Assembly (NCBI GenBank): GCA_003194425.1
Contig: PQXB01000001.1
Location: 250,444 to 282,443 of the forward strand
Source: Candidatus Methanophagaceae archaeon
Lineage (GTDB): Archaea > Halobacteriota > Syntropharchaeia > Alkanophagales > Methanospirareceae
Reading direction: 5' to 3'
DNA: 32,000 bases
Shown: positions 1 through 32,000 of the stretch, in pieces
Layout: each line of letters opens with the position of its first letter
How positions within the stretch are numbered: position 1 is the stretch's first letter
Translations under genes and position numbers: made by a program
The notes under the pieces: generated by a model
Seen by the model: only the letters and a program-made list of their open reading frames with translations
Told to the model about the DNA's origin: nothing
Databases searched by the model: none

Positions 1-1
1 C

Positions 2-376
2 CGCGAACCAGAGCAGAGCGGAGAGAGGAACTGCTCTAAACCCGTTTGCCCCGTTTTCCGTTTCAATAAACTCGCAAATTTCTTCGGGGTCTGCCCACCC
101 GACTTCCTTCTTGTAGGGGGCGAACTTCTTTTCAAGCAGTTTTTCCACTCGCTTGGCGTGCTGGCTCGGCGTCCTGCAGACCTGCGCCAAATTCTGCTGC
201 ATTTCAAGTGCCGTTAAAAACTGCGTGCTGCTGCTACTGCTCCTGCTGCCACCGCCGTTGCTAAGTTTCAACTCTTTAAAGACACGCTTCAGTCCTGCTT
301 CGTCAAAGCTCAAGCCCAGGATTTTAGAGGACATAAAAGACGGGAACTCCCAAATCCTCTTTCTCTTTGCGTTCAT
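2..376 (-). CDS. hypothetical protein, N-terminal part (continues past the left edge of the window)
   Basis: Found by manual minus-strand translation. It is absent from the supplied track, presumably because it has no stop inside the window. ATG at 376-374 (second in-frame ATG at 334-332) gives MNAKRKRIWEFPSFMSSKILGLSFDEAGLKRVFKELKLSNGGGSRSSSSSTQFLTALEMQQNLAQVCRTPSQHAKRVEKLLEKKFAPYKKEVGWADPEEICEFIETENG..., open to position 2. Plus-strand track ORFs 153..410 and 367..606 are its shadows. No family recognised. Confidence 0.4.
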   Translation of the reverse strand, partial: MNAKRKRIWEFPSFMSSKILGLSFDEAGLKRVFKELKLSNGGGSRSSSSSTQFLTALEMQQNLAQVCRTPSQHAKRVEKLLEKKFAPYKKEVGWADPEEICEFIETENGANGFRAVPLSALLWFA

Positions 377-394
377 TTTCAGTAACCCCCCTAC

Positions 395-556
395 TTACGA
401 GGCTTGGTAAAGCTGGCAGCCCTCGAGGAACCACGAGCCTAACTCTTCTTTTATCCGCCCAATCCTTTCGTCCAAGCCGTCCAAGTCTTCCAACTCGTCC
501 AAGTCCTCGATCTTTCTCAACTCCTTCAACAATTTCGTTATTTCCATTTCGTTCAT
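395..556 (-). CDS. small acidic coiled-coil-like hypothetical protein (53 aa)
   Basis: Below the ORF-track size cut-off. Manual translation: MNEMEITKLLKELRKIEDLDELEDLDGLDERIGRIKEELGSWFLEGCQLYQAS*. The ATG at 556-554 is preceded by AAGGAGAG about 8 nt upstream, complementary to the 16S 3' end in this window. An AT-rich duplicated ACATATAAAA (599-608, 611-620) lies upstream as possible TATA elements. Confidence 0.45.
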   Translation of the reverse strand: MNEMEITKLLKELRKIEDLDELEDLDGLDERIGRIKEELGSWFLEGCQLYQAS

Positions 557-695
557 TCGCTTACTCTCCTTCTTTATTTGTTTTAGGTTTTCCTAAATAC
601 ATATAAAAACACATATAAAATAAGAAAATTAGGCACACAAATAGCAACCCCTAAAAATCTTTGGTCTGTTAAAGCAAGCCCAAATAAGTTCGGTT

Positions 696-1184
696 TTAGT
701 GAGAGAACCGAAGCCCTTTCCCTTTTTTTTCCCGCCGCCGCTCTCCAGGTTTGCAGGAATGCACCCCAGTCGCGCAGAAAATCTCAAAATGCTTCAGCCA
801 CTGTGGATAATCTGGCGCCGACTGCACAAACCTTACCAAATTCTTTATCTGCTCAATCGTCTTCGCTTCCAACTCGTGCTCAATTATGCAGGCGTCTTTG
901 TCCGCCGTCTCCTTCGGCACATTGATAATTTCCAGAAACGCCCTTATAATTTCGTGCCGGTCCCTCACAATTTCTGCTATTTCTTTTCCCTTTGGTGTTA
1001 AGGTAACGCCGTCGTACTTGCGATAAATAACGAGACTCTTGTCGTCCAGTTTCTTTGCCATTTCTACAGCGCTCGCAGGCGTAACGCTCAAAGCTCGTGC
1101 AATGTCCCTTATCCTCGCGTAGCCCTTCTGCTCCGAGATGTTCAGAATCGCCTCGAGGTAGTCCTCCGCTTTTCTTGTCAGCAT
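696..1184 (-). CDS. DtxR/MntR/IdeR-family metal-dependent transcriptional repressor
   Basis: 162-aa ORF. N-terminal winged-HTH signature (AEDYLEAILNISEQKGYARIRDIARALSVTPASAVEMAKKLDDKSLV) followed by the dimerisation/metal-binding helix region (LTPKGKEIAEIVRDRHEIIRAFLE...ACIIEHELE), as is typical of the family. Confidence 0.9.
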   Translation of the reverse strand: MLTRKAEDYLEAILNISEQKGYARIRDIARALSVTPASAVEMAKKLDDKSLVIYRKYDGVTLTPKGKEIAEIVRDRHEIIRAFLEIINVPKETADKDACIIEHELEAKTIEQIKNLVRFVQSAPDYPQWLKHFEIFCATGVHSCKPGERRREKKGKGLRFSH

Positions 1185-1185
1185 A

Positions 1186-1284
1186 CCTAATATTGTTAGG
1201 GTAGCCCTTATTTAAATTTTCAATTTGAACTTCAAAGATTGTTACCGCTTTGACTTAGAATTATTGTCGAAAACGACAATTATT
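1186..1284. promoter_or_regulatory. divergent promoter/operator region with three palindromes (candidate metalloregulator operators)
   Basis: (i) CCTAA-N5-TTAGG at 1186-1200, overlapping TTAGGGTAGCC at 1196-1206. The latter resembles the left half of the DtxR/IdeR consensus TTAGGTTAGCCTAACCTAA. (ii) TTTGAAcTTCAAA at 1224-1236. (iii) AATTATTGTCG-AAAA-CGACAATTATT at 1259-1284: 11-bp arms with one mismatch and a perfect 7-bp core, about 30-50 bp upstream of the ATG at 1313 in AT-rich TATA-like sequence. Confidence 0.35.
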
Positions 1285-1312
1285 TAAAGATAAATTTATT
1301 TTAAAATTAAAA

Positions 1313-4300
1313 ATGAAAAAAATAGGAAAATTATCGGTTGTTAGTGTTCTTTGCGCGTTTGTTTTTGTGAGTGTCCTGCTACTAACTGCAGCAGTGCCAG
1401 CGTCGGCAACTTCGTCGGCAACTTCGTCGGCAACTTACCCGACGCTTCAGTACGACGCACAGCGAACTGGGAACGTGGGCGGTGCTGCACCAGAAACCGC
1501 CTCTCTGCTGTGGCAGTCGGGCGAGAAGACCGCAGGCTGCGTGCAAGCAGGTCCGGTTGTCTTGGACGGCAGGGTCTTTTTCACTACTTGGTGGTCGGGA
1601 GGAATGGGAGTTGAGGGGAACGCCAGCGACGCTCTCTACTGCCTCGACGAGGAGACGGGTGAGGAGGTTTGGAACAACACCGCAGTCTTCGGCGCTTCTA
1701 CTGCGGCGGTCGCAGCGGCAGAAGGGAAGTTGTTTGTGGGCACGCACCGCGGGAATTTCACTTGCGTTGACACCACGAGTGGCGAGATTTTGTGGAGCAG
1801 GCGGGTAGAAGAGAACCCGTCGTGGTACGGAGTTGGATCTTCTCCGCTCGTCTTTGACGGGACGGTCTTTGTGCTAACCTTCTCGGACGGCACGCTGCAC
1901 GCCTTCTCTTTCGAGGGTGCAGAACTCTGGAACTTCTCCACAGGTGAGGAAATATTTAAGTACGCGTCGCCCTCCGCTTACGAGGACAAAATCTTCTTCG
2001 CAGGCAACTCCACAGCGGCCGCGGGGCAGCACGGACGGCACGCCTTGTACTGCCTTAACTTGAGCACGCACGAGGAGGAGTGGAATTTCACGACTGACAC
2101 AGAGGTCCGGGGGACGCCTACGATTTGGAGCGAAGGAGGGGAAGGCGGGCTGGTCTTCTTTACCACGAAATATGTCTTTGGAAAGGAGTACGGGATTTAC
2201 GCGCTTAACGCAACCACAGGCGAGGAGGTTTGGTACAAAAAACACAAATCCAGCTGGGCTTCGCCTGCGGTGAGCAACGGACGGCTCTACATCGGCGGTT
2301 CTTCTGTCGACACCACTTTCTACTGCTACGACGCGAGGGACGGCACGCTAATTTGGGAGAACGAGGAAATGGGCGGAGCGGTAGATTCGTCGCCTGTGGT
2401 CGCCGACGGCAAGGTCTATTTTGGCGAGAGCAAGGTCAACGGAACGGTCTACTGTTTAGACGCTGAGAACGGTTCGGTGCTTTGGAACTACACTCTCTAC
2501 ATTCCGCCGGGCTTCGGTGGAGGCTTCAACTCGGCTTCGCCCCCCGCGGTTGCAGACGGCACACTCTTTGTCGGGGTAGACAACGTGGGCGTTCTCGCGT
2601 TCCGAGACCCTCTCCTCCCAGACCCACTCTTTTGGGAAGGCGAGGTGACGCTAACCGAGAACGCAACGACCACAGTTACCGCGCACGACAGCGGTGCGAG
2701 CTACGAAATTAACCAAACGACCGCACTCGGAGCGCTCGCCGCAGCGGCAGCCGCAGGCGGGTTCAACTACACCGTGAGCGACAAGTGGTACGCGAGCTGG
2801 GGTTCACTGCTCGTGGATTCGATCGCGGGAAAGTGGAACGACCCGGTCACTTGGGACGGCTGGCTGTACTGGGTGAACTACCCGGACGACCCGATGCCTG
2901 GGGTTGGTCCGAACAAATACGAAGTGGAAGACGGCGACCTCGTGACCTTTTACTACGGTGGAATGAGCGCGACGCCCGAGAACACCCCGATGCTACTGCG
3001 GATTCGTGTTCGTGTCACCGGTGCGAGCGTAGTTCAATGGAACAGCGTGACCAAAGACGACGCCACTAATTTTTCAGTGGAAGTCGGGTTAGACGAGAGC
3101 GAGGAGGTGGAGTTCCGCGTCTCCTCGGACTCTGGCGCAGGCACGGCTTACGAGTGGTCGTGGTCAGTGAACGGAGCGGAGACAAAAAAATCTGAAGGAG
3201 AAAGCACAAATTTATCGTTTGTCTTTGAAGAATACGGCATTTACAATGTCAGCGTCGTGGGAGTAGGAGTAGGTGAGGCAGAAAATGAAACTGTGTCTGC
3301 GACTTGGAATGTCTCGATCTGGCTGGTAGTAGGAGAAGAGAACGACGCTTGTGAACTGGAGGGGCTTGAGGAGTACCAGCTGCGGTTTTTAAAGCGACCC
3401 GAGCGGCTGGTTTCGATGGCGCCGAGTTGCACCGAGATTTTATTCGCGGTGGGTGCAGGCGAGAGCGTTGTCGGCGTTACCGAGTTCTGCGACTACCCGC
3501 CAGAAGTGAAAGAGAAGAAGGAGAGCGGGGAGATTGCAGTAATCGGGGGGTATTCAACTCCGAATTTTGAGAAAATCGTGGATTTGGAGCCGGATTTGGT
3601 CGTTGGTGCTCACGGCAACCCTGCTGGTGTGATTTATTACCTGCTGGAGTCGGAATATCCGGTTTACGCGATGCATCCAAAAAGCATTGACGAGATTTTT
3701 GCACACATAAAAGTCGCAGGCGCGGTAACGAGCTGCGATGAAAACGCGTCTTCGCTCTTGGAAAATTTGAGTGAGCGGCTGGAGACTGTGAAGGAGAAGA
3801 CGGAGCTGTTAGAAGAGGAGCAGAAGCCGAGAGTGTTTTACAACATCGGCGACTTCTTTACCGCGGGCAAGGAGACATTTGCAGACGAGATAATTGAAAT
3901 CGCAGGCGGCAAAAACATCGCGGCTGCAGACGGCAAGACAGGATATTTTATAATGAGCCTTGAGGAGCTCATTGAAAAGAATCCGCAGGTAATCCTCTGC
4001 GACAGCGGAATGGGCGAGATGAGTTTTGCGTACGAGCAAATAATGAACGACGAGCGGCTGAAGAATGTGAGTGCTGTGAAGAATAATCGGGTTTATGTAA
4101 TCGACGGAGATATAATATCAAGACCAGGTCCGAGGGTGGTAGACGGGGTGGAAGCGGTTCATCAGAATTTCAGTGATTTTTTCGCCGCTAACACCCAAGA
4201 GTGCGAACTGAAAATTTCCACCGACAAACTCAACTACAGCCCCAACGAGACGATGAATGTCGCTCTACGCATCTCAAACCCAACTAACAGCACGCTAACA

Positions 4301-4624
4301 TTCAACTGGTTTGCAGGGATTCCGCAGTTCGAGTTCTGGACGCACCTTTACTCAACGCCGATTTCCCCAGGCTTTAACCAGTCTCTCAATACGACACTAC
4401 AAGTGGGCGACTGGGGTGCGACGCCTTTCGGTCTCGTGTTTTACGTGGACTTGCAGGAGCCAGAGACACTTCAGCCGCTAACCGCGGATGTTTGGTGGTG
4501 CCTGTATTCGCCTGGCGAGGCAGGAGTAGGAGAAGGAGTGCCAGAAAGCATAGAAAATATCGGAGATTTCGTTCTCTTGAATGTTTTACATAAAACTTCA
4601 CATCACCAAAAACCTCTCTCGTGA
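1313..4624 (+). CDS. secreted multidomain surface protein: PQQ-like beta-propeller + DUF4430-like + PKD-like + periplasmic binding protein (BtuF/FhuD/FecB type) + conserved C-terminal beta-sandwich; 3' end appears disrupted
   Basis: - Signal peptide: MKKIGKLSVVSVLCAFVFVSVLLLTAAVPASA.
- Repeated beta-propeller blades of the type G.lyalda.tGe.lW (about 1450-2600).
- DUF4430-type motif WDGWLYWVNYPDD...YEVEDGDLVTFYYG (about 2650-2980).
- PBP core RLVSMAPSCTEILFAVGAG...VVGVTEFCDYP...PDLVV...VYVIDGDIISRPGPRVVDG (about 3400-4170).
- C-terminal domain ISTDKLNYSPNETM...VGDWGATPF (about 4200-4510), shared with the products of 20965..26514 and 26511..28064.
- The last 15-20 codons (from about 4555-4570 to the stop at 4622-4624) read through the reverse complement of the LAGLIDADG ORF, so they are probably not native. 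Confidence 0.85.
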   Translation: MKKIGKLSVVSVLCAFVFVSVLLLTAAVPASATSSATSSATYPTLQYDAQRTGNVGGAAPETASLLWQSGEKTAGCVQAGPVVLDGRVFFTTWWSGGMGVEGNASDALYCLDEETGEEVWNNTAVFGASTAAVAAAEGKLFVGTHRGNFTCVDTTSGEILWSRRVEENPSWYGVGSSPLVFDGTVFVLTFSDGTLHAFSFEGAELWNFSTGEEIFKYASPSAYEDKIFFAGNSTAAAGQHGRHALYCLNLSTHEEEWNFTTDTEVRGTPTIWSEGGEGGLVFFTTKYVFGKEYGIYALNATTGEEVWYKKHKSSWASPAVSNGRLYIGGSSVDTTFYCYDARDGTLIWENEEMGGAVDSSPVVADGKVYFGESKVNGTVYCLDAENGSVLWNYTLYIPPGFGGGFNSASPPAVADGTLFVGVDNVGVLAFRDPLLPDPLFWEGEVTLTENATTTVTAHDSGASYEINQTTALGALAAAAAAGGFNYTVSDKWYASWGSLLVDSIAGKWNDPVTWDGWLYWVNYPDDPMPGVGPNKYEVEDGDLVTFYYGGMSATPENTPMLLRIRVRVTGASVVQWNSVTKDDATNFSVEVGLDESEEVEFRVSSDSGAGTAYEWSWSVNGAETKKSEGESTNLSFVFEEYGIYNVSVVGVGVGEAENETVSATWNVSIWLVVGEENDACELEGLEEYQLRFLKRPERLVSMAPSCTEILFAVGAGESVVGVTEFCDYPPEVKEKKESGEIAVIGGYSTPNFEKIVDLEPDLVVGAHGNPAGVIYYLLESEYPVYAMHPKSIDEIFAHIKVAGAVTSCDENASSLLENLSERLETVKEKTELLEEEQKPRVFYNIGDFFTAGKETFADEIIEIAGGKNIAAADGKTGYFIMSLEELIEKNPQVILCDSGMGEMSFAYEQIMNDERLKNVSAVKNNRVYVIDGDIISRPGPRVVDGVEAVHQNFSDFFAANTQECELKISTDKLNYSPNETMNVALRISNPTNSTLTFNWFAGIPQFEFWTHLYSTPISPGFNQSLNTTLQVGDWGATPFGLVFYVDLQEPETLQPLTADVWWCLYSPGEAGVGEGVPESIENIGDFVLLNVLHKTSHHQKPLS
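1403..1437 (+). repeat. 12-bp tandem repeat (about 2.9 copies, TCGGCAACTTCG) just after the signal peptide, encoding TSSATSSAT
   Basis: Direct reading: tcggcaacttcg tcggcaacttcg tcggcaactta. Confidence 0.8.
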
Positions 4625-5033
4625 GAGATTGAAACCTCTCCGCCAATTTTTGTGAATGCGTTGTGTAGTGAACTCTCCATCTCGCATCTATTCCACCATC
4701 AAAAAGCAAATGACCAAAAAATTCCATAAGGTCTCCATTTATAGAAATCCTCATTTTTGGATTCCTTATTTCATCACTCGCCTTTTCTGTTTTGATGAGT
4801 TGGATGCCAGATTCGAGTTCCAACCCAACATCGTTGCAAATATTGTTCAACACTTTTAGCGGATAATTGTTCTTCGCTTCTTTCCATTTGTACAGTTGTC
4901 GTTGTGAGAGGTTGAACTGTTTAGCGACATTTTTTACAGTGCCATATTTCACTAACAGCTGTCTCCACAATTTTTCTCTTAATCTCTCAGTAGGCATTGC
5001 ATAAATCCCGTCCATCTGAATTTGCACCTTCAT
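4554..5033 (-). pseudogene. truncated LAGLIDADG homing endonuclease (HTH N-terminus plus first LAGLIDADG motif only)
   Basis: Track ORF 4386..5033. The first roughly 160 aa look genuine: an HTH-like GTVKNVAKQFNLSQRQLYKWK, then the LAGLIDADG-type motif LMEFFGHLLFDGGI and beta-strand-like VFGDVKFYVKHSRERN. No second motif follows. The remaining 55 aa (4386-4553) are low-complexity read-through on the antisense of the surface-protein gene. An SD-like GAAGGTG lies upstream of the ATG at 5033. The ORF sits directly after the last recognisable 23S sequence and on the same strand as the rRNA. Confidence 0.6.
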
Positions 5034-5465
5034 TTTACACCTTCGTTTCTGTCCTTTGTTTTTATTAAAATGCTACCGCTTGGATTTCTGACCCACCTGA
5101 GTCAACCTTAGGGCGCCCTCGATATTTTTTCAAGGGCATGGCGCCCCACCTGAACAGCCCACCTACCGGTGTTCTCTCGCGTCAAGCAAGAGTAAGGGTC
5201 ACAACTTCGGAAGGGTAGTGTTCCATTGGCGGCTCTGTGCCTCCTGGCGAAGGCACTTCACTGCCTCCTACCTACGCTCTACATCCGAAGTCGTAGCTCA
5301 ACGGCAGACTGCTGTAAAACTCCACGGGGTCTTCGCTTCCCCTTGGGGGTCCCCGGTCTTTTCGCCGGGACGATGATTTCGCCGGTTTCCAGCTAGGGAC
5401 AGTGGAAGGCTCATTCCTTCTTTCGTGCAAGCCGCCAATTAAGCGGCTAGGTACTACGCTACCTT

Positions 5466-5630
5466 TCTCCCCTCCTCCGCTGCTGAGTGCCTTACTTCTG
5501 CTTAGCTTGCCTTAAATTCGCTTAGCTTTGCTTCTGCTTGGCTATTTTATAGGAGGTAAAAAAGCAATGAAAAACGAAAAGAAAAAGGGTTCTTTTCTCA
5601 AATTCGTGCTTAGTAGCAGAAGAGGAGGTT
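5466..5630 (-). other. 23S rRNA mini-intron (about 165 nt) in the CTTAAG|GTAGCG block of domain IV
   Basis: The conserved sequence gctacctt (5458-5465) continues as aagagggtcagagttaccc only at 5631. The insert is closed by an inverted repeat, cctcctccgctgct (5471-5484) against agcagaagaggagg (5615-5628). That fits a splicing helix of the archaeal bulge-helix-bulge kind. The boundary is ambiguous by 2 nt because of a tt repeat. Confidence 0.7.
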
Positions 5631-6173
5631 AAGAGGGTCAGAGTTACCCCCGCCGTTTATAGGTCCTTCAACCCCTTGAAAAGGGCTTTCAGATACCTAC
5701 ACTGGGCAGGAGTCAGTGACCGTACTAACCCTTACGGGCTTGCGGTCACCTGTGTTGTTATTAGACAGTTAGCCTTCCCTTGTCACTGCGACCTGCCTCT
5801 CGCAAGGCAGGCACTCCTTCTCCCGAAGTTACAGAGCGATTTTGCCGATTTCCCTTAGCTGGATTTCCCCGACACGCCTGAGCCTTCTCAGCTAGGGGCA
5901 CCTGTGTCGGTTCTCGGTACGAACGACCAGCCGCCTTTTTCACGGGCTCCTGGGCTTGACTGACTTCCTTGCGGAAGCCTTAACACATTCGCCCGCTTCT
6001 CGCCGTTACGGCTCTCCACGGGCTTCGGTGCTTGGACAGTGCGATGACACTGCTCAATCTACCCAGAAGCGTCAGGTGTCCTGTCCTCGCGGACGGACGT
6101 AGGCTGGACGGCGCAGGAATATTAACCTGCTTCCCATTTGATGTGCTCCAGTTGGGACACATCTTAGGATCGG

Positions 6174-6204
<31 letters not shown>

Positions 6205-7450
6205 AACCTAGCCCCTTCGGCGGTCGGGATTCTCACCCGACTTTGCTGCTACTATCGCCAGGATTCTCGTTTCTGCCCGGTCCACACCTTCTCACGAAGA
6301 TGCTTCCGCCCAAGCAGAACGCCCCTCTACCGGATCTCCCGCCTTAAGCAGGAGCCCTGGGGTCTCGGTGGTCGGCTTGAGTCCCTTCCATTTTCGATGC
6401 TACAGACCTCGGCTGGTGAGCTATTACGCTTTCCTTAGAGGGTAGCTGCTTCTAAGCTAACCTCCCAGCTGTTTGTGGTCTGCAACGCTCTTTAGTGTTA
6501 ACACTTAGCCGACACTTGGGGACCTTAACCTCAGTCTGGGTTATTTCCCTCGCGGACTGGGAGCTTACCCCCCAGCCCGGACTCCGACCTTCTACAACGA
6601 TGGCGCCTTCGGAGTTTGACAGGAGGGCGAGGTCTTTCGACCCCGGGTCCTCCAATCGGTAGCTCTACAACGTCATCAATCTCCAGTCGGGTCATACTTT
6701 GGTATGTTTCGAGGGGAACCAGCTATCGCCGGGTTTGATTGGCCTTTTACCACTAAACGCAGGTCATCCGAGAGATTTGCAAGTCATCACCGGTTCGGCC
6801 CTCCATCCTCCTTTCGGAGAACTTCAGCCTGCCCACGCTTAGATCACCCGGCTTCGGGTCATATTCCAATGACTCCACGCAGTTCGTACGTCGTTCCTCT
6901 CCCTACCTTCCTTTCGAAAAGATGCGGATGCGAACTTGTTGGTTACCCTGCGGCTCCCCTTTTTCAGGTTAGCCTCGCCACTGAAATATACTCCCTGGCC
7001 CGTTCTCCAGAACGTACGATGCGACCCTGTTCCAGAACCCTCGTACTCACCCCTCGCGGGATTTTCCTTCGGACCCCTTCGTCACTTTCAAGCCGCATCA
7101 CTCTATCACCATTTAATTTCAGGCTCTTTTCACCTCCTTATTTGGGGTACTTTTCAGCTTTCCCTCACGGTACTATTCCGCTATCGGTCTCAAGACGTGT
7201 TTAGTTTTGGAGGTTGGTAGCCCCCAGATTCCCGCAGGAAATTCAACCTACGGTACTCAAGTAAAGAGTCAAGCCCTCTGCCTTACGCCTACGAGGTTTT
7301 CACTCTCTTTGGCGCCGCGTTCCAGCGGACTTCGGCTTCAACAGGTCGGGCTTACACGACCCCCACTTACAACACCACATCTCCCTTCCCTTTCGAGAGG
7401 GATTCGGTTTGAACTCCGCCGTTTTCACTCGCCGTTACTCACGGCATCTC

Positions 7451-7559
7451 AAACCCCTTTCTTAAAACATTTTCTTAAAAAAAAAATCTTTACCAAAAGA
7501 ACCAAAAGATTCTTTCCGTAAAGGCTTTCTTCTAAAGAAAGGCTTTTAAGAAAGGGTTT
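7451..7559 (-). other. 109-nt AT-rich structured insertion in 23S domain I (intron or expansion segment)
   Basis: The conserved AAGAGAAATCAAT|GAGATGCCGTGAGTAACGGCGAGTGAA (E. coli equivalent AAAGAAATCAACCGAGAT...) is interrupted. The insert is closed by a 16-bp inverted repeat with a 1-nt bulge, aaacccctttcttaaaa (7451-7467) against ttttaagaaagggttt (7544-7559). It contains inner hairpins at 7525-7541 (ctttctt cta aagaaag) and aatcttt/aaagatt. Confidence 0.5.
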
Positions 7560-7946
7560 ATTGATTTCTCTTCCTGCTCCTACTAAGATGTTTCAATTCA
7601 GAGCGTTCCCAATCCCACTACTAACGCAGCAGGACCGACCCCGAAGGGTCAAGAGTTCCCATTAGGGCATCCTCGGTTCAAAGGCTCCTTGTACCTACCC
7701 GAGGCTTCTCGCAACTTGGCACGCCCCTCTTCAGCGCTTGAGCCGAGCCATTCATTAAATGGCATAAATACCAGCATTTCACCTCTCCCAAGCTCATTAA
7801 ATGTCAGAGTTGCAAAGTGCGTGTGACGACTTCACCTGGCAGAACGAGACAGTGCAACCTTAACTCACTGCACTGCCCTCTGCCATCAGTCCTTCGCTGA
7901 ACGACAACCCGTGTCGTCAGGTGCATTTTTTCCTTTCCACCAAGAG

Positions 7947-8019
7947 TGGACTCGCTGGGATTTGAACCCAGGGCCTTCGCCTCGCAAAGGCGACGATCTT
8001 CCAACTGATCTACGAGCCC
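7947..8019 (-). tRNA. tRNA-Ala (UGC) in the 16S-23S spacer
   Basis: RC reads GGGCTCGTAGATCAGTTGGAAGATCGTCGCCTTTGCGAGGCGAAGGCCCTGGGTTCAAATCCCAGCGAGTCCA. It is a 73-nt cloverleaf with the G3:U70 identity pair, anticodon TGC and T-loop TTCAAAT. No CCA is encoded. Confidence 0.92.
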
Positions 8020-8180
8020 CGTTCCGTTCTCTACCCAGCCACTTATTTGATTTATTCTAACTTAAACTTACTTTACTAAGTTTAGTTTTACTTTACCTAA
8101 CCCGACGCTCTTTCAGTTCTGACTGGTAAGAAAAAATTAGGAGGTGATCCAGCCGCAGATTCCTCTACGGCTACCTTGTT

Positions 8181-8916
8181 CACGCGGTTCCCCATGTCGC
8201 CATGAGGCGTGGACTATATCACCATCTCAAGGACTTGCTTCTTTCTGGGATGATTCGAGCCGATCAAATATGCAAAATCCCTGTAGGATTCACATCGGAC
8301 AAAGAATCTCCAGTAGCACGGGTCATTTTTCTTACTCGGGTTGTGGATTTTTCCGCATTTTATCCCAAGCTCGGTAAGAAACGAACATACTTCTTCAAGG
8401 TCTTTCTTATCCTTTTGTGCGAAGTAAATGTACATTCGTGCACCCGGCTTCTTCGGAACACTACCTTCTGCATCGAAGTATCCACGAACGTAGTCTATTT
8501 TGTTCTGTCGAGTCTCGATTTTTGCATCGCGCAAAATAAATTTGGAGAACTCGACAACATAGACATTTCGCGATTTTCCTTCGCGGTAAATCCACGCATT
8601 GTATCCCATTTTACGAATCATCGCTGTGATGAAGTAGATGAATGATTCATCGTTCTGGGTAACACGATATGTGTATTTCCGCTCAGTTGCATCATGCAGT
8701 ATTCCTATGAGATAGGCTTTCGTCATCCCTTCTTTACCTTGAGAGCTCGGCGTGTAGTCTCTGAGGGGTCAAGAACCTAAACAAAAAAAGAAAAGGTTCC
8801 GACTTCCCTGCTGATTGACCCCACCCAACCCGTTGCCAGGTTGGGATACACGGGTGTTTCCAGCATATAGCCAAGTTTTTCCCAATCCCTCGCGGGAAAG
8901 GGGTCGCAACTTTCTT
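8181..8916 (-). mobile_element. 16S rRNA intron 1 (about 736 nt) carrying a LAGLIDADG homing endonuclease gene, inserted in the AAGTCGTAACAAGGTAGCC block near the 3' end
   Basis: ggctaccttgtt ends at 8180 and the continuation acgactt starts at 8917 (2-nt tt ambiguity). The interior holds ORF 8214..8726 plus about 190 nt of structured sequence, for example a 7-bp hairpin cccaacc/ggttggg around 8826-8850. Confidence 0.8.
8214..8726 (-). CDS. LAGLIDADG homing endonuclease (two-motif, I-DmoI-like size), intron-encoded
   Basis: 170-aa ORF on the rRNA strand inside the 16S intron. Motif 1 is AYLIGILHDATE at the N-terminus and motif 2 is YVRGYFDAEGSV about 95 aa later. There are no internal stops. 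Confidence 0.85.
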   Translation of the reverse strand: MTKAYLIGILHDATERKYTYRVTQNDESFIYFITAMIRKMGYNAWIYREGKSRNVYVVEFSKFILRDAKIETRQNKIDYVRGYFDAEGSVPKKPGARMYIYFAQKDKKDLEEVCSFLTELGIKCGKIHNPSKKNDPCYWRFFVRCESYRDFAYLIGSNHPRKKQVLEMVI

Positions 8917-8994
8917 ACGACTTAGCCCCCCTTGCGAGACTTAGGTTCGAACGCGTCAAGAAACGCGGCCTCACCTAAACCCCACTCGGCTGGC

Positions 8995-9035
<41 letters not shown>

Positions 9036-9448
9036 CCCCATTTTGAGGGGCGATTACTACGGATTCCTCGTTCACGAGGGCGAGTTGCAGCCCTCGATCC
9101 CAACCAGGAGCAGCTTTAGGGGATTACCTTCCCCTTTCGGGGTCGTTACCCATTGTACTGCCCATTGTAGCACGCGTGTAGCCCGGAAGATTCGGGGCGT
9201 ACTGACCTACCGTGGCCCGCTTCTTCCTCCACCTTAGCGGCGGCAGTCCTCGCAGAGTGCCCATCTTCCTTGCGGAAATGCTGGCAACTGCGAGTGCGGG
9301 TCTCGCCCGTTGCCTGACTTAACAGGATGCTTCACAACACGAACTGCCGACGGCCATGCGCCACCTCTCAGCTAATCCAGTAAGGTCTTCAGCCTGACCT
9401 TCATCTCGCTGTCCCCTCCGGTGAGTTTTCCGGCGTTGAATCCAATTG

Positions 9449-9499
<51 letters not shown>

Positions 9500-9612
9500 G
9501 CTGCCACCGCTCGCTCTCGCCTCTCTCCCTGTTTTTCAAAAAAATGTTGAAAGAAAAAAAAGAAAAAAGAAAAGTAGGGAATTAGGATTTTGGGTTGAGC
9601 GAGTGCTGGTTT
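9500..9612 (-). other. 16S rRNA intron 2 (113 nt) splitting GGCTGAAAC|TTAAAGGAATTGG (E. coli region about 907-915)
   Basis: Exon sequence cgccaattcctttaag ends at about 9496-9499 and resumes as gtttcagccttgcgacc at about 9609-9613. The junction is ambiguous within a 4-nt aaac repeat. The insert is closed by the inverted repeat ctcgctc (9510-9516) against gagcgag (9598-9604). The interior is an A-rich low-complexity tract. Confidence 0.75.
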
Positions 9613-9729
9613 CAGCCTTGCGACCGTACTCCCCAGATGGCGGGCTTAACGGCTTCCCTTCGGCGCTGACATCGCTCGCAGCAATGCCAACACCCAGCCC
9701 GCATCGTTTACAGCCAGGACTACCCGGGT

Positions 9730-9931
9730 TTTTAGTGAGAAGGGAGAAAACATTTGAGTTTGATGACTTTGTCCGGATGAATAATCTTCACTTACTGTCA
9801 CTCTTAGACTTACTGTCAAAGACTTACTGACAACCTTAACGATCTTGGTGTAAGTCTTCAAGAACGATTCTACTCTGCGTTCCAATTTCACATTGGCATC
9901 ATCCATTTGTTTTGTTTTCTCCCTCACTCAT
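9730..9931 (-). other. 16S rRNA intron 3 (about 202 nt) splitting GGATTAGATA|CCCGGGTAGTCC (E. coli region about 785-806)
   Basis: ggactacccgggt ends at 9729 and atctaatccggttcgcgaccc resumes at 9932 (1-nt ambiguity). The interior contains three copies of ACTTACTG(T/A)CA at about 9789-9832. Confidence 0.75.
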
Positions 9932-10173
9932 ATCTAATCCGGTTCGCGACCCTGGCCTTCGTCCCTCACCGTCGGACCCGGTCTGGTCAGACGCCTTCGC
10001 TGCCGGTGGTCCCCCAAGGATTAAAAGATTTCACCCCTACCCCTGGAGTACCTCTGACCTCTCCCGGTCCCAAGCCGAGCAGTATTCCCTGAACGCCTGA
10101 CCGTTAAGCGGTCAAATTTCCCAAGGAACTTACCCAGCCGGCTACGGACGCTTTAGACCCAATAAACGTGGCT

Positions 10174-10218
<45 letters not shown>

Positions 10219-10904
10219 ACCCAGCCCTTCCTTCAGGTGCTCTTTAGACACCTGAACAGCCTCCGTTGGAGGCACTCAGAGTTCCCTTATCGCGCTTCCG
10301 CGCATTGTAAAGTTTTCGCGCCTGATGCGTCCCGTAGGACCTGGGTTCTTCTCTCAGAACCCATCTCCGGGCTATTGCTCTCACAACCCGTACCGATCGT
10401 CGGCTTGTTAATCCGTTACATTAACAACGACCTAATCGGCCGCAGACCTATCCTTGGGCGCCCCGCCTCTCGACGCGGCTTTCGAGCATCGCGCATTCCA
10501 GCTGCCGATGCCCTATCCGGTATTAGCCCCAGTTTCCCAGGGGTTGTCCCAGACCCAAGGGCAAGTTGTCCACGTGTTACTGAGCCGTCCGCCGGGTTAC
10601 CTCGCATTCTTCTCCCGAAGGAGAAAAAAGGAGGCACCCACGACTAACATGGCTTAATCGAACTCTGATGGCAGTAGCCTCTGGCAGGATCAACCAGTAT
10701 TGAACTGCAGGGTTTCACAACACATTGCACACACTTCTCTGCACTTACCTACCTTCTACACTGTTTCTTACTCACCAATCAGATTTACTGGCTCGTCAGA
10801 TTAGGCTTACGTCGGACACGAACCTGCTTTCTTTCGCGGCCCCACTTTTTTTGCAGCGCAGCGGAAGTCAATTCCGCTTGCTACAAATACACATTTAATC
10901 TGTC

Positions 10905-10916
10905 TCTATAAAAACC
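10905..10916 (-). promoter_or_regulatory. candidate TATA box of the rRNA operon promoter
   Basis: The minus strand reads GAAGGTTTTTATAGAG. TTTTTATA sits about 200 nt upstream of the mature 16S 5' end, immediately after the stop of the upstream malic enzyme gene. No other strong TATA-like element was seen in 10700-10926. Confidence 0.3.
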
Positions 10917-10926
10917 TTCAATTTTT

Positions 10927-12294
10927 TTATCGTGATTTTATCCTGAATATCCGCTCTCGTGCCTTCTTTTCCAACTCGTCCGCGGAGATCCCTATTTTTG
11001 CTGCGCCCTGCCCCTGCGCGGTCATCCCCACCGCGACCGCCTCGCGCACGTACATCTCGCTCTCGTCCATTCCGGGAATTATGTAGCCCTCGCTTAACCC
11101 TTTCCCCTTCCCTTCTTCCTCCGCGTACTTCGCGATTGCGTTCGCCGCCGCGAGGCACATCTCGTCTGTTATGCATGTGGCACGCACATCTAGAGCGCCC
11201 CTAAAGACCGCAGGGAAGCCCAGAGAATTATTTACTTGATTCTCGAAGTCGCTCCTCCCGGTGGCAACAATCCTCGCCCCCGCCTCCTTCGCTTCCCCGG
11301 GCCAAATCTCTGGCACCGGATTCGCACACGCAAAGACAACCGCGTCGTCCGCCATTCCCTCCACCCACTCCTTTTTTATCACGCCCGGACCCGGCGTCGA
11401 GAGCGCGACGCAAACATCCGCCCCGCGCATCGCCTCTTTAATTCCTCCGCTTCTACCTTCTTTGTTCGTCTTCTCGCAGATTTCCCACTTGCTCTTGTCC
11501 CCGCTCTCTCCACTCTCTCCACTCTCTCCACTCTCTCCGCTCTCTCCCGCTCTCTCCCCAGCTCTCTCCTCCCCTCTCCCTCGCACGTCCTCTCTCTCCC
11601 GGTTCAAGATCCCGCGGCTGTCCACCACTACCAAATTTCCCCACTTCGCCCCCGCAACGCGCAAGTATTTCGCGACGCAAATATTCGCCGCACCCGCGCC
11701 GACCAGCGCAACAGTCACCTCGCTCAGCCGCTTCCCCACCACTTTCAACGCGTTCAGCAGCCCTGCGAGAATTACCAACGCCGTCCCCTGCTGGTCGTCG
11801 TGCCAAACCGGCACCCCCAACTCAGGCAACTCCGCCTGCAGCCGCTCCAGAATGTAGTAGCACTTCGGACTCTCAATGTCTTCCAAATTCACGCCCCCAA
11901 ACCCGGGCGACAGCCACTTCACCGCGTTTATTATCTCCTCCGCATCTGTCGTCGCCAAGCAAAGCGGGAACGCGTCCACGCCGCCCAAATATTTGAAGAG
12001 CATTGCTTTGCCCTCCATCACAGGAAGCGCCGCCTCCGGTCCCACATTTCCCAGCCCCAGCACCCGCGTCCCGTCGGTAACAATCGCCACCGAATTGCCC
12101 TTGTTCGTGTACTCAAAGACCCTCTCTCTGCTGTTTTTTATCGCACGGCTCGGCACCGCCACTCCCGGCGTGTACCAGACTGCGAAATCGTCGTAGCTCT
12201 GAACCGGCGCCTTCAGCCCGATTTCGATTTTCCCTCTGTATTGAGCGTGGCGTTCTAAAGCGAGCTCTTCGGGCTCGGACTTGTTTGGCGCCAC
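10927..12294 (-). CDS. NAD(P)-dependent malic enzyme (short archaeal/bacterial type) with a low-complexity insertion
   Basis: Family motifs are present: YTPGVA, VAIVTDGTRVLGLGNVGPEAALPVMEGKAMLFK, GVNLEDI, VWHDDQQGTA and LVGAGAAN. The longest ORF runs to a TTG at 12435, but that would abut the divergent gene with no spacer and add a K/E-rich 47-aa leader. I favour the GTG at 12294-12292 (V in SLVAPNK, about 16 aa before ALERHAQYRGKIEI), which has GGAGAGGTGA upstream. The start is uncertain. Confidence 0.8.
   Translation of the reverse strand: MAPNKSEPEELALERHAQYRGKIEIGLKAPVQSYDDFAVWYTPGVAVPSRAIKNSRERVFEYTNKGNSVAIVTDGTRVLGLGNVGPEAALPVMEGKAMLFKYLGGVDAFPLCLATTDAEEIINAVKWLSPGFGGVNLEDIESPKCYYILERLQAELPELGVPVWHDDQQGTALVILAGLLNALKVVGKRLSEVTVALVGAGAANICVAKYLRVAGAKWGNLVVVDSRGILNREREDVRGRGEERAGERAGESGESGESGESGESGDKSKWEICEKTNKEGRSGGIKEAMRGADVCVALSTPGPGVIKKEWVEGMADDAVVFACANPVPEIWPGEAKEAGARIVATGRSDFENQVNNSLGFPAVFRGALDVRATCITDEMCLAAANAIAKYAEEEGKGKGLSEGYIIPGMDESEMYVREAVAVGMTAQGQGAAKIGISADELEKKARERIFRIKSR
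11503..11569 (-). repeat. 9-bp tandem repeat ((A/G)CTCTCTCC, about 7 units) inside the malic enzyme gene, encoding GERAGERAGESGESGESGESGESG
   Basis: Direct reading of 11503-11569: gctctctcc actctctcc x3 gctctctcc cgctctctcc ccagctctctcc. Confidence 0.85.
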
Positions 12295-12435
12295 TAACGA
12301 CTCTTTCTTCACCTCTCCCTTCTCCTTCTTCTCTTGTCTCCTCTTGATAATTACTCTTGTCTCTTCTTGGTCTTGATAAACTTTCCTCTCTTCTTGGGAA
12401 TTCTTTTTAATCTCTAATAAGAGAGAAAATATCAA

Positions 12436-12942
12436 ATGAAAATATCAATGGACATTGAGCTGAAGGACATTCCGGGTCAGTTGGTGCTGGCACTGAAGCC
12501 TGTCTCGGACTTCGGCGGAAATATCCTCAGCGTGCTGCACCAGCGAGAGAAGAAGACTCCCTCGGGCAAAATCCCTGTTCAAGTGGTGCTCGAAATCGCA
12601 GAGACTGCGACTGCAGAGAGGCGGTTGGAGGGGCTGGTAGAGGAGTTAAAGAAGCAGGGGGTGAATGTTGTAAGGGTGGGAAAAGAGCGGCTGCGGGAGT
12701 CGGTGGTCGTTCTCCTGATCGGACACATCGTGCACACAGACCTGCGAGAGACGATTGACAAAATAGACCGCACGGGGTTCGCAGAAGTAGTCGCACTCAC
12801 TCTTTCAATGCCCGGCGTGAATAAGAAGTCCTCTGCTTCGGTTACGGTAAGCGCGGTGGGCAGGGAGGAGTTGAAAGCGGCGTTGAAGATTTTAGAAGCG
12901 ACTGCGGACGGAAAGGGCATTGCAGTTGTCTCACCTATTTAA
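12436..12942 (+). CDS. ACT-domain (amino-acid-binding) protein, archaeal type, upstream of homoserine dehydrogenase
   Basis: 168-aa ORF. Two ACT-like beta-alpha-beta-beta-alpha-beta units are suggested by IELKDIPGQLVLALKPVSDFGGNILSV and the second half VVVLLIGHIVHTDLRETIDKI. It sits 12 bp upstream of hom in the same orientation. An alternative start is the ATG at 12448. Confidence 0.7.
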   Translation: MKISMDIELKDIPGQLVLALKPVSDFGGNILSVLHQREKKTPSGKIPVQVVLEIAETATAERRLEGLVEELKKQGVNVVRVGKERLRESVVVLLIGHIVHTDLRETIDKIDRTGFAEVVALTLSMPGVNKKSSASVTVSAVGREELKAALKILEATADGKGIAVVSPI

Positions 12943-12954
12943 ACGGAAAATAAA

Positions 12955-13989
12955 ATGAAGCGTAAAAATGAGACGGTGAGGATTTCGATAATTGGGTTCG
13001 GGTACGTGGGCAGCGGAGTGGCGGAGGTTGTGACGCGGAAGCGGGCGGAAATAGCGAGGAAGCACGGGTTGGACTTGAAAATCGTCGGCGTTGCGGACTT
13101 GCGGGGCGTTGTCGTGGACGAGGACGGGCTGAGCGCGAAGACTTTGAGGAAACTCAGTGCAGGAGAGAGAGGAGTAGGAAGTTGGAAAGAGGCAGCAGCG
13201 GAAGGACTGACGAGTTTGGACTTGATAAAAGAGGTGGAGCACGAGGTTGTGGTAGAGGCGACGCCGACGAATGTCGAGACAGGCGAGCCGGGTCTGACGC
13301 ACATAATTTCAGCGTTGGAGGCGGGCAGGCACGTGGTGACCTCGAACAAGGGACCGTTGGCGTTGGAGTACCGAAGGCTGACCGAACTCGCAGCGAGGCG
13401 GGGGAGGGAGTTGAGGTTTGAAGCCGCGGTGGGTGGTGCAATGCCGTTAATTTCGCTGGTAAGGCAGAACCTCGCGGGCAACGGCGTAATTTCTTTGAGG
13501 GGCATTTTGAACGGCACCTGCAACTACATCCTGACACGAATGGCGGAGGAGGGGCTGCCCTACGAGCATGTTTTGAAGGAGGCGAAGGAGCTTGGAATCG
13601 CCGAGACCGACCCTTCCAAAGATGTTGAGGGCACGGACACGGCGGTGAAACTGGTTATTCTCGCGAACTCGGTCTTTGAGAGGAACGCGACTTACAAAGA
13701 TGTGGCGGTGGCAGGAATCACGGAAATTACGACCGACGCGTTGCGGCTCGCGAGTGAAGCGGGGTTTGTGATAAAATTAATCGGCGAGGTAAATAAGGAA
13801 GGTTTCTTGAGAGTTGCGCCGCGGTTAGTTCCGAAAGCCGACCCGCTGAATGTCGGCGGCACGCTGAACGTCGCAAAGGTAAAGACCGATTTGGCTGGTG
13901 AGATTACGGTAATCGGAAAAGGCGCGGGTCCGATCGAGGCTGCGAGCGCCGTCCTCTCGGACATAATTTGGACCGCGAAGCATTTTTGA
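12955..13989 (+). CDS. hom: homoserine dehydrogenase
   Basis: 344-aa ORF. It has an N-terminal Rossmann motif ISIIGFGYVGSGV, then VVTSNKGPLA, ILNGTCNYILTRM and the ETDPS..DVEG.D...KLVILAN catalytic-domain motifs. Confidence 0.9.
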   Translation: MKRKNETVRISIIGFGYVGSGVAEVVTRKRAEIARKHGLDLKIVGVADLRGVVVDEDGLSAKTLRKLSAGERGVGSWKEAAAEGLTSLDLIKEVEHEVVVEATPTNVETGEPGLTHIISALEAGRHVVTSNKGPLALEYRRLTELAARRGRELRFEAAVGGAMPLISLVRQNLAGNGVISLRGILNGTCNYILTRMAEEGLPYEHVLKEAKELGIAETDPSKDVEGTDTAVKLVILANSVFERNATYKDVAVAGITEITTDALRLASEAGFVIKLIGEVNKEGFLRVAPRLVPKADPLNVGGTLNVAKVKTDLAGEITVIGKGAGPIEAASAVLSDIIWTAKHF

Positions 13990-13991
13990 TC

Positions 13992-14010
13992 AAACTTTTA
14001 GAAAAAGTTT
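13992..14010. terminator. A/T hairpin between convergent hom and tRNA-Tyr (possible bidirectional terminator)
   Basis: aaactttt-aga-aaaagttt is a perfect 8-bp stem with T-runs on both strands, 3 nt after the hom stop and 4 nt after the tRNA 3' end. Confidence 0.3.
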
Positions 14011-14013
14011 TAA

Positions 14014-14132
14014 TCCCGCCTCCCGGATTTGAACCGGGGATATCGCGGTCTCCGCGCGCGGTAATACGACCTTTTGGAGGAGGTCAAAGTCACACTACAG
14101 CCGCGCACTCTTCCAAACTGAGTTAAGGCGGG
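14014..14132 (-). tRNA. tRNA-Tyr (GUA) with a 45-nt intron at the canonical 37/38 position
   Basis: RC reads CCCGCCT TA ACTC AGTTTGGAA GAGT G CGCGG CTGTAG [45-nt intron tgtgactttg...cgcggag] A CCGCG ATATC CCCGG TTCAAAT CCGGG AGGCGGG A. The mature tRNA is 74 nt. It has the C1:G72 pair typical of archaeal and eukaryal tRNA-Tyr and an A73 discriminator. No CCA is encoded. Confidence 0.85.
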
Positions 14133-14165
14133 ATTTTATTCTCTGCTGAATATTTGCGATTTACA

Positions 14166-15593
14166 CTATATAAATACTACCTCTACTCTCTCGCCTTCTT
14201 CTACAATCTCCTTCCCCTTCTCCACGAACACAAAACCGTCCGCTTTTGCGAGCGTAGAGATTGCCCCAGAGCCACTGAGAAAGGGGTAAGCGAGGAAATG
14301 CTCTTCTTGCTCTTCTTCTGATTCTGACTCCGCACGAGCGAGATTCACAAGCACATATTCATTCCGCCCGGGTTCAGAGAATATCCTGACCCCCGCCTTC
14401 GCTTTTACCCTCTTCCTCCTTTCCCTTCCCTCGCTCCCTCCCCGCCCCTCGCTCCCTTCGCCCGAGATTGCGCGTAGCAGGGGAGCGACGAAAAGATGAA
14501 AGGTAATCAGAGCCGAGGTAGGGTTGCCGGGCAGTCCAAACACGGGCTTTCCCTGAATTACGCCAAGAACAAACGGTTTTCCGGGTTTTATGTCAACGCC
14601 GTGCACGAGAATCTCGCCGAGCCCTTCGATCACCGCGGGCAGCACGTCGCCAACGCCCGCAGAAGTCCCGCCAGACAGAATTACGACCTCTGCACCTTTT
14701 GCGAGCGATTCCCGGATCTTCGCCGAGATCTCTCCCTCCTCGTCCCGCGCAATCCCGAGGGAGAAAGGGGCGCAGCCGTTTTCTCGCGCGGAATCGCAGA
14801 GCGTCTGCGCGTTAACATCGTAGATTTTTCCAGGCGCGAGGGAAAGGGCTTCCCCCGGCGCTACTAATTCGTTGCCCGTGGAAATAACCGCAACTCTCGG
14901 CTTTTTACGAACCAATACTTCTCTTACCCCGCAGGCAGCCAGCACGCCCGTCTCTCGCGGCGTTAGCAGTCGCCCCTTTTTTACGACCTTCTCCCCGCGT
15001 TTTATGTCCGAGCCCGCGGGCATAATATTTTCCGCAGGAGCAACGGGCTTGTAAATTCTCACTTTTTTCGATTTTTCAAACTCAAACGCGTTCTCGACCT
15101 TTACCACCGCGTTCGCCCCTCTCGGAATCGGCGCACCCGTAGCAATCCCCACGCAACTGCCCTCCTCTACGCCGCCGTATTGCGACGCCGAAGGGAACTC
15201 GCCTGCTTTGAGGTAGCCCCGAACAACCAACGTAGCAGGCTTGCTTTCGTCGGCGTAAAAAGTGTCCGCGGCGAGAACCGCGTAGCCGTCCATCGTAGCG
15301 CGGTCAAACGGCGGAATGTCCAGCGGCGAGAAAATATCACCCACAACGGTTCTACCAAGTGCTTCCTCAGTCCTTACTTTCTCGCCCTTTCCCCCTCCTG
15401 CCCCAACGTTTCCCCCCCCTACCCCAGCGCCAGCGGTGATTTTTTTCGCAAGCTCCGCGCTAAGGTCGCCGATTAGCCTTTTTACTTCTCCCTCCTCTGT
15501 TATTTCCAAGAATTGCTTCACTTTGCTTTTAAAAGGAAAACCTATAAAAACAAACAAGTCTATAAAATAAAAGGTGAGAACAACGGCAGACAA
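14166..15593 (-). CDS. moeA: molybdopterin molybdenumtransferase MoeA, with low-complexity insertions
   Basis: Family motifs are present: EALGRTVVGDIFSPLDIPPFDRATMDGYAV, ISTGNELV, YDVNA, ILSGGTSAGVGD, KPGKPFVLG and GLPGNPTSA. The N-terminus is uncertain. The first 24 codons (MSAVVLTFYFIDLFVFIGFPFKSK) look non-native, and the GTG at 15521 is an alternative start. Confidence 0.85.
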   Translation of the reverse strand: MSAVVLTFYFIDLFVFIGFPFKSKVKQFLEITEEGEVKRLIGDLSAELAKKITAGAGVGGGNVGAGGGKGEKVRTEEALGRTVVGDIFSPLDIPPFDRATMDGYAVLAADTFYADESKPATLVVRGYLKAGEFPSASQYGGVEEGSCVGIATGAPIPRGANAVVKVENAFEFEKSKKVRIYKPVAPAENIMPAGSDIKRGEKVVKKGRLLTPRETGVLAACGVREVLVRKKPRVAVISTGNELVAPGEALSLAPGKIYDVNAQTLCDSARENGCAPFSLGIARDEEGEISAKIRESLAKGAEVVILSGGTSAGVGDVLPAVIEGLGEILVHGVDIKPGKPFVLGVIQGKPVFGLPGNPTSALITFHLFVAPLLRAISGEGSEGRGGSEGRERRKRVKAKAGVRIFSEPGRNEYVLVNLARAESESEEEQEEHFLAYPFLSGSGAISTLAKADGFVFVEKGKEIVEEGERVEVVFI

Positions 15594-16167
15594 AAGCAGG
15601 GGAAATAGGGCAACTGCAACCGCGACTCACGGAACCGGAACGGTTGTGGCAGTGGGAACTGTGCTGGCAGGTGCAAGCACGGGTCTTAATCTTGAGGGGA
15701 TTTTTTATAACGGAGGGACGAAAATTGGGTATGTAGTTCATATTTTTATTGCACGAAGAAAAGTTAAAAAGCAGGAAAAAGTTAAAAAGCAGGATAAGAT
15801 AAAAGAGATATTAAAGGAAGCGAAGATGTTAATGACAAACAAATATCATCACGCTCATCTGCATCATTGGTTGGATGGGAGCGCCGAAGAAGGAAGGAAA
15901 GAAGGAGTAAGTGAGGGGCGCTACAAAAATACCGCAAAAATATGAATAAAACAGGGAATAGAGAGATAGAGGATAGTATAGAAGGGGGTATAAGAAGGTG
16001 AAAGGGAAGAGCGCGGAGAAAAGCAGGGAAAAAACGAGTGAAAGGGGAAAAGCAAGTAGAAATAGAGCAGAATACCGAAACCTTTTTATACATACTACCG
16101 AAAAGCATATATACCCCTTCAAAGAAATAGAAGGTATAAAAAAAATTAGGAGGTGAAAACAAAAAAA

Positions 16168-16788
16168 ATGAAAACGAAGATTGGCAAAAAAAGTATAGGA
16201 ATATTGATTGCAGCGATAATAGTTACTTCAGTCTTTGCAGCGATTGCGCCGACAATTGGTCAGGAAGGAGATGATGGGATAGTAGAACCGGAATGGGCAC
16301 CACCAGCACCGTGGGGACCGGGCTTAAATATTACAATAGCGACACCACCAGAAGATTCCTGCGTGCACGATACGATAAACCTTACGTGGCTAAAGAATGG
16401 CACGACTACCCCGGCAGTTTTAAAGGATTATCTGTATGTAGCGCTCGTTGACTGTGGGTCGCCGTATTGTATGCACACAATAGAAGAGAAAGTCTGCCTG
16501 CATGGTTGTACCTACTATGAGGTAGATCTCACAGATAATGATTGGCAGAAACACATAGACCAGTGCGAGGAGTTCTGTATATATGTCTGGAATTCTTCTA
16601 CCAGATTCGGACTACCTGACACCTCATACTTTAGGAACGGGACTACGCTTAGATATGACAAAGTAGAGCCGTGCATAGAAGCGGTCGATCCAATAGATGG
16701 CAGATGGGTTAACTGCACAGCGGATCTTGAGTTGAACGTTTCGGCATGTGACTGGAGTCATAATTCCGCAGTGGGAATAGTAAAGTAA
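16168..16788 (+). CDS. secreted Cys-rich hypothetical protein
   Basis: The track ORF starts at a GTG (16153) that lies inside the Shine-Dalgarno sequence itself. The ATG at 16168 lies 12 nt after the GGTG of TTAGGAGGTGA. Signal/anchor segment KKSIGILIAAIIVTSVFAAIAPTIG. The mature part contains many Cys and several N-X-S/T sequons. No family recognised. Confidence 0.7.
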   Translation: MKTKIGKKSIGILIAAIIVTSVFAAIAPTIGQEGDDGIVEPEWAPPAPWGPGLNITIATPPEDSCVHDTINLTWLKNGTTTPAVLKDYLYVALVDCGSPYCMHTIEEKVCLHGCTYYEVDLTDNDWQKHIDQCEEFCIYVWNSSTRFGLPDTSYFRNGTTLRYDKVEPCIEAVDPIDGRWVNCTADLELNVSACDWSHNSAVGIVK

Positions 16789-16826
16789 AGGAGAACAGAA
16801 AAAAAAGGACCATAAAAAATTTGGAT

Positions 16827-16867
16827 AGAAGAGGAACAAAAACCTCTTCTATTTTTTTATTTTTTTT
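16827..16867 (+). terminator. hairpin plus oligo-T terminator after the Cys-rich protein gene
   Basis: agaagagg-aacaaaaa-cctcttct is a perfect 8-bp stem (16827-16850), followed by tttttttattttttttt (16852-16867). Confidence 0.45.
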
Positions 16868-16877
16868 GAACGGAAAA

Positions 16878-17990
16878 ATGAAATCTGTTAGTGTTATTGC
16901 GATGATAATTTTTGCACTCGCCGTGGCAGTGGAAGTGGCAGCAGCAATTCCGCCCTCTCCAAAATACGAAGTATATCGCGGCGATGTCTTCGTTAACGGA
17001 ACGCTTGCGCCAGACGGGACGAGAGTGTCAGTAAAAGTAGGTGCGCTCGACGAAGTGGAAGACAGCACAGAAAATGGAACATATTGGATAGCAATTAAAT
17101 CCTCGCAAGCGAGCCAAGGAGACATGGTAACGCTTAAAATATACGATGCAGTCGTGGAGACTGCCAAAATTGATAAAAACGACTACATCTCTCAAAATTA
17201 CATAAATTTATACCTTGAGGATTATTTAGTAAACGAATCCGCACAACCGGACGCTCTGCCCGAAACGACAACCGAGAGCAGGATATTAGTAAATTGGGCA
17301 TTTTATTCCGGCTACGACTCAACAGGGGTGAAATGCTACGAGTTGTTAAGGAGATACGAAGATGAGAAAACATTTTCCTCGCTCGTTAAGACAAATAATA
17401 CACGCTATTTTGACATTCTAAACGCTACTGGCGAATATTGCTACAGGCTCGTAACCTACGACTTCGTCGGCAACTCCAAAAATTCTACGCAGGATGTCTG
17501 CACAACCTTCGTCTCCAACAAGACCTTCACACTCAACGGCTTCGTGAAATACGAAAACGGGACAGGAGTCAGCAACGCAAACGTTACCCTTGAAAAATAC
17601 TTCAATCCTGTAAATTCAACCACCACGACCGAGAAAGGCTACTACGAACTCGCAGCCTCTTGGAAGAGGTACAATTTAACCGCGGCGAAAGGAGATGTTT
17701 TGGTCTGGGGGAGGGAAGGGAAAGGAGGAGCAAAGTACATTTCCTTCCTTAACAGTTCCGCCGTCGTAAATTTAGACGCAAACAAGACCGTGAATCTTAC
17801 TTTGGTAGTGAAAGGGGATTTGGACGGGGACTGCGCGGTGGGAATTGCGGATGTTCGTGTGGTCGCGAGAATGCTAGTTGGAAGCGTCTCGGAAGACTTG
17901 AAAGCGGACTTTAACGGGAACGGTTGCGTGGATTTAGGGGACGCTGCGAAGTTGCTCGGGTTTGTTAAAGGTGGAGTGAGTAAGTTATAA
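16878..17990 (+). CDS. secreted protein with FN3-like and carboxypeptidase-regulatory-like modules and a C-terminal dockerin-like domain
   Basis: The track ORF starts at 16821. The ATG at 16878 begins a signal peptide, MKSVSVIAMIIFALAVAVEVAAA. The C-terminus has two EF-hand-like dockerin segments, GDLDGDCAVGIADVRVVARML and DFNGNGCVDLGDAAKLLGFV (about 17815-17960). Confidence 0.8.
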   Translation: MKSVSVIAMIIFALAVAVEVAAAIPPSPKYEVYRGDVFVNGTLAPDGTRVSVKVGALDEVEDSTENGTYWIAIKSSQASQGDMVTLKIYDAVVETAKIDKNDYISQNYINLYLEDYLVNESAQPDALPETTTESRILVNWAFYSGYDSTGVKCYELLRRYEDEKTFSSLVKTNNTRYFDILNATGEYCYRLVTYDFVGNSKNSTQDVCTTFVSNKTFTLNGFVKYENGTGVSNANVTLEKYFNPVNSTTTTEKGYYELAASWKRYNLTAAKGDVLVWGREGKGGAKYISFLNSSAVVNLDANKTVNLTLVVKGDLDGDCAVGIADVRVVARMLVGSVSEDLKADFNGNGCVDLGDAAKLLGFVKGGVSKL

Positions 17991-18011
17991 GAGGTGAGTA
18001 AGTTATAAGAA
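17976..18011 (+). repeat. 18-bp tandem duplication spanning the stop codon of the dockerin-protein gene
   Basis: gtgagtaagttataagag (17976-17993) is followed by gtgagtaagttataagaa (17994-18011). The TAA stop at 17988-17990 lies in copy 1. Confidence 0.85.
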
Positions 18012-18062
18012 ACGAAATAAAAAGAATAAGAAGAATAAAGAATAGGAGAAGCACGAGAAAAA

Positions 18063-18500
18063 ATGGGGAAGAAGAAAAGAGCAAAAGTAAGAATAGGAAT
18101 GCTAGTAGTAGCGGTAAGTGTAGTAGCGTTGTTTTCGGCATCGGCATTCGCACAGCCGCCGGGTCTGCCATTTGGAAACGAGACGACAAACGAAACGGGA
18201 TTGCCACCCATTCCAATTCCGCCGACACAGCCTCCTGAAAATGCGCCTCTTCCGTCGCCTTCGGTAACCGCAACACTGCCTGTCTCTGCACCTGCCACTC
18301 CAACTGCACCACCAACTGCACCACCAACTGCACCTCCAACTGCACCAACTACTCCTACCGTGACGGTAACAGCAGTAACACCAAAACCGCAAGCCGAGAC
18401 GCCAGGTTTTAGCGTTTCGGCGGTTGTTACAGCAGTGCTTGGTCTTGGGTTTGTGTTAGTGGGGCTTAAAAGGACGGGGCAAAGAAAGAAGAGCAAATAA
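18063..18500 (+). CDS. small Pro/Thr-rich surface protein with PGF-CTERM archaeosortase sorting signal
   Basis: Signal peptide RIGMLVVAVSVVALFSASAFA. Pro/Thr-rich linker including PTAP x4, encoded by a 12-bp x4 repeat at 18301-18348. C-terminal TPGFSVSAVVTAVLGLGFVLVGLKRTGQRKK, that is a PGF motif, a TM helix and a basic tail. Confidence 0.8.
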   Translation: MGKKKRAKVRIGMLVVAVSVVALFSASAFAQPPGLPFGNETTNETGLPPIPIPPTQPPENAPLPSPSVTATLPVSAPATPTAPPTAPPTAPPTAPTTPTVTVTAVTPKPQAETPGFSVSAVVTAVLGLGFVLVGLKRTGQRKKSK

Positions 18501-20948
18501 ATGGAAAGGATAATTGGAATAGCAATTTTCGTTTTGCTAGTCGCAGGGGTAGGGGCAGCGAGCGCCGACACCTTCGTGCCAGGCGAGGTGATTGTTGGTT
18601 TCGAGCGGGCAACAGGAGTGCAGGCACAGGAATCGCTGATAAAAAGCTGCGGCGGGGCAGTAACAGACAGAGACACCACGCTTGGCTGGGTGTTAGCGAA
18701 GGTAGAAGAGGGGAAAGAGCAGGAATTTATCGCGAACATTTCGGGAGAGCGGGGCGTGAGGTACGCGGAGCGGAACGGAGTTGTAAGAGCGCTTTACGTT
18801 CCTAACGACCCAAAATGGAGTGAGCAGTGGGGACTGGAGAGAATAAACGCGGACGACGCTTGGAAGGTCGAGAAAGGCAGCACGAGCGTTAAAATCGCGA
18901 TCGTGGACACAGGCGTAGACTACAACCACGAAGACTTAAACGCGAACTACTTTAGCGGGGGCTACGACTGGGTTAACAATGACAGCGACCCTTGGGACGA
19001 CTCGGTAGGGCAGTACCACGGACACGGCACACACTGCGCTGGGATTGCAGCCGCGGAGATGGATAATTCTGCAGGAATCGCCGGCGTCGCGCAAGTCGGA
19101 ATTCTGGCTGAAAAAGTTATTAACGAGACTGGCTACGGCTCTTACTCGGACTTGGCTAGCGGAATTCAGCACGCCGCAGCGCAGGGTGCAAAAATAATAA
19201 GCCTGAGCGTTGGCGGGAGTTCGGCTTCGCCCACTCTAAAAAATGCCTGCAAGTACGCCTGGGACAAGGGCTGCCTCCTCGTTGCCGCTGCCGGGAACGA
19301 CGACACAACCGAAGTCTGCTACCCTGCACGCTACGAGACTGTAGTCGCGGTCGGCGCGATAAATGAGGTGGGCGTTAAGTCGATTTACAGCAACTACGGA
19401 CCTGATGTTGAGCTGGCAGCACCCGGCGACGACATTCTCTCGACCCTTCCGAACAACACTTACACCCGCAAATTTGGGACTTCGGCGGCTACTCCTTTTG
19501 TCGCCGGTGTTGCAGGGTTAGTTTGGTCGCGGAGTCCCGAGCTGACGAACGAGGAGGTGCGGGAGCGGTTGCACAGGGTCAGCACAGACTACGACTGGGT
19601 TGAGTACGGTTTGGTGGACGCAGCGAGGGCGCTCTCCACAGCCGCGGGGTCAGACTACGCACGGGCGGGCTCGCTGATTGTAACGATTGGAAAAAACGCA
19701 ACGACGCAGGTTAGCGTCGGGAACGCGAAAAATATTACCGGCGTCTCGTTGAACCTTGAGTACGACGCCTCTAAACTCTCGGTTCAAAAAATAGCCGCGA
19801 ACGAGACGACAAACCAATCTTCAAACGGCTCCTGCTACTGCTACAGCAACACAACCTCCGCAGGAGTCGCAAGAATCGTTTTCCTCACCGCAGAACCGCT
19901 CAACTCAACAACAAGCGAGACCCCGATTCTTGACATTGAATTCAAGGCAGTAGGGGGCGCAGACACTCGCTCTTACTTGAATTTGAGTAGCGTCGAGTTT
20001 GCGAACGCGGGCTACCTGCCTTTCGCACCTTCAAAAGTCTTCAACGGCACGGTAGAGGTGAAGTCCTCCCTTTACGGCGTGAACCTAACCGTAGAAGGAA
20101 CGAAGTGTGCGTGGAATTTCACTGAGCCGAACGAGAACGCAACTTTCCTCCTTGCACTGCGCAACACGGGCGTCGTTGCTGACAACTACACGCTTGAGGT
20201 TGAGAGCCCAGAGGGGGCGGAGGTCGCTGCGTTGAACTCAACAGAAATAACAAACCTCGCACCAGAGGCGACCGCAAAAGTCCTGCTTCAAGTAACCTCC
20301 GCAGACGAGGGTACTTACACTGTAAATGTAACCGCGACCTCAGAATGCGACCTGGACATTTACGACCAAGTCACGACGAGGACGCTCGTAGCCACGAGAT
20401 ATAATTTGCAAACAAGCCTGCTCGAAGGCTGGAACCTGTTCGGAGTGCCGCTAAATGTGAGTGTCGAGGTCGGTGGCAGTGGCTGGAGTTTGCCCGCGGT
20501 CTTGGCTTCAATCGAGGGAAAATACGACTACCTCTCCTACTACAACACGAGCACTGGGAGAACAGATTTCTACGACCCGCTCAACACCGAATTCTCGACG
20601 CTAAAGACCCTGAAACCCGGAGCAGGCTACCTCGTCCACCTAACTGAAGAGGCACCTGTCTCGCTCGAGTTTGAGGGTGTGAAGTTAAGGGGGTTGGAAG
20701 TGCCGTTGGAGAGAGGTTGGAATATGTTCTCGGTTCCGTACGGCGTAGCGGATAAAACGCTACCCGCGGTTCTGAAATCAATCGAGGGAAACTACGACTA
20801 CATTTACTACTACAACGCGACCACAGGGGAAATGGACTACTACGACCCGCTTAATCCCGAACTTTCAACGCTGAAAATTTTAGAACCCGGAGCTGGGTAT
20901 TTAATACACATAATTAACAAAGTAACATATTTTCCGGCAATTAAATAA
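18501..20948 (+). CDS. subtilisin-like serine protease (peptidase S8) with I9-like propeptide, cohesin-like module, CARDB/NEW3-like module and two C-terminal GWN...PGAGY repeats
   Basis: - Catalytic triad motifs: IAIVDTGVD (Asp codon 18906-18908), HGHGTHCAG (His 19032-19034), GTSAATPFVAG (Ser 19482-19484).
- Cohesin-like segment: LIVTIGKNATTQVSVGNAKNITGVSLNLEYDASKLSVQKI...PILDIEFKAVGG...FNGTVEV (about 19680-20065).
- Two roughly 85-aa repeats EGWNLFGVP...PGAGYLVHL and RGWNMFSVP...PGAGYLIHI (about 20410-20930).
- The ATG directly follows the TAA of the upstream gene. Confidence 0.9.
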   Translation: MERIIGIAIFVLLVAGVGAASADTFVPGEVIVGFERATGVQAQESLIKSCGGAVTDRDTTLGWVLAKVEEGKEQEFIANISGERGVRYAERNGVVRALYVPNDPKWSEQWGLERINADDAWKVEKGSTSVKIAIVDTGVDYNHEDLNANYFSGGYDWVNNDSDPWDDSVGQYHGHGTHCAGIAAAEMDNSAGIAGVAQVGILAEKVINETGYGSYSDLASGIQHAAAQGAKIISLSVGGSSASPTLKNACKYAWDKGCLLVAAAGNDDTTEVCYPARYETVVAVGAINEVGVKSIYSNYGPDVELAAPGDDILSTLPNNTYTRKFGTSAATPFVAGVAGLVWSRSPELTNEEVRERLHRVSTDYDWVEYGLVDAARALSTAAGSDYARAGSLIVTIGKNATTQVSVGNAKNITGVSLNLEYDASKLSVQKIAANETTNQSSNGSCYCYSNTTSAGVARIVFLTAEPLNSTTSETPILDIEFKAVGGADTRSYLNLSSVEFANAGYLPFAPSKVFNGTVEVKSSLYGVNLTVEGTKCAWNFTEPNENATFLLALRNTGVVADNYTLEVESPEGAEVAALNSTEITNLAPEATAKVLLQVTSADEGTYTVNVTATSECDLDIYDQVTTRTLVATRYNLQTSLLEGWNLFGVPLNVSVEVGGSGWSLPAVLASIEGKYDYLSYYNTSTGRTDFYDPLNTEFSTLKTLKPGAGYLVHLTEEAPVSLEFEGVKLRGLEVPLERGWNMFSVPYGVADKTLPAVLKSIEGNYDYIYYYNATTGEMDYYDPLNPELSTLKILEPGAGYLIHIINKVTYFPAIK

Positions 20949-20964
20949 AATAGGAGACAGAGAA

Positions 20965-23900
20965 ATGGGAGAAAAGGGAAGGAAGAGAGAGGGGGGAAAG
21001 TGGAAGAAGAGACGACTGATTGGAGTAGCGGCGGTGGGGGCGATATTAGTGACGACTTTTGCTTCGCAGGCTGTGTGCGCATCGGTGCCGTTGTTTAATG
21101 AGGCAATACTTAGAGGGTATGTTTTCGATACGCAGGGAAATCCAATACAAAGGGCATTAATTGAATGGCGAGATAGCGAGACTATGGAACTATTTGAACT
21201 TACAACCACAACCTACACAGGATATTATTCCACGCCACACTTGTTCAACGACGCGGGCGCCGTAAGATCCTTGATAACCGCCGCAAAGACAGACTTCTCT
21301 ACTAACTCAACAATAATAACGACCGAGCCTGCTTTTCCGCCTACATTTTACGAACTGAATTTTACATTGCTTGAAATAGCGGAAACAGGCAGCATAAACA
21401 TAAACGAGATAATGTACAATCCAAGCACGGAGCAAGGAAGCGACACCGTGCTGGAGTGGATTGAACTGCGCAACGACGACACAGCAGCAGTGAACCTAAA
21501 CGGCTGGACGATTGCGACACCCGAAGTAGGAAAAATAACAGAAGAAATAATTCTGCAGCCGGGAGGTTACGCAGTGCTTGCGAGGAACAAGGACGCGTTT
21601 GAGGCCTACTACGGTGCCGGTGGCGAGTTGTCGTGCTCGGTGGTAGAAGTGGAAATGAGACTTGGAAATGCAGAGGACACGGTAGTCTTGAAAGACGGTG
21701 CAGGAACAGAAATCGACCGGGTGTCCTACAAGGACGACTGGGGTGCGGACGGTAACGGGAAAACACTGGAACTAATTGGAGCAGGCGGGGGCTGGCGAGA
21801 GAGCGTAGCAGACGACGGAACGCCTTGTGCAGAGAACAGCGTAGTTTTTATGAAGCCCGACCTGACGGTTACCGTTTCAGACGGCTCGCTTAACTGCGGC
21901 TTCCTCTTCGGGAACGAGAGCAACGAGGTCTGCGTAACTGTCGAGAACATCGGCACTGACAGGACAGACGCGTTCAACCTCTCCTTCGATATGAACGGCT
22001 TCAGCACAGAAGAGCGAGTGGCTGGCGGGTTAGTGGCTGGCGGGAATGCAACAACGGTCTGCGTCGCCGACCCGACGCTGCGAAGTGCGGGCGATTCGGT
22101 GACCGTTCGCGTCGTCGCAGACTGCAACGGCGAAATTACTGAGTCGAACGAGACGAACAACGCAGCCAGCCTCACAACAACAGTCGTGAACAACGGCTAC
22201 AAAGGAAAACGATACACCGGCGGCGAGGACATCGCCAGTTGGAAGAAATTTGAACTCAACGGCGACCTGCTCTACTCTGTCGGCGACAGTTTCTATCTGA
22301 GTGCTTACACCTACAAGCACTGGACGGAGTACGCTGCAAACTGGACTGTGAGCGACCTGCAAGTTCCTGATACTGAAACTGCGACCGTTAGAGAGGCGAG
22401 GTTGTACGTGCCTTACACCTGGGACAAGGCAGGTGTGATGCCCGACGAGGTGAGCCTGACCTTCAACGGCGTGACTCAAACGTTGGACGCACACTACACG
22501 GATGAGAAAATGCACGCTACCAGCTACCCCTACGGAATGCTGGTATACAATGTAACCGAAGATTTGGATACAAGCGCAAGCGGCAACACCGCAGTACTCA
22601 CTAACTCTCACCTCGGTGGCGGAAATGTGTCAATTCGCGGAATGCTTCTCACGGTGATTTACGCAGACGAGAGCGAGCCACTGCGTGAGATATTTGTTAA
22701 CGAGGAGTTTGACCTGCTCTACGGCGGGGCGTCAAAATGCACGACGCCCGAGGAGGCGACCGCTTACGCTCCTTTCGGAACTGCTGACACTGAAGATGTT
22801 CTTTCTGCCACGCTGGTAACAGTCGCTCCTGGTGCAGGACCGAGTGAGGGGGAGCTGACCTTTAACGGGCAGAAATGGACGGACGTGTGGAGTTTTGCAG
22901 GCGCTACGCAAATAGGAATAGACAAGCGAGAAGTAACTTCGTTCTTGCAGGCGGCCGAGAACGAAGCGGGGTTCCAAAGCAGCGCCGACTACTTTGAACC
23001 GAGCAACGCAATTCTCGTTGTAGAACACATTGAGCGGGTAAACCTAAACATAAACGAGATAATGTACAATCCAAGCAAGGAGCAAGGAAGCGACACCGTG
23101 CTGGAGTGGCTTGAACTGCGCAACGACGACACAGCAGCAGTGAACCTAAACGGCTGGACGATTGCGACACCCGAAGTAGGAAAAATAACAGAAGAAATAA
23201 TTCTGCAGCCTGGAGGTTACGCAGTGCTTGCGAGGAACAAGGACGCGTTTGAAAATTACTACGGTGCCGGTGGCGAGTTGTCGTGCTCGGTGGTAGAAGT
23301 GGAAATGAGACTTGGAAATGCAGAGGACACGGTAGTCTTGAAAGACGGTGCAGGAACAGAGATCGACCGGGTGTCCTACAAGGACGACTGGGGTGCGGAC
23401 GGTAACGGGAAAACACTGGAATGGAATGCGACAGGCTGGTTTGAGAGCGAAGTAGAGGGCGGAACGCCTTGTGCAGAGAACAGCGTAGTTTTTATGAAGC
23501 CCGACCTGACGGTTACCGTTTCAGACGGCTCGCTTAACTGCGGCTTCCTCTTCGGGAACGAGAGCAACGAGGTCTGCGTAACTGTCGAGAACATCGGCAC
23601 TGACAGGACAGACGCGTTCAACCTCTCCTTCGATATGAACGGCTTCAGCACAGAAGAGCGAGTGGCTGGCGGGTTAGTGGCTGGCGGGAATGCAACAACG
23701 GTCTGCGTCGCCGACCCGACGCTGCGAAGTGCGGGCGATTCGGTGACCGTTCGCGTCGTCGCAGACTGCAACGGCGAAATTACTGAGTCGAACGAGACGA
23801 ACAACGCAGCCAGCCTCACAACAACAGTCGTGAACAACGGCTACAAAGGAAAACGATACACCGGCGGCGAGGACATCGCCAGTTGGAAGAAGTTTGAACT

Positions 23901-26514
23901 CAAAGGCAACTTGCTCTACTCGGTCGGCGACAGTTTTTACCTGAGTTCCTCCACGCAGAAGCACTGGGCGACCTACACTGCCAACTGGACTACAGGAGAC
24001 CTACCAGTTCCCGAGACTGCGACTGTTAGAGAGGCGAGGTTGTACGTGCCTTACACCTGGGACAAGGCAGGTGTGATGCCCGACGAGGTGAGCCTGACCT
24101 TCAACGGCGTTGCTCAAACACTGGATGCACACTACACAGACAGGAAAGGCTACGGCTCCTACGACTACCCTTACGGAGCGCTGGCTTACAATGTAACCTC
24201 GGGTTTTGACCTTGACGTAAGGAACACCGCAGTGCTAACGAACACACACCCCGGCGGTGGAAATGTGTCAATTCGCGGAATGCTTCTCACGGTGATTTAC
24301 GCAGACGAGAGCGAGCCACTGCGGGAGATATTTGTTAACGAGGAGTTTGACCTGCTCTACGGCGGGGCGTCAAAATGCACGACGCCCGAGGAGGCGACCG
24401 CTTACGCTCCTTTCGGAACTGCTAACACTGAAGATGTTTTCTCTGCCACGCTGATAACAGTCGCTCCTGGTGCAGGACCGAGTGAGGGGGAGCTGACCTT
24501 CAACGGGCAGAAATGGACGGACGTGTGGAGTTTTGCAGGCGCTACGCAAATAGGAATAGATAAGCGAGAAGTAACTGCGTTCTTGCAGGCGGCCGAGAAC
24601 GAAGCGGGGTTCCAAAGCAGCGCCGACTACTTTGAACCGAGCAACGCATTCCTCGTTGTAGAACACAAGAGGCCAGACCTTGTCGTCAGAGGGATTAAAA
24701 TAAACCCCAACGGCACTCGCGGCGAAGAGATTGTTAGGGTTTATGTAAATGAGAGCAACAACCTCACTGCAGTCGTGCAGAACAACGGAAATGCCGACGC
24801 AGGAGCGTTTGAGGTCTGCTTCGAGGTGGGTTCAGGCGTTGAGGTCGGCTGCGTAAACGTGGCTGGACTGCCTGCTGGGGCTAACGCAACGGTCAGCACC
24901 TTTTGGACGCCGTGTTGCGAAAACTACTCGGTTGAGCCCGGTTTCCCGGCACGCTCGCTTCCCACAACTGTAAATGTAACTGCGGACTGCACTGAAAAAA
25001 TACCCGAGTCAGACGAGGCGAACAACCTGCTCTCGAAGTTTATTCCCGCTGTTCAGCAGTACGCGGGCTACGATGTTTTAGGCGGGGTCGTTAACAACGG
25101 CTACAAGAGCAAGAACTTCGACTGCAACGCCACTGAAGAGCCGCTGACACTCTTCGAGCACGAGGAGGAGTTGCTCGGCGGCGGTCTCGCGTTAAATGTA
25201 AGCGGTGCGAAAATCAGTTCCTTCGATCCCGGCGAGACCAGCACAAGAACCCACCACATTGAAATTCCTGAAGGTGCAACCGTGAAAACCGCGAGGCTCT
25301 ACGTCTACTGGTACGACAAATGGGGTAACTACAAGCAGTACCCAACTGGGTGCTTGGCGGACCTCAGCGTGAATTTTGGTGGCACCGAGTTCGCACCCGC
25401 AAAGAAATACAACGACCAGAAGGGCTTCGGCTACTACCACAGCCCGAAAGGAACTTACACCTACAACGTGACCTCAAAGGTGCGAGAAGCCGGGTCTGGC
25501 GACTACACCGCAGTCGTCAAGAACACCGACCCCAAGAACAGCACGACCCTACTCGGCGAAATGCTACTCGTCGTCTACGACGACCCAGCGAAGACAAACC
25601 TCACGCAAATTTGGGTGCTTGAGGGCAACGACTACTTAATGTCCGCAGACGAGACGCACAACAGCTACAACTACGGCGTCTCGCCAGAAGAGGCGACTGC
25701 AACCGTGAAATTACCCGGAAACCTCTCGACAGCGGCAGCGAATCTCAGTTCCGTCTGCTCTGCAACGCTAATTTCGGTCGTCGCGCAGGGAATGTCGCCT
25801 GGAGCAAACCTACTCTTCAACGGCGAAGTCGTTAAGACAGACGCTTGGAACACGGAGACCGAAGCCTACCCAAACAGCAAAATTAATTTGGAGTCGTTAG
25901 ATGTGAAGCCCTACCTGACCTTAACCGCTTCAGGCAACAGAGGAAACAGCGTTGGCTTCCAAGACACTGGCACCGACGGTCTGCAGGCGAGCAACGCGAT
26001 TCTTGTGGTGGAATATTCTGAGCAAGAGCCACTGCACCCCGCTGTTTCAATTTCCACCGACAAAACAGACTACACCCCTGGCGAGACAATGCAAATTACA
26101 CTGAACTTGTCAAATCCAACGGGGACTGACCAAACGGTGTGGTTTGAGTGGTACTTTGGAATACCGGCTTACAGCTACTGGCTGCCTTTTGTAGAGCCTT
26201 TGCCTTTAAATTTGCCCGCGGGTTGCGAGTACTCCTTCCCCTTTTCAATTTTGGTAGGCAACTGGGGCGAGACGGGATTTGACGCAGTCTGGCTCGTGAA
26301 CCTGTCAGACCCGGTAACGCACAAAATTATAAGTTCTGACACTGCCGAGTGGAGCTACGCCCCTGTTCCTCCTGCTACTGCTGTTGCTACCGCTGCAGTT
26401 AGCAGCGAGCAAACGCGAAGCGTAGAGAACTTTGATGAGGAAATGTTAGGTTCAGGCAGAGAAATAGAAAAGAAGTTAAAGGCAAAATTAGAAAGTGAAA
26501 CAGAAAAAAGATGA
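20965..26514 (+). CDS. giant secreted protein: CarboxypepD_reg-like + 2x(LTD + CARDB + DUF3344-like) + CARDB + DUF3344-like + shared C-terminal domain
   Basis: 1849-aa ORF with SD TAGGAGA upstream.
- Lamin-tail-domain motif: NINEIMYNPS.EQGSDTVLEW.ELRNDDTAAVNLNGWTI...RVSY (twice).
- CARDB motif: PDLTVT...NEVCVTVENIGTD...ESNETNNAAS (twice), plus a diverged third copy PDLVVRGI...ESDEANN.
- Three DUF3344-like modules, named from memory of the family: VVNNGYKGKRYTGG...REARLYVPYTWDK...LLTVIY.
- C-terminal ISTDKTDYTPGETMQITLNLSNPT...VGNWGETGF...DTAEWSY. Confidence 0.9.
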   Translation: MGEKGRKREGGKWKKRRLIGVAAVGAILVTTFASQAVCASVPLFNEAILRGYVFDTQGNPIQRALIEWRDSETMELFELTTTTYTGYYSTPHLFNDAGAVRSLITAAKTDFSTNSTIITTEPAFPPTFYELNFTLLEIAETGSININEIMYNPSTEQGSDTVLEWIELRNDDTAAVNLNGWTIATPEVGKITEEIILQPGGYAVLARNKDAFEAYYGAGGELSCSVVEVEMRLGNAEDTVVLKDGAGTEIDRVSYKDDWGADGNGKTLELIGAGGGWRESVADDGTPCAENSVVFMKPDLTVTVSDGSLNCGFLFGNESNEVCVTVENIGTDRTDAFNLSFDMNGFSTEERVAGGLVAGGNATTVCVADPTLRSAGDSVTVRVVADCNGEITESNETNNAASLTTTVVNNGYKGKRYTGGEDIASWKKFELNGDLLYSVGDSFYLSAYTYKHWTEYAANWTVSDLQVPDTETATVREARLYVPYTWDKAGVMPDEVSLTFNGVTQTLDAHYTDEKMHATSYPYGMLVYNVTEDLDTSASGNTAVLTNSHLGGGNVSIRGMLLTVIYADESEPLREIFVNEEFDLLYGGASKCTTPEEATAYAPFGTADTEDVLSATLVTVAPGAGPSEGELTFNGQKWTDVWSFAGATQIGIDKREVTSFLQAAENEAGFQSSADYFEPSNAILVVEHIERVNLNINEIMYNPSKEQGSDTVLEWLELRNDDTAAVNLNGWTIATPEVGKITEEIILQPGGYAVLARNKDAFENYYGAGGELSCSVVEVEMRLGNAEDTVVLKDGAGTEIDRVSYKDDWGADGNGKTLEWNATGWFESEVEGGTPCAENSVVFMKPDLTVTVSDGSLNCGFLFGNESNEVCVTVENIGTDRTDAFNLSFDMNGFSTEERVAGGLVAGGNATTVCVADPTLRSAGDSVTVRVVADCNGEITESNETNNAASLTTTVVNNGYKGKRYTGGEDIASWKKFELKGNLLYSVGDSFYLSSSTQKHWATYTANWTTGDLPVPETATVREARLYVPYTWDKAGVMPDEVSLTFNGVAQTLDAHYTDRKGYGSYDYPYGALAYNVTSGFDLDVRNTAVLTNTHPGGGNVSIRGMLLTVIYADESEPLREIFVNEEFDLLYGGASKCTTPEEATAYAPFGTANTEDVFSATLITVAPGAGPSEGELTFNGQKWTDVWSFAGATQIGIDKREVTAFLQAAENEAGFQSSADYFEPSNAFLVVEHKRPDLVVRGIKINPNGTRGEEIVRVYVNESNNLTAVVQNNGNADAGAFEVCFEVGSGVEVGCVNVAGLPAGANATVSTFWTPCCENYSVEPGFPARSLPTTVNVTADCTEKIPESDEANNLLSKFIPAVQQYAGYDVLGGVVNNGYKSKNFDCNATEEPLTLFEHEEELLGGGLALNVSGAKISSFDPGETSTRTHHIEIPEGATVKTARLYVYWYDKWGNYKQYPTGCLADLSVNFGGTEFAPAKKYNDQKGFGYYHSPKGTYTYNVTSKVREAGSGDYTAVVKNTDPKNSTTLLGEMLLVVYDDPAKTNLTQIWVLEGNDYLMSADETHNSYNYGVSPEEATATVKLPGNLSTAAANLSSVCSATLISVVAQGMSPGANLLFNGEVVKTDAWNTETEAYPNSKINLESLDVKPYLTLTASGNRGNSVGFQDTGTDGLQASNAILVVEYSEQEPLHPAVSISTDKTDYTPGETMQITLNLSNPTGTDQTVWFEWYFGIPAYSYWLPFVEPLPLNLPAGCEYSFPFSILVGNWGETGFDAVWLVNLSDPVTHKIISSDTAEWSYAPVPPATAVATAAVSSEQTRSVENFDEEMLGSGREIEKKLKAKLESETEKR
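21393..24668 (+). repeat. intragenic tandem duplication, 2 x about 1.64 kb (copy 1 about 21393-23030, copy 2 about 23043-24668)
   Basis: The offset is 1650 nt at the start (taaacgagat at 21401 and 23051) and 1638 nt at the end (agcgccgact at 22981 and 24619). Long blocks appear identical by eye, for example about 21840-22250 against 23478-23890. Diverged patches with small indels lie between them. Confidence 0.9.
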
Positions 26515-28064
26515 AAAGGAGGATTAAAATTTGCGGTGCGACGCTGCTGTTGGTCTTGGTAGTTTCGGCGTTTGCAGTGCCAAGCGGAGTGGCCGGAGTG
26601 GCAGCCCTTGAGAGACCGACTTACGGCGTTGAACTGACCGTAGACGGCGGCAACAAGACTGCGAACCAGTCCGTGCGGCTTGGTGAGAACGCGACCTACA
26701 ACCTGAGCCTTACGAACGCAGGAAATGCCACAGACCGCTACACGCTGAACTTTTCGAACCCGAACAACGCGACAACCTGCGGGCTGCTGCTCGGTGCGGC
26801 GAGTCTCAAAAAGAACCTAACGACAGCAGTCTTGGTGCCCGGAGAGAGAGCGAATTTAACGCTCGTCGTCGGAAACTCGACCGAAGGAGTGTTCAAAGTG
26901 AACGTAACCGCTACCTCTGTGAACGACCCTGCAAATGCAACCGTTAACACAACGACTACGGTTGGGACAGCACCAACGAGCCCTTCACTCGTCTCCTACA
27001 CCATTTCCAACCGCACAATAACGCCACCCCAAACCACAGAAATAGATGTTAGATTCTCGGAGCAGGTGGAAGCGTGGATAAAAATCGAAGATTCCGAGAG
27101 AAATTTGGTGAACGAGTTGTACCACAGCCCTGCCGTGACCAACCCAAAACCTAAAATCTGGGACGCAACCTTCACAAACGGAACACTCGTTGGAGACGGC
27201 GACTATTTTGTAAATGTTACTGGGACCTGCGCATGCAGCAGCATAGAATGCACCGTAACGAACGACACCGAAATTATCACCGTTACCCTCCCGCCAGACA
27301 CCGACACCACGCCACCCGCGGTAACAGACCCAACTGCAACGCCCGAGACGATTCTTGCCGACGGAGTCCAAACCTCGCTCTTGAGTGTGACTGTCAAAGA
27401 TGAGACCGCGGTTGACACTGTCGTAGTGAACCTCTCGCAAATCGGCGGGTCGCCAGCACAGGTCTTGGAACTCATCAACAGCACGCTCTTTCTCTACGGC
27501 ACGACGACAAACGCGTCGGTGGGAACGCCACCCGGAACCTACAACCTAACAGTCTCTGCAACTGACATTTACGGGAACTCTAACGCGTCGGTGAGCTTTC
27601 GGCTGACCGTTACCGAACCAAGACTCGCTGTTTCAATTTCCACCGACAAAACAGACTACGCCCCTGGCGAGACAATGCAAATCCAACTGAACTTGTCAAA
27701 TCCCACGCCCGCCGACCAAATGCTGCTGTTTGCGTGGTACTTTGCGATCCCTGACTACAGCTACCAGACCGCCGTCGTAGCACCTACGCTTGTTATTTTA
27801 CCAGCGGGCTGCGACTTTTCCTTCCTCCTTCCAATGCCTGTGGGCGACTGGGGTGCGACAGATTTCAACGCTACTTGGTCTGTTGAACTGCTCAACCCGC
27901 TGACCTACAGCGTCGTAGACGACGACACTGCCGAGTGGCGTTACACGGCTGTGCGTGCGGCGGCAGGAGCGGAAATTGCAGGAGAAGAGGCGGCAGCAGC
28001 AGAGAAAATCGGTGCGGAAATAAAGAGAGAGCTAAACAAAGAGGGAGGGGTGCTACCTTTTTAA
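26511..28064 (+). CDS. secreted, heavily sequon-decorated Ig/CARDB-like repeat protein with the shared C-terminal domain
   Basis: The start overlaps the upstream stop (ATGA at 26511-26514). Signal peptide ICGATLLLVLVVSAFAVPSGVAG. CARDB/NEW3-like segment YGVELTV...NATYNLSLTNAGNATDRYTLNF. C-terminal domain ISTDKTDYAPGETMQIQLNLSNPT...VGDWGATDF...DTAEWRY. I count 24 N-X-S/T sequons (X not P) in 517 aa. Confidence 0.85.
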   Translation: MKRRIKICGATLLLVLVVSAFAVPSGVAGVAALERPTYGVELTVDGGNKTANQSVRLGENATYNLSLTNAGNATDRYTLNFSNPNNATTCGLLLGAASLKKNLTTAVLVPGERANLTLVVGNSTEGVFKVNVTATSVNDPANATVNTTTTVGTAPTSPSLVSYTISNRTITPPQTTEIDVRFSEQVEAWIKIEDSERNLVNELYHSPAVTNPKPKIWDATFTNGTLVGDGDYFVNVTGTCACSSIECTVTNDTEIITVTLPPDTDTTPPAVTDPTATPETILADGVQTSLLSVTVKDETAVDTVVVNLSQIGGSPAQVLELINSTLFLYGTTTNASVGTPPGTYNLTVSATDIYGNSNASVSFRLTVTEPRLAVSISTDKTDYAPGETMQIQLNLSNPTPADQMLLFAWYFAIPDYSYQTAVVAPTLVILPAGCDFSFLLPMPVGDWGATDFNATWSVELLNPLTYSVVDDDTAEWRYTAVRAAAGAEIAGEEAAAAEKIGAEIKRELNKEGGVLPF

Positions 28065-28087
28065 CCTCCTCTTTTTTCTTTATTTTT

Positions 28088-29479
28088 ATGACACGGAAAA
28101 GAAGCGGAAGTGCAGTTCTTCTCGTCACAGCACTCCTTATTTTCGCTTTTATTTCTCTAACTTTAATTCTAACTCTAACTCCCAGCGTTAGCGCTGCGGA
28201 AAGTCTAACTCCCAGCGTTAGCGCTGCGGAAAGCGCTGCGGAAAGCGAGACCGAAAATAAATTTTGCATCACGAAAATCAGCCCCAGGAATATACAGCCC
28301 GCAGACATTTCCACAGTGAGCGTAACGATAAAAAATATCGGCTCGCATTCCGCATTTCACGTCGCGACCGAGGTTGAGACGGCTAAGATGCTTGCGGGCG
28401 AGACGGGCGAAACGGGTGAGACAACGCCTGTAAAGGTCGTAGGAAGGGCGAAGAAGAGCGTAGGGACGACTTCTCTGAACTCGCTTGGTTGCGACCGAGA
28501 AGCAACAGTCAAGTACGACTTTTATGTCGAGAAGGACGCAGAAGCGAGCACCTACAACATTCCGCTGAAAGTTCTCTGGCGGGAGAAGCCCGAGGAGGTG
28601 GGGAGAGAGGGGTGGAGAGGAAGAGAAGGAGAAGAGAACGAGGTGCGAAGCGAGACATTGTATTTTGGGGTCAGAGTGCTTGGGCAGTCGAGAGCGGCGG
28701 AAATTGATGTTGTCAATGTTACAACCGCTCCTGCTGGTGCAGGAATTAAGCCTGGCGCGGAGGCGACCCTAAAAATCAAACTCAAAAATATCGGCGGTTT
28801 GACGGTTAGCAGGCTTAAGGTAAGGCTGACTGCAGAAGAGCCGTTCACACCGCTTGATTCCGACTTAGAGCAGTACCTAACAGACCTAAAGCCAAACGAG
28901 ACGAGGACAGCGTATTTTAATCTCTCGGTGGACAGAGAAGCCGCGAGTTCGTGCTACGAACTACCGCTCGTCTTGGAGTACGAGGACGAGTTCGGCAGTC
29001 ACGAAAAGAACACCTCGGTCGGCGTTTCCGTGAAAGGCAGCCCGAGAGTTCTTATTCAGGAAATTATTCTCGAGCCCAGCAAATTGAGTAGTGGCACCGA
29101 AGGGCTGCTTATGATTCGGCTGATAAACACAGGCACGGAGAGTGCAGAGGACACGAAAATAAGAATCGCAGGAGCAGAAGGGATTTTAACCGAAGGGCAC
29201 CAGTTCATCGGCGAAATCGCACCCGACGAATCGGAAACCGCAACCTTCGGCGTCTCGGTTGCTGAAGAAGAAGTTGAGACAGGAAAACACGGTCTGACGA
29301 TAAAAATCGCCTACGAGGACGAGTTCGGAACGAGCTGCCCTGCAAACTCCAAAATCTACGAAATAACCGTCTTTGAGTCCGAGCCGTTCTTGCCGACGAA
29401 ATATGTTTACGCTTTGGCGGGCGTTGCAGCGGCGGCGGTGGTAGGTTACCTTTTACTAGTAGTGAGGCTCAAAAAATGA
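28088..29479 (+). CDS. COG1361-like CARDB-repeat surface protein with C-terminal transmembrane anchor
   Basis: The track ORF (27935) overlaps the previous gene. The ATG at 28088 starts MTRKRSGSAVLLVTALLIFAFISLTLIL (signal/anchor). Repeated modules of the type V.V.N.G...A..v...l...p.....e.......l.p.es....f.v. follow, for example ISTVSVTIKNIGSHSAFHV, ATLKIKLKNIGGLTVSRLKV and GLLMIRLINTGTESAEDTKI. The C-terminal TM is YVYALAGVAAAAVVGYLLLVVRLKK. Confidence 0.8.
   Translation: MTRKRSGSAVLLVTALLIFAFISLTLILTLTPSVSAAESLTPSVSAAESAAESETENKFCITKISPRNIQPADISTVSVTIKNIGSHSAFHVATEVETAKMLAGETGETGETTPVKVVGRAKKSVGTTSLNSLGCDREATVKYDFYVEKDAEASTYNIPLKVLWREKPEEVGREGWRGREGEENEVRSETLYFGVRVLGQSRAAEIDVVNVTTAPAGAGIKPGAEATLKIKLKNIGGLTVSRLKVRLTAEEPFTPLDSDLEQYLTDLKPNETRTAYFNLSVDREAASSCYELPLVLEYEDEFGSHEKNTSVGVSVKGSPRVLIQEIILEPSKLSSGTEGLLMIRLINTGTESAEDTKIRIAGAEGILTEGHQFIGEIAPDESETATFGVSVAEEEVETGKHGLTIKIAYEDEFGTSCPANSKIYEITVFESEPFLPTKYVYALAGVAAAAVVGYLLLVVRLKK
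28175..28246 (+). repeat. 30-bp perfect tandem repeat (2 copies plus a 12-bp partial) encoding LTPSVSAAES x2 just after the signal anchor
   Basis: ctaactcccagcgttagcgctgcggaaagt (28175-28204) and ctaactcccagcgttagcgctgcggaaagc (28205-28234), then gctgcggaaagc (28235-28246). Confidence 0.85.
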
Positions 29480-30333
29480 GGAGAACGCAAAAAAAAGGAA
29501 CGGGGAGACAGGTTTTTTTGTTGGTTTTGTTTCTGTGCTATTTTCTGCTCTTGACTCCTTACATTGTGCACACGAACCTGAACGAAGTTGGAGGAGGGGT
29601 TGTCGAGGACTTGAAGACCGTCCCAGTTCCGTCTCTTCCTGCAGACATTCAGGACCTTGTCTTTGACTTTGGCGGGGACGAAAGCGACTGCACGGTTCTT
29701 TTGCTGGAAAACAGCGTCTCGGGCGAGAGAACAGCCGTTGTAACCGTCCAAGACTGCGAAATCCAAAAGGGCGCGGTGGTGAAGGTTACAGACAAAATAA
29801 TCGAGTGGTTCGTGGACTGGCACGCCTACCAGTCCTGCAGCGGCTTTGACTTTGGCGAGAAGTTTGGAGTCCTTGTTGTCGGCGAGGTCGCAGAGGTTAG
29901 TGCAGCAGAGTCGGGCGTTGAAAAGGTTCTTTCCTCCCGCCCCCTCGGCAGTCCCCTCTTCACGCTTTCAAAGGCGTCTTTTCTCTTTGCTCCGCTGCTG
30001 CTCGTAGTTTGCCTTAGTCTCGGCACCAGAAACCGCTTTTACCTCTGGAACTTCGCTGCGGTCTTGGCTCTCTACTCTTTTGAAGTCTTTCTGCTCAACA
30101 CCGCAGGGAGCGTGCTGCACGAGGTTGCGCTAGCGGGAGCAAGAGCTGGGGTAGGGGCAGAGGGAGGAGGAGTGGGTGCAGCAGAGGGTTGGAAATATTT
30201 TGGCTACTTGTTTGTGCTGTTAGTCCCCTTCACCGTTCTTTTCGCACGCTACGAGGAGAGCGAAGAGGGGCAGAGGAGACTAAAAAAGTTTTACGCGGGG
30301 CTGCTTGAGTTAGTTGATCGTTTGTTTCAGTGA
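29476..30333 (+). CDS. hypothetical membrane protein
   Basis: 285-aa ORF whose ATG overlaps the upstream TGA (ATGA at 29476-29479). N-terminal TM VFLLVLFLCYFLLLTPYIV, plus three or more C-terminal hydrophobic segments (FLFAPLLLVVCLSL, LWNFAAVLALYSFEVFLL, FGYLFVLLVPFTVLF). No family recognised. Confidence 0.6.
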   Translation: MRRTQKKGTGRQVFLLVLFLCYFLLLTPYIVHTNLNEVGGGVVEDLKTVPVPSLPADIQDLVFDFGGDESDCTVLLLENSVSGERTAVVTVQDCEIQKGAVVKVTDKIIEWFVDWHAYQSCSGFDFGEKFGVLVVGEVAEVSAAESGVEKVLSSRPLGSPLFTLSKASFLFAPLLLVVCLSLGTRNRFYLWNFAAVLALYSFEVFLLNTAGSVLHEVALAGARAGVGAEGGGVGAAEGWKYFGYLFVLLVPFTVLFARYEESEEGQRRLKKFYAGLLELVDRLFQ

Positions 30334-30550
30334 AACTACTTAAAGACGTAAAAGAAACTTTTAATGAAGGAGAAAAAGCAGAGAAAGAAAAATGTCAGGC
30401 TCGTCTGTTTCAAGTTGGATGAGAGCGTCTGGGGGGAACGCCGTGGGAAAAATAGAAATAAGAGAGGAAAACCGAAGCGGAGAGGAAAGACGCTTTACAA
30501 GTAAAAACCCTCTAAAGTCAAAAAAAAATTAGGAGGTGAAAAAAGAAAAA

Positions 30551-32000
30551 ATGAAAACCAAAAGACTACTAAGCCTTTTAATAGTTTTTACAGTGGTGCT
30601 GAGTGTAAGCGTGAGTGCAGGAACGGTCTCGGCAGCGACGCCGAACGACGGGCCAGGTTCGAGCACGAGCAGCGGTGCGTTTTCTGGAGCAGAGGTGTTG
30701 GGTTTGCCGAGGAGTTTCACGCTCGAGGACAGCTTTGGCTACACTTGGGATTTGGACATCGTTTTTGGATGCGTGCTGTACGGCACAAAGACCTCGAGCA
30801 TTGGGACCTACCCAGCGTACGGGTACGTATTCGGGAACGAGATGGTTCTGTGGGCTGACAACCCCGGTTCTCCCTACTCGGACAGCTTTGCCTACACCGG
30901 AATGTGGAACTACAAAACAATGAAATTCGACGGAAAATGGGTCGGCTACCCAAAAGGGTCAGGCAATGTCTCAATGTGGTTTGCTAAGAGTGCGGTAGGC
31001 GAAGGAGAAGAAAAGACCTGGACGAGCGAGAATGTAGAAGAAGGACCTGACGCGGCGGCAAGTGCAGGCACAGAGACAGCGGTTGCACAACAAGCGGTTG
31101 CACAACAAAACCTCGATGCTGCGCCGAGCACTGAAGGTAGCGCTAGTGCTAGTGCGACATTCTTGATTGACGGAGAGAACGCGGAAGAAGAGATTAGCGG
31201 TCTGTTTAGTCGCGGTGCGATTTGCCTCGAAGACAGCTTTAGCTACACCTGGGATTTGGACATCCTCTACGGCTGCATCTTGTACGGCACAAAGACCTCG
31301 GGTATTGGAACTCATCCCGCGTACGGCTTCGTATTCGGCGACGAAATGTTCCTCTGGGCTGACAATCCTGGTGGGGAATATTCAGACAGCTTCGTCTACA
31401 CCGGGAAGTGGAACGCCGCGGTAACGCTCTTCAACGGAACCTGGATTAACTATCCGATGGGGTCTTCAGGCACGGTCGAAGTGTGGCCCTGCGGTGGTGG
31501 ACCAACTGAGACAGAGTACTACGCCGTAATCGCGGGCGAGGGTTACGGTTGTAGTTACGCCGACAGCGACGCCTACGATATGTACGGACTTCTTACGAGC
31601 GAGTTCAACAACAACTGGAAGAAGGAGAACGTCAGGCTGTTAGTGAGCACCGCGGACGGGACGAAACACGACTGCACACGGACAAAGATTCGGAACGGGA
31701 TTTCGTGGATGGCGAGCGAAGCGGACGAGGACGATGTTAGCCTCTTCTTCTACGCGGGGCACGGCGGTTACCAGACGGATGTGACACCACTCGACGAAAG
31801 CGACGGCAACGACGAATACATTTGCCCCGAGGGCGGGAACATTCTTGACGACGAACTCAACAACTGGTTGTCTGCGGTGCCTGGGTACAAGCTGGTCGCA
31901 CTCGACTCCTGCTTCAGCGGCGGGTTCATTAAAGCCGACGGAGCAGAGGTTAGGAGCGTGCCGGGACTGCCGAGAATTGACCGAACCGACGGTTTCAGAG
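30551..32000 (+). CDS. secreted caspase-fold (clan CD, metacaspase/orthocaspase-like) peptidase with duplicated N-terminal domain of unknown function; 3' end beyond window
   Basis: Not in the ORF track, presumably because it has no stop in the window.
- The ATG at 30551 lies 12 nt after the GGTG of TTAGGAGGTGA.
- Signal peptide: MKTKRLLSLLIVFTVVLSVSVSAGTVSA.
- Two roughly 90-aa repeats: LEDSF.YTWDLDI..GC.LYGTKTS.IGT.PAYG.VFG.EM.LWADNPG..YSDSF.YTG.WN (about 30720-30990 and 31230-31480).
- Caspase-like domain: catalytic His in SLFFYAGHGG (His codon 31760-31762), the metacaspase-style DESDGNDEYICPEGG, and catalytic Cys in LVALDSCFSGGF (Cys codon 31910-31912). Confidence 0.8.
   Translation, partial: MKTKRLLSLLIVFTVVLSVSVSAGTVSAATPNDGPGSSTSSGAFSGAEVLGLPRSFTLEDSFGYTWDLDIVFGCVLYGTKTSSIGTYPAYGYVFGNEMVLWADNPGSPYSDSFAYTGMWNYKTMKFDGKWVGYPKGSGNVSMWFAKSAVGEGEEKTWTSENVEEGPDAAASAGTETAVAQQAVAQQNLDAAPSTEGSASASATFLIDGENAEEEISGLFSRGAICLEDSFSYTWDLDILYGCILYGTKTSGIGTHPAYGFVFGDEMFLWADNPGGEYSDSFVYTGKWNAAVTLFNGTWINYPMGSSGTVEVWPCGGGPTETEYYAVIAGEGYGCSYADSDAYDMYGLLTSEFNNNWKKENVRLLVSTADGTKHDCTRTKIRNGISWMASEADEDDVSLFFYAGHGGYQTDVTPLDESDGNDEYICPEGGNILDDELNNWLSAVPGYKLVALDSCFSGGFIKADGAEVRSVPGLPRIDRTDGFR

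Follow-up and report, generated by a model that had tools for sequence, protein, structure and literature searches.

In the current analysis of a 32,000-nucleotide stretch of DNA from a Candidatus Methanophagaceae archaeon, referred to here as the window, the apparent truncation of a 23S rRNA gene has been traced to a single junction at which about 3.6 kb has most probably been lost during assembly, and not to a 23S rRNA that is split. We infer both the identity of the source genome and a computational, as opposed to biological, origin of the join. The gene is interrupted at this place by an insert which, on its predicted fold, is a canonical archaeal bulge-helix-bulge (BHB) intron of known kind, and the ORF within it is a putative LAGLIDADG homing endonuclease, also of known kind. 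An earlier note on this DNA had left three explanations for the truncation, namely a 23S rRNA split and supplied in trans, a dead copy of the operon and an assembly chimera.

The archaeal LSU model of Rfam matches the minus strand of the window from 7764 down to approximately model position 2403 of 2987. The 5' end of exon 1 (Table 1) is approximate, as this match begins at model position 16. Exon 1 terminates with ...GGUGGGUCAGAA, within a hairpin loop. The gene had been placed earlier from about 7780 to about 5071; its identity and strand stand, the exon ends at 5086 and not at 5071, and the bases 5085-5071, which resemble rRNA, are the h' strand of the intron. That the 3' part of the gene is absent is borne out by the covariance search, which detects no LSU domain V/VI sequence in the whole window, including the region 4386-5070 where these domains might have been hidden. 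The 5S gene listed as missing is not expected here, the collinear contig of a close relative (L060) having tRNA-Cys after the 23S gene. Beyond exon 1 lies an AT-rich stretch (36-40% GC) with an ORF at 5033..4386, and the GC content rises sharply to 59% at about 4560; the window as a whole has 52.1% GC.

Table 1. Features around the junction and in the rRNA operon of the window
Feature	Coordinates	Strand	Remarks
Secreted multidomain protein gene	1313..4581	plus	genuine to second base of codon 1090
Artificial 14-codon tail of the 1103-aa ORF, NVLHKTSHHQKPLS and stop	4582..4624	plus	antisense of endonuclease ORF
Spurious tail of the 215-aa ORF	4386..4581	minus	antisense of C-terminal domain of neighbour gene
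Junction 4581/4582	4577..4582		TTGA (4577-4580) common to both parent sequences
Putative endonuclease, genuine part (codons 1-150 of 298/300 aa)	4582..5033	minus	full-length homologues
Predicted BHB intron, 5' 504 nt of 931 nt	4582..5085	minus	3' splice strand and exon 2 absent
23S rRNA exon 1	5086..7779	minus	Rfam LSU_rRNA_archaea model positions ~1-2403 of 2987
tRNA-Ala(UGC)	7946..8019	minus	in 16S-23S spacer
16S rRNA gene	8139..10700	minus	broken near 3' end by group I intron
Group I intron of 16S	8181..8916	minus	RF00028 match
170-aa LAGLIDADG ORF in 16S group I intron	8214..8726	minus	

The intron has been folded in L052, a contig with the same sequence as the window down to 4582. Its length is about 931 nt in L052 and L060, from the fold and the covariance-model alignment. 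In the minimum free energy fold of L052 the helices are GGUGGG:UCCACC, UCAG:CUGA and, within the intron, the 13-bp UCCAAGCGGUAGC:GCUGCCGUUUGGA, with AAA and AUA as the bulges, and the full intron thus comprises two 3-nt bulges, a 4-bp helix between them and flanking helices. The window keeps only the 5' strand of this splice motif, the AAA bulge followed by UCCAAGCGGUAGC. In L060 the Rfam LSU model puts an insert of 931-932 nt after UCAGAA, the hairpin being restored on its removal, and the covariance alignment reads UCAGAA, 932 nt, UCCACCGUAGAG with high posterior probability. The predicted cuts, GAA/A and AU/A, yield the same exon join as the covariance model. The insertion site lies in the hairpin loop at Rfam model position ~2403/2404; the boundary of exon 1 and intron reads ...CAGAA/ATCCACCGTAG... 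and exon 2 opens with GGGGATAACGGAGTTGTCTCC.... Archaeal BHB introns are excised by the tRNA-splicing endonuclease. A distant homologue (L070), with an endonuclease 54% identical, has an intron in the same 23S loop; in this single comparison the helices are compensated (UCUCGG:UCGAGA and UUAG:CUAA), the h' helix differs and the bulges are relaxed.

Two Logan unitigs, L044 and L059, stop exactly at the ATCCA common to both intron boundaries (30-nt k-1 overlaps), from which a second path ...GAAATCCACCGTAG... in the read set can be deduced, either spliced RNA or an intron-less allele. The boundary has been set at 5086/5085, to which the fold, the unitig ends and the alignment to the covariance model all point. 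A boundary at 5071, at a repeated GUAG, was rejected as no BHB register there gave flanking helices. Group I identity of the 23S insert was also rejected: the matches to RF00028 in the window and in L039, L040 and L052 are confined to the 16S intron, the ORF fills about 900 of the 931 nt and leaves no room for a ribozyme core, and no splice register combines a U ahead of the 5' site with a G as the last base.

Residues 1-150 of the 215-aa ORF align to full-length LAGLIDADG proteins of 298/300 aa (P0001, P0196-P0200), recovered by an exhaustive search of representative proteins. The ORF had been described as the start of an intron-encoded LAGLIDADG endonuclease, with which this alignment agrees; its protein-like character had been said to fade after about 160 aa, and the endonuclease is in fact cut after codon 150. 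The remaining region, 4386..4581, is 98% matched by orthologues of the neighbour gene on the plus strand. The full endonuclease consists of an N-terminal HTH-like region and a double-motif LAGLIDADG part, the first motif of which (LMEFFGHLLFDGG) is kept in the window and the second (LWRFVSAAYVCDG) lost. In Pfam the full-length P0196 scores 26.0 bits on PF14528 (LAGLIDADG_3; cutoff 22.5) and the homologue P0004 scores 43.6 bits in two stretches; the truncated ORF of the window falls below the LAGLIDADG_3 cutoff and has only weak HTH matches. A word-indexed homologue search with the N-terminal half of the endonuclease gave no match, and searches of PHROGs and PDB sequences gave merely weak HTH and intein-endonuclease hints.

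The plus strand at the junction reads ...CTCTTGAA/TGTTTTAC..., with no Ns; base 4581 (A) agrees with the left parent and 4582 onward with the right parent. The breakpoint had been estimated earlier at about 4553-4571 and is now moved to 4581/4582. The observation that two genes are broken at one point holds at this position, for both the endonuclease ORF and the convergent gene encoding 1103 aa. The junction is absent from every other public assembly searched, and many other assemblies break in the same region. It is found in one assembly only among those searched, both parent sequences being continuous in independent assemblies, as is characteristic of an artefact.

The 1103-aa protein is comprised of a PQQ-like β-propeller, a DUF4430-like region and a Peripla_BP_2 domain (Pfam), and its C-terminal domain is common to two paralogues encoded in the window. 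The earlier note had taken this gene as truncated by comparison with the tails of these paralogues, which is misleading: the true orthologues finish ...ESIENIGDFVLLKNE and stop (...FVLLKNE), three codons beyond the junction. The gene is interrupted as claimed, but barely, only three codons and the stop being swapped for the 14-codon read-through. Orthologues with the natural end are of 704 aa and 1088 aa. In a 90%-identity protein cluster of 14 members the 1103-aa read-through form is found only in PXF51094.1, the protein of the source assembly itself. Directly after the natural end of the gene a 55-aa ORF is present in all the 10 contigs listed out of 15. An origin of the gene as an internal chimera, from the 704-aa form and a Peripla_BP_2 form, was considered and rejected, an independent 1088-aa version (P0219 on L065) having the same architecture. 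The sole Logan match to the natural end is L071 (SRR6662717), 98-99% identical and of the 704-aa variant.

Twelve independent contigs (L001, L039-L042, L052, L054-L058 and L060), 96.7-100% identical to the rRNA/intron side of the window, leave the window sequence at 4577-4582. All the twelve encode the full endonuclease of 298/300 aa and are continuous through the breakpoint, so that no discontinuity is shared by the relatives, and the longer ones also hold the rest of the 23S gene. The 140-kb contig L060, from a close relative, follows the window collinearly to the left and to the right of the junction, the aligned window segments being 1-3020, 4209-4581, 4577-8180 and 8906-11797. At the junction it carries 3,613 extra nt, with the end of the surface-protein gene, six small ORFs, tRNA-Cys, 23S exon 2 and the 3' half of the intron, and its LSU gene is complete (model 1-2987). 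The small ORFs of this block include the 55-aa ORF, genes of the HicA and DUF5678 families and two ORFs of about 170 aa. The locus is polymorphic among strains.

A join between two unrelated loci or organisms was at first favoured from the flanks of two contigs: L052 has MlrC-like, Cdc6 and RadA genes after the 23S gene, L050 has no rRNA within 2.2 kb, and the surface-protein gene and the operon seemed not to be adjacent. This explanation was overturned by L060, which independently has the same gene and operon 2.6 kb apart and convergent. Moreover one and the same read set has contigs with 100% identity to the window to the left and to the right of the junction, and L052 itself appears mosaic. 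A chimera of this kind is now considered very improbable. The assembly chimera proposed in the earlier note thus stands as to the artefact, which is best supported, and fails as to its nature, the probable loss being between true convergent neighbours.

The read set in question is SRR6664617, the Logan contigs of which are 100% identical to the window at 1-3119 and 9793-5081. L059 is 100% identical to 5110-4582, shares with the window the allele Ser135 and continues without a break across the entire endonuclease gene and on into 23S exon 2. On the basis of this identity and of published statistics, the window probably belongs to the G37 ANME-1a draft genome, with SRR6664617 as its sample. This draft, the reads of which are in BioProject PRJNA418316, was obtained with SPAdes 3.5.0 from 500-bp paired ends and 5-kb mate pairs, followed by binning and targeted reassembly, and comprises 5 scaffolds of 1.40 Mb in total with 52% GC, one 16S and one 23S gene, Cys being the only tRNA missing. 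The lost block spans the 3' ~585 LSU model positions and the tRNA-Cys(GCA) gene.

These observations bear on a 23S rRNA that is truly split, with 5' 2.4 kb encoded here and 3' ~0.6 kb elsewhere, the ribosome being put together from both pieces in trans. All that speaks for it is that the window has no domains V-VI. Relatives 97-99% identical have a continuous 23S gene at this locus, the break lies inside an intron ORF and not at a processing site, and the matching read set has the intact intron and endonuclease allele. The 504-nt intron remnant could not be removed, since the 3' strand of the BHB motif is lost. Further, the block also takes away tRNA-Cys, the tRNA reported as absent from the entire draft, which implies that the block has not been relocated within the assembly. 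A split 23S is accordingly regarded as scarcely credible.

A dead second operon, truncated by deletion while an intact operon is present elsewhere, is also highly unlikely. A truncated 23S beside an intact 16S and tRNA-Ala could be a decaying copy, but a single 16S and a single 23S are reported for the probable source genome, and the relatives have one rRNA operon at this locus, which corresponds to the single operon locus of L060. From the 16S through the spacer and tRNA-Ala to exon 1 the sequence agrees at 100% with contigs of the abundant population, without any sign of decay.

The usual arrangement of the locus in this ANME-1 lineage is, from left to right, the surface-protein gene and six small ORFs followed on the opposite strand by tRNA-Cys, 23S, tRNA-Ala and 16S, the 23S gene being broken in the hairpin loop by the predicted 931-nt BHB intron with its putative 298/300-aa LAGLIDADG endonuclease. 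According to the preferred explanation of an assembly loss, about 3.6 kb in the middle of the locus would have been left unassembled in the deposited assembly, and the two flanking contig ends would have been fused directly at a 4-base overlap. Assemblers may close a gap on such a tiny overlap. The join would create the apparent truncation of the 23S, the half endonuclease ORF and the read-through tail of the neighbour gene. The intron side ends 499 nt past a de Bruijn branch point at 5081; at 4185/4209 there are branch points of the population, beyond which the gene side extends for 372-396 nt. Each distance is about one paired-end insert length, which is suggestive of reads having been recruited to the binned contigs before reassembly. 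A mate-pair circularisation junction was rejected by reasoning, as it would join a right end to a left end with a duplication-like topology, as against the deletion-like join seen here.

The join might also be a real 3.6-kb deletion, mediated by microhomology, in a minority of genome copies or cells, the assembler having taken the deleted path. The clean, N-free junction with the 4-nt microhomology TTGA is what such a deletion would leave, and there is scattered extra similarity around the junction (31/80 matches at offset -2). The lost block has toxin-antitoxin-like genes (HicA and DUF5678), typical of variable regions, and the polymorphism of the locus among strains points the same way. Archaea are often polyploid, and intact copies in a polyploid cell could provide the 23S rRNA and tRNA-Cys. 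However, L059 does not split at the junction position, so the deletion allele is absent from or rare in SRR6664617; no other public assembly searched has the junction; the deletion would be lethal if fixed; and the branch-point distances (499 nt and ~380 nt) fit the edge of read recruitment better. We consider such a deletion unlikely. Its persistence in some chromosome copies of a polyploid ANME-1 archaeon, with the cells sustained by intact sister copies, is judged from these sequences to be rather improbable. In the deleted copies the 23S gene would then run out in an intron remnant that cannot be spliced, and tRNA-Cys would be absent, a snapshot of intron- or endonuclease-associated damage to an rRNA operon tolerated via polyploidy.

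Were the truncation real, an uncultured methane-oxidising archaeon would have a split or disabled LSU rRNA, a remarkable finding. The evidence points instead to a defect in the assembly of a reference MAG in wide use. About 3.6 kb would be absent from the deposited genome at this place, the 3' end of the 23S gene and the "missing" tRNA-Cys among them, and the 1103-aa read-through and the 215-aa ORF, both deposited as protein models, would be artefactual; the true locus can be reconstructed from the relatives. Like short-read MAG misjoins at rRNA operons, the junction is present in a single assembly, essential single-copy genes are lost and the parents are continuous elsewhere. Unlike the usual misjoins, it is base-precise, without Ns and between true neighbours, and mimics a clean deletion rather than an inter-genome chimera. 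Ribosomal RNA in pieces occurs in some organelles and protists. The window resembles such fragmented genes on paper, in having an LSU gene without its 3' domains, and differs from them in that there is no processing signal at the break, which is within an intron ORF, all close relatives are continuous and no second piece is known.

BHB introns with LAGLIDADG enzymes are known in the 23S genes of Desulfurococcus mobilis (I-DmoI) and Pyrobaculum organotrophum (I-PorI). Like these, the ANME-1 intron interrupts a hairpin loop of the 23S rRNA, shows the canonical h-B-H-B-h' motif (6-bp exon-exon helix, 4-bp central helix, two 3-nt bulges and 13-bp intron helix) and is nearly filled by an ORF for a double-motif LAGLIDADG protein. 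It differs from them in its host, a euryarchaeal ANME-1 methanotroph, in an extra HTH-like region of about 90 aa at the N-terminus of the endonuclease, in a reading frame that extends 6-8 codons into exon 2 and in that the window retains only the 5' 504 nt.

The 23S BHB intron beside a 16S group I intron is, in ANME-1, an instance of known intron types and nothing new in kind. The 16S intron is not present in L060, as seen from its alignment to the window. Nawrocki, Jones and Eddy reportedly described in 2018 group I introns in archaeal rRNA genes, and both intron classes in one operon. Similar to their archaeal cases, both classes occur in the operon of the window, where a group I intron near the 3' end of the 16S holds a LAGLIDADG ORF; unlike their group I introns, its 23S intron gives no RF00028 match.

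An archaeal rRNA operon with 16S, tRNA-Ala and 23S genes in that order has been identified by Rfam on the minus strand of the window. No 23S domain V or VI sequence was found by Rfam anywhere in the 32 kb; past about model position 2403 the covariance model is merely stretched across unrelated sequence, which bears out an earlier note on the absence of the 3' domains. The 1103-aa ORF, described there as convergent with an endonuclease-like ORF after the incomplete 23S, is also real in the window.

Features of the window (positions without a contig name) and of related contigs
Feature	Position	Strand	Remark
16S	10700 down to about 8139	-	Rfam
tRNA-Ala	8019-7946	-	Rfam
23S	start near 7780	-	Rfam; match reliable as far as about model position 2403 of 2987
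Group I intron near 16S 3' end	8181-8916	-	736 nt; Rfam RF00028, 54.5 bits
LAGLIDADG_3 ORF in group I intron	8214-8726	-	170 aa; Pfam 1.1e-16
Extra 16S blocks vs contig L052	about 9500-9608 and about 9730-9930	-
ORF after 23S	5033..4386	-	within stretch of 36-40% GC
1103-aa ORF	1313..4624	+	converges on ORF 5033..4386; 240-nt overlap
Cassette in 1103-aa gene	3021-4208	+	1188 nt, in frame
Recurrences of C-terminal domain	26044-26340 and 27630-27905	+
L060 vs window	1-3020		99.0%
L060 vs window	4209-4581		98.4%
L060 vs window	4577-8180		96.7%
L060 vs window	8906-11797		97.4%
tRNA-Cys(GCA)	L060 12407-12479		directly downstream of 23S
Endonuclease ORF 3' ends across splice site	L001 2640-2666; L059 950-986; L060 13166-13190

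A word-indexed search with the ORF that follows the 23S gave no match. An exhaustive search identified a 300-aa protein, 95% identical over residues 1-155 only, together with a family whose members are about 290-300 aa long. Two LAGLIDADG motifs are present in the full-length homologues, and their match to Pfam LAGLIDADG_3 is above the cutoff. The window ORF retains residues 1-150 and continues as the antisense of the adjoining gene, with a GC step up to 59% at about 4560. The proposal of a truncated intron-encoded endonuclease holds with respect to the family, and the homologous part ends at residue 150 rather than at about 160.

On the plus strand the junction reads ...GATTTCGTTCTCTTGAA/TGTTTTACATAAAAC..., the slash marking the join. 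On the left, the parent sequence goes on ...TTGAA/AAATGAATG; the right-hand parent arrives from ...CGCTTTGAC/TGTTTTAC, which places the join at 4581/4582 with TTGA common to both parents. L001, which encodes the 300-aa protein, matches window 6804..4577 at 99.1% identity and then carries the remaining endonuclease and further 23S. Ten further contigs were obtained through look-ups of the 16S-intron protein and a 298-aa endonuclease (ENA, NCBI and Logan assemblies), giving with L001 and L060 an rRNA-side set of twelve. All twelve match the window at 96.7-100%, diverge at one and the same base and encode an intact endonuclease.

On either side of the junction the window is collinear with L060, a contig of 140 kb from a related Methanophagales MAG. 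Between the blocks matching 4209-4581 and 4577-8180, L060 has 3,613 nt absent from the window. At the gene end these comprise the final gene codons, a 55-aa ORF, members of the HicA and DUF5678 families and a pair of ORFs of roughly 170 aa. On the rRNA side they comprise tRNA-Cys(GCA), the 3' portion of a 23S that is complete in L060 (model 1-2987) and the intron's 3' half, with which the 300-aa endonuclease is intact. The 1103-aa gene thus really does lie next to the operon, and what the window displays is a clean loss of the intervening sequence that resembles a deletion. A chimera of distant loci, as contig L052 would suggest, is contradicted by L060 and has only a slight chance of being correct. 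L052, a 17-kb MEGAHIT contig, shares only 88.6% identity with the window and L060 in the 5' part of its 16S (L052 1365-2116). From ~150 nt before the 23S end onward it differs from L060, with MlrC-like, Cdc6 and RadA genes following (8079-16959), and it may be a mosaic of strains joined through conserved rRNA sequence.

The window, with a GC content of 52.1%, fits the G37 ANME-1a draft genome of 1.40 Mb, 5 scaffolds and 52% GC, in which one 23S is present and Cys is the only missing tRNA (Krukenberg et al. 2018, PMC5947290). The block lost at 4581/4582 comprises about 585 23S model positions and the tRNA-Cys gene, matching that single missing tRNA; on this assignment the truncated 23S would be the only one of the source genome. 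For G37, ~500-bp paired-end and ~5-kb mate-pair libraries were assembled with SPAdes 3.5.0, and binning and "targeted reassembly" followed (PMC5947290). On its intron side the join lies 499 nt past a de Bruijn branch point at 5081, and on its gene side 372-396 nt past population branch points at 4185 and 4209; each distance is about one insert length, which fits contigs out of recruited reads. Two contigs may thus have stopped there, mate pairs would have linked their ends across 3.6 kb, and the ends would have been joined on a tiny overlap, as gap closing by an assembler presumably can do.

Logan contigs of SRR6664617 cover window 1-3119 and 9793-5081 at 100% identity. A third, L059, is 100% identical to window 5110-4582, has the window's private Ser135 allele and runs unbroken through the entire endonuclease gene into exon 2. 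A real deletion in a minority of copies is unlikely, since such an allele at appreciable frequency would split L059 at the junction. The loss of 3.6 kb is probably an assembly artefact. With its coordinates corrected, the truncation of the 23S does exist in the deposited sequence and is best explained as an assembly defect; a split 23S, the remarkable reading, is unsupported in view of the intact intron and 23S of the relatives and is, like a dead operon copy, highly improbable. The main value of these observations is a correction to a reference MAG.

The 1103-aa ORF comprises a PQQ-like propeller, a Peripla_BP_2 domain and a C-terminal domain. A metagenome scan with the last of these yielded three JGI contigs with 98-99% identity to window 1-3020 and 4209-4581, in which the protein ends ...ESIENIGDFVLLKNE*, ten bases beyond window 4581. 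The 90%-identity protein cluster holds 704-aa forms and one 1088-aa form with the architecture of the window's protein and the natural end of the relatives; the read-through form occurs in one entry only, PXF51094.1 (record of 1,187,124 nt), which is identical to the window product and hence the entry of the source. The gene thus loses only three codons, and the breakpoint at 4553-4571 taken from paralogue tails in the window was misleading. Some strains have the cassette, an Ig-like stretch with the Peripla_BP_2 domain, and others at 98% identity or more lack it (1088/1092-aa and 704-aa proteins, respectively). A third form (L038) retains the binding domain but has a different tail from 4185 onward, with a FecCD/ABC transporter operon after it. 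The gene is also where most public assemblies break, at 2958-3973. By sequence similarity (37-38% identity) the C-terminal domain (ISTDK...NPT...W...G.WG) is a module shared by three secreted window proteins, also ending those of 1849 aa (DUF3344/CARDB/LTD domains) and 517 aa.

At its boundaries, the complete 23S intron folds into a textbook bulge-helix-bulge (BHB) motif, with a 6-bp exon1:exon2 helix (GGUGGG:UCCACC, the mature rRNA hairpin stem), a 4-bp central helix (UCAG:CUGA), bulges of 3 nt each (AAA and AUA) and a 13-bp intron helix (UCCAAGCGGUAGC:GCUGCCGUUUGGA). Predicted cuts after the second bulge base yield ...UCAGAA/AUCCACCGUAGAG..., exactly where the 932-nt insert of the Rfam model falls, so that exon 1 ends at window 5086. 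Bases 5085-5071, counted as rRNA in the earlier note, are the h' strand of the intron. Two Logan unitigs terminate exactly at the ATCCA common to both intron boundaries, indicating an intron-less or spliced path in that read set. L070, a contig of another lineage, has an intron in this loop too; its endonuclease is 54% identical, its helices are compensated and its bulges relaxed (a single comparison). A group I identity was rejected for this insert, which has no RF00028 hit and no space for a ribozyme core. Among known systems, the nearest are BHB introns in crenarchaeal 23S genes that encode LAGLIDADG proteins; the ANME-1 intron differs from them in an extra N-terminal HTH-like region of its endonuclease and is a further member of this known kind. 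The endonuclease ORF crosses the 3' splice site, its last 6-8 codons being exon 2 sequence, and an exon C/T difference shifts the stop codon to give 298-aa and 300-aa forms.

The group I intron of the 16S, with U ending the exon and G ending the intron, lies after what we take, by our own count, to be the equivalent of E. coli U1498. The two intron types thus occur side by side in one operon. The close relative L060 is without the group I intron, which is thus a presence/absence polymorphism. The 16S has 1806 nt aligned to the 1478-position model; its two extra blocks are possibly small introns that lack an ORF. Near 9788-9796, within the 16S, breaks or differences occur in several assemblies.

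Follow-up and report, generated by a model that had tools for sequence, protein, structure and literature searches.

Strain-variable surface genes of an ANME-1 (Methanophagales) archaeon: a probable mosaic with a conserved membrane pair and a lineage-wide C-terminal domain

The 32,000-nt stretch of DNA analysed here (the window) carries, from position 16153 to its end, an island of nine consecutive open reading frames (ORFs; g1 to g9), which is probably a mosaic of surface-protein genes that vary between strains of an ANME-1 (Methanophagales) archaeon and not a single dedicated machine. The island would combine at least four separable modules, each of them holding proteins at the cell surface in a different way. 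New here are a conserved two-gene membrane pair, g7-g8, and an unnamed C-terminal domain (CTD) shared by hundreds of surface proteins in ANME-1, whose candidate role as a lineage-specific surface-display tag is the lead of greatest interest.

All nine ORFs lie on the plus strand, as do all the features given below, and each of the nine products has a hydrophobic N-terminal segment, with a second, C-terminal one in g3 and g7. The same-strand cluster of secreted proteins described in the earlier note is genuine, and its cohesin-bearing S8 protease, dockerin protein two genes away, adhesin-like beta-sandwich giants and second protease were all confirmed. Also present are the junctions that it had listed, namely the TAA-ATG abutment of g3 and g4 (18498-18503) and the 4-nt ATGA overlaps at 26511 (g5/g6) and 29476 (g7/g8); g4 and g5 are separated by 16 nt, g6 and g7 by 23 nt. 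The note had also counted six tightly packed genes. The spacing and the overlaps bear this out, but oligo-T tracts occur downstream of g1 (16852-16867) and between g6 and g7 (T6CTTTAT5, 28072-28087, a putative archaeal terminator), and because of these tracts the arrangement suggests two transcription units, g3-g6 and g7-g8. Judged from the gene junctions, the two overlaps and the g3/g4 abutment would favour co-expression inside the sub-blocks, which makes functional coupling of some kind within them likely and counts against a purely mosaic reading.

The first module would comprise g2, g3 and g4. The secreted g2 product (16878-17990) carries a CarboxypepD_reg-like domain and a C-terminal dockerin with two Ca-loop/helix repeats; the score for Dockerin_1 (19.1 bits) is below the Pfam cut-off of 22.9, and the two 12-residue loops, DLDGDCAVGIAD and DFNGNGCVDLGD, follow the pattern D-x-D/N-x-D/N...D, each with a helix after it. 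The g3 product (18063-18500) has a signal peptide, a Pro/Thr-rich stalk and a PGF-CTERM-like end, in which PGF, a transmembrane (TM) segment and the basic tail KRTGQRKKSK follow one another, and it scores 11-14.5 bits against TIGR04126, below the cut-off of 24.5. The g4 product (18501-20948) is a secreted subtilase with a fervidolysin-type prodomain, an S8 domain (186 bits; motifs IVDTG, HGTHC and GTSAATP all found), a cohesin (31.4 bits, above the cut-off of 24.1), a CARDB-like domain that shares homology with the g6 N-terminus, and two repeats of about 90 aa. The dockerin protein g2 may dock on g4.

A second module would consist of g5 and g6, adhesin-like Ig-fold/DUF3344 glycoproteins that both end in the CTD widespread in ANME-1. 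The 1849-aa product of g5 (20965-26514) is built from two LTD-CARDB-DUF3344 units followed by CARDB-DUF3344 and the CTD, giving two LTD, three CARDB and three DUF3344 domains (587 bits for the last). Its gene contains a 1.64-kb tandem duplication (about 21395-23030 and 23045-24680) with 95-98% nucleotide identity, and the length of the protein differs by strain, being 1450 aa in L012 and 910 aa in L014. Its CTD (26020-26511) is a beta-sandwich with a charged, atypical tail. The secreted 517-aa g6 product (26511-28064) has Ig-like domains, detected only as weak matches, 24 N-glycosylation sequons and a terminal CTD (27606-28061) with a canonical tail ending EKIGAEIKRELNKEGGVLPF. The named members of the g6 cluster come from ANME-1, Methanophagales, Ca. 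Methanospirare or Ca. Methanoxibalbensis.

Standalone secreted proteins, g1 and g9, would make up a further module. The gene g1 (16168-16788; longest ORF from GTG 16153) encodes a secreted Cys-rich protein of 206 aa with 10 Cys, for which the domain-family search gave no match; a homologue with 60% identity at metagenome locus L028 ends in a CTD, and the near-identical strain L012 lacks g1 and has an 838-aa protein in its place. The g9 product (30551-32000, cut by the window end; orthologues 574-581 aa) is secreted and has two N-terminal repeats of about 165 aa each, followed by a caspase-fold Peptidase_C14 domain (37.6 bits) with the YAGHG and DSCFSG dyad. Both genes are preceded by the same 19-nt leader, AAAAATTAGGAGGTGAAAA, which lies 9 nt upstream of the g1 ATG (16141-16159) and, in an identical copy, 9 nt upstream of the g9 ATG (30524-30542), two occurrences against an expectation of zero.

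The remaining module, g7-g8, would pair a membrane-anchored Ig-repeat protein with a four-helix membrane partner. The g7 product (28088-29479) is of the COG1361 type: behind a signal peptide come CARDB/NEW3 Ig-like repeats, and a TM anchor closes the C-terminus; its predicted start is most likely ATG 28088 rather than GTG 27935, because homologues align from there. One homologue is named 'COG1361 S-layer family protein' by NCBI. The g7 family as found here is confined to ANME-1 and related Syntropharchaeia, beyond which the matches drop to 23-26% identity, and the named cluster members are ANME-1, Methanophagales, Ca. Methanospirare or Ca. Methanoxibalbensis. The 285-aa g8 product (29476-30333) has a first TM helix, an extracytoplasmic domain of about 120 aa, three more TM helices and an acidic cytoplasmic tail. 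Family and motif searches returned no family match and no recognisable catalytic motif for g8, its predicted structure is poor (pLDDT 50.7), and its homologues come from Methanophagales MAGs.

The adjacency of g7 and g8 was kept in nine of ten distinct contexts (the exception being L039), down to 41% and 34% identity, and this is the only pair kept across the order. Its usual neighbours are genes of glycan or lipid modification: DUF362, GT4, methyltransferase and radical-SAM genes in some contexts, GH38 and mannosylglycerate synthase in others. In four contexts the pair adjoins secreted proteases, C14 and C1 in this strain, C25 and C1 in CR_Bin_179, C25 in L038 and S8 in Ca. Methanoxibalbensis; the recurrence, treated here as neighbourhood noise, could be a genuine link between proteases and g7-g8. 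The pair is probably a core envelope component; g7, for example, could be an S-layer-type or stalk protein and g8 its partner in the membrane.

The nine genes had been put forward as one system, with conservation of the block in relatives as the check. The g2-g9 block recurs only in near-identical strains (L012 and L015; 95-99% amino-acid identity), where synteny is uninformative on function, and in relatives at about 40-60% identity the only linkage surviving from it is g7-g8. The outcome is therefore largely the one that the earlier note had set against its own proposal, a variable collection of unrelated surface proteins. Even among the near-identical strains the left border, the g5 repeat number and the stretch after g6 vary; in L014 unrelated genes lie downstream of g6, although the contexts compared are metagenome assemblies and this break, inside the g6 tail, may be an assembly chimera. 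Such variability of the island may reflect selection on surface adhesion and proteolysis, for instance in contacts with partner bacteria.

The CTD is a beta-sandwich of about 105 aa followed by an amphipathic tail (EIAKEI..VELPS), and the AlphaFold2 model of the g6 copy (pLDDT 90.4) has seven strands and a C-terminal helix. It had been considered private to the 1849-aa and 517-aa proteins, which is wrong, since a third copy (4190-4621) ends an 1103-aa secreted protein outside the island (1313-4624), a substrate-binding protein with a PQQ beta-propeller, DUF4430 and Peripla_BP_2, and hundreds more exist: an exhaustive profile search gave 511 representative clusters at E<=1e-3, and 287 when the threshold was tightened to E<=1e-10. 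At most 30 residues, mostly 0-4, follow the domain in 148 of the 152 proteins analysed, and 150 of them have a single copy. In the last 45 residues no hydrophobic stretch exceeds six residues in any of 118 members, 86 of which have the amphipathic core of the tail. The modules fused to the CTD include NosD/beta-helix, PKD, FG-GAP, cohesin, DUF3344 and S8, and C25 and C1 peptidases carry it as well. No Pfam or NCBIfam model covers it and no NCBIfam sorting domain matches it; some members match Pfam A2M_BRD weakly, and Foldseek returned only generic Ig, FnIII and MG-like folds (TM-scores <=0.51). The named cluster members are mainly ANME-1, Methanophagales, Ca. Methanospirare or Ca. Methanoxibalbensis, with one protein assigned to Ca. 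Methanoperedens. From its position, the diversity of its cargo and its fold, we infer that the CTD may be a non-covalent tag by which exoproteins with nothing else in common are displayed on the envelope or sheath of ANME-1; more speculatively, the sheath could be its binding partner.

It is quite unlikely, in our judgement, that the products of g1-g9 assemble on the cell surface into one complex for proteolysis or adhesion, comparable to a cellulosome but acting on protein substrates or in cell-cell contact, with cohesin and dockerin as scaffold joints. The single strand with abutting or overlapping genes, the export of every product, the dockerin two genes upstream of the cohesin-bearing S8 protease and the retention of the entire block in two near-identical strains would all fit such a complex, but synteny ends beyond those strains, gene content shifts even between close ones, oligo-T tracts divide the block, and there is one cohesin only and no multi-cohesin scaffoldin. 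Moreover, with about 80 cohesin and 110-150 dockerin domains in ANME-1 metagenomes (PMC5244752), finding one of each close together says little about whether the two bind each other.

The other two explanations concern the CTD. It might be an Ig-like domain that is common at protein ends, where it serves as a spacer or for stability, shuffled within ANME-1 and neither sorting nor anchoring, so that secretion would be all that unifies the island. Similar FnIII-like domains end many glycoside hydrolases and proteases, and the generic Foldseek matches and the weak A2M_BRD match agree with this reading. We regard it as unlikely, because the strictly terminal position, the conserved amphipathic tail behind the sandwich, the single copy and the presence on a substrate-binding protein, which needs cell retention to serve its transporter, fit a tag better than a spacer. 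The CTD might also be a genuine sorting signal that g7-g8 serve as dedicated receptor or processing apparatus, in an ANME-1-specific attachment pathway replacing the archaeosortase/PGF-CTERM route; the window would then show where this apparatus lies next to some of its substrates, namely g5, g6 and, just past the window end, a C1 protease. Consistent with this, g5 and g6 lie upstream and the C1 peptidase with a CTD downstream of g7-g8 in this strain, C25 and C1 peptidases with CTDs lie downstream of the pair in CR_Bin_179, named members of both families are mostly ANME-1, the extreme C-terminal peptide is conserved as in sorting signals, and one domain survey reported ANME-1 to be without archaeosortase A and S-layer domains (PMC5244752). 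Both supporting contexts, however, may derive from one ancestral arrangement; the flanks sampled around g7-g8 in five further contexts (<=10 kb) are free of CTD genes, and on longer metagenome contigs CTD genes stand alone among housekeeping genes with neither g7 nor g8 nearby. With the Ca. Methanoperedens protein, the lack of a catalytic motif or family match in g8 and its poor model also speaking against it, a dedicated pathway appears quite improbable.

Compared with known sorting domains, the CTD resembles PGF-CTERM with archaeosortase A, the T9SS CTD of Bacteroidota and SLH in lying at the extreme C-terminus of many unrelated exported proteins of one lineage, and it shares with the T9SS domain a small beta-sandwich. 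It differs from these domains in its additional amphipathic helical tail, and from PGF-CTERM in having no hydrophobic membrane segment. To our knowledge ANME-1, being archaea, have neither an outer membrane nor a T9SS. Sheath (SH) proteins, known from Methanospirillum, Methanothrix and ANME-1, are likewise secreted envelope proteins of ANME-1, multicopy per genome and frequently fused to Ig-like 'caps' (PMC11576556); the CTD was rejected as an SH core because the strand layout differs, two sheets of six strands in SH against seven strands and a helix in the CTD model.

That ANME-1 are enriched in dockerin, cohesin and CARDB domains has been published, and for their cohesin/dockerin proteins surface attachment of functional proteins and cell contacts have been proposed (Timmers et al., 2017, PMC5244752; Chadwick et al., 2022, PMC9012536), so the cellulosome analogy, offered in the earlier note as a working hypothesis, was already in print. 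Like those non-cellulosomal proteins, the ones described here belong to ANME-1, combine a single module with unrelated functional domains and vary in content between close relatives; the island has one cohesin, one dockerin and no scaffoldin. Neither this gene block nor g7-g8 nor the CTD is described in the two papers, which list domains across whole genomes. The architecture of g7, a candidate for an S-layer role, is that of the COG1361 'S-layer family' of Euryarchaeota (CARDB/NEW3 repeats and a C-terminal TM anchor), from which it is distinguished by its partner g8, a lineage-specific four-helix membrane protein with no family match. Monzon and Bateman (2022, PMC9210967) list DUF3344 among candidate adhesive domains and treat its function as ambiguous. 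Like the fibrillar adhesins, which have repeated stalk domains, g5 is secreted and strings together many Ig-like (CARDB, LTD) and DUF3344 domains, and it resembles them also in its recent internal duplication and its strain-variable repeat number, but it is archaeal and ends in the ANME-1 CTD instead of an LPXTG or membrane anchor.

The right half of the window carries nine open reading frames in a row on the plus strand, from 16153 to the window end: g1 (16168-16788), g2 (16878-17990), g3 (18063-18500), g4 (18501-20948), g5 (20965-26514), g6 (26511-28064), g7 (28088-29479), g8 (29476-30333) and g9 (from 30551 on, running past 32000 and truncated by the window end). For g7 the start was set at the ATG where its homologues begin to align, in place of an upstream GTG. 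The close junctions pointed out in an earlier note on this DNA were borne out: at 18498-18503 TAA directly abuts ATG, and the overlaps at 26511 and 29476 are of the ATGA type. All nine products have an N-terminal hydrophobic segment, and those of g3 and g7 also have a C-terminal one. Oligo-T tracts, which are a known archaeal transcription termination signal, lie immediately 3′ of g1 (16852-16867) and of g6 (28072-28087); they fit a scenario in which g3-g6 and g7-g8 would be transcribed separately. An identical 19-nt leader, AAAAATTAGGAGGTGAAAA, is present at 16141-16159 and at 30524-30542 (two matches found against none expected), in both cases 9 nt upstream of the ATG, of g1 and of g9 respectively, whose proteins both start with MKTK, and it may act as a ribosome-binding or regulatory leader common to the two genes.

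Most of the domains previously assigned to these proteins were recovered with Pfam and NCBIfam (g4, g5, g7 and g9), whereas the putative dockerin of g2 and PGF-CTERM of g3 score below the curated thresholds and are visible by eye. The g4 protein is made of a prodomain, an S8 domain and a cohesin. The S8 domain is that of a subtilase (PF00082, 186 bits), with the Asp/His/Ser triad in the motifs IAIVDTG, HGTHC (residue 175) and GTSAATP (residue 326), and the cohesin spans residues 397-520 (PF00963, 31.4 bits, cut-off 24.1). At the g4 C-terminus (window 20493-20913) there are two repeats of about 90 aa with the pattern GWN(L/M)F.VP ... Y.YYN..TG..D.YDPLN.E.STLK.L.PGAGYL.H, which had no Pfam match. 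The C-terminus of g2 reaches 19.1 bits against the dockerin family PF00404 (cut-off 22.9) and shows two 12-residue Ca-binding loops, DLDGDCAVGIAD and DFNGNGCVDLGD, each followed by a helix. The g3 protein ends in ETPGFSVSAVVTAVLGLGFVLVGLKRTGQRKKSK, that is PGF, a TM segment and a basic tail, and scores 11-14.5 bits against TIGR04126 (cut-off 24.5). No archaeosortase A gene was found among the larger ORFs of the window that were scanned, and according to one survey ANME-1 do not have this enzyme (PMC5244752).

The g5 protein contains two LTD, three CARDB and three DUF3344 domains, and its gene has a 1.64-kb internal tandem duplication (window 21395-24680) with 95-98% nucleotide identity. DUF3344 has been listed as a candidate for the adhesive part of fibrillar adhesins (PMC9210967). 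In g7, Pfam matched CARDB (E=1.2e-11) and NPCBM_assoc (E=8.5e-10), and residues 10-28 and 440-458 are hydrophobic. This combination of a signal peptide, CARDB/NEW3-type repeats and a C-terminal TM anchor is the layout of the COG1361 S-layer family, by which name NCBI lists one g7 homologue. The truncated g9 gene encodes a caspase-fold protease (PF00656, Peptidase_C14, 37.6 bits, cut-off 21.4) with the His/Cys dyad in YAGHG (residue 401) and DSCFSG (residue 452). No family in Pfam or NCBIfam matched g1 or g8. The ASCH name given by JGI to one g8 homologue was not reproduced by Pfam with 20 members at E<=1, and the AlphaFold2 model of g8 built with 20 homologues (pLDDT 50.7) was too poor for a fold search. 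Sequence searches of PDB chains with g7, the g8 family, the DUF3344 unit and the profile of the C-terminal domain described below returned nothing meaningful.

The earlier note had proposed, as a working hypothesis, that the nine genes encode one surface-assembled complex, and had named their co-conservation as a test. The order of g2 to g9 is kept in locus L012 and that of g5 to g9 in L015, both with a C1 peptidase gene two genes beyond g9. The proteins of these loci are 95-99% identical to those of the window, and synteny at this distance is simply inherited and therefore uninformative on function. Even here L012 has an 838-aa protein in the place of g1, and among near-identical strains the g5 orthologue measures 1849, 1450 or 910 aa (the two shorter forms in strains with 97% identical proteins), reflecting either polymorphism in the number of repeats or a collapse in the assembly. 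The L014 form of g6 is without its tail, and the genes after it are unrelated; this break may be an assembly artefact. Homologues of g8 are found in Methanophagales MAGs, and those members of the g6, g7 and C-terminal domain clusters that carry a name belong to ANME-1, Methanophagales, Ca. Methanospirare or Ca. Methanoxibalbensis; together with the archaeal rRNA operon of the window, this makes the host an ANME-1 archaeon. In relatives with about 40-60% identity g7 and g8 alone stay together, so co-conservation holds for a two-gene core and fails for the nine-gene system. We read the region as a mosaic, strain-variable island of surface-protein genes. A mobile element or provirus was considered and rejected, as the larger ORFs of the window showed no integrase or phage genes.

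The g7-g8 pair, an Ig-repeat protein with a C-terminal membrane anchor and a four-helix membrane protein, is adjacent in nine of ten distinct contexts; in the sole exception (L039) an aspartokinase gene follows g7. Its neighbours in L002, L004, L017 and L038 are genes for DUF362, GT4, class I methyltransferase, radical SAM (B12-binding radical SAM and radical SAM/SPASM) and UbiA or PMT proteins, and in L006, L017 and L040 for mannosylglycerate synthase, a hydrolase and GH38. Judged from gene content, the set recurring beside the pair in distant ANME-1 looks like a conserved glycan-/lipid-modification cluster. Secreted proteases of changing clans are found there as well: this strain has C14 and C1, CR_Bin_179 has C25 and C1, L038 has C25 and Ca. 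Methanoxibalbensis has S8. Because the pair is conserved order-wide and lies beside glycan-/lipid-modification genes, we infer that it would be a core envelope module.

The second conserved element is the C-terminal domain (CTD) of about 105 aa common to g5 and g6, which had been called private to them. It is not: an HMM built on the two C-termini also matched the C-terminus of a 1103-aa protein of the window (1313-4624) and those of C25 and C1 peptidases of CR_Bin_179, and a refined HMM added the C1 peptidases of L012 and L015. Whereas a word-indexed homology search with the g5 CTD gave three proteins only, so that an exhaustive profile search was needed, the latter, run on 1.84 billion representative proteins, gave 511 matches at E<=1e-3 and 287 at E<=1e-10. 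The CTD is followed by 30 residues or fewer in 148 of 152 proteins, mostly by 0-4, and is present in two copies in only two of them. The N-terminal parts are unrelated extracellular modules; in 85 proteins scanned we found NosD/beta-helix (13 proteins), PKD (8 proteins), FG-GAP, cohesin, DUF3344/CARDB, PQQ propellers, DUF2341 and S8. No Pfam family covered the CTD itself in these 85 proteins. The sole Pfam signal on it was a partial A2M_BRD match, barely at threshold, in one member of the family.

The 1103-aa protein, which is secreted, joins a PQQ beta-propeller, DUF4430 and a Peripla_BP_2 substrate-binding domain to the CTD, and its gene adjoins one for a DtxR-type iron-dependent repressor on the minus strand (1184-696). 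The arrangement resembles a metal-uptake receptor that would be displayed by means of the CTD. In L028 (950-1885) a homologue of the Cys-rich g1, 60% identical, is fused to a CTD, in contrast to the g1 of the window, which does not have one. NCBI assigns a 515-aa CTD protein, P0120, which lies on a 302-kb contig, to Ca. Methanoperedens (ANME-2d); the CTD may not be strictly confined to ANME-1, or it may have been transferred or the contig mis-binned. The scan of metagenomes with a 6-sequence CTD alignment returned mostly short contigs, and a separate scan of viral contigs found no CTD.

From the alignment the CTD is a beta-sandwich with the signature VSISTDKxxYxPGDTM..NPT..F.WY.G.P...W...LPAG.D...P..VG.WG..F.A.W.V.L.D..T..I...D.A.W.Y.P., followed by a variable linker and a conserved amphipathic peptide with the consensus P-x-E-I-A-K-E-I-x-K-E-I-E-x-V-E-L-P-S; the last 45 residues of its members contain no membrane-spanning stretch. 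The AlphaFold2 model, of high confidence (pLDDT 90.4), consists of seven strands and a terminal helix, and the 50 PDB matches listed by Foldseek are all generic folds (Ig, FnIII and MG-like), none with a TM-score above 0.51. A T9SS C-terminal domain (Por_Secre_tail) would equally be a terminal module, but in a host with an outer membrane and T9SS; neither NCBIfam nor Pfam matched the g5 and g6 C-termini, and the host is an archaeon. PGF-CTERM, whose features are visible by eye in g3, would require a model match and a TM segment, both absent from the CTD. The core of the ANME-1 sheath SH proteins is also a beta structure, of two six-stranded antiparallel sheets (PMC11576556), and the strand count of the CTD, seven with one helix, does not agree with it. 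The CTD is better read as a putative surface-display tag, because it is terminal, normally single-copy and lineage-restricted, has a conserved terminal peptide and is also fused to proteins needing cell retention, such as the substrate-binding protein.

Surveys describe no canonical S-layer domains in ANME-1, and sheath proteins in some lineages only. An ANME-1 surface-display pathway of its own can be imagined, in which the CTD would tag exoproteins (proteases, adhesins, beta-helix proteins, a substrate-binding protein) onto the sheath or envelope and g7-g8 would serve as receptor or assembly factor; we consider this improbable. On the longer metagenome contigs, CTD genes stand single among housekeeping genes with no g7 or g8 nearby, which counts against a general linkage of the two elements. 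Nothing was found that points to a dependence of the CTD on g7-g8, and such a dependence appears very doubtful.

The left half of the window contains an archaeal rRNA operon on the minus strand (4920-10700), with SSU rRNA at 10700-8895 (a match of 1806 nt against a 1478-nt model), tRNA-Ala(TGC) at 8019-7946 and LSU rRNA from 7764 to about 4920, in pieces with insertions of about 135-150 nt. A group I intron match at 8934-8190 (54.5 bits, cut-off 50) contains a LAGLIDADG ORF (8726-8214, E=1e-16), both on the minus strand. Of the 23S rRNA model, the last approximately 450 positions (2534-2987) have essentially no counterpart, with about 50 nt left between 4969 and 4920, which may reflect truncation of the rRNA gene, an intron whose 3′ exon is missing or a junction in the assembly. 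In this part (5033-4386) the minus strand has an ORF of 215 aa with weak HTH matches, which runs into the 3′ end of the gene at 1313-4624 on the plus strand.

The uncultured ANME-1 archaea feed on methane in marine sediments, physically associated with sulfate-reducing partner bacteria. The block yields two reusable handles on the construction of the ANME-1 envelope and on the retention of proteins there. A large and diverse group of ANME-1 surface proteins bears the CTD, whose profile would list an "ANME-1 surfaceome" from sequence alone; the order-wide two-gene membrane module near glycan-/lipid-modification genes is the second handle. Both are concrete targets for metaproteomics and heterologous binding tests. 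A literature search found no published description of either the CTD or the g7-g8 pair, which is not proof of absence.

The observations of the earlier note were largely correct, and its unifying interpretation as a single, cellulosome-like system is unsupported. With cellulosomes the island shares the cohesin domain of g4, on which g2 could dock through its putative dockerin. A cellulosome, however, is organised by a scaffoldin whose several cohesins hold dockerin enzymes, and the window has no such protein, one cohesin (g4) and one putative dockerin (g2) being present. Dockerin, cohesin and CARDB domains are over-represented in ANME-1, for which adhesive surface constructs have already been proposed (PMC5244752, PMC9012536). 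Surface-protein islands and C-terminal surface-anchoring modules are already-known kinds, and the nine-gene block is not a new machine; two elements in it, the CTD family and the g7-g8 pair, are undescribed but conserved.
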